Below are positions 1 through 64,000 of a stretch of DNA of 64,000 bases, one piece after another. The number at the start of each line of letters is the position of its first letter. The stretch's first letter is position 1. The translations under genes and the position numbers were made by a program. This DNA is from Acidobacteriota bacterium (GTDB taxonomy: Bacteria; Acidobacteriota; UBA4820; DSQY01): the NCBI GenBank assembly GCA_049591295.1, contig JBAWEQ010000080.1, positions 2,238 to 66,237 on the forward strand. Reading direction: 5' to 3'. A model generated the notes under the pieces. The model ran no database searches. It had not been told where the DNA came from and saw only the letters and a program-made list of their open reading frames with translations.

Positions 1-2667
1 GCCGCTGCCCGCGAAGCCCGGCAGGAAGGGACTGCCCAGGTAGGTGAACTGATACTGGCTAAAGCGGTCCAGACTGCTGCCGTCCATCCAGTTCAGGCCC
101 GTCGAGATCTTCTGGAAGTACGGCAGGTAGAAGTTCTTGCTGAGGTCCACGCTCCAGAGGGAATAGTCCTTGAACTTCGAGGCATTCTCGTGCTGGCCGG
201 GGAGGCCCCACGGCTCCCAGGAGGTGCGGTGGTGGGCCATGGCCTGCGCCTCGGCCGACCAGCCCTTCCAGGCGAAGGTGTAGCTCAGCCCCGCCCCCAC
301 GTCGCCGTGGTCCTTGGGCAGGCGGAAGTTCCAGGCCGTCTGGGAGACCTTCGAGTAGCGGTAGTAGCGGGCGTCCACGTCGAGCGAGAGCTTGGAGTAG
401 TCGTCGATGCGCCAGCCGAGGTTGCCGGTCGCGGTCTCGCGAAGCACGTCCACGCGCTCGTCGCGGGCCTCCACCCCTCCCTGGTAGTAGCGGTCCTGGA
501 AGGGCACGAGGAAGAGGTAGCCGGTGAAGCCGCCGTCTATCCTCGGGAAGAGGCCCACCTTGGAGACCGTGAGGGTGTTGACGGCCCCCGCCGCGAAGAG
601 GTTGACCTGCGTCTTGGTGTGCTTCCAGTCGTAGTTGAAGTAGTTCACCCCGATCAGGGGCACGGGGAAGGAGAGGCTCTTGTCCCAGTAGGTGCCGCCC
701 ACGGCGAACCAGCGGCTGGCCTCCTGTTGCATCTGGACCTGGCGGGTCCCGTTCTTCTCCTTCACGAGGTAGCGCAGCCCCTTGGCCGTCTCCTGCAGCA
801 TGGGCTTGTCGCTTGCCTCGGCCTTGGCCAACTCTTGCTGGAAGTTAGGGACATTGATGGCCACCTGGGAGAAGTGGATCTCGCGCTCGGCCATGATATT
901 CCGCCCGCCCACGGAGAAGAGCTGCTGCCCCCGCACCCGGTTCAGGAGCCAGTAGGTCTTGCCGTCGGGGCCCGTGTAGGGGGCGTAGAAGTCCGTCTCG
1001 TCATTGCTCACCATGGGCTCTTGCAGGCCCTTCTGGCTCACGGTCATGCGGATCTTGGCGAAGGTGCGCTGATCGATCCAGACCTTGCCGGAGTAAACGC
1101 TGCCCGTCGCCGCGGGCAGGGGGACGAACTCCACCTCGTAGCAGTCGTGGCCGTCCACGCTGGCCCGGCCCACGTAACGGTAGGCGTAGTCGCGGCCAAG
1201 GGTGAGGGCCAGGGGCAGCGTGTTCACCTTCTCGGGCTCGATGATGGGGAGCTGGGGGATCTTCTTGCCCTTCCACGCCACGCCGTTGACGAGGAGCCTG
1301 TTCTGCACCCAGCGAGCCCCGACGCCCTTCTGGTAGAGGAAGCTGTTCTCGAAGGTGACGTTCAGGCTCCAGGTGCCGCCGGGGAACTGGAAGTGATAGT
1401 CCACCTGCGCGTCGCTCGTGTAGTTGTCGAGAAAGACCTCCTGCGCCTCCTGGACGGCCTGGTAGCGGGCGATGATCACCTCCACGGGGATGGTGTAGGT
1501 GGTGGAGACGGAGAGCTTCTCCTCCCCCACCGTGCCCGTCTTGAGGCGGCCGAAGAGCACGAGGAGCGGCCGGCCGTTCCAGGGCACGTTGAGCACCGTC
1601 TCCTGCTTCTTCTGGTCGGCCTTGTAGCCGAGGGAGACGGCCTGCCCCGAGGGCAGCGGATAGGCCTCCGGATTGGTGAGGTCGGCCGTGGGCAGATGGA
1701 TCTCCAGGGCCGCGGCCCTGGAGCCGGCCACGGTCGGCACGAGCACCATCCCCTGCACCATCGTGTCGGGGTCCAGCAGGTTGATGAGGCCGATGTCCGG
1801 CCTCGGTCCCGAGCTGTCCCGGATGGAGGTCGCCTCGGTGGCGAAGCCTGGGCCCATGCGCGGCGTGAGCTTCTCCCTCAGCGCCAGCAGCCCTTCCCAG
1901 ACCGCCGGCAGGTTTCCGGCGGCCACGTCGGTGTAGGTCACGCCGCGGGAGGCCGAGACCAGGACCAGGAGTTGGGCGGCGATGGCGTTCTCCACGCGCG
2001 GCAGGTGGAGCAGCAGCGGTGCGCCCAGGTGGTGGGCTTCCAGAAAATGCACCACCTCGCCCGAGGGTTCGCCCGTCGGGCCCGTGGCCTCCGAGCTGTA
2101 GCCCTCGACGTAGGCGCGGAGATTTCGCGCGTAGAGGGGCTCCAGGAGGGGCAGGTCCTCGGGGGCCACCTCGCCCAGCAGGATGCGGGCCTCGCTCTTG
2201 CCCCGCAGCGCCACGGTGAGCTCCTTCATCATCAGGGCGAGCTTGTCGGGGTCTTCCTTGAAGGTCGAAGGGAACTGCTCCCGGTCGAGGGAGAGCCCCA
2301 GGGCGTCCGCGCTGGGACCCGCGTGCTCCGAGAGGGTGACGAGATAGGTCATGGTCTCCTTGCTCGACGGGCCGTCGGGCAACTGGGTCGTCACGCAGAG
2401 CCTGGCGCGGGCTTCATTCACCGCCTTCACGGCCGCATCGAAGGCCGGCCAGTCCGGGCTCTTGGCCCACGCCGACGGGACGGTCAGGGTCACCCCCACG
2501 GGATTGGCAGCCAGGCTCGGGTGGGCGGCCAATTCGCTCTCCAGGGCAGCCCATTGGTCTGGGGGCACCCTCACCCCGAACTTCAGGTCCTGCTGGGGGT
2601 AGCGGTCCTGCGCGGCCGCAGCCAAGGCCAGCCCGAATGCCAGAAGGAACGTGAACCAGCGCCGCAT
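1..2667 (-). CDS. Large secreted/outer-membrane protein with LolA-like central domain and aromatic-rich beta-barrel-like C-terminal region (partial; C-terminus runs off the window start)
   Basis: Hand translation of the minus strand from ATG at 2667 gives MRRWFTFLLAFGLALAAAAQD (signal peptide), preceded by AGGAGA SD; globular composition continues uninterrupted to position 1. The overlapping plus ORF 190..2727 is low-complexity G/R/A/V/H-rich, typical antisense artefact. Confidence 0.6.
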   Translation of the reverse strand, partial: MRRWFTFLLAFGLALAAAAQDRYPQQDLKFGVRVPPDQWAALESELAAHPSLAANPVGVTLTVPSAWAKSPDWPAFDAAVKAVNEARARLCVTTQLPDGPSSKETMTYLVTLSEHAGPSADALGLSLDREQFPSTFKEDPDKLALMMKELTVALRGKSEARILLGEVAPEDLPLLEPLYARNLRAYVEGYSSEATGPTGEPSGEVVHFLEAHHLGAPLLLHLPRVENAIAAQLLVLVSASRGVTYTDVAAGNLPAVWEGLLALREKLTPRMGPGFATEATSIRDSSGPRPDIGLINLLDPDTMVQGMVLVPTVAGSRAAALEIHLPTADLTNPEAYPLPSGQAVSLGYKADQKKQETVLNVPWNGRPLLVLFGRLKTGTVGEEKLSVSTTYTIPVEVIIARYQAVQEAQEVFLDNYTSDAQVDYHFQFPGGTWSLNVTFENSFLYQKGVGARWVQNRLLVNGVAWKGKKIPQLPIIEPEKVNTLPLALTLGRDYAYRYVGRASVDGHDCYEVEFVPLPAATGSVYSGKVWIDQRTFAKIRMTVSQKGLQEPMVSNDETDFYAPYTGPDGKTYWLLNRVRGQQLFSVGGRNIMAEREIHFSQVAINVPNFQQELAKAEASDKPMLQETAKGLRYLVKEKNGTRQVQMQQEASRWFAVGGTYWDKSLSFPVPLIGVNYFNYDWKHTKTQVNLFAAGAVNTLTVSKVGLFPRIDGGFTGYLFLVPFQDRYYQGGVEARDERVDVLRETATGNLGWRIDDYSKLSLDVDARYYRYSKVSQTAWNFRLPKDHGDVGAGLSYTFAWKGWSAEAQAMAHHRTSWEPWGLPGQHENASKFKDYSLWSVDLSKNFYLPYFQKISTGLNWMDGSSLDRFSQYQFTYLGSPFLPGFAGSG

Positions 2668-2889
2668 GGAGGCGTCTCCTTTCTGAGTGAACTTCAGCCA
2701 GTCCTCCTGATCCGTGCGCCATTATAGCGCGAACGGGCGGGTCGGTAAGGGGGACAGGGGACAAGGGACAGGGGAACGGCCTACCGGCTCCTTTCGGCCT
2801 CGCCTCATCTCCTCATCTCCTCATCTCGATAGGGACAAGGGACAGGGAACGCGGCTGCCTTTGGGGGTTCGCACTTCGCAATCCAAGAT

Positions 2890-2956
2890 CCTTGGTGCCT
2901 TGGTGCCTTGGTGCCTTGGTGTCTTGGTGCCTTGGTGTCTTGGTGTCTTGGTGGTG
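2890..2956. repeat. Tandem 9-mer array CCTTGGTG(C/T) x7, contiguous with a REP-like tail GGTGGTGAATCTTTTTCGAATTCCCCTTTCC
   Basis: Direct reading: ccttggtgccttggtgccttggtgccttggtgtcttggtgccttggtgtcttggtgtcttggtgg; intergenic between ferredoxin (end 3049) and the OMP start (2667). Confidence 0.9.
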
Positions 2957-3048
2957 AATCTTTTTCGAATTCCCCTTTCCCCAGACGCGCAAAGGCCCGG
3001 GATCGGCTCCCGGGCCCTCGAACTCCCGTGGCTTTCGCCTAGAGTCGC

Positions 3049-3282
3049 CTACTCTCCGTCGTTACCGATGGCGTCCACCGGACAGGAGGCCTTGGCGTCC
3101 TCGCAGAGCTGCTCCTCCTCGGCGGTTTCGGGCTGCTTCGTCACGAAAGCGTGGCTCGAGTCCTCGTTCATCACGAAGTGGTCCGGCGCGATGGAGATGC
3201 ACGAGTCACACGCGATGCAATTTTCATCCACGTACCACTTGCCGGGTACGCATTCTTCAACCTTCAGGTTCACGTCGGCCAT
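3049..3282 (-). CDS. fdx: Small ferredoxin (single-domain 4Fe-4S/3Fe-4S type)
   Basis: 77 aa; CIACDSCISIAP ... CPVDAI cysteine motifs; acidic C-terminus. Confidence 0.8.
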   Translation of the reverse strand: MADVNLKVEECVPGKWYVDENCIACDSCISIAPDHFVMNEDSSHAFVTKQPETAEEEQLCEDAKASCPVDAIGNDGE

Positions 3283-3470
3283 GTGGAATCCTCCTAAGCG
3301 GGTCGGATGGGTCTGAGAGGGCTCCCCCCTCCTCGATCAAAAGGAGGCAATATAGCCTTCCCCCCCTGGGAAGTCAAGCCGTTGAAACGGCTGCCCTTGA
3401 AACTGGTGGTTCTGGCCCTGGCTGGCTGTCCCGTCTTCCTCCAGGGGACCTTTCGCGCTACCCTTCCAGT

Positions 3471-4817
3471 ATGGCGAAGGTCCTGATCGTGGACGACGAG
3501 GCGGCCATTCGTGAAACCCTCCGGGGCATCCTTGAGCGGCAGGGCTATGCCGTCGTGGAGGCGGCCAGCGCGCGGGCGGGCATCGCGGCGCTGGAGGCGG
3601 AGGCGCCGGTGGACGTGGCGCTGGTGGACCTGCGGCTTCCCGACCTCGACGGCACGGCGGTCCTGGATGCCTCTCTCGAACGGGGGCTCACGACGCCCGT
3701 GGTCATGATCTCGGGCCACGGCTCCATCCCGGCCGCCGTGGACGCCGTGCGGAGGGGGGCCTACGACTTTCTCGAAAAGCCCCTGGACCGCGAACGGCTC
3801 CTCATCGTGCTGCGCAACGCCACGCGCCAGTCGGCCCTGGAGCGCCGGGCCTCGGAGGAGAGCGAGGCGGGGTTCCTGACCGCCTCCCCCCTGATGAAGG
3901 CCGTCCTCTCGGAGGCGCAGCGGGCGGCACCGTCCTACGCACCCATCCTCATCACCGGCGAGACGGGATCGGGCAAGGAGGTGCTCGCGCGCTGGATCCA
4001 CCGGCAGAGCCCCTGGTCCACCGGGCCCTTCGTGGCGCTCAACTGCGCCGCCCTGCCCGAGAACCTCGCCGAATCGGAGCTCTTCGGCCACGCCCGCGGG
4101 GCCTTCACCGGCGCGGAGAGCGCGCGCAAGGGCAAGTTCCTCACCGCCGACGGGGGCACCCTCTTCCTGGATGAGATCGGCGATCTCCCCCTCCCGGTGC
4201 AGGCCAAGCTGTTGCGGGTGCTGGAGGAGGGCGTCGTGGAGCCCGTGGGCTCGGACCGGCCCGTCAAGGTGCGGGTCCGGGTCTTGGCGGCCACGCACCG
4301 GGATCTCAAGGCCAAGGCCAAGGAGGGAAGCTTCCGCGAGGACCTCCTCTTCCGCGTATCGGGATTCCCCCTGCACGTACCGCCGCTGAGGGAGCGGCCG
4401 GAGGACATCCAGATCCTGACCCGCCGCTTTCTGGCCGAGGCGCGAGTCCGGCAGGCGTGGCCCATCGGCGAACCCCCGCCGGCCTTCCTCCGGGTGGTGG
4501 CCCGCCACACCTGGCCGGGCAACGTCCGGGAGCTCCGCTGGGCCGTGGAAAGGGCCGTGCTGTTGGCCGGTCCCGCCATGCCGGGGCCGGAGCACCTTCC
4601 GCCCGAAGTGCGGTTCGGCCAGGGCGAGGCGCCCTCCGGATCCCTCGTGGAGGCGCGGCAGTTTGCGGAGGCCCAGGCCATCCGCCAAGCCCTGGAACAG
4701 GCCCGGGGCAACGTCGCCGCCGCAGCCCGGCTCCTCACCCTCAGCCGCTCCCGCCTCTACGAGCGCCTCGGCGAGCTGGAGATCGACCCCGCCCCCTACC
4801 GCCGGCGCAAGGGGTAG
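3471..4817 (+). CDS. Sigma-54-dependent Fis-family response regulator (NtrC class)
   Basis: REC domain (LIVDDE...D), AAA+ sigma54-activator motifs GETGSGKE, ESELFGHARGAFTGA, C-terminal HTH. Confidence 0.9.
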   Translation: MAKVLIVDDEAAIRETLRGILERQGYAVVEAASARAGIAALEAEAPVDVALVDLRLPDLDGTAVLDASLERGLTTPVVMISGHGSIPAAVDAVRRGAYDFLEKPLDRERLLIVLRNATRQSALERRASEESEAGFLTASPLMKAVLSEAQRAAPSYAPILITGETGSGKEVLARWIHRQSPWSTGPFVALNCAALPENLAESELFGHARGAFTGAESARKGKFLTADGGTLFLDEIGDLPLPVQAKLLRVLEEGVVEPVGSDRPVKVRVRVLAATHRDLKAKAKEGSFREDLLFRVSGFPLHVPPLRERPEDIQILTRRFLAEARVRQAWPIGEPPPAFLRVVARHTWPGNVRELRWAVERAVLLAGPAMPGPEHLPPEVRFGQGEAPSGSLVEARQFAEAQAIRQALEQARGNVAAAARLLTLSRSRLYERLGELEIDPAPYRRRKG

Positions 4818-5174
4818 GGGAAAGGCCGGAATTCAGAAGGCGAAAAGAAAAGGCAGACCACAGAGGCGCAGAGGCACAGAGATAGGGTGGGGCGTGCCGG
4901 GACCTCGCCCGAGATGTTCCCGGGGCTACCCGCTGCGGGCAGCCCTCAGAACGACGCCCACACCGACAATGCGGCGCCCTCCCGAGACCTCCTCCAGGGG
5001 GTCGCTTGCTCAGGATCCCGTCGTGCCCGGAACTGCGTCGTCTTGCACCGGCGGGATTCCGTGTCAGCCGCCCGCTGTAGGCTTGCCACGGAATGACGCG
5101 GCGGGAAGCGTCTCGCTTCTCGCGTCTCGCGCCTCCCTCCACCGTCCCGCGCCCCCGTGCTATCCTGAATCCCC

Positions 5175-5981
5175 ATGGATGCGACCCTGGCCACCGGCGT
5201 GAAGCTCGAGAAGATGCTCCTGAACCGCGCGGGCAGGGCCATCGCGGATTTCGACCTCATCCGAGAGGGAGACCGCGTGGCCGTGGCCCTCTCGGGCGGG
5301 AAGGACTCTTTCAGCCTGCTCAGGCTCCTCTTCCTGCTCCAGCGCCGCTCTCCGGTCTCCTTCGAAATGACGGGGCTCACCATCCACAACGGCTCCGACC
5401 TGTTTCAGGCGGACCTCCTGGAGGAGTACTGTCGCCGCGAGGGCATCCCCCTTCACGTGGAGAGGACCTCCCTCGCGGCCGTCGTGGAGGAGAAGCGGCG
5501 GCCCGGCTCCCCCTACTGCTCCCTCTGCTCGCGCCTCAGGCGGGGAGCCCTCTACGGCGCGGCGCAGGCCCTGGGCTGCAACAAGCTCGCCCTGGGGCAC
5601 CACCTGGACGACGCCGCCGAGACGCTCCTCATGAACCTCTTCTTCGAGGGGAACCTGAAGGCGATGCCCCCGAAGCTGCTGGCGGAGAACGGCAGGATCA
5701 CGCTGATCCGTCCCCTGTTGTACGCCCCCGAGGCCCTGCTCGCCGACTACGCGCGCGAGCAGGGATTCCCCGTCATCGACTGCGGATGCTGGCTCTGCGG
5801 GGAGCAGGAACAGGAGAGGGCGCGGATGAAGGCCCTCATCGCCGAGGTGTCCGGGCGCTACCCGAAAGTTCGTAGCTCCATCCTGTCGGCCCTCACGAGG
5901 CTGGAGCCCCGGTTCCTCATGGACCGTCGCCGGCACGATTTCGAGGAGGAGGAGGCCCCCCGTGGAACCCCTGAAAGCTGA
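5175..5981 (+). CDS. ttcA: tRNA 2-thiocytidine(32) synthetase TtcA (PP-loop ATPase)
   Basis: PP-loop SGGKDS, CSLCSRLRRGALY and C-terminal CGCWLCGE Fe-S cysteine motifs. Confidence 0.85.
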   Translation: MDATLATGVKLEKMLLNRAGRAIADFDLIREGDRVAVALSGGKDSFSLLRLLFLLQRRSPVSFEMTGLTIHNGSDLFQADLLEEYCRREGIPLHVERTSLAAVVEEKRRPGSPYCSLCSRLRRGALYGAAQALGCNKLALGHHLDDAAETLLMNLFFEGNLKAMPPKLLAENGRITLIRPLLYAPEALLADYAREQGFPVIDCGCWLCGEQEQERARMKALIAEVSGRYPKVRSSILSALTRLEPRFLMDRRRHDFEEEEAPRGTPES

Positions 5982-6465
5982 AGACCTGCGAGAGCTCTCG
6001 CGGCGCATCAGCCAGTACCGGCTTTTCTTCTGGATCTACGTCGCCTCGGCGGCCTTCTACGCGGCCAGCGCCGCGGCCCTGACCGCGCAGACCCGGCCGT
6101 CCCCCTACCCGCTCGCCGACGGTTCCCTCGCGTTCGGCCTCTTCGCCCTGCTCGTCGTCTTCCTGGGCCGCTGGGCCGCCTTCCGCCCCTCGGCCCTCCG
6201 CCGTCTACAGTTGGACTCGATGCAGAAGATGGTCCGCTACATCTTCTTCACGTGGCTCTTCCTGTTGGCCATGGGCGAGAGCCTGGGCATGACGGCGGTC
6301 ACGGCGGCGGCCCTGGGTGCGGGGCCGCCCTGGAAGATGCTCCTGCTGTGCCTCTGGCAGGTGCTCGCCGGACTGGTGCTCACCCCAGAGCGGGCGCACT
6401 GGGACCGCGTGCTCTCTCTCTGGCAGCAAACCTTCCCCCCCCCGACCGATAGGAGGATCCCATGA
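5962..6465 (+). CDS. Hypothetical polytopic membrane protein
   Basis: 167 aa, several hydrophobic helices, GC3-rich codon use, 4-nt overlaps with both neighbours (operon-like). Confidence 0.4.
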   Translation: MEPLKAEDLRELSRRISQYRLFFWIYVASAAFYAASAAALTAQTRPSPYPLADGSLAFGLFALLVVFLGRWAAFRPSALRRLQLDSMQKMVRYIFFTWLFLLAMGESLGMTAVTAAALGAGPPWKMLLLCLWQVLAGLVLTPERAHWDRVLSLWQQTFPPPTDRRIP

Positions 6466-6908
6466 GCCGTTCCCTGCTGCGCACCGCTCTGGTCGCCGCG
6501 GCGCTGTGCCTCTCGCTTCCCTTCAGCGCCGAGTTCTCGTGCAACCGCTACGACTTCGCGCTGAACCGGTTCATCCGCCTGGACGCCAAGGCGGGCGACC
6601 TGGCGATCCAGGACGTGGAGTTCCTGTTCCCCTCCTACATCGGTCCCAAGAAGCTGGACATCGAGGGCCGAAACGAGGCCACGGTGGACGTCAAGAATTA
6701 CGGCACCGTCCCCCTTAGGGTTCACGTGGCCATCGCCCTCTTCGACGCCAGCGGCAACCTGGTGGGGTGCGGCGCGACGGGGAGCAAGCTCGGGTACACG
6801 CGCGCCGGAGAGGGCGAGGACTTCCACGTCACGTTCAACTACGTGCACTCCAAGCTGATGAGCGCGAAGTACTTCTACCTGACCGTGGAGACCGAGCCCG
6901 CCAAGTAA
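6462..6908 (+). CDS. Hypothetical secreted protein
   Basis: N-terminal signal peptide MSRSLLRTALVAAALCLSLPFSA; beta-rich composition; no recognisable family. Confidence 0.5.
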   Translation: MSRSLLRTALVAAALCLSLPFSAEFSCNRYDFALNRFIRLDAKAGDLAIQDVEFLFPSYIGPKKLDIEGRNEATVDVKNYGTVPLRVHVAIALFDASGNLVGCGATGSKLGYTRAGEGEDFHVTFNYVHSKLMSAKYFYLTVETEPAK

Positions 6909-7071
6909 GAGGGCAGAGAGAATTCGGGAAAGAAAAAATTCACCACAAAGACACCAAGGGCTTGGGATTGCGAAGTGCGAATGACGGAAATGATGGCCGG
7001 CGACCGGCAACCCCCCGCCCCGGCGTCAACCCGAAGCACCCTTCAGAGGGCTGCTGACTCAGGATCTTAAG

Positions 7072-7872
7072 TCACCGCTTCACGCCGCAGAGGGTCTGCG
7101 CCCCATCCCGCGCCACGCGCAGGTGGACCCCCTCCTCGCGGAACTGAGGCAGGAAGCGGATCTCCACCCCTTCCTCCCTGACCACCCTGTTCAGGTGGAA
7201 GTGGCCCAGCACGGCCGATGTCACCCCTTCGGCCTTGAGGCGGCGGGCCCAGGCCGAGAGCTCCTGCACCGGGAAATAGGTCTTGTAAGTCGCGTTGGTG
7301 ACCGCCAGCCGGCCTTCCAAGTGACGCGCCAGCCGGAGCTGCCGTTCGGCCGGCAGGAGCTGGAAAAGCCTCCTCACGGATCGCGCCCTGGAGAACTCCC
7401 TCCATCGGAGGTAGTTGGCATCCGAGGTATTGATCAGGTCGCCGTGTTCGAAGCGGATGCGGGCGGGCCCGTCCGTCACCAGGTCCCAGCGGTCGCACAC
7501 CCGGATGGGGCTCCACCGGGCCAGCTCATCCATGAAGTAGTCGCGGTTCCCCGCCAGGTAGATGACCTTGCGCCCGTTCCTGGCGAGGCGCGAGAGGGCC
7601 GTGAGGACGGCTTCCTGTTCGGGGGTTTGGGCTTCGGGGAGGCCGATCCAGACCTGGAAGAGATCGCCGAGAAGGACCAGGTGGGGAGCGCCGGCCCTCT
7701 CGAAATCCTGAAGCCAGGTGAGGAATACGGAAAGGGCGGGGTCGCCGGTCGAAAGGTGGGGGTCCGCCGCGCACCAAGCCAGATCGTCCACGCCGCTCCT
7801 CCGCCTCACGACGCACGGGCCGTGCCGCCGGCCCCGCGTGGGGAGCCTATCACGCGGGCGGGGGCCGCACAA
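7072..7872 (-). CDS. lpxH: UDP-2,3-diacylglucosamine diphosphatase LpxH (calcineurin-like metallophosphoesterase); true start probably internal (alternative start near 7810)
   Basis: Motifs LLGDLFQVWIG, GNRDYF, GHFH align with E. coli LpxH ILGDLFEAWIGDD / GNRDFL / HGHTH. Confidence 0.8.
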   Translation of the reverse strand: MCGPRPRDRLPTRGRRHGPCVVRRRSGVDDLAWCAADPHLSTGDPALSVFLTWLQDFERAGAPHLVLLGDLFQVWIGLPEAQTPEQEAVLTALSRLARNGRKVIYLAGNRDYFMDELARWSPIRVCDRWDLVTDGPARIRFEHGDLINTSDANYLRWREFSRARSVRRLFQLLPAERQLRLARHLEGRLAVTNATYKTYFPVQELSAWARRLKAEGVTSAVLGHFHLNRVVREEGVEIRFLPQFREEGVHLRVARDGAQTLCGVKR

Positions 7873-8067
7873 GGTTGCTTGCGGCCCGGCGGGCGTTCAT
7901 ATTATTCATCAGGCGATGGTTGCGCTGACAGGATTGGGCGCCGAACAGTGCGACCGGGGTTGGGGCAATAATGGCGCGATCATGTCCAGGGTGTTGGAGG
8001 GACGGCCCCCCTTGAGCCTCACGATGGGTGGCGCCGAATAGGTCATGGTCATCAAGGAGGAAGAAAA

Positions 8068-8484
8068 ATGGATTTGACCCTTGCCAGCCAGGAGCGTTGC
8101 GAGGTGATGGATATCACCGCCAACGTCCAGCGGGCCTGCCGTCAGTGGGGCGGAAGCGGGGCGGTGCTGGTCTACTGCCCCCATACGACCGGCGGCGTGA
8201 CCCTCAACGAGAAATTCGATCCGACGGTCCGCCAGGACATCCTGCATTGGATGGAGCGGCTGGTCCCCGCGGGAGCGGTCTACGCCCACGAGGAAGGGAA
8301 CGCCGACGCCCACATCAAGGCGAGCCTTACTGGAAACCAGGTCCTGATCCCCGTGCGCCAGGGGAATCTGCTCCTGGGCCGTTGGCAGGGGCTTTTCTTC
8401 CTGGAGTTCGACGGGCCCAGGCACCGCACCCTCTGGCTCAGCTTCCTCGCGGCGGCCCCGCAGGAGATGGGAAGCGGGAAGTAG
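8068..8484 (+). CDS. yjbQ: YjbQ/UPF0047 family secondary thiamine-phosphate synthase enzyme
   Basis: 138 aa; conserved YCPHTT ... NADAH motifs; strong SD AAGGAGGAAG upstream. Confidence 0.85.
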   Translation: MDLTLASQERCEVMDITANVQRACRQWGGSGAVLVYCPHTTGGVTLNEKFDPTVRQDILHWMERLVPAGAVYAHEEGNADAHIKASLTGNQVLIPVRQGNLLLGRWQGLFFLEFDGPRHRTLWLSFLAAAPQEMGSGK

Positions 8485-8589
8485 GAGCAGGGCGCTGGAC
8501 GGGATTGGCGAGACGCGAGACGCGAGAGGCGAGACGCAAAAAGCGCGCCCCTTCGTCTGGCGGCGTTTGGCTTTCTGCGTGGCCCCGCC

Positions 8590-9390
8590 TCAATCGTTGA
8601 CGGTGACGAAGCCCGTGACGCCGTCGGTCTGGATTCGGCGCTGGAGGGCCTCGGCGGCCTCCTCGGTGGGCAGGTGGCCCACGCGGACTCGGTAGAAGTC
8701 CCGGAACCGGATCACGTAGGCATCGCCGTAACGGTTGGCCATCAGATCCCTGAACCGCAGCGCGTTCTGCTCGTTCTGGAAGGCTCCGACCTGCACGGTG
8801 AAGGAGGCGTCGAGCAGGGAGGCACTGGTGCCAGGACCGCCCACGAGGGTCTCGCCGGGCGTGGGGGCGGACTTGGGCCGCTCGGTGGCGCGGTCCAACA
8901 CCTGGATGCGAACGTGGGCCAGCCCCTCGTTGGCAAATCCCAGGGCCTTGGCCGCGCCGTAGGAACAGTCCAACCCCCGGCCCTTCACGAAAGGGCCTCT
9001 GTCGTTGATCGTGAGCACGGCCTGGCGGCCGTTGTCCAGATTGGTGACCCTCACGATGGTCCCCAGGGGCAGGGTGCGATGCGCCGCAGTGAGGCCGTAC
9101 ATGTCGAAGATCTCGCCGCTGGCCGTGGGCTTGCCGTTGAAGTCCTTCCCGTACCAGGAGGAGACCACCTCCTGCTCCCGCTCCCGGCTCGGAATGTGCG
9201 GCGCGCCGGCCCGGCGCCGGTGGTGCACGCACCCGCTCTGGAGCAGCAACGCCGCGAGGGCCAGGCCGATCAGAAGCCCGCTCCGGCGCCTCAAGCCGCC
9301 CCGCCAAGCCGACCGAGACGCGGCATTCGACCTGTAACCTTTGGAGGGCGATTCATGGCCGAAGGAGCGCAGCTCGGTGTCATCTCTCAT
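8590..9390 (-). CDS. rlpA: Septal ring lytic transglycosylase RlpA (DPBB domain + C-terminal SPOR domain), lipoprotein
   Basis: Lipobox LLLQSGC, DPBB motifs WYGKDFNGKPTASGE ... LPLGTIVRVTN, C-terminal SPOR-like FTVQVGAF. Confidence 0.85.
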   Translation of the reverse strand: MRDDTELRSFGHESPSKGYRSNAASRSAWRGGLRRRSGLLIGLALAALLLQSGCVHHRRRAGAPHIPSREREQEVVSSWYGKDFNGKPTASGEIFDMYGLTAAHRTLPLGTIVRVTNLDNGRQAVLTINDRGPFVKGRGLDCSYGAAKALGFANEGLAHVRIQVLDRATERPKSAPTPGETLVGGPGTSASLLDASFTVQVGAFQNEQNALRFRDLMANRYGDAYVIRFRDFYRVRVGHLPTEEAAEALQRRIQTDGVTGFVTVND

Positions 9391-9628
9391 CGGGAAAGGC
9401 CCTCCGCAGAATCGAGCCGCGCCGGATGAACCAGAGGAACACCAGAAAAGCCGCGACCCCGAGCAGGCCGCCCAGGGCGATGATGAGCAGCGCCCTGACC
9501 GCCACTTCGCGCTGCCCCTCTGCCCCGCCGAACCAGGACCTCAGGGCCTCCAGGGCTGGGAAGCCCTCGAAGAGCATGTAGAGGGAGGATAAGAGGGCCT
9601 TGAGAATCCGGACCAGCCAGTCGAGCAC
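9380..9628 (-). CDS. Hypothetical small membrane protein
   Basis: 82 aa ORF with one hydrophobic helix; overlaps annotated rlpA start by 11 nt; weak. Confidence 0.25.
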   Translation of the reverse strand: MLDWLVRILKALLSSLYMLFEGFPALEALRSWFGGAEGQREVAVRALLIIALGGLLGVAAFLVFLWFIRRGSILRRAFPDER

Positions 9629-9695
9629 CCCGTCCTCCCGCCAGGCACCACGAGACCCGTCTCCGGTCAGCCGAGGGCGGACTCTCCGCCAGGGC

Positions 9696-10451
9696 TCAGG
9701 GTTTGAAAGGGTCCTGCAGGTCCATGAGCTGCCGCTGCACCTTCACGCCCGGAGGGATGTTCACCTTGAAGGCATCCGGGGGCAGCGTCGGGTTCATCTC
9801 CCAGTCCGAAAAATCGAACCGGATGCGGTCTCCCTCCGTCTCCACCACGTCGAATCCCTCCAGGAGCCCCGTGCGGTCCTCCACATCGAAGTGCAGGACG
9901 GCGATCTTCCGCTTCAGGCGGAACTTGCGGGGGACGAGGGTCAGGTGGGCGATGTGGCCCTCCTCTCCGGACCAGATCACCGTGAAGGACTGCTTCAGCT
10001 CATCCAGGGGCTGCCCCACGCCCAGGTAGCGGATGATCTTGTTCTGGTGCCTCCGGATGTCCTGGACGATGACCCTCTTCTGGCCGGGCTCATAGACCAG
10101 CAGGTCGCCGTCCTTGATGAGGAAATAGAGCGGCGAGGGGGAGGTGTACCGGTAGAGCGCCGTGTCGGGCTTCTTCAGGGTCAGCTCGCCCTTGAGTACC
10201 TGCGGCTTGGCCAGCATGCTGAAGTTGTTGGTCTGCACGAACCTCACGCGCAGGGTTTGGATCCCCTTCTGCAGGTCGTTCATCTTCTGAAGGAGGGCCA
10301 CCAGCCGGGGGTCATCCGGCTTCGGAGGCTCCTTGGCCCGCGCGGAAAGGGGCCCAAGCGCTAGCAGGAAGAGGACGACGAGGAGCGGCAGGAGGAGGGC
10401 TCTCCCGCCCGGCCTGCCGGCAAAGGGGTTGGAGCGCCGTTCCCTAGCCAT
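9696..10451 (-). CDS. LolA-like outer-membrane lipoprotein carrier family protein (secreted)
   Basis: Signal peptide; LolA-fold length and composition; 8-nt overlap with purH. Confidence 0.6.
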
Positions 10452-12003
10452 GCCGGAAGTGCCTCGTGCCCGTGAAGACCATGGCCAGCTTGAGCCGGTC
10501 GGCGGCCTCGATGACCTCCGGATCCCGGATGCTTCCGCCCGGCTGGATCACGGCCGTGACGCCGGCTTCGGCCAGTTCCTCTACGCCATCCGGGAAGGGG
10601 AAGAAGGCGTCGGAGGCGGCCGAGCAGCCCTTCGTGTCGCGGTAGGCCTTCATCCGGGCGATCTTCACCGAATCCACCCGGCTCATCTGGCCGGCGCCCA
10701 CGCCCACGGTCCCCTCCGCGTCTCCGATGACGATGGCGTTGCTCTTCACGTGCTTGCAGACCTTCCAGGCCAGCTCCAGGGCGGTGGTTTCGGATTCCGT
10801 GGGAGCCCGCTTCGTGACCACCTTGCGCTCCTCGGGCAGGCCCGGCAGGTCCTGGGTCTGCACCAGCAGACCGCCGGCCACGCGCTTGAGGTCCCAGCCC
10901 GGGAAGGGATCCTGGTCCTTGAGCTCGATGATCCTGAGGTTCTTCTTCCGGGAGAGCACCTCCAGGGCCTTGGGCTCGAAGGAGGGGGCCACCACGATCT
11001 CCAGGAAGATCTCCGACAGGGCGAGGGCCGCCTCCCCGTCGCAGGGGACGTTGAAGGCCACGATGCCCCCGTAGGCCGAGAGCGAATCGGTCTGGAGGGC
11101 CCGGCGGAAGGCCGCCAGGGGCGTGGCCCCGAGGGCGGCCCCGCAGGGGTTGGTGTGCTTGATGATGGCGCAGGAGGGGCGCGGCAGCTCGCAGGCCAGG
11201 GCCCACGCCCCGTGCAGGTCCAGGAGGTTGTTGAAGGAGAGCTCCTTGCCCTGGTGCTGCCTCAGGGCCCCGAGGAAGCGGTCCCCCTCGCGGTAGAAGG
11301 CGGCCTCCTGCTGCGGGTTTTCGCCGTACCGCAGGCTCTGGGCCTTATGGACGAAAAGGGGCAGGAAATCGGGGAAGGTCCCTCCGTTGCGGACCAGCTC
11401 GCCCCCTTCCATGCGGATCGTGGAGAGATGGCGGGCGATGGCGCCGTCGTACTGCGCCGTCCGCTGGAAGGCCTTGGCGGAGAGCCTCAGCCTCGTCTCG
11501 GCGGTGACGCCCCCCTCGCGCTCGATCTCTTCCGTGAGCGGGCCGTAATCCGACGGGTCCACGACCACAGCCACGGATTCGAAGTTCTTCGCCGCCGAGC
11601 GGACCATGGAGGGGCCGCCGATGTCGATGTTCTCGACGGCCTCGGCGATGCTCGCCCCGGGAGAGGCCACCACCCTCTCGAACGGATAGAGATTGACGAC
11701 CACGAGGTCGATGGGCGCCCCGCCCAGCCGCTCCAGGTCCTTCAGGTGCTCCTCCGTGCGCCTCGCCAGGATACCGCCGTGCACGCGGGGATGCAGGGTC
11801 TTGACCCGCCCTTCCATGACCTCCGGGGAGCCCGTATAGGAGGCCACGTCCGTCACGGGCAGACCGGCCTCCCTCAGGAGCTTGGCCGTCCCGCCGGTGG
11901 AGAGCACCTCCACCCCGCGCCCGGTGAGGAAGCGGACGAACCCTTCCAGGTTCTCCTTGCGCGAAACCGAAATCAGAGCCCTCTGGATGGTCACCGTCTT
12001 CAT
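10444..12003 (-). CDS. purH: Bifunctional AICAR transformylase / IMP cyclohydrolase
   Basis: 519 aa; MGS-like N-terminal domain ([14 protein letters not shown]), full-length PurH similarity. Confidence 0.95.
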
Positions 12004-12072
12004 CGTTCTTCTCCGCTCTCATGGGCCGGGGACGGGCGCCGCCGACGTTCCCGGCATGGTGAAAGCCGCTGC

Positions 12073-12909
12073 TCAGGAGGCGTGCTTCTCCCCGGGATGA
12101 TAGAAGGGGGTCGCCGCCACGTCGCCCCCCATGGACTTCCACATATAAAACCAGCTCTTGGCCGCGTCGGAAACGGCGTGCGAGAGGACCACCTCGGCCA
12201 CGCCGAAGGCGTTGGAGCGGTCATCGAAGGTACTCGAGGAGACCCGCTTCCCGTGCGGGAAATAGCAGAAAAGCACCGCCTGCTCGTAGCGCGGCATGCC
12301 GTCCAGTCTGTGGATCAGGTAGGACCGCAGGTCCCCCGTCAGGGGCGGGCTGTCGTACCCGTCGAAGACGACCACCATGAGGGGCAGCTTGCGCTCCATG
12401 TAGGCGAGGTAGTCCGCCCGCACCTGCGCGGCCCTCGGATCCTGGCCCGCCCGGAGAGGATCGTTGAGCAGGTAGATGAGCCCGGCGGTCATCCCCATGT
12501 GGTAGGCCACCTGCTGGAACGGTTCCGTCGTCTGGAGAAGGGTGGGGACGAGGTCGAATTCCCGCACCGCCGCATCGAGGATGTCCGCCGTGGGCCTGGG
12601 GGCATAGCCCGCCAGGGCGTCGGACACCCCGCGATCCAGGTCAGTCCGATAGGCCAGCAGGGCGTTTCGGAGCGCCACCGGCGCCAGCCGCAGGGTCAGG
12701 TCCGTCATCCTCTTCGTGGTGGCGGGGCCGTAGGCGGCGTCCGCGGGAGCCGCGGCCGGGATGGGAACCGCCGGCGCCAACAGGAGAAGCCCGGCGAGGA
12801 AGAGAAGGAGACAGGGAGACAGGGAGACAGGGAGACAGGCGAAAAAAGGAAAGAGCCGGGGTACCGGGAGGCAGGGGAACCCAGGAGTCGCGGTCATTGG
12901 CTTTCTCAT
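12073..12909 (-). CDS. Hypothetical secreted protein; (GGAGACA)x4 heptamer repeat in the region encoding its signal peptide
   Basis: C-terminal globular 278 aa of the artefactual ORF 12073..14259, starting MRKPMTATPG...; the upstream remainder of that ORF is antisense to icd. Confidence 0.45.
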   Translation of the reverse strand: MRKPMTATPGFPCLPVPRLFPFFACLPVSLSPCLLLFLAGLLLLAPAVPIPAAAPADAAYGPATTKRMTDLTLRLAPVALRNALLAYRTDLDRGVSDALAGYAPRPTADILDAAVREFDLVPTLLQTTEPFQQVAYHMGMTAGLIYLLNDPLRAGQDPRAAQVRADYLAYMERKLPLMVVVFDGYDSPPLTGDLRSYLIHRLDGMPRYEQAVLFCYFPHGKRVSSSTFDDRSNAFGVAEVVLSHAVSDAAKSWFYMWKSMGGDVAATPFYHPGEKHAS

Positions 12910-12968
12910 GGTCTCATCTCCGGCGTGGCGACCCCGTCTCTTTTCCCTGTTTCGCTGTCTCTCTGTTT

Positions 12969-14387
12969 CTACCCTTTCATCTGCGCGATGACGGCGTCCC
13001 CGAACTCGGAGCACTTGAGCTCCTTCACGTCCTTGTGGCCCTCCGCCTTCATGAGGCGGGCGAAGTCGTACGTGACGGTGTGGGCGGCGATGGCGGATTC
13101 GATCCCCTTCACGAGCAGGTCGGCCGCCTCGGTCCACCCCAGGTGCCGGAACATCATCTCGCCCGAGAGGATGACGGAACCGGGGTTGACCTTGTCCAGG
13201 TTGGCGTACTTGGGCGCCGTGCCATGAGTGGCCTCGAAGATGGCGTGGCCCGACACGTAGTTGATGTTCCCGCCGGGGGCGATGCCGATGCCGCCCACCT
13301 GCGCCGCAAGGGCGTCCGAGAGATAGTCTCCGTTCAGGTTCAGCGTGGCGATGACGTCGAACTCGTCGGCCCGGGTGAGGGTCTGCTGGAGGGTGATGTC
13401 GGCGATGGTGTCCTTGAGCATGAGCTTGGACTTCCACTTGCCGTCGCCGTGGGTGGGCCAGAGCTTGAGGGTGTCCGCCACCTCCCGGACGATCTCGGCC
13501 TTCTTGTCCGGCGCGAACATGTCCAGGCCGGGCTCGATCATGCGGGCGTTCTCCTCGTCGCTCAGAGCGGGGTTCGCCTCCTTGTTGCCGAGGATCCAGC
13601 TCTCCCGGATCGTCACGGTCTCGCTCCGGAACTCCTCCGCCCCCACCTCGTAACCCCAGTCCTTGAAGGCGCCCTCGGTGAACTTCATGATGTTGCCCTT
13701 GTGGGTGAAGTTCACGCTCCTGCGGCGGTTCTTGAGGGCGTACTGGATGGCGGCGCGGCAGAGACGCTTGGAGCCGTCTTCGGAGACGGGTTTGATGCCG
13801 ATGCCCGAGGACTCGGGGAACCGGATCTTCTTGACGCCCATCTCCTTGATGAGGAAGTCGATGACCTTCTTCACCTCGGGGCTGTAGGCCTTCCACTCGA
13901 TGCCGGCGTAGATGTCCTCGGTGTTTTCCCGGAAGATCACCATGTCCACCTTCTCGGGGTGCTTCACGGGGCTGGGCACACCCTTGAAGTACTTCACCGG
14001 TCGCAGGCAGACGTAGAGATCGAGGAGCTGCCGGAGGGCCACGTTCAGCGAGCGGATGCCGCCGCCGATGGGAGTCGTGAGGGGGCCTTTGATGCCCACG
14101 AGATAGGTCTTGAAGGCCTCCACCGTGTCGTCCGGAAGCCACTCCCCGAACTTGTGGAAGGACTTCTCGCCGGCGAACACCTCCATCCAGGCAATCTTCT
14201 TCTTGCCCCCGTAGGCCTTCTCGACCGCCGCGTCCAGCACGCGCTGGGAGGCGCGCCAAATGTCGGGGCCCGTGCCGTCGCCTTCGATGAAGGGAATGAT
14301 GGGGTGATCAGGGACCTGAAGCTCCCCGCTTTTCATCTGAATGGGGGCGCCTTCCTTGGGTGGGGTGAGGGTCTTGAAAGTAGCCAC
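12969..14387 (-). CDS. icd: NADP-dependent isocitrate dehydrogenase
   Basis: 472 aa; typical dimeric prokaryotic IDH motifs ([15 protein letters not shown]). Confidence 0.95.
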
Positions 14388-14766
14388 GGTCGTACCTCCT
14401 CTGGTGGAAGCGGGCGAAGCGCTGGTCCTGTCCGGAGCTACCCCCTGGGATCCCCATAAAAGGGGGTTTCGCCTTTGCCCGGCAAGGCTTGCATGGGTTC
14501 CGCACCCGCGTCAGCCCCGTAGTATAGCCGTGCGCCGGGAGGGGGGTCAACTCGGTGACAGATCAGGGCTGATAGGTGAGGGAAAAGGGACAGGGGACAG
14601 GGGAAAGTGAGGAGCCGGAAGCCGGCAAGGCGGTGGCCTTGTTCAATTCGCGATTCAAATCCTCCGTGTCTTGGCCTCTCCGTGTCGTATTTCTCCTGAC
14701 TTCCGCCTTCACCCTCCCCCTGCCTCTATTGCCAGGGTTCCCTAGCTATCCTATGATGAGTCTAAA

Positions 14767-16635
14767 TTGGAGGCAGGGTTGGCCGAGTATCTGATCCAGT
14801 GTTGGAATTGCTTGGGCGAATACGACGCCCTCTCCGCGGTGTGGTGCTCCTGCAACCCCAGCCGCCCGACGAAGGTCTGCCCCTTCTGCCTCCAGTGTTT
14901 CTGCTCGGCCCCCGAGGCCTACCACGACAAGTTCTGGGCCGGGGCCCCCGAGGCCATGATCAAGGACCGCGAGATGCTGGCCAAGGCGAGGGGGCCTCTC
15001 GGCGAAGCGCTCGTGCGATCCAAGGTCATCACGAACGAGCAGCTCCTCCAGGCCCTCAAGCACCAGAAGACGACCGGAGGAAAGCTGGGAGAGATCCTTG
15101 TGGAACTCGGCTACCTCACCCCCCAGACGCTCGTGGGCTTCCTTTCCAGCCAGCGGAGCTTTCAGCACGTCTCCCTGCGGGACACCCCCCTCGATCCTAT
15201 GCTGGTGGCCTCCATCGGCGCGGACGCCTGCCTCCAGAGACTGGTCGTGCCGGTCAGCCGGGAAACCATGGCGGGCAAAGACCTGATGGCCCTGGCCATG
15301 GTGGACCCGGCGGACGGAGGGGCCATCGAGTTTATTCAGAACATGACCGGGTGCCAGATCCTGCCCATGCATACTACCCGCGAGGAGCTGGAAGAAGCCC
15401 TGTTGCCGTTCCTTCCTGCCCCCCCTCCGCCCGCGGAAGAACCAGCCCCGCCAGACAAGACCGTCACCCCGTCCGGCGTCGAGATGGCCACCGATGTCCT
15501 GCGCAAGGCCCTCGCGCGCGGGGCTTCGGACCTGTACCTGGAGCCCAAGGAGGAGATGGTGGCCGTGAGCCTCCGTATCGACGGCACGCTCTACCGGGCC
15601 AAGCCGGTCGCGCGCCACCTCCAGGAGTCGCTCACGTTCGAGATGAAGAAGCTGCTGAGGCTGGACACGGCGATCCGCGACAGGCCCCAGGAGGGCCGGG
15701 TGGTGATGCGCTCGGGGGAACACCGCTTCGACGTCATCGCCCATTGCCTGCCGACCCGGTTCGGCGAGAGCCTGTCCCTCAAGATCATCAACCGAGACAC
15801 CTTCCTGAAGAGCTACGAGCAGCTCGGGCTGCCCTCCGAAGATCAGTTGGCCTTGAGGGCCGCGCTGAGCGCACAGCGGGGGCTGATCCTCGTCTGTGCC
15901 CCCCTCTTCCACGGCTGCACCACGACCCTCTATGCCATCCTGAACGACCTGGGGCTGGACGGCCACCGCAAGATCATGAGCATCGAGGCCCAGAGCGTCT
16001 GTCCGGTGCCGAACGTGTCCCAGGTCTCCCTCGGCCCCGGCCGGGACGAGGAGGCGGCACTCACCACCCTCAAGGCCCTGGGGAACATCCAGCCCGACGT
16101 CTGCGTCCTGGCCGACCTCCTTCTGAATTCGCCCGTGATGGCGACCCAGATGCTCAAGCTGGTCTCGAAGATGCTCGTGGTCGCTACGGTCGAAGCGGCC
16201 AGTTCGGTGCAGGCCCTCCTGAAGGTCCGCGATGCCGGCGTCCCCTCCTCGGATCTGGCGGAGCACCTTCAGCTCGTGCTGAACCAGAGGCTGGTGCGCC
16301 GGATCTGCCCCCACTGTCGCCAGGCCACGGGGCTCTCCGACCGCGCTCTGCGCCTCATGGGTCTCTCGGAAGCCGAGATCGCCGGGCTGACCAGCATTTC
16401 CCAGGGCCAGGGCTGCGAGGAGTGCTCCGGCATCGGCTACAAGGGCCGGATCTCCCTCTTCGAGACCCTCAGCCCCTCGCCCGGCTTCCGGCGGGCCCTG
16501 GCCCGGGAGGCCACCGAGAAGGGCCTCCAACGCGAGGCGGCGAAGGCCGGCATGGTGTCCATGCGCGAGAGGGCCCTACAGGCCATTCGGGAGGGGCACA
16601 CCACCCTCGAAGAGTTTCAGAAGGAACACTTCTGA
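14767..16635 (+). CDS. PilB/GspE-like pseudo-ATPase: N-terminal Cys-rich zinc-ribbon + tandem MshEN (c-di-GMP-binding) motifs + degenerate secretion-ATPase domain
   Basis: TTG start. Residues PLGEALVRSKVITNEQLLQALKHQ and KLGEILVELGYLTPQTLVGFLSSQ match the 24-residue MshEN motif. Walker A is APLFHGCT instead of GPTGSGKT, Walker B VLADLL instead of VGEIRD, His box lost; C-terminal CPHC...CEEC tetracysteine retained. Compared directly with the bona fide PilB at 28218. Confidence 0.7.
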   Translation: MEAGLAEYLIQCWNCLGEYDALSAVWCSCNPSRPTKVCPFCLQCFCSAPEAYHDKFWAGAPEAMIKDREMLAKARGPLGEALVRSKVITNEQLLQALKHQKTTGGKLGEILVELGYLTPQTLVGFLSSQRSFQHVSLRDTPLDPMLVASIGADACLQRLVVPVSRETMAGKDLMALAMVDPADGGAIEFIQNMTGCQILPMHTTREELEEALLPFLPAPPPPAEEPAPPDKTVTPSGVEMATDVLRKALARGASDLYLEPKEEMVAVSLRIDGTLYRAKPVARHLQESLTFEMKKLLRLDTAIRDRPQEGRVVMRSGEHRFDVIAHCLPTRFGESLSLKIINRDTFLKSYEQLGLPSEDQLALRAALSAQRGLILVCAPLFHGCTTTLYAILNDLGLDGHRKIMSIEAQSVCPVPNVSQVSLGPGRDEEAALTTLKALGNIQPDVCVLADLLLNSPVMATQMLKLVSKMLVVATVEAASSVQALLKVRDAGVPSSDLAEHLQLVLNQRLVRRICPHCRQATGLSDRALRLMGLSEAEIAGLTSISQGQGCEECSGIGYKGRISLFETLSPSPGFRRALAREATEKGLQREAAKAGMVSMRERALQAIREGHTTLEEFQKEHF

Positions 16636-16873
16636 GAGGGTAGGCGGAAGGAAAGGATTCACCACCGAGACACCAAGGCACGAAGGAATTAGAGATCGGG
16701 GCTTCTCAGCGCCCTCGTCTCTTGCCCCTTGCTCGCCGCAATGTGGGAGATGCCTCGATGATCGTTCTCCAGAACGCGATCCTTCGAAGGCCCATTTATC
16801 ATCCATTCTCCATCATCCTCCTGTCCCCTGTCGCTCGTCCCCTGCTACAATAGGCCCGGGGAGGTCCCTCTCG

Positions 16874-17581
16874 ATGGCCTTGCTCCTCTTCGACATTGAC
16901 GGCACGCTGTTGAGACCCCTGGGCATCGGCCGAAGGGCCTTCGAGCGAGCCCTTCGGCGCCTCCACGGGTCCGTGCCCTCCGAGCGCTTCGGCTACGACG
17001 GCCTGCTTGATCCGGAGATCGCCCGCCAAACGTTGGCTCAGCTCGGCATTCCGCCGGAGCGGGCGGCCGTGGAATCCCTGCTGAACACTTACATTGAGGA
17101 ACTCGCGCGCGAGCCAGCCCCGCCCCGGCAGGAAGCTCTCTGCCCCGGCATCCCGGAGGTTCTCGAAGAGGCGCGGCAGCGGGGCCACCATCTCGGCCTC
17201 TTGACGGGGAACGTCCGGGCTGGGGCCGGGATCAAGATCGGGCTCCTGGGTCTTCTCGACTTCTTCAGGACGGCGCCGGAGGTCCCCCTCCTGGGTGCCT
17301 TCGGAGAAGACGCCCTGGAGCGGGCCTCGCTCGTTCCCGTCGCCCTGGCGCGGTGCGGAGCGGCCTTCGGCTCCGACTTCGATCCGGCCCACACCTGGAT
17401 CGTGGGCGACTCCCGCCGGGACGTGGCCGCCGCCAAGGCCGCGGGGATTCGGTGCGCGGCCGTGGCCACGGGCTTCACATCCCTCGGCGAACTGAGCTCT
17501 CTCGGCCCCGAATTAGCCCTGCCGGATCTCTCCGATCCGGCGCCGCTCCTGGACGGCGTGGAGGGGAGGGCCGCCGCATGA
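16874..17581 (+). CDS. HAD-superfamily hydrolase (phosphoglycolate phosphatase-like)
   Basis: LLFDIDGTL motif I, ...GLLTGN..., ...VGDSRRD... motifs. Confidence 0.75.
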   Translation: MALLLFDIDGTLLRPLGIGRRAFERALRRLHGSVPSERFGYDGLLDPEIARQTLAQLGIPPERAAVESLLNTYIEELAREPAPPRQEALCPGIPEVLEEARQRGHHLGLLTGNVRAGAGIKIGLLGLLDFFRTAPEVPLLGAFGEDALERASLVPVALARCGAAFGSDFDPAHTWIVGDSRRDVAAAKAAGIRCAAVATGFTSLGELSSLGPELALPDLSDPAPLLDGVEGRAAA

Positions 17582-19014
17582 GCGCCCATCCCCCGCGCAT
17601 GGACGTGCTCCTGGACTCGGGCGAGGCCAGGAGGCTGGAAGCCGAATTCGGCCGTGCCAGCCTCAAGGCCGCCCTCCGCGATGCCATGGCTGAGAATATC
17701 CGCCGCTGGCGCCAGGGGGGCGAGGCGCCCGCCCAGGCGGAGCTTCTGATTTCGGCGGAGCGCCTGCTGCGCGCGCGCTTCGATCCCCCCCTGCGCCGGG
17801 TCATCAACGCCACGGGAGTGGTGCTCCATACCAACCTGGGAAGGGCACCCCTCCCGAGCCGGGCACTGCGGCGGGCCTCGGAGCTGCTGGCCGGTTACGT
17901 GGACCTGGAGACGGACCTCTCGGCCCACGGCCGGGGCCACCGCGACGCCCGGTTGGAATCGGCCATTCAAGACCTGCTCCAGACCGACAAGGGGGTGGTG
18001 GCGGTGAACAACAACGCGGCCGCCGTCCTCCTCATGCTCAATACCCTGTCGGCCGGGCGGGAGACGCTCGTCAGCCGGGGGGAGCTCGTGGAGATCGGCG
18101 GCGGCTTCCGCATCCCCGAGGTCATGGCGGCCTCGGGAGCACGGCTGCGGGAAGTGGGAACCACCAACCGCACGCGCATCGCCGACTTTCGCTCGGCCCT
18201 CTCTCCGGCCTCGGCCCTGCTCCTAAACGTCCACCCCTCCAATTTCCGCATCCTGGGTTTCACCGAGCGCGCCTCTCTCGAAGAGCTGGTCAGCCTGGGG
18301 CGGGAGGTGCACCTTCCCGTGGGCTGCGACCTAGGCTCGGGGCTGTTGGCACCCGCGGGGGAGCTGGGCCTCCGGGACGAGCCCACGGTGCAGGAGGCCC
18401 TGGCCAGCGGGGCGGACGCCATCTGCTTCAGCACCGACAAGCTTTTCGGGGCCTGCCAGGGAGGGCTCCTACTCGTGGAACCCTCGCGCCTCAAGGCCTT
18501 CCGCACGAACCCCCTGCTGCGGGCACTCCGGGTGGACAAGGTCACCTACCTGCTCATGGGAGCGGCGGTGGAGGCGTACCGAAAGGGCCGCTGGCGGGAG
18601 CTGCCGGCCCTGGGGCTCCTGGCCGCCCCCAGGGGCGTTCTCCTCAGACGTGCCGGCCGGCTCAAGGCCGCCCTCGACCGGCTCGCCCCGGATCGATTCG
18701 AATCGTCCGTCGTGGAGGCCGAGGGCAGGGCGGGCGGAGGGACCGCCCCGCTCGACCCGCTCCCCTCCCCGGCACTCGCCCTGAAGCCCTCGCGGGGCAA
18801 GGCCCACGACCTCGAGGCCTACCTGCGCGCGGGAGGAGAGCCGCCGGTCGTGGGCGTGCTCGCGGAGGGCACCCTTCTGTTGCACGTGCGGACCCTGCTG
18901 CCGGGGGACGTCCCCGCGCTGCTGGACCGTCTTGCCCGCTTTCAGGGGTCCGCTCAGGAAAGCGACCCCACATCCCAGTCACCCATGTCGGCGACCCACC
19001 TTTTGCCGACGTAG
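17578..19014 (+). CDS. selA: L-seryl-tRNA(Sec) selenium transferase SelA
   Basis: VINATGVVLHTNLGRAPL, PLP-lysine region FSTDKLFGACQGGLL; ATG at 17578 overlaps the HAD stop (ATGA). Confidence 0.8.
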   Translation: MSAHPPRMDVLLDSGEARRLEAEFGRASLKAALRDAMAENIRRWRQGGEAPAQAELLISAERLLRARFDPPLRRVINATGVVLHTNLGRAPLPSRALRRASELLAGYVDLETDLSAHGRGHRDARLESAIQDLLQTDKGVVAVNNNAAAVLLMLNTLSAGRETLVSRGELVEIGGGFRIPEVMAASGARLREVGTTNRTRIADFRSALSPASALLLNVHPSNFRILGFTERASLEELVSLGREVHLPVGCDLGSGLLAPAGELGLRDEPTVQEALASGADAICFSTDKLFGACQGGLLLVEPSRLKAFRTNPLLRALRVDKVTYLLMGAAVEAYRKGRWRELPALGLLAAPRGVLLRRAGRLKAALDRLAPDRFESSVVEAEGRAGGGTAPLDPLPSPALALKPSRGKAHDLEAYLRAGGEPPVVGVLAEGTLLLHVRTLLPGDVPALLDRLARFQGSAQESDPTSQSPMSATHLLPT

Positions 19015-19029
19015 CCGGGGGGATCGATC

Positions 19030-19563
19030 ATGGAGAGAATCCTTCGTCCGCTCGCCGCCGTTCTCCCGCTTCTGCTCCTGCTCGCCGCCTGCGCCGAGCG
19101 CGGCTCCCAGGGTCCGGGGGCCGCGCAGACCGCGGCCGGGCCGTCCGCCGAGGCCCCCGTCGTGCAGACCGGGGGGGGGCTCTACCCCACGGGGGAGCGC
19201 CTGGCCCGCTACCTCCGCTACAAGTACCCGGCCTACGAGAACGGCCGTTGGGCCGTAGGCTGGAATTCCAGGATTCCCTGGATGGCCATGATGGGCAGGG
19301 GCGTGGAGGAGCATTGGCCCTTCTCCGTCACCCTGGCGGGCCTGGGCGCCGAGGCCGGCACCAGCGAGCAGGCTTACGACCAGCTCGATCCGAGCAGTTT
19401 CGTGGGGCTCATCTGGCTGGAGCCGATGGTCACCCCCAAGGGGCTCCTGGAAGCCGTGAAGGTGACCTTCCGCCCCATCGGGAGCCTCCCTTACGTGCAG
19501 ACCATCATCGCCTGCGAACCGGGCCTGTCGATCATCCCCCAGGCCGCTCCCGAAGGGCGGTAG
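19030..19563 (+). CDS. Hypothetical lipoprotein
   Basis: Signal peptide with lipobox LLLAACA. Confidence 0.5.
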   Translation: MERILRPLAAVLPLLLLLAACAERGSQGPGAAQTAAGPSAEAPVVQTGGGLYPTGERLARYLRYKYPAYENGRWAVGWNSRIPWMAMMGRGVEEHWPFSVTLAGLGAEAGTSEQAYDQLDPSSFVGLIWLEPMVTPKGLLEAVKVTFRPIGSLPYVQTIIACEPGLSIIPQAAPEGR

Positions 19564-20045
19564 GGAGCCACCACCAAGGCCCCAAGACCCGAAGGGGAGA
19601 CTGAGGCAGTCAGGAGGCAACCGACAGGGCAAGCTCCGCGATCTTCGCGTCTCGCGTCTCGCCTCTCGCCTCTCGCCTCTCGCCTCTCGCGTCTCGCGTT
19701 TTGCGTTTCGCGTTTTGCCTCTCGCTCCTGTCTGGGGCAAATGGCGCTTCGGGGATAGAGTCCGGTTCACGGCGGGCCTTTCCTCTGCCACGGGCCGGTG
19801 GGCGCCCTTGATCCGCCTCTCCAAAGGAGGAGGGCGGAAGGCGGGTGGGGCATTTACCACCCTCCAGCCCCTCGCAGGCTGGCCATGGGGTTCCACCCGA
19901 GGGGGCGGCGTTATATTAGGCCCCTGGTTGTCGCGGGGCCTTGCAAACCAGGACAAAGGGGAATTGGGTGAGCCACCACGATCTACATTCCCGCTCCCAG
20001 CGCGGCCCGTCACAGGTTTCGATCCAGGGCCTCTTTCCCAGGCGA

Positions 20046-20747
20046 GTGACCATCGTCGCGGGCCATTTCGGGAGCGGCAAGACGGAGATCACGCTGAACG
20101 CCGCCGTGCGGCTGGCCCGCGAAGGCCAGACGGTCTCCCTCGTGGACCTGGACGTGGTCAAGCCCTACTTCCGCTCCCGGTCGGCGCGGGAGCTGCTGCG
20201 TCTCTCCGGCGTCGAACTCGTGGCGCCCATGGGCGAGTTCTACTCCTCCGACCTGCCCATCATCCTTCCCCAGATCCGCCAGCGCCTTCTGGACGGGACT
20301 CGCAAGGTGTTCATGGATGCGGGCGGGGACGACACCGGGGCCCGGGTGGTCGGCTCCCTCACCGACGTCATTCCGCCCGCCGAGAGCGAATTCCTCCTGG
20401 TCCTGAACTTCCGCAGGCCCTTCACCCCCGACGTGGATTCGGCCCTGGCCATGGCCAGGGAGATCGAGGCGAGGGGGCGGATGCGTCTCACGGGCCTGCT
20501 CTCCAACACGCACCTCATGGGCGAGACAACGGGGGAGGTGGTCCGGGAGGGCTTTCGGCTGGCCGCCGAGACGGCCCGGCGCCTCGGCCTGCCCCTGTTG
20601 GCCGTGGCCGTCGAGGAGGGCCGGGATCTGGGGCTCTGTGCCGAGGAGTTCCCCTGCCCGATCCTACCCATCACACGAATCGTCAAGCCCCCCTTCGAGG
20701 CGGACCGCGAGCAGCGCGCCGTGGGCCCCCTCTTCGTGGTGGGCTGA
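20046..20747 (+). CDS. Uncharacterised P-loop NTPase (SIMIBI-like), first gene of the OFOR operon; start uncertain (ORF opens at TTG 19941)
   Basis: Walker A VAGHFGSGKTE close to a GTG at 20046; Walker B-like VDLD; no characterised-family match. Confidence 0.45.
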   Translation: MTIVAGHFGSGKTEITLNAAVRLAREGQTVSLVDLDVVKPYFRSRSARELLRLSGVELVAPMGEFYSSDLPIILPQIRQRLLDGTRKVFMDAGGDDTGARVVGSLTDVIPPAESEFLLVLNFRRPFTPDVDSALAMAREIEARGRMRLTGLLSNTHLMGETTGEVVREGFRLAAETARRLGLPLLAVAVEEGRDLGLCAEEFPCPILPITRIVKPPFEADREQRAVGPLFVVG

Positions 20748-20761
20748 GAAAGGAGCCGCTT

Positions 20762-20995
20762 GTGCCGCAGATCGTCATCAACCGCGAACTCTGCAAGGGC
20801 TGCGAGCTGTGCGTGCACGCCTGCCCGCAGAAGATCCTGGGCATGGCCAAGGAGATCAACTCCAAGGGCTATTTCTTCGCTCAGGTGGAAGAGCAGAAGC
20901 GGTGCATCGGGTGCCGGCTCTGCTGCATCACCTGCCCCGACGTGGCCATCCAGATGCGCGTCCACGGGACCATGGTTCACTACTTTGCCTATTGA
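20762..20995 (+). CDS. korD: 2-oxoacid:ferredoxin oxidoreductase delta subunit (2x[4Fe-4S] ferredoxin)
   Basis: GTG start after SD GAAAGGAG; CKGCELCVHACP and CIGCRLCCITCP motifs; start coordinate is +/-1 nt. Confidence 0.75.
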   Translation: MPQIVINRELCKGCELCVHACPQKILGMAKEINSKGYFFAQVEEQKRCIGCRLCCITCPDVAIQMRVHGTMVHYFAY

Positions 20996-21183
20996 AGGCT
21001 CATGGCGAATTCAACAAGACGGCCGACGGCGAGCCGCTTCGGGATGCCGAGATGAGGAGATGAGGAGATGTCGAAGGGAACCGGCGGGAGGTGCTGCGGG
21101 TTCTTCTTGTCCCCCGTCCCTTGTCCCCTGTCCCCTGTCGCGCCTCGCGCTCCTCACTCCTCACTATCCCACGAGGGTCCCAC

Positions 21184-22272
21184 ATGGCTAAGAAATTGAT
21201 GAAGGGCAGCGAGGCCATCGGCGAGGCGGCCATCCAGGCCGGCTGCAAGCTCTTCTTCGGCTACCCCATCACGCCGCAGAACGAGATCCCCGAATACATG
21301 TCCCACCGCCTGCCGCAGATAGGCGGGACTTTCGTCCAGGCGGAGAGCGAGGTGGCGGCCTCGAACATGATCTACGGCGCCGCCGGCTCGGGGGAGCGCG
21401 TCTTCACCTCCTCCTCCTCGCCGGGCATCTCGCTCATGCAGGAGGGGATCTCCTACATCGCCGGCTCGGAGCTGCCTGTGGTTCTGGTCAACATCATGCG
21501 CGCCGGGCCCGGCCTGGGCGGAATCCTGCCCAGCCAGGCGGACTACTTCCAGGCCACCAAGGGAGGAGGCCACGGCGACTACCGCCTCCTCGTGCTGGCG
21601 CCGTGGTCCGTGCAGGAGGCGGCGGACCTCATCCAGGACGCCTTCGACCTGGCCGACTTCTACCGGAACCCCGTGATGATCCTGGGCGACGGCCTCATCG
21701 GCCAGATGATGGAGCCCGTGGAGTTCCATCCCGACCGCAAGCCCTGCAAAGAGCTCAAGCCCAAGGAGTGGGCGGCCACCGGCTGCAAGGGGGACCGGCC
21801 CACCAACATCATCAACTCCCTTTTCCTGGACCCGGCCGCCCTTGAGCAGCACAACCACAAGCTTCAGGCCAAGTACGAGGCCATGGCGCGGGACGAGATC
21901 CGATGCGCCGAGTACGGCACCGAGGAGCCTTACGACGTCCTGATCGTGGCCTACGGCACCGTGGCCAGGGTCTGCGTCACGGCCCTGGAGGACCTGAAGG
22001 AGGCGGGCATCCGCGCCGCCATGGTCCGGCCCATCACCCTCTTCCCCTTCCCCTACGCCCGGGTCCGGGCCGCCTCCGAAAAGGCCAAGGCGGTCCTGGT
22101 GGTGGAGCTCTCCTGCGGCCAGATGGTGGAGGATGTGCGCCTGGCCGTGGAGGGGACCCGTCCGGTTCACTTCTACGGCCGCCAGGGCGGCATGCTCGTG
22201 ACCCCCGAGGAGGTGGTGGACGAGATCCGGCGCCTCCTCACGGGGCCGCAACAGGAGGCCGACCATGCTTGA
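21184..22272 (+). CDS. korA: 2-oxoacid (2-oxoglutarate/2-ketoisovalerate):ferredoxin oxidoreductase alpha subunit
   Basis: MAKKLMKGSEAIGEAAIQAGC...FGYPITPQNEI typical KorA/VorA N-terminus. Confidence 0.85.
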   Translation: MAKKLMKGSEAIGEAAIQAGCKLFFGYPITPQNEIPEYMSHRLPQIGGTFVQAESEVAASNMIYGAAGSGERVFTSSSSPGISLMQEGISYIAGSELPVVLVNIMRAGPGLGGILPSQADYFQATKGGGHGDYRLLVLAPWSVQEAADLIQDAFDLADFYRNPVMILGDGLIGQMMEPVEFHPDRKPCKELKPKEWAATGCKGDRPTNIINSLFLDPAALEQHNHKLQAKYEAMARDEIRCAEYGTEEPYDVLIVAYGTVARVCVTALEDLKEAGIRAAMVRPITLFPFPYARVRAASEKAKAVLVVELSCGQMVEDVRLAVEGTRPVHFYGRQGGMLVTPEEVVDEIRRLLTGPQQEADHA

Positions 22273-23044
22273 GACCGTCTTCTGCCGGACACCGGCCCTC
22301 GCCGACGTCACCACGCACTACTGCCCCGGGTGCACCCACGGCGTCATCCACCGGCTCGTGGCCGAGGTGGTGGACGAGCTGGGGCTGAGGGAGCGCACCA
22401 TCGGCATCGCTCCCGTGGGCTGCTCGGTCCTCGCCTACAACTACTTCACCACGGACTTCCAGGAGGCCTCCCACGGACGGGCGCCGGCCGTGGCCACGGG
22501 GGTCAAGCGGGCGCGTCCCGACCTCATCGTCTTCTCCTACCAGGGGGACGGCGATCTCGCCTCCATCGGCATGGGAGAGATCGTCCACTGCGCCAACCGG
22601 GGCGAGAAGATCACGGTGATCTTCGTGAACAACGCCATCTACGGCATGACGGGCGGCCAGATGGCCCCCACCACCATGCCGGGCCAGATCGCCACGACGT
22701 GCCCGCTGGGGCGCGACGTGGAGCTTGCCGGCTACCCCATCCGCGTGGTCGAGCTGCTCTCCACCCTGAGAACCCCGGCCTTCATCGCCCGAGCGTCGGT
22801 CCACACACCCCTCTACACGGTCAACGCCAAGGAGATGCTCCGGCGCGCCTTCCGCCATCAGGCGGAGGGCCGTTGCTTCTCCCTCGTGGAGATCCTCTCC
22901 ACCTGCCCCACGAACTGGGGCCTGCCTCCCGCCGAGGCCACGCAGTGGCTGGAGCAGAACATGCTCCCCTACTACCCTCTGGGGATCTTCAAGGAACCGG
23001 GCGGCGAGGACCGCGCCCCCAGCCCCCTGGGAGGACGAAAGTGA
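22265..23044 (+). CDS. korB: 2-oxoacid:ferredoxin oxidoreductase beta subunit (ThDP-binding)
   Basis: YCPGCTHG ... GDGD ... ThDP motif. Confidence 0.9.
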   Translation: MLETVFCRTPALADVTTHYCPGCTHGVIHRLVAEVVDELGLRERTIGIAPVGCSVLAYNYFTTDFQEASHGRAPAVATGVKRARPDLIVFSYQGDGDLASIGMGEIVHCANRGEKITVIFVNNAIYGMTGGQMAPTTMPGQIATTCPLGRDVELAGYPIRVVELLSTLRTPAFIARASVHTPLYTVNAKEMLRRAFRHQAEGRCFSLVEILSTCPTNWGLPPAEATQWLEQNMLPYYPLGIFKEPGGEDRAPSPLGGRK

Positions 23045-23140
23045 AGAACCACCAAGACACCAAGACACGGACAGACCTGGGGTCCTTTGCAGCCGAGGAT
23101 TTCTTCTTGGTGCCTTCGTGCCTTTGTGGTGAATCCTTTT
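23045..23140. repeat. REP-like palindromic element inserted between korB and korC (caccaagacaccaag / cttggtgccttcgtgcc arms plus GGTGAATCCTTTTCC tail)
   Basis: Inverted copies of the CACCAAGACACCAAGG family seen at six other gene 3' ends in this window. Confidence 0.7.
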
Positions 23141-23152
23141 CCGGAGCTTTCC

Positions 23153-23713
23153 ATGCAGAATGATGTGATCATGGCGGGGTTCGGGGGCCAGGGCGTCCTG
23201 CTCATCGGGAAGATGCTGGCCTACGCCGGGATGCACGCCGGCAAGGAGGTCTCCTGGATGCCCTCCTACGGCCCCGAGATGCGCGGCGGCACGGCCAACT
23301 GCACGGTGGTCATCTCGGACCGCCCCGTGGGCTCGCCCGTCATCCAGTGCCCCAGGGCCGTGCTGGCCATGAACCTGCCCTCGCTGGACAAGTTCGAGTC
23401 CGCCCTCAAACCCGGCGGCCTTCTGCTGGTCAACACCTCCCTCATCAACCGCGAGCCCAAGCGGAGCGACGTGCGCGTGGTGAAGGTGCCCGCCAACGAC
23501 ATCGCCAACGAGCTGAAGAACCCCAAGGGGGCCAACATGGTGGCCCTCGGCGCCTACCTGGGCGCCACGGAGGCGGTGCCCCTGGAGGAGATGGAGAAGC
23601 TCATCCGGGACACCTTCGCCAGCAAGCCCGCCGTCGTCGAAGCCAACATCCAGGCCCTGCGCCGAGGCCACGAGCTGGGCCGCGCCCAGAGCCGGGGGGA
23701 GGGACATCCATGA
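23153..23713 (+). CDS. korC: 2-oxoacid:ferredoxin oxidoreductase gamma subunit
   Basis: MQNDVIMAGFGGQGVLL typical gamma-subunit start; 186 aa. Confidence 0.85.
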   Translation: MQNDVIMAGFGGQGVLLIGKMLAYAGMHAGKEVSWMPSYGPEMRGGTANCTVVISDRPVGSPVIQCPRAVLAMNLPSLDKFESALKPGGLLLVNTSLINREPKRSDVRVVKVPANDIANELKNPKGANMVALGAYLGATEAVPLEEMEKLIRDTFASKPAVVEANIQALRRGHELGRAQSRGEGHP

Positions 23714-24195
23714 TCGAACAGAGCTGCGCCCAGACGGCACCCCTGGAGGAGATCCTCGACCGCTACCCGCGGGAGGAGGCCTCCCTCATCCAGGTCCTCC
23801 AGGACGTGCACCGGGCCTACAACTACCTGCCCTGCGACGTGCTGGCCAAGGTGAGCGAAAGCCTCGGAGTGCCCCTCGCCAAAGTCTTCTCGGTCTCCAC
23901 CTTCTACAAGGCCTTTTCCCTGACGCCCCAGGGAAAGATCATCGTCAGGGTCTGCACCGGAACCGCCTGCCACATCCGCGGGGCCACGCAGCTCATCGAC
24001 GAGGCCCGGCGGCTTCTGGAGATCGCCCCCGGCGAGACCACCCCGGACATGGGCTTCACCCTCAAGACGGTGAACTGCGTCGGGGCCTGCGCCATGGCCC
24101 CGGTCCTCATCGTGGGGGAGAAGGTCCACGGCAACACCAAGCCGGCCAAAGTCGCCAAGGCTCTCGGCGTGGAGGAGAAACACCATGCGCATTGA
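23710..24195 (+). CDS. NuoE/HoxE-like thioredoxin-fold [2Fe-2S] subunit
   Basis: CTGTACHIRG ... CVGACAMAP motifs; ATG overlaps korC stop. Confidence 0.8.
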   Translation: MIEQSCAQTAPLEEILDRYPREEASLIQVLQDVHRAYNYLPCDVLAKVSESLGVPLAKVFSVSTFYKAFSLTPQGKIIVRVCTGTACHIRGATQLIDEARRLLEIAPGETTPDMGFTLKTVNCVGACAMAPVLIVGEKVHGNTKPAKVAKALGVEEKHHAH

Positions 24196-26089
24196 CAGCA
24201 GGGAGCGCTTCGACGCCGCGGTGAGCGAGGCCCTCGCCGGCCGAGAGGGTCACAAGACCGAGATCCTGGTCTGCTGCGGCACGGGCTGCCTGGCCAACGG
24301 GAGCCAGAAGGTGGCCGAGGCCTTTGCAGAGGAAGTGGAGAAGCGGGGCCTTAAGGCCAGCGTCGGCCTCTTCACCAAGAAGACCGGCTGCCACGGCTTC
24401 TGCGAGAAGGGGCCGCTGGTGGTCCTCCAGCCCTCGGGCGTCCTCTACACCAAGGTGGAGCCCCGGCACGTCCCGGACATCCTCGACAAGACGGTGGCCA
24501 AGGGAGAGCTGATCCCCCGCCTGCTCTACAAGGACCCCTCCACGAAGAAGCCCGTGGAGCGCTACGCCGAGGTCCCCTTCTACAAGAACCAGACCCGCAT
24601 CGCCATGCGGAACATCGGCAAGATCGATCCCGCGGACCTGGGCGACGCCCTCGCCCACGGCGCTTACGCCGGCCTGGCCAAGGCCCTCTTCGAGATGACC
24701 CCCGAGCAGGTGATCGCGGAGGTGGAGAGTTCGGGCTTGCGCGGCCGGGGCGGAGCCGGTTTCGTCACGGCCCGCAAATGGAAGGCCGCCCGCAAGGCCA
24801 AGGGAGAGAGGAAGTTCCTGCTGTGCAACGGGGACGAGGGCGACCCCGGCGCGTTCAAGGACCGCTCCATCATGGAGGGCGATCCCCACTCGGTGCTCGA
24901 GGGCATGGTGATCGGCGCCTACGCCGTCGGCGCCCACGAAGGGTACATCTACGTCCGCGACGAGTACCCCCTAGCCGTGGTCCACCTCACGCTGGCCATG
25001 GAACAGGCCCGGCAGGCGGGGATCCTGGGCCGCAACATCCTGGGAACGGGCTTCGACTTCGACATCCGCATCTCGCGGGGAGGAGGGGCCTTCGTCTGCG
25101 GCGAGTCCTCGGCTCTCATGCGCTCCCTCGAAGGCAAGACAGGCGAGCCGCGCCAGAAGTACGTCCACGCCACGGAGCGCGGCCTCTTCGACTGTCCCAC
25201 GGTTCTCAACAACGTGGAGACCTGGGCCGACGTGGGCGCCATCATCCAGAACGGGGGCGCCTGGTTCGCCGCCATGGGCACAGACAAGTCCAAGGGCACC
25301 AAGGCCTTCTCCCTGGTGGGCAAGGTGAAGAACACCGGGCTCATCGAACTGCCCATGGGCACCACGCTCCGCCACATCATCTACGACATCGGCGGGGGGA
25401 TCCTGGGCGACCGGCCCTTCAAGGCCGTTCAGACGGGGGGCCCCTCGGGCGGCTGCCTGCCCGAATCGCACCTGGACGATCCCGTGGACTACGAGAAGCT
25501 CACCGAAGCCGGATCCATGATGGGTTCGGGCGGCATGATCGTCATGGACGACCGAACCTGCATGGTGGACGTGGCCCGCTACTTCCTCCGCTTCCTCGTG
25601 GAGGAGTCCTGCGGCAAGTGCGTGCCCTGCCGGGAGGGGCTCAAGCAGATGCTCGTCATCTACGACGACCTCGTGGCCGGGCGCGGCAGGCCCGGAGACA
25701 TCGAGCGCATCGAGCGGCTCAGCGCCGGCATGCAGCTCGGCAGCCTGTGCGAGCTGGGCAAGAGCGCCCCCAACCCCGTCCTCTCCACGCTGCGGTATTT
25801 CCGGGACGAGTACCTGGCCCACATCGAGCAGAAGGCCTGTCCCGCCGGCATCTGCAGGGACCTCACGGCCTACGAGATCCTGGAGAGCTGCGAGGGCTGC
25901 GGCGTCTGCCTCAAGGCCTGCCCCACCGAGGCCATCACGGGGGAGAAGAAGGCCCTCCACGTGATCCACCAGGGCAAGTGCATCTCCTGCGGGGCCTGCT
26001 ACGAGGTCTGCCCCACCGACGCCATCCGCTTCTTCCCCAAGGCCGAGCTGGCCCCGGCGGCGGCCGCGAGCCGCGGAGGTGCCTCATGA
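24185..26089 (+). CDS. NuoF/HoxF/HndC-like NAD(P)H-binding flavoprotein subunit with N-terminal [2Fe-2S] and C-terminal 2x[4Fe-4S] domains
   Basis: GRGGAGF (FMN/NADH), CNGDEGDPGAF, SCGKCVPCREG, C-terminal CEGCGVCLKACP and CISCGACYEVCP. Confidence 0.85.
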   Translation: MRIDSRERFDAAVSEALAGREGHKTEILVCCGTGCLANGSQKVAEAFAEEVEKRGLKASVGLFTKKTGCHGFCEKGPLVVLQPSGVLYTKVEPRHVPDILDKTVAKGELIPRLLYKDPSTKKPVERYAEVPFYKNQTRIAMRNIGKIDPADLGDALAHGAYAGLAKALFEMTPEQVIAEVESSGLRGRGGAGFVTARKWKAARKAKGERKFLLCNGDEGDPGAFKDRSIMEGDPHSVLEGMVIGAYAVGAHEGYIYVRDEYPLAVVHLTLAMEQARQAGILGRNILGTGFDFDIRISRGGGAFVCGESSALMRSLEGKTGEPRQKYVHATERGLFDCPTVLNNVETWADVGAIIQNGGAWFAAMGTDKSKGTKAFSLVGKVKNTGLIELPMGTTLRHIIYDIGGGILGDRPFKAVQTGGPSGGCLPESHLDDPVDYEKLTEAGSMMGSGGMIVMDDRTCMVDVARYFLRFLVEESCGKCVPCREGLKQMLVIYDDLVAGRGRPGDIERIERLSAGMQLGSLCELGKSAPNPVLSTLRYFRDEYLAHIEQKACPAGICRDLTAYEILESCEGCGVCLKACPTEAITGEKKALHVIHQGKCISCGACYEVCPTDAIRFFPKAELAPAAAASRGGAS

Positions 26090-26859
26090 TCACCCTGACC
26101 GTCAACGGAAAGACCGTCCGCGCCCGGGAGGGTTCGCCCCTCCTGGAGGCCGTCCGCGCCGCCGGCGTCGAGATTCCGACCCTCTGCCAGCACGAGGCCC
26201 TGGAGCCCTGGGGGGGCTGCCGCCTCTGCCTGGTGGACGTGACCCGGCCCGAATGGAACGGCTGGGCCAAGATGGTGGTCTCCTGCATGTATCCCGCGGA
26301 GGAGGGGCTCATCGTCCAGACCCACACGGAGCGTGTCGTGGAGACGCGCAAGGTGGTGCTGGACCTGCTCCTCGCCCGCTGTCCCGAGACGCCTCTCATC
26401 CAGAGGCTGGCCCGGGAGCACGGCATCGAGGAGACCTCCTACCTGCCCAACCCCGAGCCCACGGACTGCATCCTCTGCGGCCTCTGCACGAGGGTCTGCG
26501 ACCACATCGGCGTCTTTGCCATCAGCTCCGTGAACCGCGGTGCCGGCCGGGAGATCGCGCCCCCCTTCCACGAGGCCCCGCCCGACTGCATCGGCTGCCT
26601 GGCCTGCGCCGAGGTCTGCCCCACCTCCTGCATCCCCTACGAGACCTCGGACGCCCGCAGGACCATCTGGAACAAGGCCTTCGAGATGGTGCGGTGCCCA
26701 AAGTGCGGCAAGGCCCACATCACGAAGGCCCAGGCCGACTTCTACGCGGGCAGGAACGGCGTCCCGCGGAGCTACTTCGAGACCTGCGACGCCTGCAAGC
26801 GCCAGGAGATGGCCCACACCTTCAGCAAGCTCTCGGCGGGCGCTGGGGTGGTGCGGTGA
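26086..26859 (+). CDS. NuoG-N-terminal/HoxU-like [2Fe-2S]+[4Fe-4S] electron-transfer subunit (no molybdopterin domain)
   Basis: Plant-type 2Fe-2S motif C-x10-C-x2-C, His-ligated cluster motif, CILCGLCTRVCD, CIGCLACAEVCP; 257 aa. Confidence 0.75.
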   Translation: MITLTVNGKTVRAREGSPLLEAVRAAGVEIPTLCQHEALEPWGGCRLCLVDVTRPEWNGWAKMVVSCMYPAEEGLIVQTHTERVVETRKVVLDLLLARCPETPLIQRLAREHGIEETSYLPNPEPTDCILCGLCTRVCDHIGVFAISSVNRGAGREIAPPFHEAPPDCIGCLACAEVCPTSCIPYETSDARRTIWNKAFEMVRCPKCGKAHITKAQADFYAGRNGVPRSYFETCDACKRQEMAHTFSKLSAGAGVVR

Positions 26860-26899
26860 GGCGGCGGATGATAGGCGACGGAGAGAGGAGAGGCCAGCC

Positions 26900-27367
26900 A
26901 TGACGAAGATCTACCGCGTTACCATCGAGCGATGCATCGCCTGCGGCAAGTGCGAACTGGCCTGCGCCTTCGCGCACGGCAGCGAGGGCAGGCCCAGCAA
27001 GACGCGAATCAACATCTTCCGGCGCGGCCCCGAGCTGGGCACGCCCGTGGTCTGTTTCCAGTGCGACGACGCCGCCTGCGCCTCCATCTGCCCCACCCAG
27101 GCCCTCGTGCGCAACGAGGCGACCGGCGCCATCGAGATGCTGAGGGAGCGGTGCATCGACTGCCGCCTGTGCGTCGCCGCCTGCCCCTTCGGCAACATGC
27201 TCTGGGACGAGGCCTACCACTGCGTCCAAAAGTGCGACCTCTGCGGAGGAGACCCCAAGTGCGTCCCCTTCTGCCCGACGCATGCCCTGGAGTACGTGCC
27301 GGCCGATGAAGCCGCCGCCAAACCCGAACCGCTGGTTTGGGAGGAGGCGGTGAGGGCCGGAAGCTAG
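26900..27367 (+). CDS. HycB/DmsB-like 2-4x[4Fe-4S] ferredoxin subunit
   Basis: CIACGKCELACA, CFQCDDAACASICP, CIDCRLCVAACP, CDLCGGDPKCVPFCP. Confidence 0.8.
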   Translation: MTKIYRVTIERCIACGKCELACAFAHGSEGRPSKTRINIFRRGPELGTPVVCFQCDDAACASICPTQALVRNEATGAIEMLRERCIDCRLCVAACPFGNMLWDEAYHCVQKCDLCGGDPKCVPFCPTHALEYVPADEAAAKPEPLVWEEAVRAGS

Positions 27368-27487
27368 AGGGAACCGAGATGAGGAGATGAGGTAATGAGG
27401 TAATGAGGTGATGAGGGGATGAGGTCTCGCCCGATCTTCCTTCCATCATCCATCATCCATCATCCATCATCCCCCAAGGAGCCGGCC

Positions 27488-28000
27488 ATGAGCGAACCGA
27501 AGGACCAGATCCGTGAGATCCTCAAGAAAGCCTACCAGATCGAGGTGGACGGCTACACCTTCTACTCCCTGGCCGCCGACAAGTCCACCAAACCGGCCGT
27601 CCAGGAGCTCTTCGAAAAGCTCGCCAAGGACGAGACCGAGCACAAGACCTACCTGCGCGAGGTGATGCGGCGCTACGAGGCCGAGGGGACCGGAGCCTTC
27701 ACGGTGGACCGGCGGGATCCCCAGGTCAAGGCCTTCACCGATGCCATCTTCACCCAGAAGTTCAAGGAGCAGGCCCACGGAGCGGCATTCGAGCTGGGCG
27801 CCCTCTCCGTGGGCATGCAGCTCGAGACCAACGCCATCGCCCACTTCTCCGCCGCGGCCGAGGCGGCCTCCGAGCGAGAGGTCCAGGAGTTCTACCGATT
27901 TCTCGCCCAGTGGGAACGGGGCCACTTCGAGGCCCTTCAGGCTCTCCACGCCCTCGTCCGGGCCGACTTCTGGGAGCAGGGGGGCTTCGCGCCGTTTTAG
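27488..28000 (+). CDS. Ferritin-like / rubrerythrin-family di-iron protein (no rubredoxin domain)
   Basis: Paired E...ExxH motifs (KDETEH, WERGHFE); 170 aa; TAG stop at 27998-28000. Confidence 0.65.
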   Translation: MSEPKDQIREILKKAYQIEVDGYTFYSLAADKSTKPAVQELFEKLAKDETEHKTYLREVMRRYEAEGTGAFTVDRRDPQVKAFTDAIFTQKFKEQAHGAAFELGALSVGMQLETNAIAHFSAAAEAASEREVQEFYRFLAQWERGHFEALQALHALVRADFWEQGGFAPF

Positions 28001-28144
28001 ACGCGAGACGCTAGACGCGAGACGCTGGACGCGAGGCGTTAGACGCCAGATGCGAGACGCGAGACGCAAAGAGCTTTCTTCACGTCTCGTAGTTCCCCAG
28101 TCCCCTCACCCGGGCCCTTGCTCCCTACCCGCCCCCTCCCTGAG

Positions 28145-28174
28145 TTGACAGCCCCTTTCTTCGGCTTTTATAAT
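28145..28174 (+). promoter_or_regulatory. Consensus sigma70 promoter TTGACA-N18-TATAAT upstream of pilB
   Basis: ttgaca gcccctttcttcggcttt tataat, about 45 nt upstream of the pilB ATG; stands out as AT-rich in a 67% GC background. Confidence 0.6.
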
Positions 28175-28217
28175 GGATTAGTTATGATTTTTTTCTTGGG
28201 GAGGCCGGGAGCCTGCC

Positions 28218-29933
28218 ATGTCGGAACGCTTGGGGGAAATGCTCATCAAGGCGGGGCTGATCTCGCAGAAGCAGCTCCAGGAGGCCCTCCAGCTCCAGAA
28301 GACCAACGGGGGAAAGCTGGGCTATAACCTGGTCCGGCTGGGCCACGTCAAGGAGGAGGACATCACCTCCCTCCTGTCGGAGCAGTACGGGGTCCCCGCC
28401 ATCCACCTCGAGCACTTCGAGATCGACGAGTCCATCCTGAAGCACATCCCCTCGGACGTGGCCCAGAAGTACCTTGTCATCCCCATCGAGCGGACCGGGG
28501 CCACGCTCACGGTGGCCATGGCCGATCCCAGCAACGTCTTCGCCCTGGACGACATCCGCTTCATCACCGGCTACCAGGTGGAGCCCGTGGTGGCGGCGGA
28601 GGCCTCCATCCGGGAGGCCATCGGGCGCTACTACGGCTCCACCCACGAGCTCCAGCTCAAGGAGATCATGGACGAGATCGCCAAGGAGGAGGTGGCCGAT
28701 CTCGAGGTGGAAGACGAGGAGGGCCAGATCTCCGCGGAGGACCTCGAACAGGCCAGCCAGGACGCCCCCGTCGTCAAGCTCTGCAACCTGATCATGACGG
28801 ACGCGGTCCGGAAGGGGGCCAGCGACATCCACGTGGAGCCCTACGAGAAGGACTTCCGGGTCCGGTTCCGCATCGACGGCGTTCTCTACGAGCAGCTCCG
28901 GCCGCCCATGAAGCTGCGGGAGGCCATCGCCTCCCGCCTGAAGATCCTGGCCAAGCTGGACATCTCCGAGAAACGGCTGCCCCAGGACGGGCGCATCAAG
29001 ATGAGGATGAAGCTGGACAACAAGACCAAGGAGATCGACTACCGCGTCTCCACGGTCCCCTGCCTCCACGGCGAGAAGATCGTCATGCGGCTGCTCGACA
29101 AGGAGGGCCTCAAGCTCGATCTGACCAAGCTGGGCTTCGAAGAAGAGAGCATGCAGAAGTTCGAGCGGGCCATCATGAAGCCCTACGGGATGGTGCTGGT
29201 CACCGGCCCCACCGGCTCGGGCAAGACCAACACCCTCTACTCGGCGGTGGGCCAACTCAACAAGCCCGAGACCAACATCATGACGGCCGAGGACCCCGTG
29301 GAGTTCAACATCGAGGGATGCAACCAGGTCCAGATGAAGGAGGCCATCGGCCTCAACTTCGCCTCGGCCCTCAGGGCCTTTCTGCGGCAGGATCCCAACA
29401 TCATCCTGGTGGGCGAGATCCGGGACTTCGAGACGGCCGAGATCGCCGTCAAGGCGGCCCTCACGGGCCACCTCGTGCTCTCCACGCTGCACACCAACGA
29501 CGCCCCCTCCACCATCAGCCGGCTCATGAACATGGGCATCGAGCCCTTCCTCGTGGCCACCTCCGTCCACCTCATCCAGGCCCAGCGGCTCGTCCGCCGG
29601 ATCTGCAAGGAGTGCAAGGAGGAGTTCAAGCTGCCCCGCAAGGCCCTGCAGGACCTGGGCTACTCCGACGAGGAGGTGGACACCGTAAAGGTCTACAAAG
29701 GCCGGGGGTGTCCCACCTGCAACAACAGCGGCTACAAGGGCCGCGTCGCGCTCATGGAGGTCATGGAGATGAGCGAGCAGCTCAGGGAGATGGTCCTCAT
29801 GGGCGCCAACGCAGTGGAGCTCAAACGGCAGGCCCTGCAGGAGGGGATGATCACCCTCCGGCGCTCTGGCCTGGTGAAGATCAGCAACGGCGTCACCACC
29901 ATCGAGGAAGTGGTCCGAGAAACCGTCAGTTGA
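28218..29933 (+). CDS. pilB: Type IV pilus assembly ATPase PilB (with N-terminal MshEN c-di-GMP-binding domain)
   Basis: MshEN motifs RLGEMLIKAGLISQKQLQEALQLQ / KLGYNLVRLGHVKEEDITSLLSEQ, Walker A GPTGSGKT, VGEIRD, STLHTN, CKEC...CPTC. Confidence 0.95.
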   Translation: MSERLGEMLIKAGLISQKQLQEALQLQKTNGGKLGYNLVRLGHVKEEDITSLLSEQYGVPAIHLEHFEIDESILKHIPSDVAQKYLVIPIERTGATLTVAMADPSNVFALDDIRFITGYQVEPVVAAEASIREAIGRYYGSTHELQLKEIMDEIAKEEVADLEVEDEEGQISAEDLEQASQDAPVVKLCNLIMTDAVRKGASDIHVEPYEKDFRVRFRIDGVLYEQLRPPMKLREAIASRLKILAKLDISEKRLPQDGRIKMRMKLDNKTKEIDYRVSTVPCLHGEKIVMRLLDKEGLKLDLTKLGFEEESMQKFERAIMKPYGMVLVTGPTGSGKTNTLYSAVGQLNKPETNIMTAEDPVEFNIEGCNQVQMKEAIGLNFASALRAFLRQDPNIILVGEIRDFETAEIAVKAALTGHLVLSTLHTNDAPSTISRLMNMGIEPFLVATSVHLIQAQRLVRRICKECKEEFKLPRKALQDLGYSDEEVDTVKVYKGRGCPTCNNSGYKGRVALMEVMEMSEQLREMVLMGANAVELKRQALQEGMITLRRSGLVKISNGVTTIEEVVRETVS

Positions 29934-29952
29934 CCCGTTCACGGAGGGCCCC

Positions 29953-31104
29953 ATGACCGTCACGATCCATCAGTTGCTAAAATTCTTGGTGGACCACGGG
30001 GGCTCCGACCTCCACATCACGGTCAATTCCCCGCCCCAGATCCGGATTCACGGCAAGCTCACTCCCATCGAGGGGACCAAGCCCCTCACGGCGGCCGAGA
30101 CCAAGCAGCTCTGCTACAGCATCCTGACCGACCAGCAGAAGCACAAATTCGAGGAGAGCCTCGAACTGGACCTCTCCTTCGGCATCAAAGGGCTCTCCCG
30201 TTTCCGGGGAAACATCTTCAGCCAGCGCGGTGCGGTGGCGGGGGCTTTTCGGACCATTCCCTACGAGATAAGGGGCTTTCAGGAACTGGGGCTACCGACA
30301 ATTGTAGAGAAGCTCTGCGAAAAGCCCAGGGGGCTCATCCTCGTGACGGGGCCCACGGGCTCGGGAAAGTCCACCACGCTGGCGGCCATGATCGACAAGA
30401 TCAATCGCGAGCGGAGCGACCACATCATCACCATCGAGGACCCGGTCGAGTACCTCCACCCCCACAAGTCCTGCGTGGTGAACCAGCGGGAGATCGGCTC
30501 CGACACCTACTCCTTCAAGAACGCCCTGAAGAGCATCCTGCGCCAGGACCCTGACGTGGTCCTCATCGGCGAGATGCGCGACCTGGAGACCATCGAGGCG
30601 GCCCTGAGGATCGCCGAGACGGGCCACCTCACCTTCGCCACCCTGCACACCAACTCCGCGGTGGAGACTATCAACAGGATCATCGACGTCTTCCCCAGCC
30701 ACCAGCAGTCCCAGGTCAGGACCCAGCTCTCCTTCGTGCTCCAGGGAATCCTCTGCCAGGCCCTCCTGCCCACGCGGGACGGAAAGGGACGCTGCCTCAC
30801 GGTGGAGATCATGGTGCCGAACGCCGCCATCCGTAACCTCATCCGCGAAGACAAGGTGCACCAGCTCTATTCGGTCATGCAGACGGGCCAGTCGGGCCAC
30901 GGCATGCAGACCTTCAACCAGTCCCTCGCCGACCTGTATCTGAAGGGGAAACTCGACCTGGAGACGGCCATGGCCCGGTCCTCCATGCCGGACGAACTCC
31001 AGGAGCTGATCAACCGCAACATCACCTTGGGACAACGGCGCATGAACGCGCCCTCGCCGACCTCCGCCCCCCCCCGGGGGCCCATGCCGGTGCGCAAGCC
31101 CTGA
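29953..31104 (+). CDS. pilT: Twitching motility retraction ATPase PilT
   Basis: GPTGSGKSTT, IGEMRD, ATLHTN, AIRNLIRE motifs. Confidence 0.95.
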   Translation: MTVTIHQLLKFLVDHGGSDLHITVNSPPQIRIHGKLTPIEGTKPLTAAETKQLCYSILTDQQKHKFEESLELDLSFGIKGLSRFRGNIFSQRGAVAGAFRTIPYEIRGFQELGLPTIVEKLCEKPRGLILVTGPTGSGKSTTLAAMIDKINRERSDHIITIEDPVEYLHPHKSCVVNQREIGSDTYSFKNALKSILRQDPDVVLIGEMRDLETIEAALRIAETGHLTFATLHTNSAVETINRIIDVFPSHQQSQVRTQLSFVLQGILCQALLPTRDGKGRCLTVEIMVPNAAIRNLIREDKVHQLYSVMQTGQSGHGMQTFNQSLADLYLKGKLDLETAMARSSMPDELQELINRNITLGQRRMNAPSPTSAPPRGPMPVRKP

Positions 31105-31130
31105 AGGCTTAGGACAGGGAGGGAGGAACC

Positions 31131-32333
31131 ATGCCCCAGTTCGAGTGGAAAGGCCGCAGGCGGACCGGAGAGACCATAGAGGGCGCCATGGCCGCCGACA
31201 ACAAGGACGCCGTCATCGCGGCCCTCCGACGTCAGCAGATCGTCGCCACCAGGGTCAAGGAGAAGGGCAAGGAGCTCGCCCTCCCCAAGTTCGGCGGCGG
31301 CGTAAAAACGAAGGAGCTGGCCATCTTCACTCGCCAGTTCTCCGTCATGATCGACGCGGGCCTCCCCGTTGTGCAGTGCCTGGAGATCCTGGGGTCCCAG
31401 CAGTCCAACCGGGCCTTCCAGCGCGTGCTCTTCGAGATCCGCGAGGACGTGGAGGCGGGCTCCAGCCTCCACGACGCCTTCAAGAAGCACCCCAAGGTCT
31501 TCAACGACCTCTACTGCAACCTCGTGGCGGCCGGGGAAGCGGGAGGCATCCTGGACACCATCCTCCAGCGCCTCTCGATCTACATCGAGAAGTCCGTCAA
31601 GCTGCGCTCCGCGATCAAGTCCGCCATGATCTACCCCGTGGTGGTCGTCACGGTGGCCGTCCTGGTCGTGATGGTCATCATGTGGAAGGTGGTCCCCACC
31701 TTCGCCAACCTATTCGAAGGCCTGGGCGCACAGCTCCCCCTGCCCACCCGGATCGTCATCGGCATCAGCAATTTCCTGGGGCGCTGGGCCTGGCTGGTCA
31801 TCATCCTGGTCATCGCGGTGGCGGTCACCATACGCCTCTACTACAGGACGCCCGGGGGCCGGTACACCATCGACAAGATCCTGCTCAAGGTGCCGGTCTT
31901 CGGCATCGTCCTGAAAAAGATCGCCGTGGCCCGCTTCTGCCGGACCCTGGCGACCCTGGTCTCCTCCGGCGTGCCCATCCTGGAGGGGCTGGACATCACC
32001 GCCCGCACCTCCGGCAACGCCATCGTGGAAGAGGCCATCATGAAGACGCGCAAGGCGGTGGAGGAGGGCAAGACGCTCACCCAGCCCCTGGAGGAATCGA
32101 AGATCTTTCCCGGCATGGTGACCCAGATGATCAACGTGGGCGAGTCCACCGGCGCCCTCGACGCCATGCTCGGCAAGATCGCCGACTTCTACGAGGACGA
32201 GGTGGACGAGGCCGTGGGCAACCTCATGGCCATGCTGGAGCCCGTCATCATCGTCTTTCTGGGCGTCACCATCGGCGGCATCGTCATCGCCATGTACATG
32301 CCCATGTTCTCCCTCATCCAGCAGATCCAGTAG
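31131..32333 (+). CDS. pilC: Type IV pilus platform protein PilC (GspF family)
   Basis: 400 aa, two GspF repeats, three TM segments. Confidence 0.9.
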   Translation: MPQFEWKGRRRTGETIEGAMAADNKDAVIAALRRQQIVATRVKEKGKELALPKFGGGVKTKELAIFTRQFSVMIDAGLPVVQCLEILGSQQSNRAFQRVLFEIREDVEAGSSLHDAFKKHPKVFNDLYCNLVAAGEAGGILDTILQRLSIYIEKSVKLRSAIKSAMIYPVVVVTVAVLVVMVIMWKVVPTFANLFEGLGAQLPLPTRIVIGISNFLGRWAWLVIILVIAVAVTIRLYYRTPGGRYTIDKILLKVPVFGIVLKKIAVARFCRTLATLVSSGVPILEGLDITARTSGNAIVEEAIMKTRKAVEEGKTLTQPLEESKIFPGMVTQMINVGESTGALDAMLGKIADFYEDEVDEAVGNLMAMLEPVIIVFLGVTIGGIVIAMYMPMFSLIQQIQ

Positions 32334-32360
32334 CGAGGGAAACCAAGGAGCAGGGAACCT

Positions 32361-32404
32361 GGAGGCAGGGAGGGAACGAGGCCGCGAGCCACCTCCCTGC
32401 CTCT
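32361..32404 (+). terminator. GC-rich hairpin after pilC (possible intrinsic terminator, weak U-tract)
   Basis: ggaggcagggagg ... cctccctgcctct, 12/13-bp stem, followed by tggcttcgtctcc. Confidence 0.35.
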
Positions 32405-33226
32405 TGGCTTCGTCTCCTCAGATCACCCGTGCACCTTGTCCTAGAGGGAAGAAGAGGAGCGAGACGTGAGCCGCGAGACGCAAGACGCGAAACGCGAGAC
32501 GCGACGAGGCAAAGCATCCTACGCGGGTCATCCTGAGGGCCCCTTCGGAGGGCCGCTGGCTCAGGGTCCCGTAGCAGAGAGACCACCGGCGGCACCGGAA
32601 CTGCGGGATCCTGTGCTAGTTGCCCGTTGTGGGCTTGCCACAGGATGACGGGAAAAAGGGGGCCAGACGCGAGGCGCGAGGCGCAAGACGTGAGACGCGA
32701 GGGAGCCAACGGTCGAATGGCCACCCCTCTTTTCCGTCATGGCTCCCTAAGCGTTGTTGAGAAAGTCCCCCTTCCGAGGCCGTCATTCGGGCGAGCGGAG
32801 CGAGTCCAGAATCCGAAGCCACGGCGGCGGACAGGAAAGGCTGGGGCCGCAGGTCGCGGTCTAAAGCCGGCATCCCGGCCTCTCGATCCCGTTCACCCGC
32901 AAAAACGACGGGGCTCTCTGGCGCGCAGACTTCCTCCCCGTTTCCCGGCCTTCCGACCTCCTACTACTCCGACACCAATAGGGTTGACTCTTTGCAAAGG
33001 ACAGCTTCGAAGTGGGGATGGGAGAGCAGCGAGGCCGAAGCCTGAGCCTGCCCCCGCGAAGGCGGGGGGGCCTGCTTGCGAAACCAGCCCACCGCGGTGG
33101 GCTTTCCCCAGCCGAGCGCCGAGAGGGAAGGGGCCAACCCCTTCCCTCTCGGATTGGTAACTTCCCAACCTCCGCCTCCGCGCGCTATCATTTTCTCCAT
33201 GACGATTGCCGGGAATCCCTAAGGCC

Positions 33227-34855
33227 ATGGAAGCCCTCGAGACGAGCGCCGTTCGGTTGATGGTCTACCGGATGGTGATCATCCTCACCTTCTTCCTCAG
33301 CGCGCTGGGAATCCAGGCCTTCCTGGGAGCCGAGGCCTACCTCAGGCCCTTCTACTACATCATCGCCTTCGTCCTGGCCCAGAATCTCCTCTACACCGTT
33401 ATCTATCTCTCCGCCCGCTCGCTCAGGGATCGGCCGTTTTTCATCATCGTCCAGCTCTTCGGGGACGTCCTGACGGTGACGCTGCTGGCCCTGTTCACGG
33501 GTGGCATCCAGAGCATCTTCACCTTCCTCTACCACCTGCTCATCGTGGTGGCGGGATACCTCCTGCGCAAGCGCGGGGCCTTCACCATGGCGGTGATCAA
33601 TGCCCTGGTGTACGGACTTCTCTGCGTCGCCCTCTTCTACGACTGGATCAACCCCGAGAGACTGGGCGGGAGCTTCCCCTACGACCGCCCCACCGCCGAG
33701 TCGGCCCTCTATTCGCTCCTGGCCAATTACGTCGGCTTCTTCCTCATCGCCGCGCTCATCACCATCATGTCGGGGCGCCTCGAATCCACCCGCAAGGCGC
33801 TGGGAGTCATGGAGAGGGATTTCACCAGCCTCCAGAGCCTGAACGAGCAGATCCTCTCCTCCCTCACCTGGGGGGTCGTGACCACCGACGCCCAGGGCCG
33901 CGTCACCTATTCCAACCCCGCGGCCATGCGGCTGCTGGGCGAAACCCTGCCCGCGGGATGGGACTTCGACCCCCACCTCGCGGCTCTGGGCCATCGCGGC
34001 CGCTCCGCGCTGGACCCGGAGGCTCCCGAGGGGCGGGAGCTGGAGCTGGCCGTGGCAGGCGGAGAGCGCCACCTCTCCATCGTCACCGCCCCTCTCCGCT
34101 CCGGTCCGTCCGCCCTGGGCTACCTGGCGCTCATCCGCGACCAGACGGAGGTGGTGAAGCTGAGGGAACAACTGGCGCTGAAGGAGCGGCTCATGGCGAC
34201 GGGGGCCATGGCCGCGGACATCGCCCACGAGATCAAGAACCCGCTGGGCAGCATCTTCGGCGCCGCGCAGATGCTCAAGAGGCAGGCACCCGATGAGAGC
34301 AGCGAGCACGCCCTGCTGGCCATCATCCAGGAGGAGAGCCGTCGCCTGACCGAGATCCTCAACAACTTCCTCCGCTACGTGAAACCCCCGCAGATTCGGA
34401 GGCAGCCGCTCGACCTGACGGCCCTGGCCGCAGAGGTCGTGACCCTCTTCCGGAACGATTCGGCGAACCCTTCGGGGCTGATCGTGCAGCTGGCCCTCCC
34501 GGGCCATCCGGTGGAGGTCTCGGCCGATGCGGACCGGGTCCGGCAGGCCCTCTGGAACATCCTCACCAACGCCAGAAAGGCGGTGAAAGCCGAGGGGGTC
34601 ATCCGCGTTTCCTTAACGCGCTCAAGCCTAGACGCTATACTGGAGGTGGAGGACAACGGCGAGGGCATGAGGAATTCGCAGATCCCCAACTACTTCCAGC
34701 CGTTCCGCCGCGGCTTCGCGCAGGGTTCGGGCCTGGGCCTCTCGGTGGTCTACCAGATCATGGAGGAGCACCGGGGGCGCGTCGAGATCGAATCGGCCCT
34801 CGGAAGGGGCACGCGCTGCCGGCTCCTCTTCCCTCTGGAGGCGGCCCATGAGTGA
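33227..34855 (+). CDS. pilS: PilS-like membrane sensor histidine kinase (6 TM + PAS + HisKA + HATPase)
   Basis: H-box ADIAHEIKNPL, N/G1/G2 boxes; follows pilBTC and precedes pilR; start could be TTG at 33206. Confidence 0.8.
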   Translation: MEALETSAVRLMVYRMVIILTFFLSALGIQAFLGAEAYLRPFYYIIAFVLAQNLLYTVIYLSARSLRDRPFFIIVQLFGDVLTVTLLALFTGGIQSIFTFLYHLLIVVAGYLLRKRGAFTMAVINALVYGLLCVALFYDWINPERLGGSFPYDRPTAESALYSLLANYVGFFLIAALITIMSGRLESTRKALGVMERDFTSLQSLNEQILSSLTWGVVTTDAQGRVTYSNPAAMRLLGETLPAGWDFDPHLAALGHRGRSALDPEAPEGRELELAVAGGERHLSIVTAPLRSGPSALGYLALIRDQTEVVKLREQLALKERLMATGAMAADIAHEIKNPLGSIFGAAQMLKRQAPDESSEHALLAIIQEESRRLTEILNNFLRYVKPPQIRRQPLDLTALAAEVVTLFRNDSANPSGLIVQLALPGHPVEVSADADRVRQALWNILTNARKAVKAEGVIRVSLTRSSLDAILEVEDNGEGMRNSQIPNYFQPFRRGFAQGSGLGLSVVYQIMEEHRGRVEIESALGRGTRCRLLFPLEAAHE

Positions 34856-36227
34856 CCGCGTGCTGGTCGTGGACGACGAGACCTCCATGCGGCGCATGCT
34901 GGAGATCCTCTTCCGGGACGAGGGGTACGAGGTCCAGACCGCGGAGAGCGCCGAGCGGGCCATGGCGGCCCTCGGCTCGACGCCGTTCGACGTCGTGATC
35001 TCGGACATCCGCATGCCGGGGCTCTCGGGCATGGACCTCCTGCGCCGGCTCAAGACCGACGATTCCCAGGCCGAAGTGATCCTCATGACCGCCTATGCGA
35101 GCACGGATTCGGCCATCGAAGCCCTGAAGCTGGGCGCCTTCGATTACGTCACCAAGCCCTTCCAGGTGGAGGAGCTGGTCAACATCGTCCGGCACGCCAT
35201 CGAGAAGAAGACGCTCAGCGAGGAGAACGTCCTCCTCAAGGTCCGCCTGGCCCACCAGGAGCGCTTCGGTGAGATCGTCGGCCAGAGCCGGCCCATGCAG
35301 GAGATCTACGCCCTGATCGAGCGCATCGCCCCCACGGCGAGCACCGTCCTCGTCCAGGGCGAGAGCGGCACCGGCAAGGAGCTCATCGCCAGGACCATCC
35401 ACCAGCGCTCGCCCCGCGGCAAGCGCCCCTTCGTCGCCGTCAACTGCGGAGGGCTCACCGAGACCCTCCTGGAGAGCGAGCTCTTCGGCCACGTCAAGGG
35501 GGCCTTCACCGGGGCCCACGCCACCAAGAAGGGCTTTTTCGACCTGGCCGAAGGGGGAACGATCTTTCTGGATGAAATCGGCGAGATGTCTCCCTCCATG
35601 CAGGTCAAGCTGCTGCGCGCCTTGCAGGAGCGCCGCATCCGCCCCGTGGGGGGCGACGGCGAGCACCCCGTGGACGCGCGGGTCATCGCGGCCACCAACG
35701 AGGACCTCCAGCGGATGATTCAGGAGAAGAGGTTCCGGGAGGACCTCTACTACCGCATCAAGGTCCACTCCATCGCGGTGCCGCCGCTCCGGAACCGCCG
35801 CGAGGACATCCCCCTGCTGGCCAGGAGCTTCATGGAGAAGCACGCCAGGCTCATGGGCCGCGCCCTCCCGACCCTGTCGGCGGAGGCGCTCAAGGCCCTC
35901 GAAAGCTACGGCTGGCCGGGCAACGTGCGGGAGCTCGAGAACGTGGTGGAACGGGCCATGGCTCTCGCCGAGGGGCGCATCGAGACGCGCCACCTGCCGG
36001 AGGAGGTGGTGAGCTTCCGCCTGACCCAGGCCCCGGGGGAGATCCAGATCCCCGAGAGCGGGTTCGACCTCACCGAGGTGGTGGAACAGACCCGGGCGCG
36101 CTACATCCAGAAGGCACTGGAGCTGGAGGGGGGCGTCATGGTCAGGGCGGCCCAGCGGTTGGGAATCACCTTCCGCTCCATGCGCTACTTCGTCAAGAAG
36201 TACCACCTGAACGCGAAAGAAGGCTGA
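34848..36227 (+). CDS. pilR: PilR-like sigma54-dependent response regulator
   Basis: REC + GESGTGKE + ESELFGHVKGAFTGA + HTH. Confidence 0.85.
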   Translation: MSDRVLVVDDETSMRRMLEILFRDEGYEVQTAESAERAMAALGSTPFDVVISDIRMPGLSGMDLLRRLKTDDSQAEVILMTAYASTDSAIEALKLGAFDYVTKPFQVEELVNIVRHAIEKKTLSEENVLLKVRLAHQERFGEIVGQSRPMQEIYALIERIAPTASTVLVQGESGTGKELIARTIHQRSPRGKRPFVAVNCGGLTETLLESELFGHVKGAFTGAHATKKGFFDLAEGGTIFLDEIGEMSPSMQVKLLRALQERRIRPVGGDGEHPVDARVIAATNEDLQRMIQEKRFREDLYYRIKVHSIAVPPLRNRREDIPLLARSFMEKHARLMGRALPTLSAEALKALESYGWPGNVRELENVVERAMALAEGRIETRHLPEEVVSFRLTQAPGEIQIPESGFDLTEVVEQTRARYIQKALELEGGVMVRAAQRLGITFRSMRYFVKKYHLNAKEG

Positions 36228-36418
36228 GGGAAAGAAGATTCCCATTTTAGAAAGTGAAAAGAATGCACCACCAAGACACCAAGGCACCAAGGGATCGTAA
36301 ATCGAATCTTGGAAAAAGCTCCTCCGGCCATCCCGCGTCTCCTAAGCATCTCATCCCCTCATCCCCTACTCACCTCATCACCTCATCACCTCATCACCCC
36401 ATCACCCCCGAGGCCTGA

Positions 36419-37420
36419 ATGACCGATGCCGCCGGTCCCGCCCCCCCGGAACTGAGCCTCCTGGTCCCCCTCTACAACGAGGAGGAGAACCTGGAACCCC
36501 TGCTGGAGCGCATCCAGGAGGAGATGGCCCGCCTGGGACGGAGCTACGAGGTCGTGCTCGTGGACGACGGCTCCCGAGACAGCACGGTGGCGCGGCTCAA
36601 GAGGGCCGTCGCCCAACGCCCCCACCTCCGCGTCGTCCTCCTCCGGCGCAATTCCGGCCAGACCGCCGCCCTCGCGGCGGCCATCGAGCACTCCCGGGGG
36701 GCCGTCCTCGTCCCGCTGGACGGTGACCTCCAGAACGATCCCGCCGACATCCGCAAGCTGGTTTCGAAGCTCGACGAGGGCTTCGACGTGGCCAGCGGCT
36801 GGCGCCGCCACCGCCGGGACCCCTTCTTCACGCGCATTCTGCCCTCGAAGATCGCCAACGGGCTCATCTCCCTCATCTCGGGAGTCAAACTGCACGACTA
36901 CGGCTGCACCCTCAAGGCCTACCGGCGCGAGGTGCTGGCCCCCGTGGTGCTGTTGGGAGAGATGCACCGCTTCATCCCCATCCTGGCCACGTGGCAGGGG
37001 GCGCGCGTGGCCGAGGTGGAGGTGACCCATCATCCCCGCGTGGCGGGCAAGAGCAAGTACGGCCTCGGCCGCACCCTCAAGGTCGTCCTCGACCTCCTGA
37101 CCATCAAGTTCATGGGCTCCTTCCTCACCAAGCCCATCTACGCCTTCGGCGGAGCGGGCGTGGGGCTCTGGCTCCTCTCGGCTGTATTGGCCGCCTACAC
37201 GCTTTGGCAGAAGCTGGCCTACGGCGTCTGGGTCCACAACAACCCCCTGCTCCTCGTGGCCATCTTCATCGCTCTCGTAGGGATGCAGCTCATCATGATG
37301 GGCCTTCTGGGCGAACTCCTCATCCGCATCTACTTCGCCAGCTCCGGAACAACCCCCTACGTCATCCGCGAGGTTCTCGAGTCGCCTGGGGGCGGTGGAG
37401 AGGTGGAGGCTGAAGGGTGA
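36419..37420 (+). CDS. GT2 polyprenyl-phosphate glycosyltransferase (ArnC/GtrB/DPM1-like) with C-terminal TM anchor
   Basis: LSLLVPLYNEEENL ... VVLVDDGSRD ... DGDLQNDP; the stop codon lies inside the first GGGTGAA repeat unit. Confidence 0.8.
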   Translation: MTDAAGPAPPELSLLVPLYNEEENLEPLLERIQEEMARLGRSYEVVLVDDGSRDSTVARLKRAVAQRPHLRVVLLRRNSGQTAALAAAIEHSRGAVLVPLDGDLQNDPADIRKLVSKLDEGFDVASGWRRHRRDPFFTRILPSKIANGLISLISGVKLHDYGCTLKAYRREVLAPVVLLGEMHRFIPILATWQGARVAEVEVTHHPRVAGKSKYGLGRTLKVVLDLLTIKFMGSFLTKPIYAFGGAGVGLWLLSAVLAAYTLWQKLAYGVWVHNNPLLLVAIFIALVGMQLIMMGLLGELLIRIYFASSGTTPYVIREVLESPGGGGEVEAEG

Positions 37421-37500
37421 AGGGTGAAGGGTGAAGGGTGAAGGGTGAAGGGTGAAGGGTGAAGGGTGAAGGGTGAAGGGTGGAGGGTGAAGGGTGAAGG
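37414..37500. repeat. Heptamer microsatellite (GGGTGAA) x12
   Basis: Perfect tandem array beginning within the last codons of the GT2 gene. Confidence 0.95.
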
Positions 37501-37560
37501 GTGAGGAGTAGAGAGCCCATGACCCATCGGCCAGCAGCCATGGATTCAAGAAGAATCATG

Positions 37561-37660
37561 GCGCTCCCGTGGGGCGGGCACCCCGGCCCGCCGCTCTCCC
37601 GCTCCGCTGAACCGTGGGGCGGGCGCCCCCGCCCGCCGCTCCCCGGCTCCAACCGGCGCG
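37561..37660. repeat. Pair of GC-rich palindromic REP units (GTGGGGCGGGCGCCCCCGCCCGCCGCTCCCC) upstream of the RAYT gene
   Basis: Each unit contains the inverted repeat GGCGGGCG / CGCCCGCC. Confidence 0.8.
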
Positions 37661-37724
37661 CCCCAAGAAGGCTATTTCCAATGAAAAGAAAGCCTCCTCA
37701 ACGAGGCGAAGCTTCACTCCGGCC

Positions 37725-38438
37725 ATGGAACGGCTGACGACCTATCGTCGCCGCCTACCCCATTTTCATGTGAGGGGTGCCCGCTACTCCCTCACGTTCC
37801 GCTTATCACCCCGGCAATCCCCGCCGCTATCCTCCAAAGAGTGCGAGGCCATGGTCTCTCATATCCACAAGATGGGCCCGGGCAAGGTTGAAGCCTTCGT
37901 CGTTATGCCCGACCACGTGCATCTTCTCTATTCCACCACGAGAGATGAGCATCTGATCAAGACATTACAATCCCTCAAGGGCTCGTCTTCCCATACCCTC
38001 ACCAGCCGCTTCGGCCGCCGGTCACCCATATGGCAGGATGAAACCTATGATCACCTCATCCGCAATGAGCCGGAATTCAGCACAGCTTGGCTCTACATAG
38101 AGGGCAATCCCGTTCGAAAAGGCCTCGTTAGCCGCATCACAGACTATCCCTGGTCCAGCGCTTGGAAGGGAGGGGGGGTCGCGGCCGAGGGCGGCCGCGC
38201 CACAGCCGAGACCGGCCGCGCCACAGCCGAGGGCGGCCGCGGTACGGAAGAGAATCATGATGAACTCGTGGGGCGGGCGCCCTCGCCCGCCGCTCCCCAT
38301 GGTCACCCCACCGTGGGGCGGGCGCCCTCGCCCGCCATCCCTCATCCCCAATCAGACCCGCAACCCCTTGATGGTCTCGCGGCCGAGGGCGGCCGCGCCA
38401 CAGCCGAGGGCGGCCGCGCCACGGGCGAAGGGAAATAG
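37725..38438 (+). CDS. REP-associated tyrosine transposase (RAYT; IS200/IS605 TnpA-like HUH enzyme) with a repeat-encoded C-terminal tail
   Basis: PDHVHLLY (HUH) and WQDETYDHLIRNEPEFSTAWLYIEGNPVRKGLVSRITDYPWSSAW align with E. coli YafM/TnpA-REP (PEHMHCIW ... WQPRFWEHAIRN ... YIYINPVKHGWV ... DWPFSTF). The reading frame then continues without a stop through REP copies (GRAPSPAAPHG..., AAEGGRATAEGGRA). Confidence 0.8.
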   Translation: MERLTTYRRRLPHFHVRGARYSLTFRLSPRQSPPLSSKECEAMVSHIHKMGPGKVEAFVVMPDHVHLLYSTTRDEHLIKTLQSLKGSSSHTLTSRFGRRSPIWQDETYDHLIRNEPEFSTAWLYIEGNPVRKGLVSRITDYPWSSAWKGGGVAAEGGRATAETGRATAEGGRGTEENHDELVGRAPSPAAPHGHPTVGRAPSPAIPHPQSDPQPLDGLAAEGGRATAEGGRATGEGK

Positions 38439-38441
38439 GCC

Positions 38442-40313
38442 ATGTGCGGCATAGCGGGCTTCGCGCTGAACCGGCCGGCTGATCGCGAGGCGCTCGCGGC
38501 CATGACGCGGAGCCTCGTGCACCGGGGCCCCGACGGGGAAGGCTTCTTCGTGGAAGAGGGCGTGGGGCTGGGCCACCGGCGCCTGGCCATCCTGGACCTT
38601 CCGGGCGGGGCCCAGCCCATGGCCAACGAGTCGGGCTCGGTGGTGGTGGTCTTCAACGGCGAGATCTACAACTTCCAGGCCCTGCGCGCGGAGCTGGAGG
38701 CCAAGGGACACCGCTTCGCCACGCGCTCGGACACGGAGGTGCTCGTGCACCTCTACGAGGAGGAGGGCGAGGATTTCCTCCCCAGGCTGAACGGCATCTT
38801 CGCCTTCGCCCTCTACGACCGCGAGCGCCGGAGCCTCCTGCTGGCGAGGGACCCGCTGGGAGTGAAGCCGCTCTATTATGCCGAGGTGCCGCGAGGGCTC
38901 CTGTTCGGCTCCGAGCTCAAGGCCCTGCGCGCCCATCCCGATTTCCCGACTGACCTGGACCTGGATGCCCTGAAGGCCTACTTCACCTGCGAATACGTCC
39001 CCGCTCCCCTCTCCATCTACCGTTCGGCCAGAAAGCTCCTGCCCGGCCACGCTCTGCTGGCGGGACCGGAGGGAATCCGGGTCCGTCCCTACTGGCACTG
39101 GGCCATTCCTCAGGAGCTTGGGCTGTCCCGGGCAGAAGCGGCGGAAAAACTCCGGGAAACGGTCCTGCGAAGCGTCAAGGGCCAGCTCATCTCCGACGTG
39201 CCCCTGGGGGTGTTCCTGAGCGGCGGCGTGGATTCCAGCATCGTCGCGGCCTGCATGGTGGAAGCGGGGGGGCGCGTGGAGAGCTTCTCCATCGGCTTCG
39301 AGGACCCCTCCTTCGACGAGAGCGCGTACGCCCGGACGGCGGCGCGGCACCTGGGTTGCGGCCACCACGAGCACACCTTCTCCGAGAAAGAGCTGCTGGC
39401 CGAGGTCCCGCGCGTACTCGGCCTTCTCGACGAACCCTTTGCCGACCCCTCGCTCTTTCCCACCGCCCTGCTCTCCCGCTTCGCCCGGCAGCGCGTGACC
39501 GTGGCCCTGGGCGGGGACGGCGGCGACGAGCTCTTCGCGGGATACCCGACCTACTGGGTGCACCACCGCTTCGGCCTCTACCGGTCCCTGCCGGGCTGGG
39601 CGCGACGCGCCGGGATGGCCGCGGCGGACCGCCTCCTGCCCGTCTCCCACGCGAACCTCACCCTGCCCTACAAGCTCCGCAAGTTCAGGGACGGGGCTGA
39701 GTATCCAATGCCGCTGCGGCACCACCTCTGGCTCGGCTCGTGGACCCCGGAGGGGCTCGCGCGGCTTATGCCAGGTGCCGGTGCCGTGGCCCTCTCCGAG
39801 AAGTGGATCCCGGACGCGCCGCAGAAGGATCCCGTCACCTCGGCCCAGTGGCTGGACCTCCACACCTATCTGCTGGAGGACATCCTCGCCAAGGTGGACA
39901 GGGCCAGCATGATGGCCTCCCTGGAGGCCCGCGTGCCCCTGCTCGATCCCGAGATCGTCCGCCTCGCCTTCGCCATGCCCCACGACTGGAAGCTCCGCGG
40001 GCGCGCGGGCAAGGCGGTCTTCAAGGAGGCCTTCGCCGGCCGCTTCCCGAAGGGCTTCCTCGACCGCCCCAAAAAGGGCTTCGGCATCCCCGTCGCCCGC
40101 TGGCTCACGGGCCCCCTGCGGCCCATGGCCGAGGAACTGCTCTCCGATGAGGTGCTGGGCAGGGTCCCCTTCCTCAAACCGGACGAACCCCGCCGCCTCT
40201 GGCGCGAACACCTCGCCCGCAAGGCCGACCATCGCAAACCCCTCTGGACCCTGCTGTGCTTTCTCGACTGGTGGAGGAGGGACCACAAGCGGATAGGAGG
40301 AAGGAGCGAATGA
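38442..40313 (+). CDS. asnB: Asparagine synthase (glutamine-hydrolysing) family amidotransferase
   Basis: MCGIAGF N-terminal nucleophile, SGGVDSS PP-loop; 623 aa. Confidence 0.9.
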   Translation: MCGIAGFALNRPADREALAAMTRSLVHRGPDGEGFFVEEGVGLGHRRLAILDLPGGAQPMANESGSVVVVFNGEIYNFQALRAELEAKGHRFATRSDTEVLVHLYEEEGEDFLPRLNGIFAFALYDRERRSLLLARDPLGVKPLYYAEVPRGLLFGSELKALRAHPDFPTDLDLDALKAYFTCEYVPAPLSIYRSARKLLPGHALLAGPEGIRVRPYWHWAIPQELGLSRAEAAEKLRETVLRSVKGQLISDVPLGVFLSGGVDSSIVAACMVEAGGRVESFSIGFEDPSFDESAYARTAARHLGCGHHEHTFSEKELLAEVPRVLGLLDEPFADPSLFPTALLSRFARQRVTVALGGDGGDELFAGYPTYWVHHRFGLYRSLPGWARRAGMAAADRLLPVSHANLTLPYKLRKFRDGAEYPMPLRHHLWLGSWTPEGLARLMPGAGAVALSEKWIPDAPQKDPVTSAQWLDLHTYLLEDILAKVDRASMMASLEARVPLLDPEIVRLAFAMPHDWKLRGRAGKAVFKEAFAGRFPKGFLDRPKKGFGIPVARWLTGPLRPMAEELLSDEVLGRVPFLKPDEPRRLWREHLARKADHRKPLWTLLCFLDWWRRDHKRIGGRSE

Positions 40314-40335
40314 GCAGCCCAAAGCGAGGAATCCC

Positions 40336-40470
40336 TTCCCGTGGGGCGGGCGCCCTCGCCCGCCGCTCCCCGACTCCGATCAACCGTGGGGCGGGCGCCC
40401 CCGCCCGCCGCTCCCCGACTCCGACCAACCGTGGGGCGGGCGCCCCCGCCCGCCACTCTTCCGCTCTGGA
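40336..40470. repeat. Three tandem 45-bp copies of the same GC-rich palindromic REP (BIME-like cluster)
   Basis: ccgtggggcgggcgccc(t/c)cgcccgccgctccccgactccga(t/c)caa x3. Confidence 0.85.
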
Positions 40471-40621
40471 GAGCGCTCCTACAAGGGCCTAGAGCATGCG
40501 AAGCTCACACGCCAAGGATTTCACTCCCATTCGCCATTCGCCATTCGAAATCCGAAATCCCTTCGTGCCTTCGTGTCTTGGTGGTGAATTTTCCTTCCCC
40601 CCTTGGCCCGAGCTTCTCCTC

Positions 40622-42259
40622 GTGGTCCTCGTGGCGGCGGCGGCTTTCTTCGCCAGTTTCAAGGCCGTTCAGGACCCCGATACCTTCTGGCACTTGGCCA
40701 TCGGGAGGGAGATCTGGCAGACCCATCACCTCGTGCGCACGGAGACCTTCTCGTTCACCGCCAGGGGCGCCCCCTGGACCGACGAGGAGTGGCTCTTCCA
40801 CCTCCTCTGCTACCCCCTGTGGCTGTTGGGCGGAGCCGCCCTGGCCAAGGGGCTCACGGCCGCCTGCGCCGCGCTCGGCGTCCTGGGGGCCTACCGCTGC
40901 GTGCGGCTCTCGGGAGGCAGCGCCCCCGGCCTGGCGATCTTCGTCCTGCCCCTCCTGGCCGTCTACGGCGAGCGCTTCCGCTACCGCCCCGAGATCTTCT
41001 CGCTGGTGCTGATGGTGCTCCTCCTGGCGATCCTCCTGAAGTCCGAGGCCTCGCCCGCGGGCCTTCGCCGCGCCCTGCCCTGGCTGCTCGCGCTCTTCCT
41101 GCTCTGGGTGCAGATCCACGGCGCCTGGGCCTACGGGCTGGTGCTGACGGGGGCCTTCCTGGCCGGGAGGCTCGTGGATCGGTGGAGGGAGGGCGCCCTC
41201 GCGTTCAAGGACGCCCTTCACAGCGCGGGCATCGTCTTGGCCTGCTGGGCGATCACCCTGATCAACCCCTTCGGCTGGCGATTGACATTCTTTCCTGTCC
41301 AGCACGCGCTGGACCTTCTGAACCACAAGGCCTACGTCCCCATCGCCGAATGGGTGAGGACGCCCCTGACCGGCGTCTACGCGCTCTTCGCGGCCATGGC
41401 CGTCGCCACCCTACTGGCCCAGCTCTTCGCCCGGCCGCACCGCTGGTCTTCCATTCTCGTCGTCGCGAGCCAAGTGGCGCTGGGCCTTTACTGGGTCCGC
41501 TACGCGGCCTACGCCGTGATCACCCTGGCCCCTTTCGCCGCCCGATCGTTGCAGCCGATCCTCAACCGCCACCGGGTGCAGACGGCGGCCTACGCCCTCG
41601 GCATTCCGCTAGCCCTCTTCGCCGCAGGCTGGCAGGCGCTGCACCCGCCGCTTTACCCGCCCATGGCGGAGCGCTACCCCGTCCAGGAGGCGGCCTTCCT
41701 GAAGCGCGTGGACTTCTCGGGGAACCTCTACCACGAATTCCGCGTGGGCGGCTATCTGGAGTGGGCCCTCGACCACCAGGCCAAGGTCTTCTTCGACGGG
41801 CGCTTCGGCCCCTTCAACGAGGCCGGGATTGCCTACTACCAAGCCCACCGCTCCATTCCCGCCTTCGAGGCCTTCCTGGCCCGCTACCCCTTCGACGCGG
41901 CCCTCTATTCCTACAAGGACTTCACCTTCAAGGGCCCGCCCGGCACCCCGCCCCGCGGCCCCTCCGCCGTCCTCTTCCCACCGGAATCCTGGGTCATGGT
42001 GGACTTCGGCCCCTACGGCATGGTCCTCGCCAAGCGCGAGCCGGCCAACCAGGCCCTCATCCAGAAGGACGGCTATCCGCTCCTCCGCCTGGATGACCTG
42101 CCCTACCTCCTCTGGAGCGCCGAGCACGGTACCATCCCGCCCCAGGCCCTCACCGCCGAATTGGAGCGGGCCCTCAACAAGAAACCCAGCCCATACCTGC
42201 GAAGGGTCATGGATAATGCCCTATCTTCGCTGATGGCTTCAAGGGAAGCTCATGATTAG
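40622..42259 (+). CDS. Polytopic membrane protein, putative GT-C-fold glycosyltransferase (paralog A); ORF opens at 40496 but the N-terminal extension is repeat-derived
   Basis: About 12 TM helices; conserved DPDTFWHLAIGREIW and GAPWTDEEWLF loop motifs shared with the downstream paralog. Confidence 0.5.
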   Translation: MVLVAAAAFFASFKAVQDPDTFWHLAIGREIWQTHHLVRTETFSFTARGAPWTDEEWLFHLLCYPLWLLGGAALAKGLTAACAALGVLGAYRCVRLSGGSAPGLAIFVLPLLAVYGERFRYRPEIFSLVLMVLLLAILLKSEASPAGLRRALPWLLALFLLWVQIHGAWAYGLVLTGAFLAGRLVDRWREGALAFKDALHSAGIVLACWAITLINPFGWRLTFFPVQHALDLLNHKAYVPIAEWVRTPLTGVYALFAAMAVATLLAQLFARPHRWSSILVVASQVALGLYWVRYAAYAVITLAPFAARSLQPILNRHRVQTAAYALGIPLALFAAGWQALHPPLYPPMAERYPVQEAAFLKRVDFSGNLYHEFRVGGYLEWALDHQAKVFFDGRFGPFNEAGIAYYQAHRSIPAFEAFLARYPFDAALYSYKDFTFKGPPGTPPRGPSAVLFPPESWVMVDFGPYGMVLAKREPANQALIQKDGYPLLRLDDLPYLLWSAEHGTIPPQALTAELERALNKKPSPYLRRVMDNALSSLMASREAHD

Positions 42260-42326
42260 AGTTGTTGCACGAATACGAAGCATCATCCGCTGGTTTTTCC
42301 CTCCCCTCCCCCCTCTGGAGGGAGCA

Positions 42327-44051
42327 ATGTGGGCAGAAATTGTGCTTATCCTACTCTTGATGGCCCTGGTGGCTCAGGCAAGCTTCTCCCCCATTTGGGA
42401 TCCAGACAGTTTTTGGCACTTAGCCATTGGAAGGGAAATCTGGACGGTCGGCCATCCCCTCTACAAGGAGACCTTTTCGTTTACTCTCGCTGGAAAATCC
42501 TGGTTCGATGGGGAATGGCTTTTTAACTTTGGCATCTATGTCCTTTGGCGCCTGGGGGGCTACCCGCTTTTGGAGTGGAGCGTAGCTCTGGGCGGAGCTC
42601 TTGTGGTTGGGCTCCTCTATCGCGCTGTGAGGGTTACCGGCACTACGGCGCTGACGCTGGCTTGCTATTTCATGACCGTCTTACCAGCTTTCACCGATCG
42701 AATTCGGTTAAGGCCAGACGTCCTCTCTATGATGTTCCTGGCTCTATTATTGGAGCGCATGCGACGATGGAGAACAGATCCAGACGCGCAGCCCGGCACC
42801 TGGCTGTTCGTCCTATTTCTCTTCGCTCTCTGGGCCCAGTGCCATGGTGGGTGGAGTTTCGGTTTGCTGATCTTGGGCGTCATTGCTTCGGGGATGCTTC
42901 TCGATGGCTGGCAAGAAGGCATCCCATTCAACTCTCATCGCTTGGCCGTACTGGTCACGCCGCTGGTAGCGGCCCTAACGGGGGTTCTGATTAATCCCTA
43001 TGGATGGAGGACCCTGGCCTTTCCCTTCGAAAACCTCCTCGCCCTCTTCGATCGCCAGCTCCCCGTCCTTTTTGAATGGCAGCATACTCCGCTCACCCTC
43101 AGCACGCTACCCAGTCTAGCTATATTTTCGCTTGTGTTTCTTTCCACTCTGCTGCCGTTCAAGAAGGTTTGCTGGACCGAGGTGTTATTTTCCGGAAGCC
43201 AGCTATTTCTGGGCTTCTGGTGGGAGCGATACTTGTCCTTCGCGGCATTAACTCTGGCGCCACTCGCCTGCTTAAAACTAGAACCTCTTCTGCGCCGGGG
43301 CACGGCGACCCGCAAGCCCATCCTCGCGGGAGCTTTATTGTTGCTGTTAGTTCGCGGTGTCTCCATTGCATCCATGCCCACTTCCTCTTGGAGCCTAGCC
43401 GAGAATTATCCCTTGCAGGAGGTCCAATTTCTGAAGCGACATAATACTCCAGCAAATTTGTTTCACACCTTCGTTGCGGGAGGATTCCTGGAATGGGAGT
43501 ATTGGCCCCTCGGCAGGGTTTACATGGACGGGCGATTGATCTTTCTTCCAGAACTCAGCGCCTATCTGCAAGCCAAGCAAAGTCTTCGGACATTCAAGGC
43601 GTTTCTACTGTCTCACCCTTTTACCGTCGCCATTGTCCCATACGCTTCGGCACCATTGGGGGGCCAAGGCTTGGATGGCCCGGCGAGATCACTCAATGAC
43701 GACATATTCTCCAATAGGGAATGGGCGCTTGTCTTTTTTGGGGAGTATGGTTGCGTCTACCTACGAAGAATTCCCGCTTACGAACCAATGATCCAACGCT
43801 ACGAATTTCACCTCTTGAAGCCATGCGACAATGCTTACCTTGTCTGGTGCTGCCGTACAGGCAAAATCAATCCCGCGGAATTACATTCTGAAATTGAGCG
43901 CGTAACAAAACGAGAACCCAAAGTCGCACGAGCTCTTCACTTCTCTGAACTTGAGCAAGCCATCTCGGCCATTACCACAAAGGGGGCAATTGCCAGCGGG
44001 AGGTCGAAAGCCTCTTCACCGACAGCGCCACCCAGAGGACCGCAAGAGTGA
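42327..44051 (+). CDS. Polytopic membrane protein, putative GT-C-fold glycosyltransferase (paralog B, low-GC xenolog)
   Basis: ATG at 42327 with SD GGAGGGAG; DPDSFWHLAIGREIW, GKSWFDGEWLF; local GC about 52% against about 68% for paralog A. Confidence 0.5.
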   Translation: MWAEIVLILLLMALVAQASFSPIWDPDSFWHLAIGREIWTVGHPLYKETFSFTLAGKSWFDGEWLFNFGIYVLWRLGGYPLLEWSVALGGALVVGLLYRAVRVTGTTALTLACYFMTVLPAFTDRIRLRPDVLSMMFLALLLERMRRWRTDPDAQPGTWLFVLFLFALWAQCHGGWSFGLLILGVIASGMLLDGWQEGIPFNSHRLAVLVTPLVAALTGVLINPYGWRTLAFPFENLLALFDRQLPVLFEWQHTPLTLSTLPSLAIFSLVFLSTLLPFKKVCWTEVLFSGSQLFLGFWWERYLSFAALTLAPLACLKLEPLLRRGTATRKPILAGALLLLLVRGVSIASMPTSSWSLAENYPLQEVQFLKRHNTPANLFHTFVAGGFLEWEYWPLGRVYMDGRLIFLPELSAYLQAKQSLRTFKAFLLSHPFTVAIVPYASAPLGGQGLDGPARSLNDDIFSNREWALVFFGEYGCVYLRRIPAYEPMIQRYEFHLLKPCDNAYLVWCCRTGKINPAELHSEIERVTKREPKVARALHFSELEQAISAITTKGAIASGRSKASSPTAPPRGPQE

Positions 44052-46359
44052 CCAGAAGCGAGACGGCGGCCGGAATGTAGACGTGCCAGGGCCGGTAGAC
44101 GAACCGGACCTCGTGCTTCCCCGCCGGCACGAGCACTCCCCTGAAGCAGCCGTTGACCCGGTAGATGGGGACGTGGCGGCCGTCCACCGAGGCCCGCCAG
44201 CCGGGATACCAGGAATCTCTCAGGACCAGCAGCGCCTCGTGCGGAGCCTCCGCCGCGATGGTCACCCTTTCAGCGCCGTCATGAATAAATGTCAGACGAC
44301 CTCCCGCCATCGGTCCTTCGGGCCAGGCGCTCGGCGCCGGCTGTCCCATCGTCTCCACAAGGGCTACACCGTCTGCCTCATGGCCGAGGGCGACGATCTG
44401 TTTCGCCAAGGGCTGGCCTGGGTCCACCATGGCCACGGCCCTGGCAAAATAGAGCCGGCCCAGGGCGCCCGGGATGGCGTAGACACGGGCGTCACCTCCC
44501 TCGTGGACCACCTGCACCCCAGCCAACGGCGTCTGTTCAGGCAGCAGGAGCAGCGATGCCCCCATGTTCTCGAAGCGCAGCCACTCCGGAGCGGCGTACA
44601 TGATGCAGGTAGGCGGAGCCGGCGGATTGAAGAAGAGCTGGAAATAGCGGTTGAGGAAATAGGCCGCGTTCTGCTCCGCCGCCCGCACTCCGAACACCTG
44701 GCCCTGATTGGGGGGCAGGACGAAATAGGGGTGCCAGCCCAAGGAGACGACCCGGTCATGGGGGCGGTCCCGGTGCAGCCATTGAAACGTGGGATTGGGC
44801 CTGAAGGCGATGCTATTCCACGAAAGGTGGTCCAGCGAAAGAGGAAAGGCCAGGGGCAGTACGATCAGGGCACCCAACGCCAAGGTCGTCTTGCCCCGCC
44901 GCTGCACCATAGCCAACAACCCTACCGCCACCAACCCGGCACCGATCAGCACCCAAGCCAGCGCCGGCCAGTGGGTCTGAACCCCAGCGGAAAGAGGCAG
45001 TGCCCCAAAGAGCCAAAGGTCGCCCAGCAAGGCCAAGCCTCCGGCGCTCCATGCCAGCGCCTTGACCCACCGCGCTCCCCGGCGCATGGCGCGCAGGCCC
45101 TCGGGGGCCAAAAAGGCACAGCCCGCCCAGAAGAAAGCCTTGAAATAGAAGAGGGGGATGATGAAGAGCTTCACCTGCAGAAAGGCCTTCACCGCCGTCC
45201 CAACGGCTGTGAGCGGCATGAGGAGGACCAGCCCCGCCAGAGCGACAGCCAGCCAGTACCGAGAGGCCCGTCTTCCCGCCAGGGCCGCCGCGGCCAAAAG
45301 GGCCACCAGGGCCGGGGCGACGTAGAGGTCGGAGGCAAGGGCGAAGGGTGCCTTCCAGGAATACTCGAAGAGAAAAGGAAGCCCCGCCTCCTTGTACGAG
45401 AAGCTGTGATGCAATAGCCAGAGCAAAGGAACCCACAGGACGGCCAGGGCCGCGAGCGTCAGGGCACCGACCACGGACAAGGTGCCCAACCTTTTCCAGT
45501 AGAGTCTCCCCGCCTCCTCCCGCCCCCGCTCTTCCGCCAGCCAGAAATAGCCGCCCGCCATGGCGGCCACGAGCAGGCAAGGTTCGGGGTGGGAGACCTG
45601 CCCTAAAAGGATGAAGGGTAGGGCCGCCTGGGCCAGCGAAGGCCAATCCCTCCAACGGGCGGACCGAAGACCCAACAGGCACCAGGGCAGCAAGGCGAAG
45701 GCCGAGGGTTCGAGGATGGTCAGCCGTTCCAGCGTCCATGGATTCAGTGCAAAGATCGCCGAACCCACGAGGCTCTCGACGGCATCGTACCCCTCGCCCC
45801 GAAACCACCTCCACGCCCCCCAGCACCCAAAGACCAAGGTCAAGAAGAGAGAAAAGCAATAGGCCCAATTGGTGGGAATGAGGTAGAAGAACCAGCGGAA
45901 CGGGTTGAACGGCCGGTACTGCCCGTTATCCAGCGTAGGATAGCCGCCCCCCGTGTAGGGGTCCCACAGGGGCAGCCGACCGCCGTGCAGGAGGTGAGCC
46001 GTGGCGAGGTCCTGCGGCCAGAAAACCGAGAGCGCGACGAAGTCTTTATCCGCGATCCACGGGGCGGTCGCCTTCCGGGCCAAGAAGGCCTTATCAGGAA
46101 CGATCTGCTTCCCGTCGTCGAGCGCCTGGATGGTCCCCCAATTGGGATACCGAGCGAAGGGCAGGAAGTTGCAGCCAGCCAAGAGGGGAGCAAAAGCCAA
46201 CAGCACGAGGCCCGTCAGCAGAAGTCCAGCAAAACTCAGCGCAGGCCGCCTGCTTTCTCCCGCGTGATTCTCTGTTGGATGTCCTGGCGTAACGGGGCCT
46301 TCGACTTCGCCTTGAGCCGGAACTAGTGAATCGTTCGCCTGCACTGGAAATATCCCCAT
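43972..46359 (-). CDS. YfhO-like GT-C membrane glycosyltransferase (large periplasmic C-terminal domain)
   Basis: Many TM helices, C-terminal WYPGWRASVDGRHVPIYRVNGCFRGVLVPAGKHEVRFVYRP typical of YfhO-family C-termini. The ORF-track N-terminus (to 47190) is antisense junk overlapping a real gene in another frame; ATG at 46359 or 46389. Confidence 0.5.
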   Translation of the reverse strand: MGIFPVQANDSLVPAQGEVEGPVTPGHPTENHAGESRRPALSFAGLLLTGLVLLAFAPLLAGCNFLPFARYPNWGTIQALDDGKQIVPDKAFLARKATAPWIADKDFVALSVFWPQDLATAHLLHGGRLPLWDPYTGGGYPTLDNGQYRPFNPFRWFFYLIPTNWAYCFSLFLTLVFGCWGAWRWFRGEGYDAVESLVGSAIFALNPWTLERLTILEPSAFALLPWCLLGLRSARWRDWPSLAQAALPFILLGQVSHPEPCLLVAAMAGGYFWLAEERGREEAGRLYWKRLGTLSVVGALTLAALAVLWVPLLWLLHHSFSYKEAGLPFLFEYSWKAPFALASDLYVAPALVALLAAAALAGRRASRYWLAVALAGLVLLMPLTAVGTAVKAFLQVKLFIIPLFYFKAFFWAGCAFLAPEGLRAMRRGARWVKALAWSAGGLALLGDLWLFGALPLSAGVQTHWPALAWVLIGAGLVAVGLLAMVQRRGKTTLALGALIVLPLAFPLSLDHLSWNSIAFRPNPTFQWLHRDRPHDRVVSLGWHPYFVLPPNQGQVFGVRAAEQNAAYFLNRYFQLFFNPPAPPTCIMYAAPEWLRFENMGASLLLLPEQTPLAGVQVVHEGGDARVYAIPGALGRLYFARAVAMVDPGQPLAKQIVALGHEADGVALVETMGQPAPSAWPEGPMAGGRLTFIHDGAERVTIAAEAPHEALLVLRDSWYPGWRASVDGRHVPIYRVNGCFRGVLVPAGKHEVRFVYRPWHVYIPAAVSLLVTLAVLWVALSVKRLSTSRWQLPPLW

Positions 46360-47750
46360 AGGGTCCTCCCCTCCCGGAACGCCCATTCGGCAGCTAGGGA
46401 GGGGAAAAAGATGCCGGCAGCTATGGAATAACGGCCCACGTTCACGGAGGCCAATGCCACCAGTACGGCACTTACGGCCCCATACGACAGAGCCGCCAAC
46501 GCGAAACCGTTGTGCACCACCCATTCCTTCTCGGCTTCCGTGCCGGGGCGCGGCATGCCATAGTCCATCCTCCCCAGCCAGGCGCTGGCCAGAAGACGGG
46601 CGGAATAGAGCACGATGGCGATCGCCAGAAAGGCCTGCAGCACGAGACCGAAGCGCAGCAACCCTCCCAGAGATTCCCAAAGGTTCGTCAGCGCAAAGAA
46701 GAGGTAGGCTCTCAGGTAGCGCCGCAAGACAAATCGGGAGAGCTCTCCTAGCCGCCTGTTGGCCAATACCGTGTCCTGACCGTACAGTTTTGCCGCTACG
46801 GGCGCCGCGATCTCCCAAGCGTCGATGTTGAAATCCCTCTTCCAGAGGCCCATGTCTATACCGCGCGGCCCCACGACGGCAGGAACCCCCTTGCGTTGGC
46901 GCTCCGCAAGGAGGGCTTGGGCCAGCGGCCGGACATCCGCTGGGACCTTCTCGACGAGCGAGGGGTCCAAAAGACCTACCGCCAGTCCCGAAGCCTGATA
47001 GCCTCCGAAGGAAGCCACGCCGAAGTCGTTCACGGCCCATAACCTTAGGCCACAAAAAGCCACAAGGGGGAGCAGGGCGACCGCGGCCAGCCGCAAGACA
47101 AAGGGCCAGGCTGCTCGTTTTGTTGCCGGTTCGGACTTGGGCCTCATGAGATATAGGATCACGCCGGCGAATGGGGCGAGCACCACCCATATGACATTCA
47201 GGGGTCGCACGGCCCAGGCACCCAGCAAAAAAGCCCCCAGGGCGATCCAGGACATCCGCCCCGGACGGTCAGCCGCGACCCAGAAGAGACTGGCCAACAC
47301 CCCGGCGGATAGGACCCGTCCGAGAAAATCGCTCATAATACATTGGCTGGAAGGGTCGTTGAGCAGGGTAACCAGGAAAGCACCCGCCAGAGCGAAGGAC
47401 TGCCACCCAGCCGCGCCGAAACGGCGCAAGGCCCCATACAGGAAAAACACCACGGCGACGTGGAGCCCCATCTGCACGAGCGGAAGAAGCGAGAGTCGGG
47501 GTGACACCCACTGCACCACCTTGAGAAAGAGCGGGTATCCGAAAGAGCGGACCCCGCCGAGCAGACCCAACCAGCCTTGGCGGCTCGCCTCGAGGTAGGA
47601 ATCGGAATCCCCAGCCGCCCCAAGATGCAGCATGCCCAAGGCAATGGCAGCCGCCATGGTGGCAGCCGCGAGCACAATCATCCCGCCCAACGGTGAGCGA
47701 AACCAGCTCCGAATCGCAACCAATAGCCGTGGGTGGGACGCGTCCGCCAT
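46323..47750 (-). CDS. Hypothetical polytopic membrane protein (polysaccharide locus)
   Basis: 475 aa, about 11 TM segments, normal composition; different frame from the overlapping long ORF. Confidence 0.5.
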   Translation of the reverse strand: MADASHPRLLVAIRSWFRSPLGGMIVLAAATMAAAIALGMLHLGAAGDSDSYLEASRQGWLGLLGGVRSFGYPLFLKVVQWVSPRLSLLPLVQMGLHVAVVFFLYGALRRFGAAGWQSFALAGAFLVTLLNDPSSQCIMSDFLGRVLSAGVLASLFWVAADRPGRMSWIALGAFLLGAWAVRPLNVIWVVLAPFAGVILYLMRPKSEPATKRAAWPFVLRLAAVALLPLVAFCGLRLWAVNDFGVASFGGYQASGLAVGLLDPSLVEKVPADVRPLAQALLAERQRKGVPAVVGPRGIDMGLWKRDFNIDAWEIAAPVAAKLYGQDTVLANRRLGELSRFVLRRYLRAYLFFALTNLWESLGGLLRFGLVLQAFLAIAIVLYSARLLASAWLGRMDYGMPRPGTEAEKEWVVHNGFALAALSYGAVSAVLVALASVNVGRYSIAAGIFFPSLAAEWAFREGRTLWGYFQCRRTIH

Positions 47751-49361
47751 TCACTTCTCCTCGTGGTACTCCTGCTCGGTGTTGACGGCCCAGAGGTTCT
47801 CCTTGGAGGTGATCCCGGCCAGGATGTTGTCCACGGCGGTCATGGCGCAGAGCATGGAGTGGTCCTGGTTGTTGTACTTGTGCATACCGTTGCGGCCAAT
47901 GGGGTAGAGGTTCTCCAGGCCGTCCAGGAAGCTCCGCACCACGTCGAAGCGGTCGTAGGTGCCGAAGTAGGCCGGGTAGGTCTTGGGCTGACGGATCACC
48001 ACGCGGTCCAGCACATCCTCGGGCTCGATCACGCCGATGGCGGCCAGTTCCCTCACCGCCAGCTCCCCGATGGCCTCGTCCGTCATGCCCCAGAAGTCGT
48101 CCCCCTCGTTGCAGAAGTACTCCACGCCCATCCAGACGGTGGAAGGGTCGGCCACCAGGTAGGGGCTCCAGTTGTTGAAAAGCTGGAGGCGCCCGATCTT
48201 GACCTCCGGCTCCTGGATGTAGATCCAGTTGTCGGGGATGATGCCGTTCACCGTGGGAATCCGGCTCTCGTTCTCGATCTTCAGCTTGCGCAGCAGCACG
48301 CCCACGGTGACGAAGTCGCGGTAGACGAGGCCCGCCGCCACCTCGGCCGCTTCCGCCGGCACTGTGCCCCCCATGGCCGCCACCAGGTCCTTGATGGCCA
48401 TGGTGGAGAAAAAGATATCACCTGACAGCTCGTGCCTCTCTCCCGTGACCTCGTTCTCCGTGACCACCGCCTCGATGTGCCCGGGCGACCACCGGACACC
48501 GACCACCTTCTGGTTCAGCCGCACCTCGCCGCCCGCCGCCGCCACCTGGGCGGCCACCGTCTCCCACATCTGTCCCGGCCCGAGCTTGGGGTAGAGGAAG
48601 CGCTCGATGAGGCTCGTCTGGGTGCCTTTCTGGGCGATGCCTGCCCGGCTGCGGAAGGGTTTGGCCAGCGCGTGGAAAACGGCGCTCCACACCGAGAGCC
48701 CCTTCACCCTCTGGGCGCCCCATTCGGGCTTGATGACGGAGCAGGGCACGCCCCACACCTTTTCGGTGTAATCGCGAAAGAAGGTGTTGTAGAGCTCCCG
48801 GCCGAAGCGGTTGACGAAGAAGTCCTCCAGGGAGCGCTCCTCGCGTATGGGGAAGAGCGAGGCCCTCAGGTAGCTGAAGCCGATGCGCACGAGGCGCATG
48901 AGGCCCATCTTCCGCAGGGTATCCAGGCTCAAGGTGATGGGATAGCTAAAGAACTTGCGGAGGAACAGGATCCGCGACAGGCGCTGGCGCACCAGCATGA
49001 CGAGGTTCTCACGCTCGGGGTCGGGGGCGGGCCGCGACACCGCCTCGCCTCGAAGCCCGCGCGTCCTCGCCTCCTTCGCCAGGGGGATCTCCCGGCCCAG
49101 GAGCCGGTCGTCCCGCGAGGGCGCCCCCTGCATGGGCAGCACGTTCTGCCACCACTCCATCACCCGGTCCGACTTAGAGAAGAAGCGGTGGCCGCCGATG
49201 TCCATCCGGTTGCCCTTGTGGACCACCGTCCGCGCGATGCCGCCGATCTCCCCCGTGGCCTCAAGGACGATGGGCTTAACGTCGGTGCGGTCCAGCAGCT
49301 CCCACGCCGCCGTCAACCCCGCCGGCCCCGCCCCGATGATGATCGCGGTCTTAGCGGCCAT
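47751..49361 (-). CDS. NAD(P)/FAD-dependent oxidoreductase (amine-oxidase / phytoene-desaturase-like)
   Basis: Rossmann GxGxx[17 protein letters not shown] directly after the ATG at 49361 (alternative GTG start at 49427). Confidence 0.65.
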
Positions 49362-49454
49362 GAGACGCTGTCTCCACGGCAAGTATGCTTCCCATGGCGC
49401 AACCTCGTCGAGCCAAGAATGCGGCACGGGGAGCCCCTAACGCCATTCCGGCAG

Positions 49455-51080
49455 TCATCGTCGCTCCGGATGGGCGGCAGGCTTCACCGCCATGTCGGCC
49501 CTGCCGACAATCAGCAATCCGGTGCAGCGAGCCAAAGGCCTGTAGTGGAGACTGACCCAGCCCACCACTGGGTCGCCTGGGTCAGGGCCATAGCGCCCGT
49601 CGAGGAGAATCCAATCGGGTGGCTTGGCCGCCAGGTGAGCGAGGAGGTCGTGCACCATCGCGGGATCGAAGCGGCCCATGTCGAAGTTATCATAGGGCGT
49701 GGCCCCCACCCTGCGCAGGACGAAGGAGTAGAAGGAGCAGTAGTCATAGCAGAAGACGCTCTGGCCGGGCTGCAGAAAGCGCTTCTGGAACTGATACAGC
49801 AGTTCCCATGAGGGCTTACTTTGGGCTACCTCAGTAGTCAGCTTGCCTGACGGGAAGTCGAAAGAACTCCTCGGGGCGAGGTAAGGATAGGGCAGGGAGG
49901 TGGTCGCCACGGTGATAGCCAGCGGGAGCATGAGTCCGGCACCCGTAAGCCGGGAAAACCATCGAGGCTGGCACTTCCTGACCCGTTCCCATTCCCAGAG
50001 AATCAGTAGGAACGCACCCGGAAAGGCAAAAATCAGGGTCATGACCGTGGGCCTGTGCAGGGCCATCAGCACCAGTGCCCCGGTCATACAGAGCAGGACC
50101 AGCCATGGCCACCGCTCCTCTTCGGAGAGTCTCCGCAAGCGCGCGCTCCTCAGCAGGGTGAGCGCTACTGCCACGGGAAAAACCAGAAACACTACCGCCA
50201 TGCCGACACCTTGGCCCAGGTCGTTCGCGAGGGTCCAGGCATCCCCCGTCCTCCACACCGCCGGCAGCGCCCGAAAGGTCGCAGACCATCCCTGTCCCCA
50301 TCCCACGCGATTTCCCGGGTTGTCATGGTAGAGCCTCAACGGCGCCCAGAGGAGGTCATCGAGGATTTGCGAAGCGGGCACCTTCGCCAGCAGAGTGACC
50401 ACGATCGGGCCTGCCACTACGAGTCCCCCGCCCACGAATAGCCCGATTTTCTTCCAGCGCCGTTCCCCGCCCGAGAGCAGCAACAGTAGGATGACGAGAA
50501 GCACCCAGTAACCGCCTTCGTCCTGCAACATGAGTCCGCCGGCCCCGGCCAAGGCGCCCGAGGCGAACAGCAAACCCCGCCTCTCCCCCCGGTCGGAGAG
50601 GGCGAGACACGCCGCCGACAGAAAGAGCGCCGCATTCACCATCCAGTGATGGCTGACGATCGGCCACACCACAAAGCCCACCGCAACCTGCGACAGGAAC
50701 AGCACCGCCAGCGAGGCCCGCGAAAGATTTAGGGCCTTCCCTAAGAGCGCAAGACCCAGCAGCATCACGCCGTTGACCAGCCACGCGAGCCACCGGGCCG
50801 CCACCAGCGTTGTCCCGAAGAGGCGCAGCCACCCCGCAATAAGATAAAGGGACCCGGGTGCTACAAAGAAAAAGAAGTCCCTGTAAGGCACCTGCCCGTG
50901 CAAAATCCTCAGGGCGCCCGCAAGCAGCACCCCCTCGTCCCCGGAACTGAATTCCAGGAAGGTCAGGTGCAGATACTGCAAGGGCTCCCACAGGGCCAAG
51001 GCGAACAACAGCCAGGGGAGCACCCGCTTGACCCTTTCCCCCAGGCTTGTCGTCCCCTTCTCTACCGCCGCCTCGCTCAT
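49455..51080 (-). CDS. GT39/ArnT/PMT_2-like GT-C membrane glycosyltransferase
   Basis: First periplasmic loop GDEGVLLAGALRILHGQVPYRDFFFFVAPG resembles the PMT_2 DE...P motif; about 12 TM; the ORF-track N-terminal extension is probably not translated. Confidence 0.45.
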   Translation of the reverse strand: MSEAAVEKGTTSLGERVKRVLPWLLFALALWEPLQYLHLTFLEFSSGDEGVLLAGALRILHGQVPYRDFFFFVAPGSLYLIAGWLRLFGTTLVAARWLAWLVNGVMLLGLALLGKALNLSRASLAVLFLSQVAVGFVVWPIVSHHWMVNAALFLSAACLALSDRGERRGLLFASGALAGAGGLMLQDEGGYWVLLVILLLLLSGGERRWKKIGLFVGGGLVVAGPIVVTLLAKVPASQILDDLLWAPLRLYHDNPGNRVGWGQGWSATFRALPAVWRTGDAWTLANDLGQGVGMAVVFLVFPVAVALTLLRSARLRRLSEEERWPWLVLLCMTGALVLMALHRPTVMTLIFAFPGAFLLILWEWERVRKCQPRWFSRLTGAGLMLPLAITVATTSLPYPYLAPRSSFDFPSGKLTTEVAQSKPSWELLYQFQKRFLQPGQSVFCYDYCSFYSFVLRRVGATPYDNFDMGRFDPAMVHDLLAHLAAKPPDWILLDGRYGPDPGDPVVGWVSLHYRPLARCTGLLIVGRADMAVKPAAHPERR

Positions 51081-51934
51081 CGAAACAGGCTCACCTTTCT
51101 CACCGCGAAGTTCCAGACGAACACCAGCGCCGTCGTGATGAGCTTGGAGTACAGGTAATAAAGGCCGGCCACGCTGGTGAGGAGCCACATGGAGAGATCG
51201 TTGAGCCCTAGCCCTAGCACGCCCACGAGCGCGAAGAGTCCAAATTCCACCCAGCGGTTGCTCACTGCTCGCTTACTGAACACCCACAGGACGCTGAAGG
51301 TATAGTTGATGATGAGCCCCACCACGAAGGCGAGGGTGGCCGAGGTGAGGTAGTAGAGGCCGCCGTAATGGGTGAGGGCGTACAGGAGCCCGAAATCTAT
51401 TACGAAAGCCGCCCCGCCCACCACCGTGTAACGGAAGAATTGGACCAGCGTGCTCTCGGTAGGCGTGCCGAACAAGTCCTTCAGGATGGTCTTCACCTCT
51501 TGGCCAGCCTGCCATATATCGGAGCGCAGATCCCCTTTCGACTCCCGGAAGACGAAGCGCCGCATGAGCAGGAAGGAGATCATCGCTGAGGGCAGCGTAG
51601 CCACCGCAGCCGTCACAAGCACGTGTACACCAAGCTCTTTGAAGAGCCTCAGAACCCCTACCCCCACCACGTACATGAAGCCGTAAACCCCGAAAAAACG
51701 CACAATCAGCCGGTTATCACGACTCTTGAAAACGATGGTCCCCGTCGTTTTGAAGTTGAAGAGAATTCCAAGGATGGTCTCGATGAGAGCAGCCAGAGCA
51801 TAGTGCAGGCCCAGCAGAATGAAGAGGGCGAAGACCGAGTAGCCGAAGAGGGTGTTGATACCGCCCACAAAGAGGAAGCGGATAAAAGGTACGGCCCAGA
51901 GCCTCCGAATAGTAGCGGGCAGGGCCAGAGGCAT
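51077..51934 (-). CDS. Tandem (duplicated) GtrA-like flippase-type membrane protein
   Basis: Two consecutive GtrA-like repeats each ending in an N(F/Y)xxxxxW(V/I)F-type motif (ILFNFKTTGTIVF; INYTFSVLWVF ... WNFAVRKVSLF); start overlaps the GT2 stop. Confidence 0.6.
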   Translation of the reverse strand: MPLALPATIRRLWAVPFIRFLFVGGINTLFGYSVFALFILLGLHYALAALIETILGILFNFKTTGTIVFKSRDNRLIVRFFGVYGFMYVVGVGVLRLFKELGVHVLVTAAVATLPSAMISFLLMRRFVFRESKGDLRSDIWQAGQEVKTILKDLFGTPTESTLVQFFRYTVVGGAAFVIDFGLLYALTHYGGLYYLTSATLAFVVGLIINYTFSVLWVFSKRAVSNRWVEFGLFALVGVLGLGLNDLSMWLLTSVAGLYYLYSKLITTALVFVWNFAVRKVSLFR

Positions 51935-52956
51935 TACCGGTCCGTGTCGGAGGCCGCTACGTCCCCCGCCTTCTCTGCTTCCCCTTGCTTTCTCGGCTTC
52001 ACAGATCCCGGCTCGTTTAATGGCGGCTCGAAGTTGATCCGTTCCTTCTCGATGACCAGCGGCCGTTTGCGGACGTGCGTGTAGATGAAGCCGATATACT
52101 CCCCCAGAATGCCCGTAAAGAAGAGCTGGATCGACCCCAAGAAAAATACCGCCACCAGGAGTGGCGCAAGTCCAAGCGTGAATTCCTTCCAAAAAAGGAG
52201 CTTGTAGACCAAATACCCCATGCCGACGAGAAAGCTCAGGGCCGACATGGCGAAGCCGAGCATGGTCGCGAGCCTGAGCGGCACCTTGCTGTGGCTCGTA
52301 ATCCCCAACATGGCAACGTCGTACAAGCGGTAGAAGTTATATGTGCTCTTGCCCCTCTTACGCGCAGGTTGGTCGAAGTGGACGAGAGCACGTTCAAACC
52401 CCGCCTCCATGACCAGCCCGCGGAAATACGGATAGGGGTCGTCCATCTTCCGCAGGGCCTCGATGATGCAGCGGTCATAGAGGCCGAAGCCGTAATAATT
52501 CTCGATCAGCTCGATCTCCGAGAGGCGACTCACTAGCCTGTAATAGAACCTCCGGATGGAGTACATCAGCTTCGACTCCCCAGCGCTGCGCTTCACCGCC
52601 AGGACAACCTTGTAGCCCTCCTCCCACTTCTTAATGAACGTCGGGATCAGCTCGGGTGGGTCCTGCAAATCGGCGGCCACGGGTATCACAGCATCGCCCC
52701 GGCATTGCAGGATGCCGTAAACCCCCGACCGCGTTACCCCGAAATTCCGGCTGTTCAAAATCACCTTTACGCGCCTGTCCCGCGCCGCAAGTGTCCGGAG
52801 CTTATCCTGAGTGCCATCCGTTGAAGCGTTATCGATGAAGACGTGTTCATAGACATAATCGTTAAGACCTTCGAAGACCTCCTTTACCCTCGCACACACC
52901 TCCTCGACATTATCAACTTCGTTATAGCAATGGCTTAACACACTCATCAGAACCAT
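51934..52956 (-). CDS. GT2 polyprenyl-phosphate glycosyltransferase (GtrB/ArnC-like)
   Basis: MSVLSHCYNE ... FIDNASTDGT ... AADLQDPPE; C-terminal TM. Confidence 0.8.
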   Translation of the reverse strand: MVLMSVLSHCYNEVDNVEEVCARVKEVFEGLNDYVYEHVFIDNASTDGTQDKLRTLAARDRRVKVILNSRNFGVTRSGVYGILQCRGDAVIPVAADLQDPPELIPTFIKKWEEGYKVVLAVKRSAGESKLMYSIRRFYYRLVSRLSEIELIENYYGFGLYDRCIIEALRKMDDPYPYFRGLVMEAGFERALVHFDQPARKRGKSTYNFYRLYDVAMLGITSHSKVPLRLATMLGFAMSALSFLVGMGYLVYKLLFWKEFTLGLAPLLVAVFFLGSIQLFFTGILGEYIGFIYTHVRKRPLVIEKERINFEPPLNEPGSVKPRKQGEAEKAGDVAASDTDR

Positions 52957-52993
52957 CTATACTCTCCCAACCATTCCATTTCACGCGTGCCCA

Positions 52994-54763
52994 TCATAGT
53001 CCCCTCCTCTGCAAAAGAACCCACAACTTCGACTCAGCTACCTTAGTATAGTCTTTCGCCAACATTGCCGCATAATGCCTTTGCATAAAGGCTGAGGTGT
53101 AGGGAATTACCGCTCTCTTGGGTATCATGATTATATCAACAGTTGCGACAAGCTTCTGCACACTTGGAGCCGTTCTCCCCGTCACATTTCCCGTGTAGTT
53201 CCACATCGGCATATCCCACCGTGCACTGGGCAGGCCAAGTGCAAATGGAAACGGATTGGAGTAATCCATTACCATAATGGTGCTCTTCTCTGTAATTCTC
53301 GGCTTCAGTAGCTTCAGCCCATCCTTAATCCAACAGCAATATTCGAAAGCGGTCATTTGCTTAACCCACGGATTCCTAGATAACAGCGCCGACACCCCCT
53401 CATTCTCGGTAAGCGCCGTCTCCCTGTATCTCTGATAACCCTCAAAAACATCATCAACGGCCGAACATCCGTTCTCCTCCACATTTCCCCTTATGACGAT
53501 TTCCGCGGGTGGCAATATAAGTTCTTCGATGCTCTTCTCATGGAACCTACACTTCTCAATAAGCACGGCGTTGCTTTCCTTCCATGACACAGAATTAATT
53601 ACGCTCGCCACATCCGGGACAAGAACCGTCCCTATTAAAAACACCGCCACCACCCAACCAATCCATAGCTCGCCTCCTCTCTCCGCGCCCCTTGAATCCT
53701 GCCCCATCCCTGCCGGTCCCAAGAGATATCCGGCCGCTAAGCCAATCAACGGGATCTGCACCAACTGACCATTTGTACTTGTTACCATAATACTCGCGGC
53801 AACCACTACCATAACTGTAAGCAACACCCGCTGGGACCGCGGCGTCCAGTCGCGGACCACCGCTGCCCATGCGATAAATAACAGCATCAACGGTACACCG
53901 TTACTGTCCAACACCCGCAACAATCCTTCGATTCTGTCCACAGGCTGATAAAGAGGTTCCATTCTCGACAAATCGCTGAGGTATCCCACAATAGATATTC
54001 TCAAGCTGACCCCAAGCACGAATATGACACCTATTACGCCTATTAGTTTCGCAAGCAGGGCCCACCAACGATTACCTCTAATTATATTAGCATAACACAC
54101 AATTCCACACGCCACCAAGAAAAAATTCATTTTGACATAGAACTCCATGCCAATACAAAGAGAACCCAACATAAAGTTCAGACGATCTAGCCAGTCACAA
54201 TGCACTAACCTTCGTGGGAAGATTTCCTCAACGGCAATAATGCACAGCAAAGCCCAACCTACCCTATCATATAGCATCGCATAGGAGGTGCCCTTGTAAT
54301 GGAAGCCAAGCGGATAAGTGGCAATTGGAAGAACAAAGACCATACTCGACACAAGGAAGCACAACAACGCCGGCATTCTTCTGCTACCAATAGACCAGAT
54401 AGCCGCAGCACTCGTAGCCGCGAAAATGCACATGCCAACAGTGATTGCCTGCACTTTTGGCCCCACTATAGCCATTCCTACTCGTATCAAGTCGAGAAAG
54501 AAGTCCCCATAGGGATAAGAAAAATCAATATGCGCCCTTTGGCCACAACATAGTCGCCAGGCTGCATCCAGAAAGATCGTTGTATCCCAAGGAAACATCA
54601 GTTGATGGCTAAATCCCATTCTGAGGACAATCAATACGGTGATCATAACAACACACGCGAACATGCATCCCCAGAACACATACGCCTTCTTGCTAATACT
54701 ACTCACAGCAAAACGAAGATACTCCTCAGCTCTTTCCAGATCCAACCTATTCCTTTGCATCAT
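52994..54763 (-). CDS. Hypothetical polytopic membrane protein (low GC, about 46%)
   Basis: 589 aa, many TM helices; codon use distinctly AT-richer than flanking DNA. Confidence 0.5.
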   Translation of the reverse strand: MMQRNRLDLERAEEYLRFAVSSISKKAYVFWGCMFACVVMITVLIVLRMGFSHQLMFPWDTTIFLDAAWRLCCGQRAHIDFSYPYGDFFLDLIRVGMAIVGPKVQAITVGMCIFAATSAAAIWSIGSRRMPALLCFLVSSMVFVLPIATYPLGFHYKGTSYAMLYDRVGWALLCIIAVEEIFPRRLVHCDWLDRLNFMLGSLCIGMEFYVKMNFFLVACGIVCYANIIRGNRWWALLAKLIGVIGVIFVLGVSLRISIVGYLSDLSRMEPLYQPVDRIEGLLRVLDSNGVPLMLLFIAWAAVVRDWTPRSQRVLLTVMVVVAASIMVTSTNGQLVQIPLIGLAAGYLLGPAGMGQDSRGAERGGELWIGWVVAVFLIGTVLVPDVASVINSVSWKESNAVLIEKCRFHEKSIEELILPPAEIVIRGNVEENGCSAVDDVFEGYQRYRETALTENEGVSALLSRNPWVKQMTAFEYCCWIKDGLKLLKPRITEKSTIMVMDYSNPFPFALGLPSARWDMPMWNYTGNVTGRTAPSVQKLVATVDIIMIPKRAVIPYTSAFMQRHYAAMLAKDYTKVAESKLWVLLQRRGL

Positions 54764-54824
54764 TACTTACCCCAATCCACTTTCCTATCTACTTCATCCA
54801 CCGCTTCCGGCCCCGCTATCACCA

Positions 54825-55736
54825 TTACCATCCCTCCAGCGCTGTACCAGCGGGGCGTTCCTGCCAATCTTGAAGTGCCTGAGCAATAGAATGAATGTCG
54901 TTCAAGCCCACGACGCTGCTAAGGCGCTCTAGCCTTAGTCCTCCATTCAAGGGTCGCTTAGCCTTTTGATGCAAATTAGCTGTTAGGCATCCATCAATCC
55001 AAGAAGTATCGCCATTCCACCTCTGCACAATCGCTACAGCAAAGTCAGCCCTGCTAAGCAACTCCATTCCGACAACGTTGACAATTCCCTCCGCATTACT
55101 TTCCAGAAGGCCTTTTACCACCTTGGCCAAATCTCGACTGTAGGTTGGAGTCGATATTTGGTCTGAGGGCACTCTAATGTGCTGCCCAGCGTGGAGTTGC
55201 CGAAACAGTCGATATACAAAGTTTTTCCCCCTGTATTCCGGGCCATAGATCCCAGTCGAACGAACAATAAGGGCGCGTCGGTCAGCAGCCAAGACCATCC
55301 GCTCTCCTAGAAGCTTGCTTCTACCATATACCGACAGTGGGCGCGCCGAATCTTCCTCCGAGTAAGGTCCAGCGATACCATCGAAGACATAATCCGAAGA
55401 GAGATATACAAAGCGCCCTCCGCGATTGCTGACCTCCTCCGCCAGGTTCGCTGGAATCGAGGCGTTCGCTCTAAGTGCTCTCTTCTCGTCATCCTCACAA
55501 GCGTCCACATCGCTCCAACCCGCAGCGTATACCACGTGCTTTGGCCTGGCGGCATCAAGCACATCCCTCATTGCAAGAAACCCAGCGCCATTTGTGCGGA
55601 GGTCGATACTTACGACTCCAGCCGTATTTCTTGCCTCGCGATCCACACCTAGCGCAGAATCACCAAGGCACTCCATTAGTGCGCTGCCAACTAAGCCCCG
55701 AGCTCCAACCACTAGCACCGTGCCCACGTCAGCCAT
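54825..55736 (-). CDS. rmlD: dTDP-4-dehydrorhamnose reductase
   Basis: VLVVGARGLVGSAL Rossmann, YxxxK (YGRSK), RmlD-like length (303 aa from the ATG at 55736). Confidence 0.75.
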   Translation of the reverse strand: MADVGTVLVVGARGLVGSALMECLGDSALGVDREARNTAGVVSIDLRTNGAGFLAMRDVLDAARPKHVVYAAGWSDVDACEDDEKRALRANASIPANLAEEVSNRGGRFVYLSSDYVFDGIAGPYSEEDSARPLSVYGRSKLLGERMVLAADRRALIVRSTGIYGPEYRGKNFVYRLFRQLHAGQHIRVPSDQISTPTYSRDLAKVVKGLLESNAEGIVNVVGMELLSRADFAVAIVQRWNGDTSWIDGCLTANLHQKAKRPLNGGLRLERLSSVVGLNDIHSIAQALQDWQERPAGTALEGW

Positions 55737-56178
55737 TCTTGATGGCCCAAGTGTACGGAATCGTGCAGTCATCCCAAGGCAGCCGCTTCATCTCACCTTC
55801 TCTGTATTCTGTCGTGGCGACATTGCATAGCATACTTGGATACACTGCAATGCCCCTGAAGCCGTTCCAGATTGCAGGGGGGATCTGTACAAGGTAATAG
55901 CATTCCGGACCCAGGTATATCTCCTGCACCTCTCCCCGCGTCGGAGAACCCACCCTATCGTCATACAGAACCAGCTTAATAAGGCCATGTGGACAGCAAT
56001 AATTCAGAGTCATCTCGGAATGAAGATGCCACCCCTTCACGACACCCGGATTGATCCACGAGAAATATACCTCACCAACCACCCCGAACTCCTTATCGCT
56101 TCTTTTGATCATATGCATAATTTTGCCACGCTCATCTACGATTATCTCTCTCGCTGCCATTCGCACACCCTCAATCAT
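55729..56178 (-). CDS. RmlC-like cupin (dTDP-sugar 3,5-epimerase / WxcM-type 3,4-ketoisomerase family)
   Basis: 149 aa cupin with GEVYFSW ... GWHLH motif. Confidence 0.55.
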   Translation of the reverse strand: MIEGVRMAAREIIVDERGKIMHMIKRSDKEFGVVGEVYFSWINPGVVKGWHLHSEMTLNYCCPHGLIKLVLYDDRVGSPTRGEVQEIYLGPECYYLVQIPPAIWNGFRGIAVYPSMLCNVATTEYREGEMKRLPWDDCTIPYTWAIKNG

Positions 56179-56206
56179 GGCTCCTCCGCAAATAGCGCTT
56201 GTCTGA

Positions 56207-57067
56207 TCAACCTAACCACCACTCATCACGCATCTTGATTCGCGCCACTATTGATACGACTGTTGTTCTGGCAACATAGTTCAGCACCGCCATTGCGTAT
56301 GCAGCCACCATATCACCTCGCTTGGCTTCATCATGGCCTTTGAAGCTCGAACTTCTAATGAAACGCACGAAATCACAAATCTGGCGCTTTCCAATCTCTC
56401 CACTCCAGGCTTTCCTGGACGCCCGAAATCCACAAAGGACTTCCCCTAGAACAACCATGTCTCCCAATTCCAACAGGCGGACCCAATAATCCAAATCTAT
56501 CATGTAGGGAATCCGTCCATCGAAGCTTCCCGCCACAGCGCTATCAGACCGCCTGAACAACACCGCGCTTGGCTCTCCCACAACGTTGGTTCCATGCCGC
56601 GCCGAGGCCGCTAACACGGCCTGTCTTGCGTATCGACCTGGCTTGAGTGGACAACGCCTCCGAATAAGAATCTGTCCCTTCTCCCCAATTATTCGACGAC
56701 CACATGTAACCAGCGTAATACCGTTGCCTCCTTCGCCTTCAAGCGTTTCCACTTCTCTAGCAATACACATGGGGTCTAGCACATCATCCGCGCATAATAG
56801 CTTGACGTATTTTCCGCTGGCCAGGCTTAGGCAGCGATTCCAATTCGCCTCTGCGCCTATATTCTCTTCATTGCGGTAATGCCGAATTCGCGGATCCACA
56901 AAACCCGAAATAATCTCATAAGTCCGATCAGAGGAGCAGTTGTCGACTACTATCACTTCAACGCTTGGGAAATGTTGCGCCAGGGCTGATTCAAGAGACT
57001 CCAGAATATAAGCCTCCGCATTGTATGTCGGGATGCAGATAGAAACCGTCGGGGTCATTGTTGACAT
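56207..57067 (-). CDS. GT2 family glycosyltransferase
   Basis: VSICIPTYNAEAYI ... VIVVDNCSSD ... CADD. Confidence 0.8.
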   Translation of the reverse strand: MSTMTPTVSICIPTYNAEAYILESLESALAQHFPSVEVIVVDNCSSDRTYEIISGFVDPRIRHYRNEENIGAEANWNRCLSLASGKYVKLLCADDVLDPMCIAREVETLEGEGGNGITLVTCGRRIIGEKGQILIRRRCPLKPGRYARQAVLAASARHGTNVVGEPSAVLFRRSDSAVAGSFDGRIPYMIDLDYWVRLLELGDMVVLGEVLCGFRASRKAWSGEIGKRQICDFVRFIRSSSFKGHDEAKRGDMVAAYAMAVLNYVARTTVVSIVARIKMRDEWWLG

Positions 57068-57339
57068 CTCCCAATGCTACCGTCTCTGACTTACTACTCC
57101 GGCATCATTATGGTATACCCATCACGGGCTAAAACCCTTGTACAGCATTGGCCGTCGGTTTTACAGCTACAACTCTAATGGTGCCTCATTAGTAGGTGGC
57201 TATTGGACAGGCCCCTAACCTCGAACTCCTTCGCGAGATCAACTCCTCCCGTACAGATGTCATTACCCTCCTTCTTACCACCATGCCTCCGCGACTGGAG
57301 TGGTAACATTGTACCAGCGATGCGTTCTCTTCTGAGCAT

Positions 57340-58401
57340 TCAAGGGTTATTCCCCACAACTTCGCCGATCACTTGCTTGACGATATAGAGAGGTCTACGC
57401 TTGGTCTCACGAAAGACACGAGCTAAATACTGCCCTATCAGGCCTAAGGACAACAATTGGGTACCCTCCAGAAACAGAATGACTACAAGAAGTGATGTCC
57501 AACCTTGGATCACCGTCTCTGGATGCATGAGTTTGCTCACAATGAGCCAGACAATCATCACAAATGATCCACACGTCAAAAGAAAGCCTAGCTGCCCCAC
57601 CATGGCAAGTGGCCTATCCGAAAAGCTCGTTATTCCAGCCATCCCAAGCGATATCATCCTTCCAAGGCTATAGTGCGTCCTGCCCGCATAACGTCGGTCG
57701 CGCTCATAATAAATACAGGTCTGCTTGAAACCTATCCATGGGATTAGGCCTCGAAGGTACCGACTTTCTTCTCTCATCGTTCTCAAGATCGTAACGATAT
57801 GCCTGTCCAAGAGCCTGAAATCTCCCGAATCCAGGGGCAAAGAAATGTTGCTCAGTAAGCTAAGGAGTCTATAGTATGTTGTTGCAGTAAGGCGCTTAAA
57901 TGGTGATTCACCCTTTCGACTCCTCCTAACAGCACATACTACTTTCGAGCCTTGTTCCCAATGATCTATCATTGCAGGTATGATTTCTGGTGGATCTTGC
58001 AAATCCGAATCAATGATAACAACGGCATTGCCCCCTGCATAATCTAGGCCTGCGGTAATGGCGCATTGATGACCAAAGTTCCTGGACAAACTAATAACTC
58101 TGACTGTGTTATCACATTTGCAGAGGCCTTCAAGAATATTGAGTGTTTGGTCTTTGCTACCGTCATCGACAAAGACTAGTTCGTGCTCCCAGCCCTTGAG
58201 ACCATCGGCGACTGCTTTAAGTCGCCGATAGAACTCGTGCAGGGTGTCCTCCTCTTGATAAACTGGAGCTACGACGGAAAGAAGCTTGGCCCTCGGCGGC
58301 AGGGCCACTTTTCCCTCCCCTAAACCCTGCTCATTTTCAACAGGGGAGCGCAAGTCTTTACCCGTTGGCACCACCGGCATAGGATTAGATTCCCCTTTCA
58401 A
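57340..58401 (-). CDS. GT2 polyprenyl-phosphate glycosyltransferase (ArnC/GtrB-like) with C-terminal TM helices
   Basis: [14 protein letters not shown] ... VFVDDGSKD ... DSDLQDPPE. Confidence 0.8.
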
Positions 58402-59467
58402 AGATCTGCCTCCTCAACCTGTCGCTATATGCATACGGCGTATCAACCATGTCGATCATGACGGGGGCGTCCTGGGGGCACTCCTTGATGACCATCTGGC
58501 CGCGCATGACTTCGCGGCAGGAGAGCTGGCCCTTCTGGAGGGGGATCGCGAGGTAGAGGTCCTCGTCTTTGATCAGGTCCCCGACCTGAAGATCGCGGGC
58601 GGCGTAAACGCCGCGGACGAGGGAGTCGAGGTAGCGGATCTCCTTCTCGGGGACGATGCGCCGCTGGCTCCCCGGATTGCCGCACATTTCGCGCGCCTTG
58701 TGCCAGGATTTGAACCAGTTGTCGATCTGTTCAGGCAGGGAGCAGTAGGGGCTGACCTTCGCGGTCCCTTCGTCGATGTCCACGTGGCGCTCGAAGGTCC
58801 GCGCCCCTTTAGCGTAGGCCATCAGGATGGAGGCCGTCCAGTCGTGGTACTCATGGGTGGAGAAGCCGACGGTGTTGTTGGGGTAGCGGTGTCTCAGGAA
58901 ATCGATCTGGTTCAGCTCCAGCTCGTAATCCTCCGAGGGGTACATCGCCACGCAGTGGTTGATAGCCAGAGGGATGTTGCGGTTGGCAAAAAAGGTCACC
59001 AGGTCGTCCATATCCTTCAGAGAACAACCGCCGGTGGAAACGATGACCGGTTTGCGGGTCTTGGCGATGGCCTCGATGAGGAACCAGTCGTTGATGTCCG
59101 AGCTGGCGATCTTGATTATGGGCAGCCCCAGCTCCACGCAGAGCTCCACGGAGCTCTCGTCGAAAGGGGTGGCCATGGGGATGCAACTGTTCTTGCGGAT
59201 CGCCTCCGTGAGCTTGGCGAAGTCCTCCCGGGACATCTGGGTGTCGAGCGTCTTCTTGATGTAGCGGATGTCCTGGCGGTCGCGGAAGTCCTTGTGAATG
59301 AAGCGCTCCACGTCGCGGAACTGGAGCTTCATGGCCGCCCGCACGTTGTTGAAGCGAACCACGCGGCTGTAGTCCTCGATGATCTTCAACCCGCGCTCCA
59401 GCTTGCCCCAGTGGTTGTTGGCGATCTCGAGAACGAAGAGGTCTTCGAAGACGTCCCTGTCGATCAT
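58385..59467 (-). CDS. NeuB-family nonulosonic acid synthase (N-acetylneuraminate / pseudaminate / legionaminate synthase-like) with C-terminal SAF domain
   Basis: [17 protein letters not shown] motifs; about 360 aa from the ATG at 59467. Confidence 0.7.
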
Positions 59468-59570
59468 CTCGCCCTCCCGTGGGCTGCCGTACAAAATAGC
59501 AAAAAGCGTGCCGCCTATCCGCCCTCCACTCTACACCCTCCACCCTCCACAGCGCTCCACCCGACTGACA

Positions 59571-61388
59571 CTATTTGGAAGTGTACTCATCCCGCAGGGG
59601 GCCGAGCAAGTTTTCGGCGAACTCTTGCCGGTCGAGGAAGGGGGCCATGTCATGGAGCGGGGCCGAGACGATGCGCCCGTCGGAGAGTTGGCGGGAACTG
59701 GGCCTGGGCTCGAAGGTCTGCCGCGGATCCAGCACCACCCTTGCCACGCCGGGGCCCGGCGTGGCAAGGAAGGTCTCAGTCAGGTTCCGGAAGCCCTCTC
59801 CCTCGATCTTTACCGCCGGCAGGCCGTAGGCCTCCGCGAGCCGACAGGGGTCGGGGAAGGAGACGCCACTTTCAGGGCTTTCCCCAATCAGCTCGCCAAA
59901 GAAATTCTTCTGGGTGGTCCGGATGGAGAGGTAGCCGCCGTTGTCGAGGACGAAGAGCTTGACGGGCAGGCGGTGGTGGGCAACGGTCTGGAGCTCCTGG
60001 ACGTTCATTTGAAGGCTCCCGTCCCCGGCCAAGCAGATGACCCGCGCTCCTCCCCGCGCCACGGCCGCGCCGATAGAAGCGGGCAGGTCGTAGCCCATGG
60101 AGGCGCTACCCGAGTTGGAGAAGAGCCTCTGGCCGCGCTTCAGCCTGGCCGCCTGGAAGGGGACGATGGTGGCCGTGGCGTTGCCGCAGACCACCGCGTC
60201 GTCTTCGGTGAGCAGATCGAAGAGCGTCTCCACGAAGTAGTAGGGATTGATGCCCCCCTCGGTGGTCCGCTGGCGGGCCAGGACGGGCGGATAGCGTTTC
60301 ACCCGCTCGCGGCACCACTGGAGCCAATGCGCGTGGCGCCCCGCGTCCCAAGCTTTCGCTTTGAGCTGTCGCCCCATCTCTTCGAGGAAGAGCCCCGCGT
60401 CGCAGGCGATGGCCAGTTCTGGGCGCGCCGTGGGTTTGGCTAGCTCGGCCCGGTCGGCGTCCACCTGAATGAGGAAGGCGTGGGGCGCGAAGGCCGGCCA
60501 GTTGTAGCTCACCTGGCGGATGTTGAGGCGGCTGCCGATCACCAGCAGGCAGTCTGCGTTCTGCACCGTGAAGTTGCCGGCGCGCGTCCCGATGGTGCCA
60601 GGCCGGCCACAGTAAAGAGGGTGATCCGAAGGGATCAGGTCGTGCGTCCAGGCGGTGGTGACCGGGATGCCGAACCGCTCGGCCATGCTCAGGAAAAGGT
60701 CCGCCGCGCCCGCCAGGCGCACGCCAGTTCCGGCCAGCAGGACGGGCCGCTCTGCCGCGGAGAGGCGCTCCCGGGTCTGTCGCACCTGCTCCGGCAAGCG
60801 CCCCAGCTCCCAATCGGGTGGGTCCTCGGAGGGGTCATAGGACCGAAGCGCGTCCGGCTCCACCCTGCTGCCTTGCACGTCGATGGGGATGTCCAGCCAG
60901 CAAGGGCCGGAGCGGCCGGTTTGGCAGAGGTGCCAGGCCTTCTCCAGGTGATAGCGGGTCTCCTCGGGCGCGCGCACCAGGGCGGCGTATTTGGTGATGC
61001 CCTTCACCATGGAGACGATGTCCGCCTCCTGGTCGCCGAGCTGGCGCAGGCCCGGCACTTGGTTGAAGGCCATGCAGGTCTCTCGCTTCACCTGCCCGGA
61101 GATGACGAGCATGGGAATGGAGTCGGTCCAGGCCCCGAAGACGCCGTTGAGGGCGTTGATGCCGCCCGGCCCCGTGGTGACGCTTACGACCCCCGGCGTG
61201 CCCGTGATGCGCGCGTAGCCTTCTGCCGCCATGGCACAGGCCTGTTCGTGGTGCTGGCAGATGGGGGTGATACGCGTCTCCTTGCGCAGTGAATCGTTGA
61301 GGTGCATGGCCCCCCCGCCCGTCACCAGGAAAACGTGGCGAACACCGCGATCGGCGAGGAAAGAGAAGACGTAGTCGGAGAGCTTCAT
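59571..61388 (-). CDS. Thiamine-diphosphate-dependent enzyme of the acetolactate-synthase-large-subunit family (YerE-like sugar C-branching enzyme candidate)
   Basis: N-terminal Pyr domain, central FAD-like domain, C-terminal GDGS...N ThDP motif (AGDGSLQMNVQEL). Confidence 0.8.
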   Translation of the reverse strand: MKLSDYVFSFLADRGVRHVFLVTGGGAMHLNDSLRKETRITPICQHHEQACAMAAEGYARITGTPGVVSVTTGPGGINALNGVFGAWTDSIPMLVISGQVKRETCMAFNQVPGLRQLGDQEADIVSMVKGITKYAALVRAPEETRYHLEKAWHLCQTGRSGPCWLDIPIDVQGSRVEPDALRSYDPSEDPPDWELGRLPEQVRQTRERLSAAERPVLLAGTGVRLAGAADLFLSMAERFGIPVTTAWTHDLIPSDHPLYCGRPGTIGTRAGNFTVQNADCLLVIGSRLNIRQVSYNWPAFAPHAFLIQVDADRAELAKPTARPELAIACDAGLFLEEMGRQLKAKAWDAGRHAHWLQWCRERVKRYPPVLARQRTTEGGINPYYFVETLFDLLTEDDAVVCGNATATIVPFQAARLKRGQRLFSNSGSASMGYDLPASIGAAVARGGARVICLAGDGSLQMNVQELQTVAHHRLPVKLFVLDNGGYLSIRTTQKNFFGELIGESPESGVSFPDPCRLAEAYGLPAVKIEGEGFRNLTETFLATPGPGVARVVLDPRQTFEPRPSSRQLSDGRIVSAPLHDMAPFLDRQEFAENLLGPLRDEYTSK

Positions 61389-61420
61389 GGAAGCCTCTTG
61401 CGGCGGCGCGAGGCGCGAGA

Positions 61421-61700
61421 TGGGATGCGGAGGCGACTCGTAGGAGGCCTCTCCAGAGGCCGATGCGCCGGATTCCTCCCACCCATCGCGCCCTGGAGAG
61501 CGCTCCTACGTGAGGCGGGACGCGAGACGCGAGACGCAAAACGCGAGACGCGAAACGCGAGACGCGAGACGCGAGGCGCAAGACGCGAGCGGCGAGACGC
61601 GAGATGGGATGAGGAGGCGACTCGTAGGAGGCCTCTCCAGAGGCCGATGCGCCGAATTTCTCCCACCCATCGCGCTCTGGAGAGCGCTCCTACGCCGGGC
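61421..61700. repeat. Composite repeat: two about 90-100-bp direct repeats (each with an imperfect palindrome GTAGGAGGCCTCTCCAG / CTGGAGAGCGCTCCTAC) separated by a (GCGAGAC)n array
   Basis: Direct reading of 61421-61510 against 61601-61700. Confidence 0.85.
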
Positions 61701-61830
61701 CGGTGGCGAGAAGCGGGACGCAAGACGCGAGACGCGGGAGACGGGGCGCAAAAGGCGAAGACAGCCTCGAAGTCAGGACGTTGGTGTGACGGAGGGGAAT
61801 GGAAACAAGCTGCAGTGAGGGCCTCTTCCA

Positions 61831-62709
61831 TCATTTGTCCACCAGGAGGAGCTCCCGCCGGATGAGATGGCGGTGCTCGGCGTACCAAGCGTACAGGGAA
61901 CGGACGGCGTGCTCCAAGGGGGTGAAGGGGAAGCCCGGCACCTCGGCCTTGAGCCGCCGGTTGTCGCCGCTGTATTCCACGCCGAGGCCGGGCTGCGCGA
62001 TGCGGACCGGCAGCTCTTTTCCCGAAATCCTCACCACCATCTCGGCCAGCGTTTTCAGTTCCACCGCCTCATCGGGTGTGACGTTGTAGGCCCTGTGGGC
62101 CGGCTCAGCCAGCAGGAAGTGCCGTACGATCCTCACGAGGTCGTCCACCCAGAGGTAGTCGAAGCGCCGGTTCTGCCTCAGCGTCACGGGCAGGTCGAAG
62201 AGCGTCTTGCAGATGGCGTTGGAGATGAAGCGGATCTCCCAGTCCTCGTAATTGCCGAAGACGCCGAAGGGGCGGAGCTCCACCACGTTGTCGAGACGTT
62301 CAGCGTATCGCGCGCAGAGATACTTGGAGTAGCCCGTCTCGTCCACCGGGACGTGAGTCCCGAAGAAGGGCTCCGCCATCTTGGGAGCAAAGAACCGCTG
62401 GTCGTAGACCGCTCCGGAGGTGATGAGGATCATCCGCCCGTAGCCCGTCTCGTTGCGAACGATGTTGTGGAACATTCGCGTGTTCGCGTAGACGAGCCCC
62501 GCCGGGTCTTTGGCGTTCCGGTGGCCAGGCTTGGTCGCACAGTGGACGACCGCATCCACTGGGCTCGCACGCAGAAAGGACGCCACGGCCTCCTCGTCGA
62601 GAAGATCCAGCTCGGCGTGACCGGGTGCAAGCAGATCAAATTCCTGTTCAAGTTGTTCCGCCAAGTTTCGGCCGATGAAGCCGCTGGCTCCGGTGATCCA
62701 GACTTTCAT
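61831..62709 (-). CDS. NAD-dependent epimerase/dehydratase (extended SDR)
   Basis: ITGASGFIGRNL Rossmann, YxxxK (YSKYLCARY). Confidence 0.8.
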   Translation of the reverse strand: MKVWITGASGFIGRNLAEQLEQEFDLLAPGHAELDLLDEEAVASFLRASPVDAVVHCATKPGHRNAKDPAGLVYANTRMFHNIVRNETGYGRMILITSGAVYDQRFFAPKMAEPFFGTHVPVDETGYSKYLCARYAERLDNVVELRPFGVFGNYEDWEIRFISNAICKTLFDLPVTLRQNRRFDYLWVDDLVRIVRHFLLAEPAHRAYNVTPDEAVELKTLAEMVVRISGKELPVRIAQPGLGVEYSGDNRRLKAEVPGFPFTPLEHAVRSLYAWYAEHRHLIRRELLLVDK

Positions 62710-62713
62710 CCGG

Positions 62714-64000
62714 TCAGCCTCCCGGCTTTGCCAGCCTGACGAACTCCCTGAGGCTCTCTACCATGAAATCCACCATCGCATCGGTCAGGCCCGGGTAAAC
62801 CCCGAGCCAAAAGACTCGCTCCATGACGAAGTCGGAGTTCTTGAGGTCGCCGACGACGCGCTTGGGGACTGCGAGGTAGGCGGGCTGGCGGGTGAGGTTG
62901 CCGCCGAAGAGGAGGCGGGTGGCGATCTTGCGCTGGTTCAAGAAGTCCAGCACCGCGGCCCGGTCGAAGGGGGCGTCGGGACGGACGGCGAGGGGGAAGC
63001 CGAACCAGCTCGGGTCGCTGCCCTCCGTCGCTTCGGGCAGAACAAAGAGGTGGCCGAGGTCTTGAATGCCCTCGTAAAGCCTCTTGAAATGGCGTTTGCG
63101 GGCCTCGATGAAGCCGGGCAGCTTGTCGAGCTGGGCCAGGCCGATGGCCGCCTGCAGGTCCGTGGCCTTGAGGTTGTAGCCCACGTGCGAGTAGACGTAC
63201 TTGTGGTCGTACCCCTGGGGCAGCTCGCCGAGTTTCCAGCCGAAGCGCTTCCCGCAGGTATTCTCCTTGCCGGGCAGGCACCAGCAGTCCCGCCCCCAGT
63301 CGCGGAAGGATTCGACCAGCTTCTTGAGCAGCGGGTGGTCCGTGAGCACGCAGCCCCCCTCACCCATGGTCATGTGGTGGGCGGGGTAGAAGCTCACCGT
63401 CGCCAGGTCGCCGAAGGTGCCGACGTTCTTGCCGCGGTAGGTAGAGCCGACGGCGTCGCAGCAGTCCTCGATGAGCCAGAGGCCGCGGGCCTTCGCGAAG
63501 GCGGTCACCGCCTCCACATCGAAGGGGTTGCCCAGGGTGTGGGCCAGCATGACGGCTTTGGTCTTCGGCGAGAGGGCCGCTTCCAGCTGGCTCGAGTCCA
63601 CGTTGTAAGTGGGGAGCGTCACATCCACGAAAACCGGTACAAGGCCGTTCTGGAGGATCGGGTTCACGGTCGTTGGAAAGCCAGCCGCCACGGTGATCAC
63701 CTCATCGCCGGGTCTGAGCCTGCGCTCCCCGAGCTGGGGCGAGGTGAGGGCCGAGAGGGCGAGCAGGTTCGCGGAGGAGCCCGAGTTCACGAGCAGCGCG
63801 TGGCGCCGGCCCATAAACACCGCGAAGCGGCTCTCGAACCGCGTGGCGTACGGCCCGGCCGTGAGCCAGAAGTCCAGGGCCGACTCCACCAGGAGGACCA
63901 GCTCCTCCGCGTTGAAAACCCGTCCGGCATAGGGCACCGGTGAAGTTCCCGGAACGAATTCCTTCGGAGGAAAGGCCGCGGCATGGTAGCGGCGTACCTG
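62714..64000 (-). CDS. rfbH: PMP-dependent CDP-6-deoxy-D-xylo-4-hexulose 3-dehydrase (E1; RfbH/DdhC family), N-terminus beyond window end
   Basis: DegT-fold, but with the diagnostic His in place of the PLP lysine ([14 protein letters not shown]) and the RDCWCLPG...NTCGKRFG Cys motif. The reading frame stays open upstream of the annotated GTG to the window edge ([14 protein letters not shown]...). Confidence 0.7.

Follow-up and report, generated by a model that had tools for sequence, protein, structure and literature searches.

What do the many glycosyltransferases encoded beside the pilus genes of an uncultured Acidobacteriota bacterium act on, and how could they work together? The genes form a probable glycosylation island of about 22 kb, located in a 64-kb stretch of DNA that was analysed as a whole (the window; Table 1). 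A sequence-only reading had proposed a locus with multiple glycosylation systems, and the components on which it was based, three GT2 enzymes, a fused GtrA and a paralog pair, were all confirmed. It had also proposed a three-component logic repeated several times. The components are indeed present, but the regularity was overstated, because a single GtrA is encoded for three donor synthases.

The region, located directly after pilB-pilT-pilC-pilS-pilR, is probably a mosaic island that varies between strains and directs periplasmic glycosylation with lipid-linked sugars as donors. GT2a-AsnB-M1 is the conserved core layer, tied to pilSR. The FAD oxidoreductase, PMT_2-like protein, GtrA, and GT2b make up a semi-conserved layer, and the acquired low-GC layer consists of two pieces, M2 and the cassette GT2d-GT2c-RmlC-RmlD-M4. 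Enzymes of these kinds are already known; some of the families are without existing models, and the link with pilus genes is new. Gene boundaries agreed with the ORFs, and the minus-strand genes from RmlC through the YfhO-like gene overlap or have gaps of at most 61 nt, indicating operon-like packing.

Table 1. Features of the island and its flanks (positions within the window)
Feature	Position	Strand	Basis or remark
pilB	28218-29933	+	Pfam T2SSE/MshEN
pilT	29953-31104	+	Pfam T2SSE
pilC	31131-32333	+	Pfam T2SSF
pilS	33206-34855	+	Pfam 6TM_PilS+HisKA+HATPase
pilR	34848-36227	+	Pfam Response_reg+Sigma54_activat
GT2a, ArnC-like polyprenyl-phosphate sugar synthase	36419-37420	+	PF00535 2.8e-31; first core gene
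RAYT (IS200-like Y1 transposase)	37725-38438	+	PF01797 1.5e-8
AsnB-family glutamine amidotransferase	38442-40313	+	Asn_synthase 4.7e-95 plus GATase_7; second core gene
M1, GT-C fold transferase	40496-42259	+	AlphaFold/Foldseek; third core gene
Inserted 1.9-kb segment	42176-44053		missing in four closest relatives (L080, L001, L002, L003)
M2, divergent low-GC paralog of M1	42252-44051	+	homology to M1
YfhO-like large membrane protein	43972-46386	-	PF09586 32.7 bits vs cut-off 28.5
M3, polytopic membrane protein	46323-47750	-	six relatives only
FAD/NAD(P)-dependent oxidoreductase, PRK07208 type	47751-49427	-	NF005546 843.9 bits vs cut-off 418
PMT_2-type GT-C transferase	49455-51080	-	PF13231 27.7 bits vs cut-off 26.1
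Fused double GtrA, putative lipid-linked-sugar translocase	51077-51934	-	PF04138 2.9e-37, three stretches
GT2b, GtrB/PgfS-like polyprenyl-phosphate sugar synthase	51934-52956	-	PF00535
Low-GC cassette GT2d, GT2c, RmlC-like, RmlD-like, M4	52994-58401		GC 0.499 vs 0.642 for window
M4, GT-C fold transferase	52994-54763	-	AlphaFold/Foldseek; last cassette gene
RmlD-like reductase	54825-55772	-	RmlD_sub_bind 4.3e-59; TIGR01214 190 bits, below cut-off 224
RmlC-like cupin	55729-56178	-	dTDP_sugar_isom 1.5e-9
GT2c, soluble GT2 glycosyltransferase	56207-57067	-	PF00535 1.6e-28
GT2d, GtrB/PgfS-like polyprenyl-phosphate sugar synthase	57340-58401	-	PF00535; first gene of low-GC cassette
NeuB-like	58385-59494	-	Pfam
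TPP enzyme like acetolactate synthase	59571-61388	-	Pfam
Epimerase/reductase	61831-62709	-	Pfam
RfbH	62714 to beyond window end (64000)	-	NF011936 701.5 bits vs cut-off 423

Predicted donor synthases and candidate translocase

The assignment of GT2 polyprenyl-phosphate transferases at 36419, 51934, and 57340 held for all three. GT2a, GT2b, and GT2d matched PF00535, aligned end to end with the solved ArnC and GtrB (sll0501), and each carry two predicted C-terminal membrane helices. GT2a gave full-length matches to ArnC (9bhc, 5e-56) and GtrB (5ekp, 2.6e-42), while GtrB was matched by GT2b (5eke, 1e-58) and GT2d (5ekp, 1.4e-80). GT2a reached 209.7 bits, short of the ArnC equivalog cut-off of 529; with the PgfS model, GT2b gave 3.2e-57, below cut-off, and GT2d gave 6e-82 (275 bits vs cut-off 500). 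Since all three score under the NCBIfam ArnC and PgfS equivalog cut-offs, their sugars cannot be named. The DxD motif is DGD in GT2a and DSD in GT2d. In GT2b it is replaced by AAD, the first Asp being missing, and AAD is also found in the L010 orthologue. The region includes a fourth GT2, GT2c, which had not been listed before and is without predicted membrane helices.

A duplicated-domain GtrA coupled to the middle GT2 was likewise confirmed. The single ORF includes two GtrA halves matching each other at 2e-5, and seven membrane helices were detected by a simple hydropathy scan. The GtrA ATG and the GT2b stop codon share one base (TAATG), and the GtrA stop overlaps the ATG of the next gene by 4 nt. 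Within the island, neither GT2a nor GT2d has a GtrA neighbour.

Folds and family membership, gene order, conservation, and composition were computed directly, and from these we infer the enzymatic steps, carrier lipid, sugars, and acceptors. At the cytoplasmic membrane face, GT2a, GT2b, and GT2d would each use a nucleotide sugar to charge polyprenyl phosphate with one sugar; by analogy, Und-P is assumed to be the carrier lipid. The lipid-linked sugar would then cross the membrane, a step for which the fused double GtrA is the sole translocase candidate in the island. Transfer to acceptors outside the cytoplasm would be carried out by at least four, probably six, GT-C enzymes: M1, M2, the PMT_2-like protein, and M4, probably the YfhO-like protein, and possibly M3. 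The AsnB-type amidotransferase, the FAD oxidoreductase, the RmlC/RmlD-like pair, and the soluble GT2c may tailor donor sugars or the acceptor glycan.

In GtrABC systems, lipid-phosphate-sugar synthesis, translocation, and periplasmic transfer act on O-antigen (PMC11194591). As in the phage-borne gtr operons of Shigella and Salmonella, the island encodes GtrB-type GT2 enzymes with a C-terminal helix pair, a GtrA-family neighbour, and GT-C proteins, and its gene set fits the same three steps. In contrast to these operons, the island is not phage-borne (a phage collection gave no match, and phage genes were not observed), a single fused double GtrA would have as partners up to three synthases and about six transferases, and the GT-C proteins fall outside the Pfam families used for GtrC. 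A three-component logic is also outlined for CsbB/GtcA/YfhO and PgfS/PgfM1 of Firmicutes, in teichoic acid and adhesin glycosylation (PMC5836110). GT2b and GT2d most resemble the PgfS model, and the C-terminus of the 43972 protein matches the YfhO and PgfM1 models. However, the island scores are all below the equivalog cut-offs, the YfhO similarity covers only the last roughly 50 residues, and the island comes from a diderm, an Acidobacteriota bacterium.

GT-C transferases and other membrane proteins

For M1, no Pfam or NCBIfam match was obtained, and its family is small (62 relatives found). The AlphaFold model was confident (pLDDT 91.9), and the top 19 Foldseek matches in PDB were all GT-C enzymes (STT3, AglB, PglB, DPY19, ArnT, AftA, AftB, and ALG3), indicating that M1 is a GT-C protein. 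The same holds for M4 (pLDDT 91.7), for which the best match was ArnT (9e-7), followed by PglB, AglB, AftA, AftB, and Pmt. Among the matches of both proteins, transporters were limited to E>0.04 and TM-scores near 0.1. The M4 family is large, with 1102 representative relatives at E<=1e-3, and no Pfam family was found among 54 members save three single weak matches. Acidic residues just past the first helix are conserved in both M1 and M4: D60-P-D62 is invariant among close relatives of M1, together with R164-P165 and H208, while in the M4 family D80 is invariant and D60 is present in 90% or more of relatives.

M2 is a GT-C protein as a homolog of M1. The tandem paralogs had been recognized from a common loop motif, and we found 37% identity over 537 residues, with DPD[TS]FWHLAIGREIW in both. 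The starts formerly given, 40622 and 42327, are probably too far downstream; the former is probably wrong because it would remove part of the first membrane helix of M1, and 42252 is preferred for M2 because it retains the family-conserved PPLEG motif.

The GT-C assignment of the 49455 protein was supported by the Pfam PMT_2 gathering score, which it clears, and by the link of its family profile to the M4 family (hhalign probability 98.4%, E 4e-15). The 43972 protein, with about 10 membrane helices and a possible start at 46386, 46359, or 46344, is probably also a GT-C enzyme: it clears the YfhO cut-off, but the match is confined to residues 728-776 and to the final 49 model positions. M3 is plausible as a GT-C enzyme. 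Its residues D48, S51, Y52, and G71-Y72-P73 just past the first helix are invariant. A search with the M3 profile found nothing similar among the M1, M4, and PMT2 families or in PDB, and no relative with known fold was detected. None of the membrane proteins tested was identified as a transporter or polymerase, the identity named beforehand as speaking against the GT-C assignments.

Conserved core and strain-variable segments

The type IV pilus genes (28218 to 36227) are the conserved left neighbour of the island. The order pilB-pilT-pilC-pilS-pilR-GT2-AsnB-GT-C, which had been missed, is kept in 14 Acidobacteriota loci, where pilS-pilR-GT2a-AsnB-M1 is co-directional and mostly tightly spaced, with M1 identity down to about 31-40%. 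The AsnB homolog passes TIGR01536; its best NCBIfam match is the XrtA/PEP-CTERM amidotransferase, at 568 bits below the cut-off of 817. The core module also includes RAYT, and GC-rich REP-like repeats of 45 nt are located around the RAYT/AsnB genes at 37570-37650 and 40339-40458. No RAYT match was detected at the equivalent position in L003 and L080. RAYT with its REP-like repeats is a mobile insertion within the core module. The RAYT, AsnB-type, PRK07208-type, and RmlD/RmlC-like genes had gone unmentioned in the sequence-only reading.

Gene content at the island site differs among closely related strains, a point also missed before. DNA homology to L080, L001, L002, and L003 ends at 42174-42177 and restarts at 44045-44054, and the inserted segment has its junctions within the 3' ends of the M1 and YfhO-like genes. 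Its GC is 0.537, against 0.680 and 0.647 for the flanks. Lateral acquisition of the second paralog is thus supported, because the low-GC M2 is missing in the four closest relatives. The GC gap between the paralogs, given as roughly 15%, is real, but amounts to 13 points (0.671 for M1 and 0.538 for M2). M2 branches deep within the M1 family tree, with its best orthologue in L005 (60% identity).

The cassette at the right end is a second low-GC piece, likewise overlooked, with the GC of GT2d at 0.483. In L010, NeuB directly follows the orthologous GT2b, with none of the five cassette genes between. The YfhO-like allele shows 88% identity in L080 and 52-53% in L001, L002, and L003; an M3 match is present in L080 and absent in L001 and L003; and L001 carries two PMT_2-like copies. 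The PRK07208-type oxidoreductase, which also matches Amino_oxidase and NAD_binding_8 (Pfam), has a neighbouring GtrA match in both L012 and L022, and is about 2 kb from one in L010.

M4 homologues on Rhizobium plasmids lie beside UbiA, GtrA, FAD-binding oxidoreductase, SDR oxidoreductase, and a GT87 gene, a set resembling a lipid-linked pentofuranose donor pathway (PMC11194591). The work on three-component pentofuranose systems (Kelly et al. 2024, as cited in PMC11194591) also describes multi-GT-C loci that include FAD oxidoreductases and epimerases, and it is the UbiA, GtrA, FAD-binding oxidoreductase, and SDR genes of the Rhizobium cluster that recall this pathway. In contrast, the window is without a UbiA-type or PRPP-dependent donor synthase, and the island donors would come from GtrB/ArnC-type GT2 enzymes.

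Candidate acceptors of the transferred sugars

The sequence-only reading had named O-antigen, S-layer, and pilin glycans as candidate targets. Action of the conserved core on the pilus is a tentative working guess, with pilin as the leading acceptor candidate; for the variable modules, our working guess is that they decorate a surface polysaccharide or glycoprotein glycan. Possibly, GT2a, AsnB, and M1, perhaps with the PMT_2-like and YfhO-like proteins, add O-linked sugars to the major type IV pilin within the periplasm, using lipid-linked monosaccharide donors, as TfpW does; the variable modules would then diversify the pilin glycan, for instance against pilus-specific phages. The short-gapped order behind pilSR in 14 loci argues for this, as does the embedding of pilA among GT-C genes in related loci. 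In L006, L008, L009, L012, and L017, the M1-family gene is followed by a pilin gene 2-6.5 kb downstream; homologues of the 49455 protein flank pilA in relatives. PMT_2-like genes are near the pilin gene in L006, L008, and L012, and the first two of these loci also carry YfhO-like genes farther away. As precedents, TfpW is described as a GT-C pilin glycosyltransferase (bioRxiv 10.1101/2020.04.19.049825), and pilus glycosylation as a defence against phages (bioRxiv 10.1101/150227). By description, the island is like the TfpW system for pilin arabinosylation in Pseudomonas aeruginosa group IV strains in its GT-C enzymes, putative lipid-linked monosaccharide donors, and pilus locus. However, no pilin gene or pilin-like motif was found within the 64-kb window, gene neighbourhood alone does not identify the acceptor, and the right flank resembles polysaccharide sugar biosynthesis. 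No sigma-54 promoter match stood out upstream of GT2a. The M1 family as a whole is not pilus-specific, because its distant relatives in Chloroflexota and Actinomycetota are without adjoining pilus genes.

Modification of LPS, O-antigen, or exopolysaccharide is also possible, either by adding side-branch sugars after polymerisation (Gtr-like) or by decorating lipid A or core (Arn-, Lgm-, or Rgt-like); LgmA/LgmB are relatives of the ArnC/ArnT pathway. Proximity to the pilus genes would then reflect genomic neighbourhood or functional coupling of pili and exopolysaccharide. Consistent with this, GT2a is most similar to the solved ArnC of the lipid A aminoarabinose pathway and M4 to ArnT, the AsnB homolog is most like amidotransferases of exopolysaccharide loci, and O-antigen loci typically contain genes such as those for RfbH, the TPP enzyme, the NeuB-like protein, and the RmlC/RmlD-like pair. 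In L081, RfbH is 442 aa, and the preceding gene product matches 4,6-dehydratase/epimerase families. LolA, encoded within the window, indicates that the host has an outer membrane, and O-antigen is the textbook target of GtrABC (PMC11194591). On the other hand, neither ArnA, ArnB, and ArnD nor Wzx, Wzy, WaaL, or an initiating phosphoglycosyltransferase was found in the genes scanned (about 21-64 kb), and GT2a misses the ArnC equivalog cut-off. Different from ArnC/ArnT, GT2a is paired with AsnB and with M1, which matches oligosaccharyltransferases better than ArnT, and this reading does not account for the tight conserved spacing behind pilR.

That some membrane proteins are instead polymerases, ligases, transporters, or decaying remnants, leaving fewer working systems than apparent, is unlikely: M3 without detectable homology to any known fold, the C-terminal-only YfhO match, the degenerate DxD of GT2b, and the convergent 80-nt overlap of M2 with the YfhO-like gene would fit it, but the confident matches of the M1 and M4 models are all GT-C enzymes, the AAD variant of GT2b is kept in its orthologue, all island ORFs are intact with coding-type GC3 in genes outside the low-GC segments, and M3 shares 43-85% identity with its counterparts in five relatives.

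Synthases, GtrA and gene order

Periplasmic glycosylation from lipid-linked sugars, as proposed in the sequence-only reading, is the best-supported reading of the locus. Folds, families, gene order and conservation are seen directly, and each chemical step is inferred, together with the identity of lipid, sugars and acceptors. The three membrane-anchored GT2 synthases, GT2a, GT2b and GT2d, would load sugars on polyprenyl phosphate; the sugar-lipid would cross the membrane, the double GtrA being the only candidate translocase encoded here; and the GT-C enzymes would transfer the sugars outside the cytoplasm. Bacteria widely use glycosylation of this kind, with lipid-linked single sugars, to change their surface, and it alters recognition by phages, the immune system and antibiotics.

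The assignment of the three synthases to the ArnC/GtrB type was borne out by the Pfam domain, a helix pair and end-to-end alignment. The N-terminal GT-A domain of the GT2 family (PF00535) was detected in GT2a, GT2b and GT2d at 2.8e-31, 1.6e-21 and 2.3e-29, respectively, two C-terminal helices were predicted in each, and the alignments covered nearly the whole chains of the solved ArnC and Synechocystis GtrB structures (9bhc, 9hwj, 5ekp and 5eke). The nearest solved structure was ArnC for GT2a (5e-56), and GtrB for GT2b (1e-58) and GT2d (1e-80). Equivalog level was not reached with the NCBIfam models of ArnC (209.7, 121.7 and 165.7 for GT2a, GT2b and GT2d; cut-off 529) and PgfS (141, 194.1 and 275.3; cut-off 500), and no donor sugar is therefore named. 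The DxDLQ motif reads DGDLQ in GT2a, DSDLQ in GT2d and AADLQ in GT2b. The sequence AADLQDPP, which GT2b carries in place of the DxDLQ of GtrB/ArnC-type enzymes, is kept in a 77%-identical orthologue from a related locus (L010, 13911-14846).

The GtrA gene product matched the GtrA/DPMS domain PF04138 at 2.9e-37 (127.9 bits vs the cut-off of 26.1). Two copies of this four-helix domain lie within a single ORF, and the duplicated-domain GtrA noticed at first reading is a true two-domain fusion. The genes for M4 (a polytopic membrane protein), GT2b, the GtrA fusion and the PMT_2-like protein run in one direction, spaced by 37, -1 and -4 nt, which brings synthase, GtrA and GT-C together: the GT2b stop and the GtrA start have one base in common (TAATG), and the GtrA and PMT_2-like genes overlap by 4 nt. 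No GtrA adjoins GT2a or GT2d.

The long, co-directional minus-strand array from RfbH to the YfhO-like gene is convergent with the plus-strand genes of M1 and M2, a paralog pair of polytopic membrane proteins. From the RmlC-like to the YfhO-like gene, neighbours overlap or stand no more than 61 nt apart, and the genes for the FAD oxidoreductase and for M3, another polytopic protein, directly abut. Most real genes of the window (GC about 64%) are marked by a third-position GC of 0.7-0.95; the value is near 0.5-0.6 for genes on two low-GC segments.

Features of the window considered here
Feature	Position	Strand	Remark
889-aa ORF	1-2667		no Pfam match; runs off the window start
Second sigma-54 response regulator	3471-4817
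Second T2SSE/MshEN ATPase	14767-16635
SelA	17353-19014
pilB, pilT, pilC, pilS, pilR	28218-36227	+	in this order, ahead of GT2a
pilC-pilS spacer	32334-33205		870 nt
GT2a	36419-37420	+
REP-like repeats and RAYT	37570-37650, 37725-38438, 38184-38422, 40339-40458
RAYT transposase	37725-38438	+
AsnB-type amidotransferase	38442-40313	+
M1	40496-42259	+
M2	42252-44051	+
M2/YfhO-like convergent overlap	43972-44051		80 nt
YfhO-like protein	43972-46386	-
M3	46323-47750	-
FAD oxidoreductase	47751-49427	-
PMT_2-like protein	49455-51080	-
Double GtrA	51077-51934	-
GT2b	51934-52956	-
M4	52994-54763	-
RmlC-like and RmlD-like genes	between GT2c and M4	-
GT2c, soluble GT2	56207-57067	-
GT2d	57340-58401	-
RfbH, epimerase, TPP enzyme, NeuB-like gene	58385-64000	-	start of the minus-strand array
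Tandem arrays, 7-8-nt units	2803-2953, 8508-8537, 12807-12839, 19645-19725, 27378-28067, 32459-32504, 36341-36406, 37402-37504, 61515-61604

At the right end of the window and in the DNA past it, the genes encode RfbH, which passed the equivalog cut-off, an acetolactate synthase-like TPP enzyme, a NeuB-like synthase and an epimerase, a set that suggests a pathway leading to a sugar of the 3,6-dideoxy or branched kind. This putative pathway extends past the window end, where one gene product matches 4,6-dehydratase/epimerase families.

Polytopic membrane proteins

M1 and M2, described as tandem paralogs at first reading, share 37% identity over 537 residues and the motif DPD[TS]FWHLAIGREIW. Their likelier starts are 40496 (or 40565) and 42252 rather than 40622 and 42327, as first placed. 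The GC gap between them is real, at 13 points rather than the roughly 15% given (0.671 for M1 vs 0.538 for M2). M1 gave no match in Pfam, NCBIfam or PDB sequences, and the word-indexed search found only 62 relatives. Its AlphaFold model, built on a 45-sequence alignment, had a mean pLDDT of 91.9. When this model was compared with the PDB by Foldseek, the top 19 matches were all GT-C enzymes (STT3, AglB, PglB, DPY19, ArnT, AftA, AftB and ALG3), and transporters were confined to matches at E>0.04, their TM-scores being near 0.1. Close relatives all share D60-P-D62, directly past the first helix, as well as R164-P165 and H208, and the DPD of M1 and M2 at the start of the first external loop is invariant in 20 sequences. 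A GT-C fold transferase is the well-supported prediction for M1 and, because of its homology to M1, also for M2.

The view of M4 as an orphan (2 matches in the word-indexed search) was dropped after an exhaustive HMMER search, in which relatives counted at E<=1e-3 amounted to 1102 representative sequences. No consistent Pfam match was detected among the 54 family members scanned. The M4 model (pLDDT 91.7) gave ArnT as its best Foldseek match (9e-7), followed by PglB, AglB, AftA, AftB and Pmt1/2. Two acidic residues stand where the first external loop starts, D80 being invariant and D60 at least 90% conserved in 54 sequences. As judged from the model, M4 is also well supported as a putative GT-C fold transferase. 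The PMT_2-like protein passed the PMT_2 gathering cut-off narrowly (27.7 bits vs 26.1), and the profile of this protein and its relatives matched the M4 family with 98.4% probability, the sole significant profile-profile comparison; its predicted GT-C nature is well supported at the level of sequence.

The remaining two proteins gave less. The YfhO-like protein scored 32.7 bits on YfhO (cut-off 28.5), the match covering only the last 49 positions of the model (787-835 of 835), and is partly supported as a candidate GT-C protein. For M3, which has only six relatives, D48 past the first helix is invariant in six sequences and is accompanied by a GYP motif; that D48 may be a GT-C-type acidic residue is suggestive only, and no link of M3 to any family or solved structure was detectable. 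No match was obtained in PDB-chain sequence searches with M1, M3 and M4, or when the family alignments of M1, M4, M3 and the YfhO-like protein were used as profiles. No significance was reached when the M3 profile was compared with those of the M1, M4 and PMT2 families, the YfhO-like profile with those of M1 and M4, or the M4 profile with that of M1. Up to E 10, Pfam returned only PMT_2 and YfhO for the six membrane proteins, and no curated GT-C family model matched M1, M2, M3 or M4. The HMM check proposed at first reading gave a family match for the PMT_2-like and YfhO-like proteins, narrow in the one and C-terminal in the other, and none for M1-M4. Among the six GT-C proteins then counted, M1, M2, M4 and the PMT_2-like protein stand by model, homology or profile, and the YfhO-like protein partly, through its C-terminal match; M3 is a candidate.

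Members of the M4 family also occur on Rhizobium sophoriradicis plasmid pCC511_2 (231126-246526), as a tandem pair of 'hypothetical proteins' directly behind genes for a UbiA prenyltransferase, GtrA, an FAD-binding oxidoreductase and an SDR oxidoreductase, with a GT87 gene adjoining. Taken together, these genes have the look of a lipid-linked arabinofuranose-type pathway on a rhizobial plasmid; the gene set around the M4 family on Rhizobium megaplasmids resembles the route to a lipid-linked pentofuranose donor that PMC11194591 summarises.

Mosaic structure of the locus

Against the four closest relatives, DNA homology ends at 42174-42177 and restarts at 44045-44054, the flanks being about 87-97% identical. 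The 1.9-kb segment between these junctions has a GC of 0.537 and carries M2, which is missing from all four relatives. The junctions fall inside the 3' ends of M1 and the YfhO-like gene, and the 3' ends of M2 and the YfhO-like gene are both within this low-GC insert, so that the last ~27 codons of M1 and the YfhO-like gene differ from those of the relatives. In the M1-family tree, M2 forms a deep branch and is no recent copy of M1. Its best orthologue, 60% identical, is found at locus L005 in the same M1-M2-YfhO order and with a native-looking GC of 0.63. The low GC of the insert, the deep branch and the L005 orthologue in the same order support a probable acquisition of M2 by recombination from a lower-GC donor of the same architecture. 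The lateral acquisition of the second paralog, already proposed, is supported by its absence in the relatives together with the GC and the branch depth. An ancestral M2 lost in the relatives was rejected, the GC of 0.54 being unlike both the flanks and the L005 orthologue.

The second low-GC block (52994-58401, GC 0.499) carries GT2d, GT2c, the RmlC-like and RmlD-like genes and M4. At L010, NeuB follows directly after the GT2b orthologue with none of these five genes between. Since this cassette was without a match in the phage collection searched, a phage-borne gtr origin is unsupported. Cassette exchange is visible between strains of about 90% DNA identity: L001 and L003 carry a 53%-identical YfhO-like allele and gave no M3 match, L080 carries an 88%-identical allele and M3, and the PMT_2-like gene is present in two copies in L001.

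Several repeats were noted. RAYT, an IS200-like Y1 transposase between GT2a and AsnB, was matched in L001 and L005, and gave no match in L003 and L080. RAYT is flanked on either side by GC-rich REP-like repeats of 45 nt, which recur between AsnB and M1. The window is dotted with short tandem arrays of 7-8-nt units (GCGAGAC-type, GGTGAAG x14.7, CTCATCAC x7), mainly in intergenic DNA; one, at 27442-27472, lies just inside a rubrerythrin-like ORF. GT2a is bracketed by two arrays, one just upstream of its start and the other beginning at its stop codon.

Linkage to pilus genes and candidate acceptors

The order pilS-pilR-GT2a-AsnB-M1 is kept, co-directionally, in 14 related loci, with estimated gaps mostly below about 200 nt; identity drops to about 31-40% for M1 and about 60% for PilR. 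The M1-family gene of these loci may be single or form a tandem of up to three (L004, L005, L011 and L013). No pilin was found in the window by N-terminal motif or by homology to the relatives' pilins, and the 1.4 kb recovered beyond the window end, where a pilin could be expected, holds sugar genes. In five related loci (L006, L008, L009, L012 and L017), a pilin gene lies about 2-6.5 kb downstream of the M1-family gene, and that of L008 matches the N_methyl and T2SSG models. In L017, which is from a Thermoanaerobaculum aquaticum MAG, the M1-family gene and pilA are 1.8 kb apart. PMT_2-like genes are near the pilin in L006, L008 and L012, and YfhO-like genes follow further on in L006 and L008. 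Because pilA of the relatives follows the M1-family gene, the pilR-to-pilA interval of this clade holds glycosylation genes inside the pilus locus. Remoter M1 relatives in other phyla have no pilus genes nearby, and matches to a sigma-54 promoter between pilR and GT2a were no more frequent than chance.

Altogether the locus consists of three layers: the conserved, pilus-linked core GT2a-AsnB-M1; the semi-conserved FAD oxidoreductase, PMT_2-like protein, GtrA and GT2b; and the acquired M2 and GT2d-to-M4 segments. Its overall logic is that of GtrABC, ArnC/ArnT, CsbB/GtcA/YfhO or Pgf. What sets the island apart from these known systems is its density (three synthases and about six transferases with a single fused GtrA), the lack of curated models for two of its GT-C families, an AsnB partner within the core module and the conserved seat in a pilus locus. 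Loci with several GT-C proteins, FAD oxidoreductases and epimerases have previously been noted in PMC11194591.

Two acceptors come into consideration. Pilin is a tentative candidate, in view of the conserved place of the module, which follows pilR and in relatives lies around pilA. Equally tentative is a polysaccharide or lipid A, in view of the O-antigen-type sugar genes to the right, RfbH past its cut-off among them, and the ArnC/ArnT-like best matches. The fuller proposal on the pilin side is rather doubtful as a whole: pilS-pilR-GT2a-AsnB-M1 would be a hitherto undescribed system for glycosylating the pili of Thermoanaerobaculia-type Acidobacteriota, one in which the ArnC-like synthase and AsnB would make an amidated lipid-linked sugar, M1, as a new GT-C family (DPDxFWHL, no Pfam model), would transfer it to pilin, and strain-swapped flanking GT-C cassettes would diversify the pilus surface. 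A literature search on this clade with pili and glycosyltransferases found no description.

Three donor synthases and about six putative GT-C transferases are packed here in 22 kb, and the predicted GT-C proteins without a curated model comprise one small family (M1 and M2) and another of more than 1,100 representative sequences (M4). The GT2-AsnB-GT-C trio is tied to pilus regulatory genes and conserved across a little-studied phylum. The pilus link is a concrete hypothesis, testable in Thermoanaerobaculum aquaticum, for which a cultured strain exists.

Around the pilus genes themselves, the pilC-pilS spacer holds heptamer arrays and neither a credible ORF nor a pilin. The gene just upstream of pilA in relatives encodes a class I methyltransferase (L008, 13124-16295, Pfam-checked; L006, 13859-15563), and in L008 a transglutaminase-like protein is encoded just downstream of pilA.

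Follow-up and report, generated by a model that had tools for sequence, protein, structure and literature searches.

The locus examined here raises the question of why the reading frame of a REP-associated tyrosine transposase (RAYT) gene, rayT, does not end with its catalytic core and continues for 90 codons through palindromic REP DNA. The window, that is, the whole stretch of DNA that was analyzed, comprises 64,000 nt (64 kb) of an Acidobacteriota contig. The locus is in all likelihood a REPtron, in which the RAYT lies among its substrate hairpins and the tail of the protein is a stop-loss run-on through an older REP cluster.

The open reading frame (plus strand, 37614–38438) contains no in-frame stop codon up to a TAG at 38436–38438, as a sequence-only reading of this DNA had stated. 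The probable rayT start is the ATG at 37725, which yields a protein of 237 residues that matches NCBI record MGA9751204.1 (titled "MAG: transposase [Acidobacteriota bacterium]"); the equivalent methionine opens all close relatives, 5 residues ahead of the motif YRRRLPH. Position 37561, from which the sequence-only reading had let the feature begin, lies 8 nt before the first REP1 unit (described below) and is not the gene start. The last tryptophan of the SSAW motif is encoded by the codon at 38163–38165. An overlooked stop codon directly after this motif, which the same reading had named as one point that would speak against it, was looked for by rechecking the frame, and there is none. A tblastn search with the RAYT core gave one RAYT match in the 64-kb window; thus, the gene is single-copy within the window. 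The genic features are as follows.

37725–38165, plus strand: RAYT catalytic core of 147 residues, with the HUH histidines H64/H66, the catalytic Y124, N128, and the WSSAW end.
38166–38438, plus strand: open run-on in the rayT frame, 90 codons followed by TAG; REP hairpin units take up 159 of its 270 nt.
38436–38438, plus strand: TAG, the first in-frame stop of rayT, 3 nt ahead of the asnB ATG at 38442.
38442–40313, plus strand: asnB-like asparagine synthase gene, the downstream neighbor in all orthologous loci.

The core matches the NCBIfam model NF047646 (REP_Tyr_transpos) with 95.8 bits against a cut-off of 80, covering positions 4–146 of the 146 in the model, and the Pfam domain Y1_Tnp with 35–37 bits against a cut-off of 23. 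Its best sequence match among solved structures is PDB 4ER8, the E. coli TnpA_REP bound to REP (E = 1.6e-10). In this alignment PDHVHLL is paired with PEHMHCI, so that H64-V-H66 falls on HMH, and the catalytic Y124 and N128 are aligned to Y115 and N119, respectively; H64/H66, Y124, and N128 are invariant among 13 relatives. The identification as a RAYT with HUH and tyrosine motifs like those of E. coli YafM was therefore right. In E. coli, the 5′ GT[AG]G guide is bound by W94, Q95, E100, H101, and R104 (PMC6006769, PMC3479197), and the positions that correspond to these GTAG-tag-binding residues are W103, Q104, D109, H110, and R113 here; the change from Glu to Asp at the E100 site is known from RAYT subclasses 2.5 and 2.7 (PMC6006769). 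AlphaFold2 modeled the core with pLDDT values of 85–95, and the top fold match of Foldseek in the PDB was again 4ER8 (chain A, E = 2.3e-10, TM(target) 0.67). The core has an omega of 0.26 versus the homologous locus L001 and of 0.16 versus L126, and its substitutions are biased toward the third codon position (15/7/28 over positions 1/2/3 versus L001 and 10/7/28 versus L126), a pattern which indicates that the core is under purifying selection. The WSSA motif is the common end of the core in all relatives.

The DNA around the core contains two classes of REP. A search with the palindrome GTGGGGCGGGCGCCCCCGCCCGCC, allowing at most 2 mismatches, located 7 copies of REP1 (GTGGGGCGGGCGCCCNCGCCCGCC), all on the plus strand: 2 upstream of rayT (37569 and 37614), 2 in the 3′ part of the open reading frame (38268 and 38313), and 3 after asnB (40341, 40386, and 40431), that is to say, all of those that had been noticed in the sequence-only reading; in 100 shuffles the palindrome had 0 occurrences. 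REP1 has the design GTGG GGCGGGCG CCCY CGCCCGCC and recurs with a 45-bp period within each group. In addition, a 21-bp repeat (GGCGGCCGCGCCACAGCCGAG) is present at 38190, 38211, 38388, and 38409, with a fifth, degenerate unit at 38232. This repeat, which encodes AEGGRAT, had been regarded as a separate low-complexity Ala-Glu-Gly-Gly-Arg repeat; it is really an array of overlapping REPs on the minus strand, where it reads GTGG-CGCGGCCG-CCCT-CGGCCGCG, a sequence that matches REP1 in tag, stem length, and loop. We designate this second REP class REP2. Consecutive units share bases, the 3′ arm of one (CGGCTGTG) running into the GTGG of the following one, and this overlap produces the 21-nt period. 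REP1 and REP2 agree at 20 of 24 positions; the remaining 4 make up two compensatory base-pair flips that preserve the stem. Both share one 24-nt design of a GTGG tag, an 8-bp G/C stem, and a CCCY loop. Because the 21-bp repeat is REP2, the rayT tail is a cluster of REP1 and REP2 units. The REP features are as follows.

37569–37592, plus strand: degenerate REP1, GTGG GGCGGGCA CCCC GGCCCGCC, the first of a 45-bp tandem pair upstream of rayT.
37614–37637, plus strand: REP1, GTGG GGCGGGCG CCCC CGCCCGCC, with a perfect 8-bp stem and a 4-nt loop (−13.6 kcal/mol).
38180–38245, minus strand: REP2 array in which 3 units of 24 nt overlap at a 21-nt period (5′ ends at 38203, 38224, and 38245); G-T wobbles occur in the inner units, and GTAC replaces GTGG in the last unit.
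38246–38267, plus strand: conserved 22-nt REP2–REP1 linker, GGAAGAGAATCATGATGAACTC, which holds TGATGA at 38258–38263 in frame +2.
38268–38291, plus strand: REP1 within the tail, located by the palindrome search.
38313–38336, plus strand: REP1 within the tail, located by the palindrome search, 45 bp past the preceding copy.
38378–38422, minus strand: REP2 array of 2 overlapping units (5′ ends at 38401 and 38422).
40341–40454, plus strand: three head-to-tail copies of REP1 with a 45-bp period after asnB (40341, 40386, and 40431).

The order of the elements is REP1(+) ×2, rayT, REP2(−) ×3, the 22-nt linker, REP1(+) ×2, REP2(−) ×2, asnB, and REP1(+) ×3. Since REP1(+) lies upstream and REP2(−) directly downstream, rayT is bracketed by inverted REPs. 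The REP1(+) copies at 38268 and 38313 face the REP2(−) units at 38378–38422 in an inverted cluster; in the upstream array and in the one that follows asnB, all units are head-to-tail. Seven of the 12 REP units are inside the annotated rayT reading frame, and the same cluster is extragenic in the orthologous loci L121 and L122. The sequence-only reading had counted about 90 extra REP-encoded residues, which agrees with the 90 codons of the run-on.

A generic scan for hairpins with a GTGG head and an 8-bp stem returned the 7 REP1(+) and 4 of the REP2(−) units, all within 37569–40456; the fifth REP2 unit escapes the pattern with its GTAC head. Elsewhere in the 64 kb, the scan gave 2 background matches versus approximately 1.4 in shuffles, and in a census of the perfect 8-bp hairpins of the window REP1 and REP2 were the sole repeated ones. 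Neither scan nor census found REP1 or REP2 in the other 61 kb of the window, outside the 3-kb locus. As single-stranded DNA, the REP units fold into hairpins of −12.7 to about −14 kcal/mol (z = −2.1 to −3.3). A scan for promoters and terminators found no sigma-70-like promoter and no terminator in the REPs. We rejected a CRISPR array because the 21-nt segments between REP1 units are near-identical and are not unique spacers; there are at most 3 units per site.

The origin of the open tail becomes apparent from orthologous loci. The gene order GT2–rayT–asnB is shared with L001/L002 and L082 (86% core identity), L126, L121 (66%), and L122 (57%), and, judging from this synteny, the RAYT locus is fixed and vertically inherited, with no sign of mobility as a whole unit. 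REP1-type (+) and REP2-type (−) units are present at corresponding sites in all of these loci. The RAYTs of L121 and L122 terminate within the conserved linker (…GCCAC GGAG..A.. ATGAT…), at a TGA immediately beyond the first REP2 array, and the REP cluster goes on beyond this stop up to asnB. The linker TGA, which is in frame in L121 and L122, is in frame +2 in the window, L001, L082, and L126, and the linker alignment places a 1-nt gap between REP2 and the TGA in the lineage of the window. By this alignment, the linker TGATGA at 38258–38263 is the putative ancestral stop, out of frame here. Thus, the 90-residue tail would result from the one-base shift that takes the ancestral linker TGA out of frame in this lineage. 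L121 and L122 already carry the REP2–REP1–REP2 cluster, which is therefore old; the new event is the loss of the stop.

The units themselves vary in copy number between near-identical loci. The tail of the window has 2 REP1 copies versus 1 at the same place in L001, L082, and L126, and 5 REP2-type 21-bp units versus approximately 7–8 in L001 (counted by eye). After asnB, the window has 3 copies of REP1, compared with a single copy at the orthologous site of L001 and L082. Upstream REP1 numbers 1 versus 3 in L001 and L082, and L122–L125 have 1–3 and 3–4 units. The 45-bp period of REP1 proved not to be a feature across lineages: the period is 39 bp in L121, and L122 has an 86-bp composite unit, that is, regular 65-nt REP1(+)/REP2(−) doublets, one per 86 nt.

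Taken together, these data are consistent with the following history. A single, vertically inherited HUH-Y1 single-stranded DNA nuclease of the TnpA_REP type would lie amid the hairpins that serve as its substrate. If it works like E. coli TnpA_REP, the enzyme would bind the GTGG tag and hairpin in single-stranded DNA, cut it, and rejoin it. The arrays gain or lose whole units of 21, 45, or 86 nt. The ancestral protein would have ended at the linker TGA that follows the first REP2 array, the end retained in L121 and L122. A deletion of 1 nt in the linker may then have shifted the TGA out of frame and left the frame open through the pre-existing cluster to the TAG before asnB, because G/C-only REP DNA has almost no stop codons.

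Such run-on is not confined to this lineage. We surveyed 85 homologous loci, 80 of them from metagenomes and 84 with complete reading frames. GC-rich 8-bp hairpins, many with GT[GA]G heads, lie beside the gene in 73 of the 85 loci; frequently, a plus-strand hairpin with a GT[GA]G head lies upstream and its inverted copy lies downstream. Comparison of C-terminal length across orthologs, which the sequence-only reading had proposed as a check, thus gives an end at the linker TGA in L121 and L122 and, in the 84 complete reading frames, a median extension of 7 residues past the core. At least one perfect hairpin is inside the reading frame in 19 of the 84, so that run into the 3′ REP is common in the family; in a further 44, the stop is followed by such a hairpin within 100 nt. 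With seven REP units spanned by its reading frame, the window stands at the extreme of the family.

The tail is probably translated, since no stop intervenes, as a disordered extension, and the sequence-only reading had offered a genuine low-complexity tail as one of two explanations. That the tail, or its proximal REP2-encoded part, is a selected disordered extension, e.g., an autoinhibitory one with its length tuned by REP copies, we regard as unlikely. Three diverged lineages (the window, L001/L082, and L126) have retained the open frame even though their REP copy numbers changed. All tail indels between lineages are multiples of three; they are, however, whole REP units of 21 or 45 nt, and therefore the frame is kept automatically. 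The proximal REP2 stretch encodes AEGG[R/C]AT in the same frame in relatives down to approximately 35% identity (L121, L122, L132, and L157), and L132 and L157 read it as TAEGGCAT*; this frame is not universal for the 3′ REP, since the flanking hairpin is read in another frame in L137, L184, and L155 (QPRAAG, QPGAA). The predicted tail sequence here includes ATAEGGR and APSPAAPHGHPTVGR. The E. coli TnpA_REP does have an inhibitory C-terminal extension, residues ~140–165, with a key Glu (PMC3479197); its delta-152 truncation is hyperactive. 

Within the tail itself, we found no sign of selection at the protein level in omega, codon-position pattern, GC3, or the AlphaFold2 model: (i) calculated from just 54–75 codons, the tail omega is 0.80 versus L001 and 0.49 versus L126, compared with the lower core values given above; (ii) the substitutions are even over codon positions (7/8/10 versus L001 and 8/5/11 versus L126); (iii) the GC1/GC2/GC3 of the tail is 0.84/0.69/0.74, compared with a GC3 of 0.88–0.94 and a GC2 of 0.41–0.47 in host genes, that is to say, the tail lacks the coding GC3 signature; (iv) the 291-nt stretch between WSSA and asnB has 75% GC and 1, 0, and 3 stops in the three forward frames, so that an open frame is expected from composition, and frames +0 and +1 are open anyway; (v) the 45-bp REP1 units are shared with the non-coding arrays upstream of rayT and after asnB; and (vi) AlphaFold2 gave residues 150–237 pLDDT values of 46–63, with no secondary structure and not docked onto the core, and the tail is accordingly predicted to be disordered. 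An omega of 0.5–0.8, the missing GC3 signature, and the predicted disorder thus speak against the genuine low-complexity tail.

In a bolder form of this idea, the RAYT tail encoded by its own substrate DNA would be autoinhibitory by analogy with the E. coli enzyme, and frame-keeping gains and losses of 21- or 45-nt REPs would set the length of the inhibitor; we consider this quite improbable. If it were true, REP array dynamics would be coupled to RAYT activity, and the multiple-of-three periods that we observed in 14 of 17 tandem REP arrays would be a trace of selection.

The REPs also occur far beyond this locus. At least 118 stretches from many Acidobacteriota genomes contain a perfect copy of the REP1 24-mer, frequently in inverted pairs approximately 100 bp apart, with the counts per genome being lower bounds, and the related genome Thermoanaerobaculales GcC5-19 (L007 and L108) contains dispersed REP2(−)–~21 nt–REP1(+) dimers like the junction at 38245/38268. 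A tblastn search with the RAYT core against the REP1-bearing stretches listed retrieved the syntenic loci and one weak partial match, L033. This wide distribution, and the finding that REP1 also flanks RAYTs which are only 32–35% identical to that of the window (L160 and L178) and has no copy elsewhere in the window, would fit a generic Acidobacteriota hairpin, a structural or RNA element that is not a RAYT substrate and whose proximity to the gene is incidental. Such a reading is very improbable in view of the position of all 12 units in the 64 kb within 3 kb of the RAYT, their GT[AG]G tag and inverted flanking arrangement, which are typical of REPtrons, and the compensatory changes of stem pairs that accompany RAYT divergence: the REP1 stem of L121 and L122 has a compensatory change from G-C to A-T, and the REP2 of L121 has the same change. 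The hairpins correspond to no Rfam family, as the search returned sub-threshold chance matches alone (e.g., mir-4449), and they have no terminator-like T-run. The description of these hairpins as the RAYT's "own" REPs is thus backed by position, orientation, and compensatory changes across orthologs.

The other explanation that had been offered, a recent REP invasion of the 3′ end, supposes that REPs entered the coding sequence at the 3′ end of a RAYT gene that was once longer or normal. The tail unit counts of close relatives do differ (see above), and therefore there have been recent gains or losses of units; as an account of the tail, however, a recent insertion is extremely improbable. L121 and L122, at 57–66% identity, already hold the REP2–linker–REP1–REP2 series, after the stop codon and outside the reading frame; the core ends at WSSA in all relatives; and what has changed is the frame of the stop codon, not whether REPs are present. 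A run-on, and neither a domain nor a recent invasion, is the best reading of the tail. A sequencing or assembly frameshift is barely conceivable as the cause of the absent stop, for although the source is a contig of a metagenome-assembled genome, and homopolymers or GC-rich repeats are error-prone, the same +2 frame of the TGA and the same run-on to the TAG are present in separately assembled sequences, namely the window, L001 (NCBI), L002 (ENA), L082, and L126.

Comparison with the E. coli K-12 REPtron (tnpA_REP = yafM/rayT, with Y and Z2 REPs; 4ER8) revealed a similar organization: an HUH-Y1 core, for which it is the best match in both sequence and fold, conserved binders of the 5′ tetranucleotide, a single-copy gene at a fixed locus, and two related, inverted REP subfamilies that bracket the gene (Y and Z2 in E. 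coli; PMC6006769). The two systems differ in that (i) the tag is GTGG here and GTAG in E. coli, with Asp at the E100 position; (ii) E. coli TnpA_REP needs a bulge in the stem, whereas the stems here are perfect 8-bp G/C stems; (iii) the REPs here form head-to-tail arrays with 21- and 45-bp periods, and the reading frame crosses 7 REP units; and (iv) the host belongs to Acidobacteriota, and the C-terminal extension of the E. coli enzyme does not align with the tail described here.

The REPIN-RAYT systems of Pseudomonas and Enterobacteria (Bertels and Rainey; PMC3116915, PMC5581495) likewise have a vertically inherited RAYT in single copy, the core of which is under purifying selection, and inverted REP pairs next to the gene. 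By contrast, the hallmark of those systems is hundreds of dispersed REPINs, and here there are none outside the locus in the 64 kb; REPINs are inverted doublets, and many units here are direct tandem. Palindromic repeats within annotated reading frames have been described for intragenic GTAG/CGTC REPs and Rickettsia palindromic elements, where REP clusters encode 43–82 residues (Di Nocera et al. 2013, PMC3733652). REPs that overlap the ends of reading frames are also known, as is the GTGG variant of the tag in Opitutus terrae (PMC3733652). Unlike those cases, the REPs here lie past the end of the conserved domain and have become "coding" via stop loss, and the reading frame is that of the RAYT itself. 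The TnpA of IS200/IS605 shares the HUH-Y1 fold and has subterminal hairpins flanking its gene, but its tyrosine motif is Y-x3-Q and that of the window is YIxxNP. An IS200/IS605 identity was rejected: the core scored 27.6 bits with the IS200 model NF033573, under its cut-off of 55, and the locus is fixed and syntenic, with no sign of multi-copy mobility.

The RAYT/REPtron family thus gains a member from Acidobacteriota, a system of ordinary kind whose tail is explained by stop loss into REP DNA. This documents a REPtron in a phylum with hardly any RAYT/REP descriptions, and the example shows two REP classes linked by compensatory stem changes, in arrays that vary in copy number. If the proximal tail were to act like the autoinhibitory tail in E. 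coli, this clade would provide a natural test of RAYT restraint. For annotation, REP-encoded tails of RAYTs should not be taken as domains. Gene callers lengthen RAYTs because G/C-only REP clusters are open in most frames, and this occurs at both ends of the gene: the extension is at the 3′ end in the 237-residue protein of the window, and at the 5′ end in the orthologs P0002 and P0089 (275 and 305 residues, respectively).

The 3′ run-on of rayT, in which the frame of this RAYT gene reads on through the REP cluster after a one-base loss displaced the ancestral TGA, shares a single frame with asnB, with TAG GCC alone between them (window 38436–38444). A purine-rich AAGGGA is located approximately 10 nt upstream of the asnB ATG, within the end of the rayT ORF. 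Translational coupling or read-through from the run-on to asnB is therefore conceivable from the sequence arrangement. The mirror image of this run-on is seen at the syntenic loci L001 (10001–10117) and L082 (upstream of 1541), where gene callers stretch the 5′ ends of the orthologous RAYTs through REP1 units. The resulting orthologs P0002 and P0089 are 275 and 305 aa long, respectively, the latter at a locus with three REP1 copies. In the distant homologs at the metagenome loci L155, L206, and L138, the ORFs exceed the core by 127–389 aa, and their extensions cross the flanking hairpin and continue into the sequence downstream; these long ORFs may be further stop-loss fusions.

The RAYT core (window 37725–38165) has a GC content of 56.7% and a GC3 of 0.67, compared with 67–69% and 0.88–0.94 for the neighbouring genes, a composition that is atypical for a gene with apparent vertical inheritance. 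The same hairpin as REP1 flanks two RAYTs (L160 and L178) that are only 32–35% identical to that of the window. Among the listed matches to the identical REP1 24-mer in Terriglobia (L003–L120), TGT usually lies just 5′ of the repeat and GCCTTTGA-type hexamer runs, (TTGAnn)n, just 3′, and convergent inverted pairs with a spacing of about 90–130 bp are frequent.

The number of REP units also varies between assemblies. In four assemblies encoding the same RAYT protein, P0006 (L122–L125), the count of the 86-bp REP1(+)/REP2(−) unit differs by sample, from 1 to 3 upstream and from 3 to 4 downstream, and L001 and L082 differ by two units in their upstream REP1 count. Either the copy number is truly polymorphic, or some units were collapsed during assembly.

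Across all the loci compared, REP units arranged head to tail recur with a period of 21, 30, 33, 36, 39, 45, 60, and others. Examples are as follows:
window 37569/37614
window 40341–40454
L155 2375–2460
L181 1044–1150
Of the 17 distinct combinations of locus and period, 14 had a period divisible by three, a pattern spotted post hoc in a small sample, despite the majority of the arrays being outside known genes.

Upstream of rayT, the heptamer GAAGGGT is repeated about 14 times in a microsatellite (window 37405–37510) with the following edges:
5′ edge, at the final few codons of the glycosyltransferase gene (gene stop 37418–37420)
3′ edge, about 60 nt upstream of the first REP1
The heptamer microsatellite is absent at the equivalent site in the orthologs L001, L082, and L121; in the ortholog L122, (GTGAGGA)n occupies this site (1290–1325).

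Follow-up and report, generated by a model that had tools for sequence, protein, structure and literature searches.

Yersiniose A of Yersinia pseudotuberculosis is made by DdhA-D, YerE and YerF: a CDP-glucose route leads through the dehydrase E1 to CDP-4-keto-3,6-dideoxyglucose, a ThDP enzyme from the AHAS superfamily then attacks the C-4 ketone, and the system includes an NAD(P)H reductase. YerE uses pyruvate, which gives a C2 branch, and is not accompanied by a gene for keto-acid supply. In erwiniose-type systems (ErwE/F/I/J of Pectobacterium atrosepticum; the JanthE locus), it has been proposed that an aldolase makes an α-keto acid that the ThDP enzyme then decarboxylates and adds to the sugar ketone, a proposal supported by in vitro assays of ThDP donor specificity (PMC9306805). 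There a class II pyruvate aldolase and an acetaldehyde dehydrogenase (BphI/BphJ, DmpG/DmpF type) supply the keto acid, and the JanthE locus of Janthinobacterium sp. HH01 is ordered cytidylyltransferase, dehydratase, E1, JanthE, SDR, acetaldehyde dehydrogenase, DmpG-type aldolase, SDR and GT2. JanthE is a characterised, YerE-like carboligase that accepts ketones, with pyruvate among its donors (PMC12188165). Caryophyllose and gastriose (Mycobacterium marinum MMAR_2331-2333; M. gastri MyGE), sugars of actinobacterial lipooligosaccharides, likewise carry a long polyhydroxyalkyl branch at C-4 of a 3,6-dideoxyhexose, attached by a ThDP carboligase with an extended donor range.

The locus described here lies in a window of 64,000 nt from an Acidobacteriota bacterium (contig JBAWEQ010000080.1 of GCA_049591295.1, positions 2,238-66,237). 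Our favoured reading, held with moderate confidence, is that the region is one copy of a cassette making a CDP-activated, C-4 carbon-branched 3,6-dideoxyhexose, in which the product of a NeuB-family enzyme (NeuBL) would be decarboxylated and added by the ThDP enzyme. The features are as follows.

62714..64000, continuing past the window end, minus strand: E1/RfbH/DdhC, CDP-6-deoxy-4-hexulose 3-dehydrase (NF011936, His222, Cys motif)
61831..62709, minus strand: extended SDR, 292 aa, presumed side-chain or 4-keto reductase in the YerF/ErwF slot (PF01370)
61389..61830, no strand: spacer with a duplicated ~95-bp element (repeat structure)
59571..61388, minus strand: YerE/JanthE-type ThDP-dependent carboligase, 605 aa (three ThDP domains; best PDB match 8rph)
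58385..59467, minus strand: NeuBL, divergent NeuB-family PEP-condensing enzyme, 360 aa (PF03102)
52994..58380, minus strand: low-GC3 inserted block of five genes (GC3 and domains)
within 52994..58380, minus strand: GT2, PgfS/ArnC-like, 353 aa
within 52994..58380, minus strand: GT2, 286 aa
within 52994..58380, minus strand: RmlC-like cupin, 149 aa (3ejk, 109 bits)
within 52994..58380, minus strand: RmlD-like reductase, 315 aa (190 bits)
within 52994..58380, minus strand: membrane protein, 589 aa
51934..52956, minus strand: GT2, polyprenyl-phosphate glycosyltransferase native to the cassette, 340 aa (orthology; PgfS and ArnC models)
51077..51934, minus strand: GtrA-family membrane protein, putative flippase (PF04138, two GtrA domains)
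49455..51080, minus strand: GT-C type (PMT_2-like) membrane glycosyltransferase (PF13231)
47751..49427, minus strand: FAD-dependent oxidoreductase recurring beside the cassette (Amino_oxidase and NAD_binding_8 domains)

The co-oriented module of E1/RfbH, extended SDR, ThDP enzyme and NeuB-family enzyme is thus present as the first-pass annotation had described it. Its E1 assignment was also upheld, both by score (NF011936 (RfbH), 701 bits for the part within the window and 730 bits at full length against a cut-off of 423) and by residues: the quoted motif [14 protein letters not shown] is present, His222 stands where the Schiff-base Lys would be, and the Cys motif C195-X57-C253-X-C255-X7-C263 is exact. 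Because the E1 reading frame stays open to base 64000 with no upstream stop, the GTG at 63937, given as its start in the ORF list, is not the start of E1. The complete protein of 442 aa, whose first 14 codons lie outside the window, was recovered from a short-read contig of the same sample (L084), which overlaps the window at 61626-64000 with 0 mismatches and adds 1.4 kb. Just past base 64000 this contig carries a CDP-glucose 4,6-dehydratase-like gene, for which CDP-glucose 4,6-dehydratase is the best-scoring model, together with a glucose-1-phosphate cytidylyltransferase gene covered for its C-terminal half, whose full-length orthologue in locus L007 passes the equivalog cut-off (383 versus 300 bits). 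Both genes had been expected beyond the window end, and, lying directly there, these CDP-glucose-type genes support a CDP-glucose pathway for the cassette rather than the GDP-mannose (ColD) pathway that had been named as the contrary outcome. The E3 reductase partner (DdhD) expected with them was found neither in the window nor in the 1.4 kb that the contig adds; an FNR-type flavin reductase, a possible stand-in, adjoins the cassette in only 2 of 83 loci, and no ferredoxin domain was detected in it.

The cassette resembles the yersiniose A system in its apparent CDP-glucose route through E1, its AHAS-superfamily ThDP enzyme and its reductase gene. Unlike that system, from which it is set apart by description, it lacks E3 and has a NeuB-family enzyme fixed beside the ThDP gene. 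The order cytidylyltransferase, dehydratase, E1, ThDP enzyme and, later, GT2 is that of the erwiniose-type loci, except that the SDR gene precedes the ThDP gene here and follows it in the JanthE locus.

The ThDP enzyme carries all three ThDP domains. Its top PDB match, 8rph (JanthE), scored 426 bits with 38% identity over an end-to-end alignment, whereas AHAS structures scored ~230 bits, and it fell under every AHAS equivalog cut-off (best 325 versus 538). JanthE and the window enzyme also have in common a C-terminal extension that AHAS lacks, and Y295 and R562 stand where JanthE has its hotspot residues Y297 and K567; the CDG of JanthE is GDG here. PpYerE (5ahk), at 221 bits, was no better a match than AHAS (231), so the "YerE-like" label given at first pass, although it stands, rests on JanthE and gene context. 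A clustering with true acetolactate synthases, raised at first pass as the alternative outcome, was checked by scores and was not found. From the sequence, these results support a YerE/JanthE-like enzyme rather than an acetolactate synthase. Public automatic annotations nevertheless name the pair "acetolactate synthase large subunit" and "sialic acid synthase SpsE", that is, an enzyme of branched-chain amino acid synthesis and a sialic acid synthase. We regard this housekeeping assignment as extremely improbable: all AHAS, NeuB and PseI equivalog models are far under cut-off, the extension is of the JanthE type, no regulatory small-subunit gene was found among the annotated neighbouring ORFs, most loci place the pair within a CDP-deoxysugar operon (58 of 80 have E1), and NeuBL has lost the residues that bind ManNAc.

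NeuBL matched PF03102 (131 bits) and probably starts at ATG 59467 (360 aa) rather than TTG 59494, as most of the listed homologues are 359-361 aa long. It shares with NeuB, PseI and LegI the PF03102 domain, a C-terminal SAF-like region aligned to residue 318, two His metal ligands (H205, H228) and the PEP-contacting K47, K119, S122, S144 and S203, all seven residues being invariant in 120 homologues; the same condensation of PEP with an aldehyde to a 3-deoxy-2-ulosonic acid is expected of it. In NeuB, R314 contacts the N-acetyl group and is reported to be essential, and N74 contacts the 6-OH of ManNAc (PMC11339185). In NeuBL the R314 position is Ile or Val, that of D247 is Ser, and that of N74 is an almost invariant Arg. 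Scores were about a third of the equivalog cut-offs (NeuB, 117 versus 400 bits; PseI, 115 versus 340 bits), and real NulO synthases of known structure scored no higher than 89 bits, compared with 224 bits for the top PDB match, 3g8r, a structural-genomics entry from Chromobacterium violaceum ("probable spore coat polysaccharide biosynthesis protein E"). Like NeuBL, 3g8r departs from NeuB at the five ManNAc-site positions. Four of its replacements are similar in kind to those of NeuBL (N74 to R, N184 to A, D247 to N and R314 to F), and one differs, E134 being Ser in 3g8r and Asp in NeuBL. NeuBL thus appears to be catalytically intact with a new specificity, and not a sialic acid synthase.

A search of species-representative genomes yielded 449 relatives. 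Of 80 genome loci, 76 had NeuBL next to the ThDP gene (75 with both on one strand), and the gap between the two was 82 bp at the median; the other cassette genes were found in 58 (E1), 56 (GT2), 55 (cytidylyltransferase) and 50 (dehydratase). A reverse search seeded on NeuBL found the ThDP gene in 51 of 80 metagenome loci, and since the remaining 29 all have <2 kb of upstream sequence, the informative set is 51 of 51. The pairing spans several phyla. NeuBL is therefore tied to the ThDP gene as an obligate or near-obligate partner rather than lying there by chance, and hundreds of environmental species carry the same gene set, a widely distributed cassette of six to nine genes. The identities of the genes, their diagnostic motifs, the gene order and this pairing are direct observations. 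Carriers include the cultured Singulisphaera sp. GP187 (locus L028). A Sulfurimonas locus (L085) has the SDR-NeuBL-ThDP trio with no CDP-sugar genes within 10 kb.

The proposal that a NeuB-like synthase lies beside the module as an independent nonulosonic gene did not survive these comparisons, given its scores below cut-off, the lost ManNAc residues and the fixed ThDP pairing. It recurs in a plain yersiniose-type pathway, the kind proposed at first pass, in which the ThDP enzyme adds a C2 acetyl group from pyruvate, the SDR reduces it to 1-hydroxyethyl, and NeuBL has a task of its own, such as work on a nonulosonic acid or some other ulosonic acid of the same glycan. YerE does exactly this in Yersinia (PMC9306805), pyruvate is among the donors that JanthE takes (PMC12188165), and E1, SDR and ThDP enzyme would suffice for yersiniose. 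We nonetheless consider it unlikely. The close adjacency on one strand, seen in several phyla, speaks for a single pathway; NeuBL has no N-acetyl-binding Arg and scores far under the NeuB and PseI cut-offs; and the Pfam annotations of the window and four related loci show none of the CMP-NulO synthetase, 2-epimerase and aminotransferase genes that typify nonulosonic acid pathways. Furthermore, JanthE/erwiniose clusters hold a keto-acid-making aldolase in the NeuBL slot. The cassette fills this slot with a NeuB-family synthase that depends on PEP, accompanied in some loci by a HAD phosphatase, methyltransferase or AroB-like cyclase, and DmpF/DmpG homologues numbered 0 among the NeuBL loci examined; the aldolase of the caryophyllose and gastriose systems, compared by description, is HpcH/citrate-lyase-like and uses pyruvate, not PEP. 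Given that NeuBL lacks the ManNAc-binding residues and has an obligate ThDP partner, a two-carbon branch is less likely than a longer, NeuBL-derived one. The first-pass interpretation is thus supported in part.

In the pathway that we propose, the cytidylyltransferase would turn glucose-1-phosphate into CDP-glucose (step 1), the 4,6-dehydratase would yield CDP-4-keto-6-deoxyglucose (step 2), and E1, with some electron donor, would remove the 3-OH to give CDP-4-keto-3,6-dideoxyglucose (step 3). In parallel, NeuBL would join PEP to a small and probably phosphorylated aldose, giving a 3-deoxy-2-ulosonic acid, an α-keto acid (step 4). The ThDP enzyme would decarboxylate this acid and transfer the acyl-anion equivalent to the C-4 ketone, leaving a tertiary alcohol with a polyhydroxyacyl branch (step 5), the carbonyl of which the SDR may reduce (step 6). 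For relatives, steps 1-3 are established, as is branching by a ThDP enzyme with keto acids that an aldolase makes (PMC9306805); we infer steps 4-7, and likewise which aldose is used and that step 4 precedes step 5. In 23 of 80 loci a phosphoglycolate-phosphatase-like HAD gene separates the ThDP gene from NeuBL, and in 5 an AroB-related sugar-phosphate cyclase lies in the gap; both hint at a phosphorylated NeuBL substrate. The window itself has no HAD phosphatase. One could also envisage the reverse order, in which the ThDP enzyme first installs a short aldehyde branch (formyl or glycolaldehyde, from glyoxylate or hydroxypyruvate) that NeuBL extends with PEP to a 3-deoxy-2-keto acid end. This would account equally well for the tight coupling; NeuB-family enzymes require an aldehyde acceptor, and the ThDP enzyme is about as similar to the glyoxylate carboligase family (224 bits) as to AHAS. 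We find this order distinctly improbable: NeuB-family action on a nucleotide-linked sugar is without known precedent, the HAD and AroB-like genes point to a free phosphorylated ulosonate, NeuBL has an Arg at the NeuB position that contacts a distal hydroxyl of the free sugar, and ErwE of the erwiniose system rejects pyruvate in vitro, which points to the keto acid being made first, as is likewise proposed for caryophyllose and gastriose (PMC9306805).

The SDR matched PF01370 (77 bits), and its top NCBIfam and PDB matches, both weak, were GDP-fucose synthases. Its active-site motif is a non-canonical TGYSK in place of YxxxK, which puts its competence as a reductase in question; in the family alignment the canonical Tyr is T, S or A throughout its subgroup, whereas more distant members retain YGxSK. 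Two SDR types proved mutually exclusive in the 80 loci (window type in 10, a second type of 360 aa in 58, both in 0). The 440-bp spacer between the SDR and ThDP genes, absent from the earlier description, contains two copies of a ~95-bp element, each preceded by GTCTCGC heptad arrays, with exact 41-nt cores at 61429-61469 and 61613-61653. The element had no Rfam match, the core was not found in 87 other loci compared, and short-read contigs L001 and L084 both terminate within the spacer.

The atypical SDR motif and the block directly after NeuBL, with its epimerase-type cupin, RmlD-like reductase, two GT2s and large membrane protein, would fit a reading in which the E1 product of this genome mainly becomes an unbranched 3,6-dideoxy or 6-deoxy L-hexose through the RmlC-like and RmlD-like genes (AscE/AscF logic), with the ThDP/NeuBL pair inactive or serving another product. 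The block is outside the conserved cassette: its GC3 is ~0.5, compared with 0.74-0.92 in the flanking cassette genes, and related loci contained no orthologues of its genes except weak GT2 matches. Against this reading, the four cassette genes are intact, with host-like GC3 and catalytic residues kept, and the native 340-aa GT2, GtrA and PMT_2-like genes are still intact downstream. We judge this reading quite unlikely, and, as the two routes can coexist, it would add to the branched-sugar explanation and not replace it.

Downstream, the 340-aa GT2, for which PgfS and ArnC are the best models, is the orthologue of the GT2 that follows NeuBL elsewhere (56-77% identity, 56 loci); the 353-aa GT2 of the block is only 33-35% identical to the cassette GT2. 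The GtrA protein (PF04138, 126 bits) is 71% identical to the gene at the same position in L007, and the GT-C protein (PF13231, 27.8 bits, barely over cut-off) shares 74% identity with a gene that lies downstream of GtrA in L007, where one extra GT2 ORF lies between. The FAD oxidoreductase (NF005546 (PRK07208.1-2), 844 bits) has homologues beside the cassette in seven loci (L010, L072, L027, L076, L086, L017 and L085). A GT2, a GtrA-family protein and a GT-C protein downstream of sugar genes recall three-component extracytoplasmic glycosylation (GtrA/GtrB/GtrC; ArnC/ArnT; CsbB/GtcA/YfhO), with the difference that a CDP-linked branched sugar would serve as donor in this case; to our knowledge, there is no established precedent for a polyprenyl-phosphate GT2 enzyme acting on CDP-sugars. 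In step 7 of the proposed pathway, the GT2 at 51934-52956 would transfer the sugar to polyprenyl phosphate, GtrA would flip it, and the PMT_2-like GT-C would place it on a surface glycan. The product would then be a long-branched sugar of the erwiniose/caryophyllose type exported by the polyprenyl-phosphate route, and, if this is true, a NeuB-family enzyme supplies the keto acid that becomes the sugar branch.

Pfam and NCBIfam assignments confirmed the four gene families on which the first-pass annotation had remarked, namely those of E1 (an RfbH/DdhC-type 3-dehydrase), an extended SDR, a ThDP enzyme (a carboligase of the YerE/JanthE type) and a NeuB-family protein, here called NeuBL; that four-gene observation was thus correct. 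Between 58385 and 64000, every long ORF of host-like codon usage lies on the minus strand.

Genes and spacer, in order of transcription
62714 to past the window end, minus strand: E1/RfbH homologue, first in transcription order
61831-62709, minus strand: extended SDR, 292 aa, second gene
Between the SDR and ThDP genes: spacer of 440 bp
61389-61830: repeat in this spacer, a ~95-bp element present twice
59571-61388, minus strand: ThDP enzyme, 605 aa, following the spacer
58385-59467, minus strand: NeuB-family protein, 360 aa from the ATG at 59467

The 360-aa length of NeuBL matches that of its homologues, which among those listed are mostly 359-361 aa long. The E1 frame is open up to base 64000 with no stop codon, and the gene is therefore truncated by the window end. 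The part of the window upstream of the glycan locus (21064-36224) appears unrelated to the cassette; it carries 2-oxoacid:ferredoxin oxidoreductase subunits and a NuoF-like protein (21-26 kb), and type IV pilus genes (PilB/PilT/PilC-like) with a PilS/PilR-type two-component pair (28-36 kb).

A scan with one genome per species returned 449 relatives of the ThDP protein; the 80 best loci were taken for analysis. The usual gene order was cytidylyltransferase, 4,6-dehydratase, E1, SDR, (methyltransferase), ThDP enzyme, (HAD phosphatase), NeuB-like, GT2.

Occurrence of cassette members among the best 80 loci
NeuB-like gene: 76
NeuB-like and ThDP genes on the same strand: 75
E1: 58
GT2: 56
Cytidylyltransferase: 55
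4,6-dehydratase: 50
Methyltransferase: 42
HAD phosphatase: 23

The gap from the ThDP to the NeuB-like gene had a median of 82 bp. Carriers belonged to Acidobacteriota, Planctomycetota, Smithella, Syntrophaceae, Chloroflexota, Verrucomicrobiota, Rhodocyclaceae and Nitrosomonadales, and a separate look-up added Sulfurimonas. In the reverse test, the ThDP gene was present in 51 of 80 metagenome loci seeded on the NeuB-like protein, and in all 29 loci without it, under 2 kb of sequence was available on its expected side. The pairing of the ThDP and NeuB-like genes is thus effectively obligate in both directions; the NeuB-like gene belongs to the module rather than being a mere neighbour.

The His-for-Lys substitution and the Fe-S Cys motif earlier attributed to E1 were both borne out. 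His222 occupies the position of the Schiff-base Lys of DegT aminotransferases (SFYPAH(222)H), and a His was found there in 58 of 60 cassette homologues. The [2Fe-2S] motif of E1 is defined as C-X57-C-X1-C-X7-C; residues C195, C253, C255 and C263 have exactly the spacing C-X57-C-X-C-X7-C, and the motif is present in 53 of the 60 homologues. Against the curated equivalog NF011936 (cut-off 423), the part of E1 inside the window scored 701 bits and the full-length protein 730 bits, so that the RfbH cut-off was passed. The rest of the gene was supplied by L084, a 3.8-kb Logan short-read contig of the same sample, retrieved by an exact-sequence look-up of the SDR, which matches window positions 61626-64000 without a mismatch and then adds 1411 bases. 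L084 completes E1 at 442 aa and carries, upstream of it, two of the genes that had been predicted beyond the window end: one for a 328-aa 4,6-dehydratase, and one for a glucose-1-phosphate cytidylyltransferase of which the C-terminal 133 residues are covered (194 bits to the second half of TIGR02623). The best model for the dehydratase was that of CDP-glucose 4,6-dehydratase, TIGR02622, at 188 bits, which is below the cut-off of 278, with the dTDP-glucose enzyme model only slightly behind. In L007, a related locus whose E1 is 94% identical to that of the window, a full-length orthologue of the cytidylyltransferase scored 383 bits against an equivalog cut-off of 300. The pathway is thus that of CDP-glucose rather than the GDP-mannose (ColD) pathway that had been named as the competing origin of the upstream genes. 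The predicted E3 gene did not appear in the 1.4-kb extension: with the L002 gene, the sole E3-like neighbour seen, as the query, no E3 (DdhD/AscD) reductase was found in the window or the extension, and only 2 of the 83 loci searched for it have a flavin-reductase-like gene adjoining the cassette. The electron partner of E1 may be encoded elsewhere, or may be a general cellular reductase.

The ThDP enzyme has three ThDP-enzyme domains, the catalytic Glu (HHE48Q) and a GDG...N cofactor motif. It fell far below the cut-off of every acetolactate synthase equivalog model (best 325 versus 538). Among solved structures its top match, end to end and at 426 bits, was 8rph, which is JanthE of Janthinobacterium sp. 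HH01; the best AHAS reached ~230 bits. The two proteins are 38% identical and have in common a C-terminal extension of ~40 residues that is absent from AHAS, and the JanthE engineering hotspots Y297 and K567 align with Y295 and R562 of the window enzyme. Unlike JanthE, which has an unusual CDG motif, the window enzyme has the canonical GDG. The description of this enzyme as YerE-like stands in that it is closer to JanthE than to AHAS; PpYerE (5ahk) scored only 221 bits, not above AHAS, and membership of a single clade with YerE, ErwE and MMAR_2332 is putative. When L084 is added to the window, its gene lies inside a CDP-3,6-dideoxyhexose cluster, as it does in 58 of 80 related loci, and the product is a predicted carboligase that would join an alpha-keto acid to a ketone acceptor. 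The physiological substrates of JanthE were stated to be unknown (PMC12188165).

A NeuB-family gene is present as annotated, but its product missed the cut-offs of the nonulosonic synthase models (TIGR03569, 117 versus 399.65; TIGR03586, 115 versus 340.25; the NeuB/PseI models) and has replaced the residues that contact an N-acyl-hexosamine. Its nearest structure was 3g8r (224 bits), with genuine NulO synthases at no more than 89. NeuBL residues were compared with those of N. meningitidis NeuB and of 120 members of the family. In the meningococcal enzyme the metal is bound by H215/H236 and PEP by K53, K129, S132, S154 and S213, Arg314 binds the N-acetyl group and is reported to be essential, and Asn74 touches the ManNAc 6-hydroxyl (PMC11339185). 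The metal His residues of NeuBL (H205, H228) and its PEP residues (K47, K119, S122, S144, S203) are invariant across the 120 homologues. At the Arg314 position NeuBL has I308 (family consensus I/V), at that of Asp247 it has S239 (consensus Ser), and at that of Asn74 it has R64, an Arg that is almost invariant in the family. Given that the PEP and metal residues are kept and the ManNAc-site residues changed, NeuBL looks catalytically competent with a different acceptor. The new Arg suggests that the tail of this acceptor may be anionic, perhaps phosphorylated. Two kinds of neighbour agree with such an acceptor, a phosphoglycolate-phosphatase-like HAD in 23 of the 80 loci and an AroB-related sugar-phosphate cyclase with a short-chain dehydrogenase in five; the window has neither the HAD nor the cyclase. 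The Pfam annotations of window positions 36-64 kb and of loci L002, L003, L085 and L086 included no CMP-NulO synthetase and no upstream hexosamine-modifying domains. That the two enzymes are a housekeeping AHAS and a sialic acid synthase is extremely improbable, being ruled out by family scores, residues and context.

The JanthE locus contains a cytidylyltransferase, dehydratase, E1, JanthE, SDR, DmpF-type acetaldehyde dehydrogenase, DmpG-type 4-hydroxy-2-oxovalerate aldolase, SDR and GT2, which is the organisation reported for erwiniose in Pectobacterium (PMC9306805). There, the aldolase/dehydrogenase pair was proposed to supply 4-hydroxy-2-oxopentanoate, which ErwE adds to a sugar-ketone analogue in vitro while rejecting pyruvate, and a reductase was proposed to complete it; dihydro-2H-pyran-3(4H)-one served as a surrogate ketone in that work. 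Caryophyllose and gastriose were proposed to follow this scheme too, and branched 3,6-dideoxyhexose chemistry was recently unified as a sequence of aldolase, ThDP carboligase and reductase (PMC9306805). A search for these two types of gene found no DmpF/DmpG homologues in the window or in 164 NeuB-like loci; the two lineages thus fill the alpha-keto-acid slot differently, one with the aldolase pair and the other with a NeuB-family enzyme. Whereas a pyruvate aldolase gives the alpha-keto acid in clusters of the unifying scheme, here NeuBL occupies that slot. The 3-deoxy-2-ulosonic acids formed by enzymes of the NeuB family are alpha-keto acids. What is observed here comprises the identities and motifs of the genes, their operon-like arrangement, the conservation of the cassette and the replacement in this slot.

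The substrates and product of the pathway are those that we infer from sequence and gene context. CDP-glucose would be converted to CDP-4-keto-3,6-dideoxyglucose via E1, and a decarboxylated keto acid would then be added to the ketone of this sugar in a ThDP-dependent reaction, both steps being established for homologues elsewhere. NeuBL would condense PEP with a small aldose or aldose phosphate to give the donor for the ThDP enzyme, and the SDR would reduce the branch carbonyl, a step for which its TGYSK motif is a warning. It is quite possible, if a little short of probable, that, across several hundred species or more of Acidobacteriota, Planctomycetota, Desulfobacterota, Chloroflexota, Verrucomicrobiota and some Proteobacteria, a NeuB-family enzyme has been recruited to feed 3-deoxy-2-ulosonic acids to a ThDP carboligase. 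We regard a plain two-carbon yersiniose branch, with NeuBL acting independently, as unlikely: the ThDP and NeuBL genes are obligately paired, nonulosonic-acid genes are absent from the annotated loci, and the analogy with the aldolase also speaks against it. The order of the two enzymes could also be reversed, the ThDP enzyme installing an aldehyde branch that NeuBL then extends; this is possible chemically, but it is without precedent and fits the phosphatase and cyclase neighbours less well, and we consider it improbable.

The reductase slot is filled by two unrelated extended SDR types, one of 360 aa in 58 loci and one of 292 aa in 10, which never occur together. The subgroup of the window SDR has TGYSK instead of YxxxK, with the Tyr displaced by two residues and kept in six sequences; more distant members of the clade retain YGxSK. 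As in clusters of the unifying scheme, the locus combines deoxy-keto-sugar genes with a ThDP enzyme, an NAD(P)H oxidoreductase and a glycosyltransferase, the motif of the SDR being non-canonical. In the spacer downstream of the SDR gene, the repeat cores are an identical 41 nt at 61429-61469 and 61613-61653, with the hairpin GGCCTCTGGAGAGGCC, and a GTCTCGC heptamer array precedes each ~95-bp copy (12.9 and 4.4 copies). The spacer had no Rfam match, and Rfam and promoter/terminator scans of the spacer and operon gave nothing above chance; the 41-nt core was seen neither elsewhere in the window nor in 87 related loci. The spacer is also where two short-read contigs from this sample end.

Further genes lie beyond NeuBL.

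Features beyond NeuBL
52994-58380: inserted block, five genes between NeuBL and GT2_340, GC3 ~0.5
51934-52956: GT2_340, a 340-aa polyprenyl-phosphate GT2
47751-49427: FAD oxidoreductase (NCBIfam PRK07208.1-2, 844 bits; Amino_oxidase and NAD_binding_8)

The GT2 that follows the NeuB-like gene elsewhere is an orthologue of GT2_340 (56-77% identity, 56 loci). A 353-aa GT2 directly after NeuBL was rejected as the cassette transferase in favour of GT2_340, being only 33-35% identical. Downstream of GT2_340, which is PgfS/ArnC-like, are genes for a GtrA-family protein (126 bits), a PMT_2-like GT-C transferase (27.8 bits, a marginal score) and then the conserved FAD oxidoreductase. A GT2, a GtrA-family and a GT-C gene also stand together in polyprenyl-phosphate systems of the Gtr/Arn type. 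The export genes are tightly packed, two junctions resembling 4-bp overlaps when the genes are begun at inferred internal starts; they recur in L007, where an additional GT2 ORF separates the GtrA gene from the PMT_2 gene. Homologues of the FAD oxidoreductase were seen beside the cassette in L010, L072, L027, L076, L086, L017 and L085; it directly adjoins the GT-C transferase in the window and L086, and could act on the lipid-linked sugar.

The genes at 52994-58380 are an inserted block, with a GC3 of ~0.5 versus 0.74-0.92 for the flanking cassette genes and mostly ~0.8-0.9 for genes of the genome; the window is one ordinary member of the cassette family that carries a local insertion. Besides two GT2 enzymes and a 589-aa membrane protein that matches no Pfam family, the block encodes an RmlC-like cupin and an RmlD-like reductase, and it may make a second, unbranched 6-deoxy or 3,6-dideoxy L-sugar from the same CDP-keto intermediates. 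A diversion of the E1 product by these genes is improbable as the main account, and could coexist with the main pathway.

The cassette varies among its carriers. A SAM methyltransferase of ~400 aa with a C2185-like N-terminal domain was found in L002, L006, L013 and 39 further loci, usually just before the ThDP gene; the window has none. A short-chain dehydrogenase and an AroB-related cyclase (TIGR04425, 339 bits) adjoin the ThDP gene in L007 (6308-8064), L010, L081, L076 and L051, and in the first three of these the pair sits between the ThDP and NeuB-like genes; L007 and L010, both with the cyclase, are two of the closest relatives of the window. A carbocyclic branch is a possibility for this variant. 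In L085, from a Sulfurimonas MAG, positions 9102-14692 hold an SDR, NeuB-like and ThDP trio, after which come a short-chain dehydrogenase and a radical SAM/SPASM protein. CDP-sugar genes were not found within 10 kb of this trio, so that another acceptor may be used there or the sugar genes may lie elsewhere. Identities among close relatives (the window, L007 and L004/L003) are mosaic: the window and L007 share 94% (E1), 68% (ThDP) and 65% (NeuB-like), the window and L004 share 89% (ThDP) and 94% (NeuB-like), and in L004 the cytidylyltransferase and the SDR have neither E1 nor the dehydratase between them. This pattern suggests recombination inside the cassette.

Carbon-branched 3,6-dideoxyhexoses such as yersiniose, erwiniose and caryophyllose are rare, strongly antigenic surface sugars. 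The module is a ThDP-branched 3,6-dideoxyhexose pathway of a known type with a new branch supply, and the taxonomic range of the cassette is far wider than the few organisms studied so far; in the literature, we found no paper tying a NeuB-family enzyme to YerE-like/ThDP enzymes or to E1/rfbH clusters. If the proposed pathway is true, its products would be an undescribed class of higher-carbon C-4-branched 3,6-dideoxy sugars, of which some variants would be methylated and those from loci with the AroB-like cyclase possibly carbocyclic. ThDP enzymes that give chiral tertiary alcohols from polyhydroxylated keto acids are in active demand for biocatalysis. The cassette would add a PEP-dependent synthase as a branch source to the aldolase-ThDP-reductase scheme, and would carry this scheme beyond a few pathogens into soil and sediment phyla that are abundant and little studied. 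It also offers a concrete physiological hypothesis for a branch of the NeuB family that has no assigned function, and this would be the first physiological role for the 3g8r-like branch.
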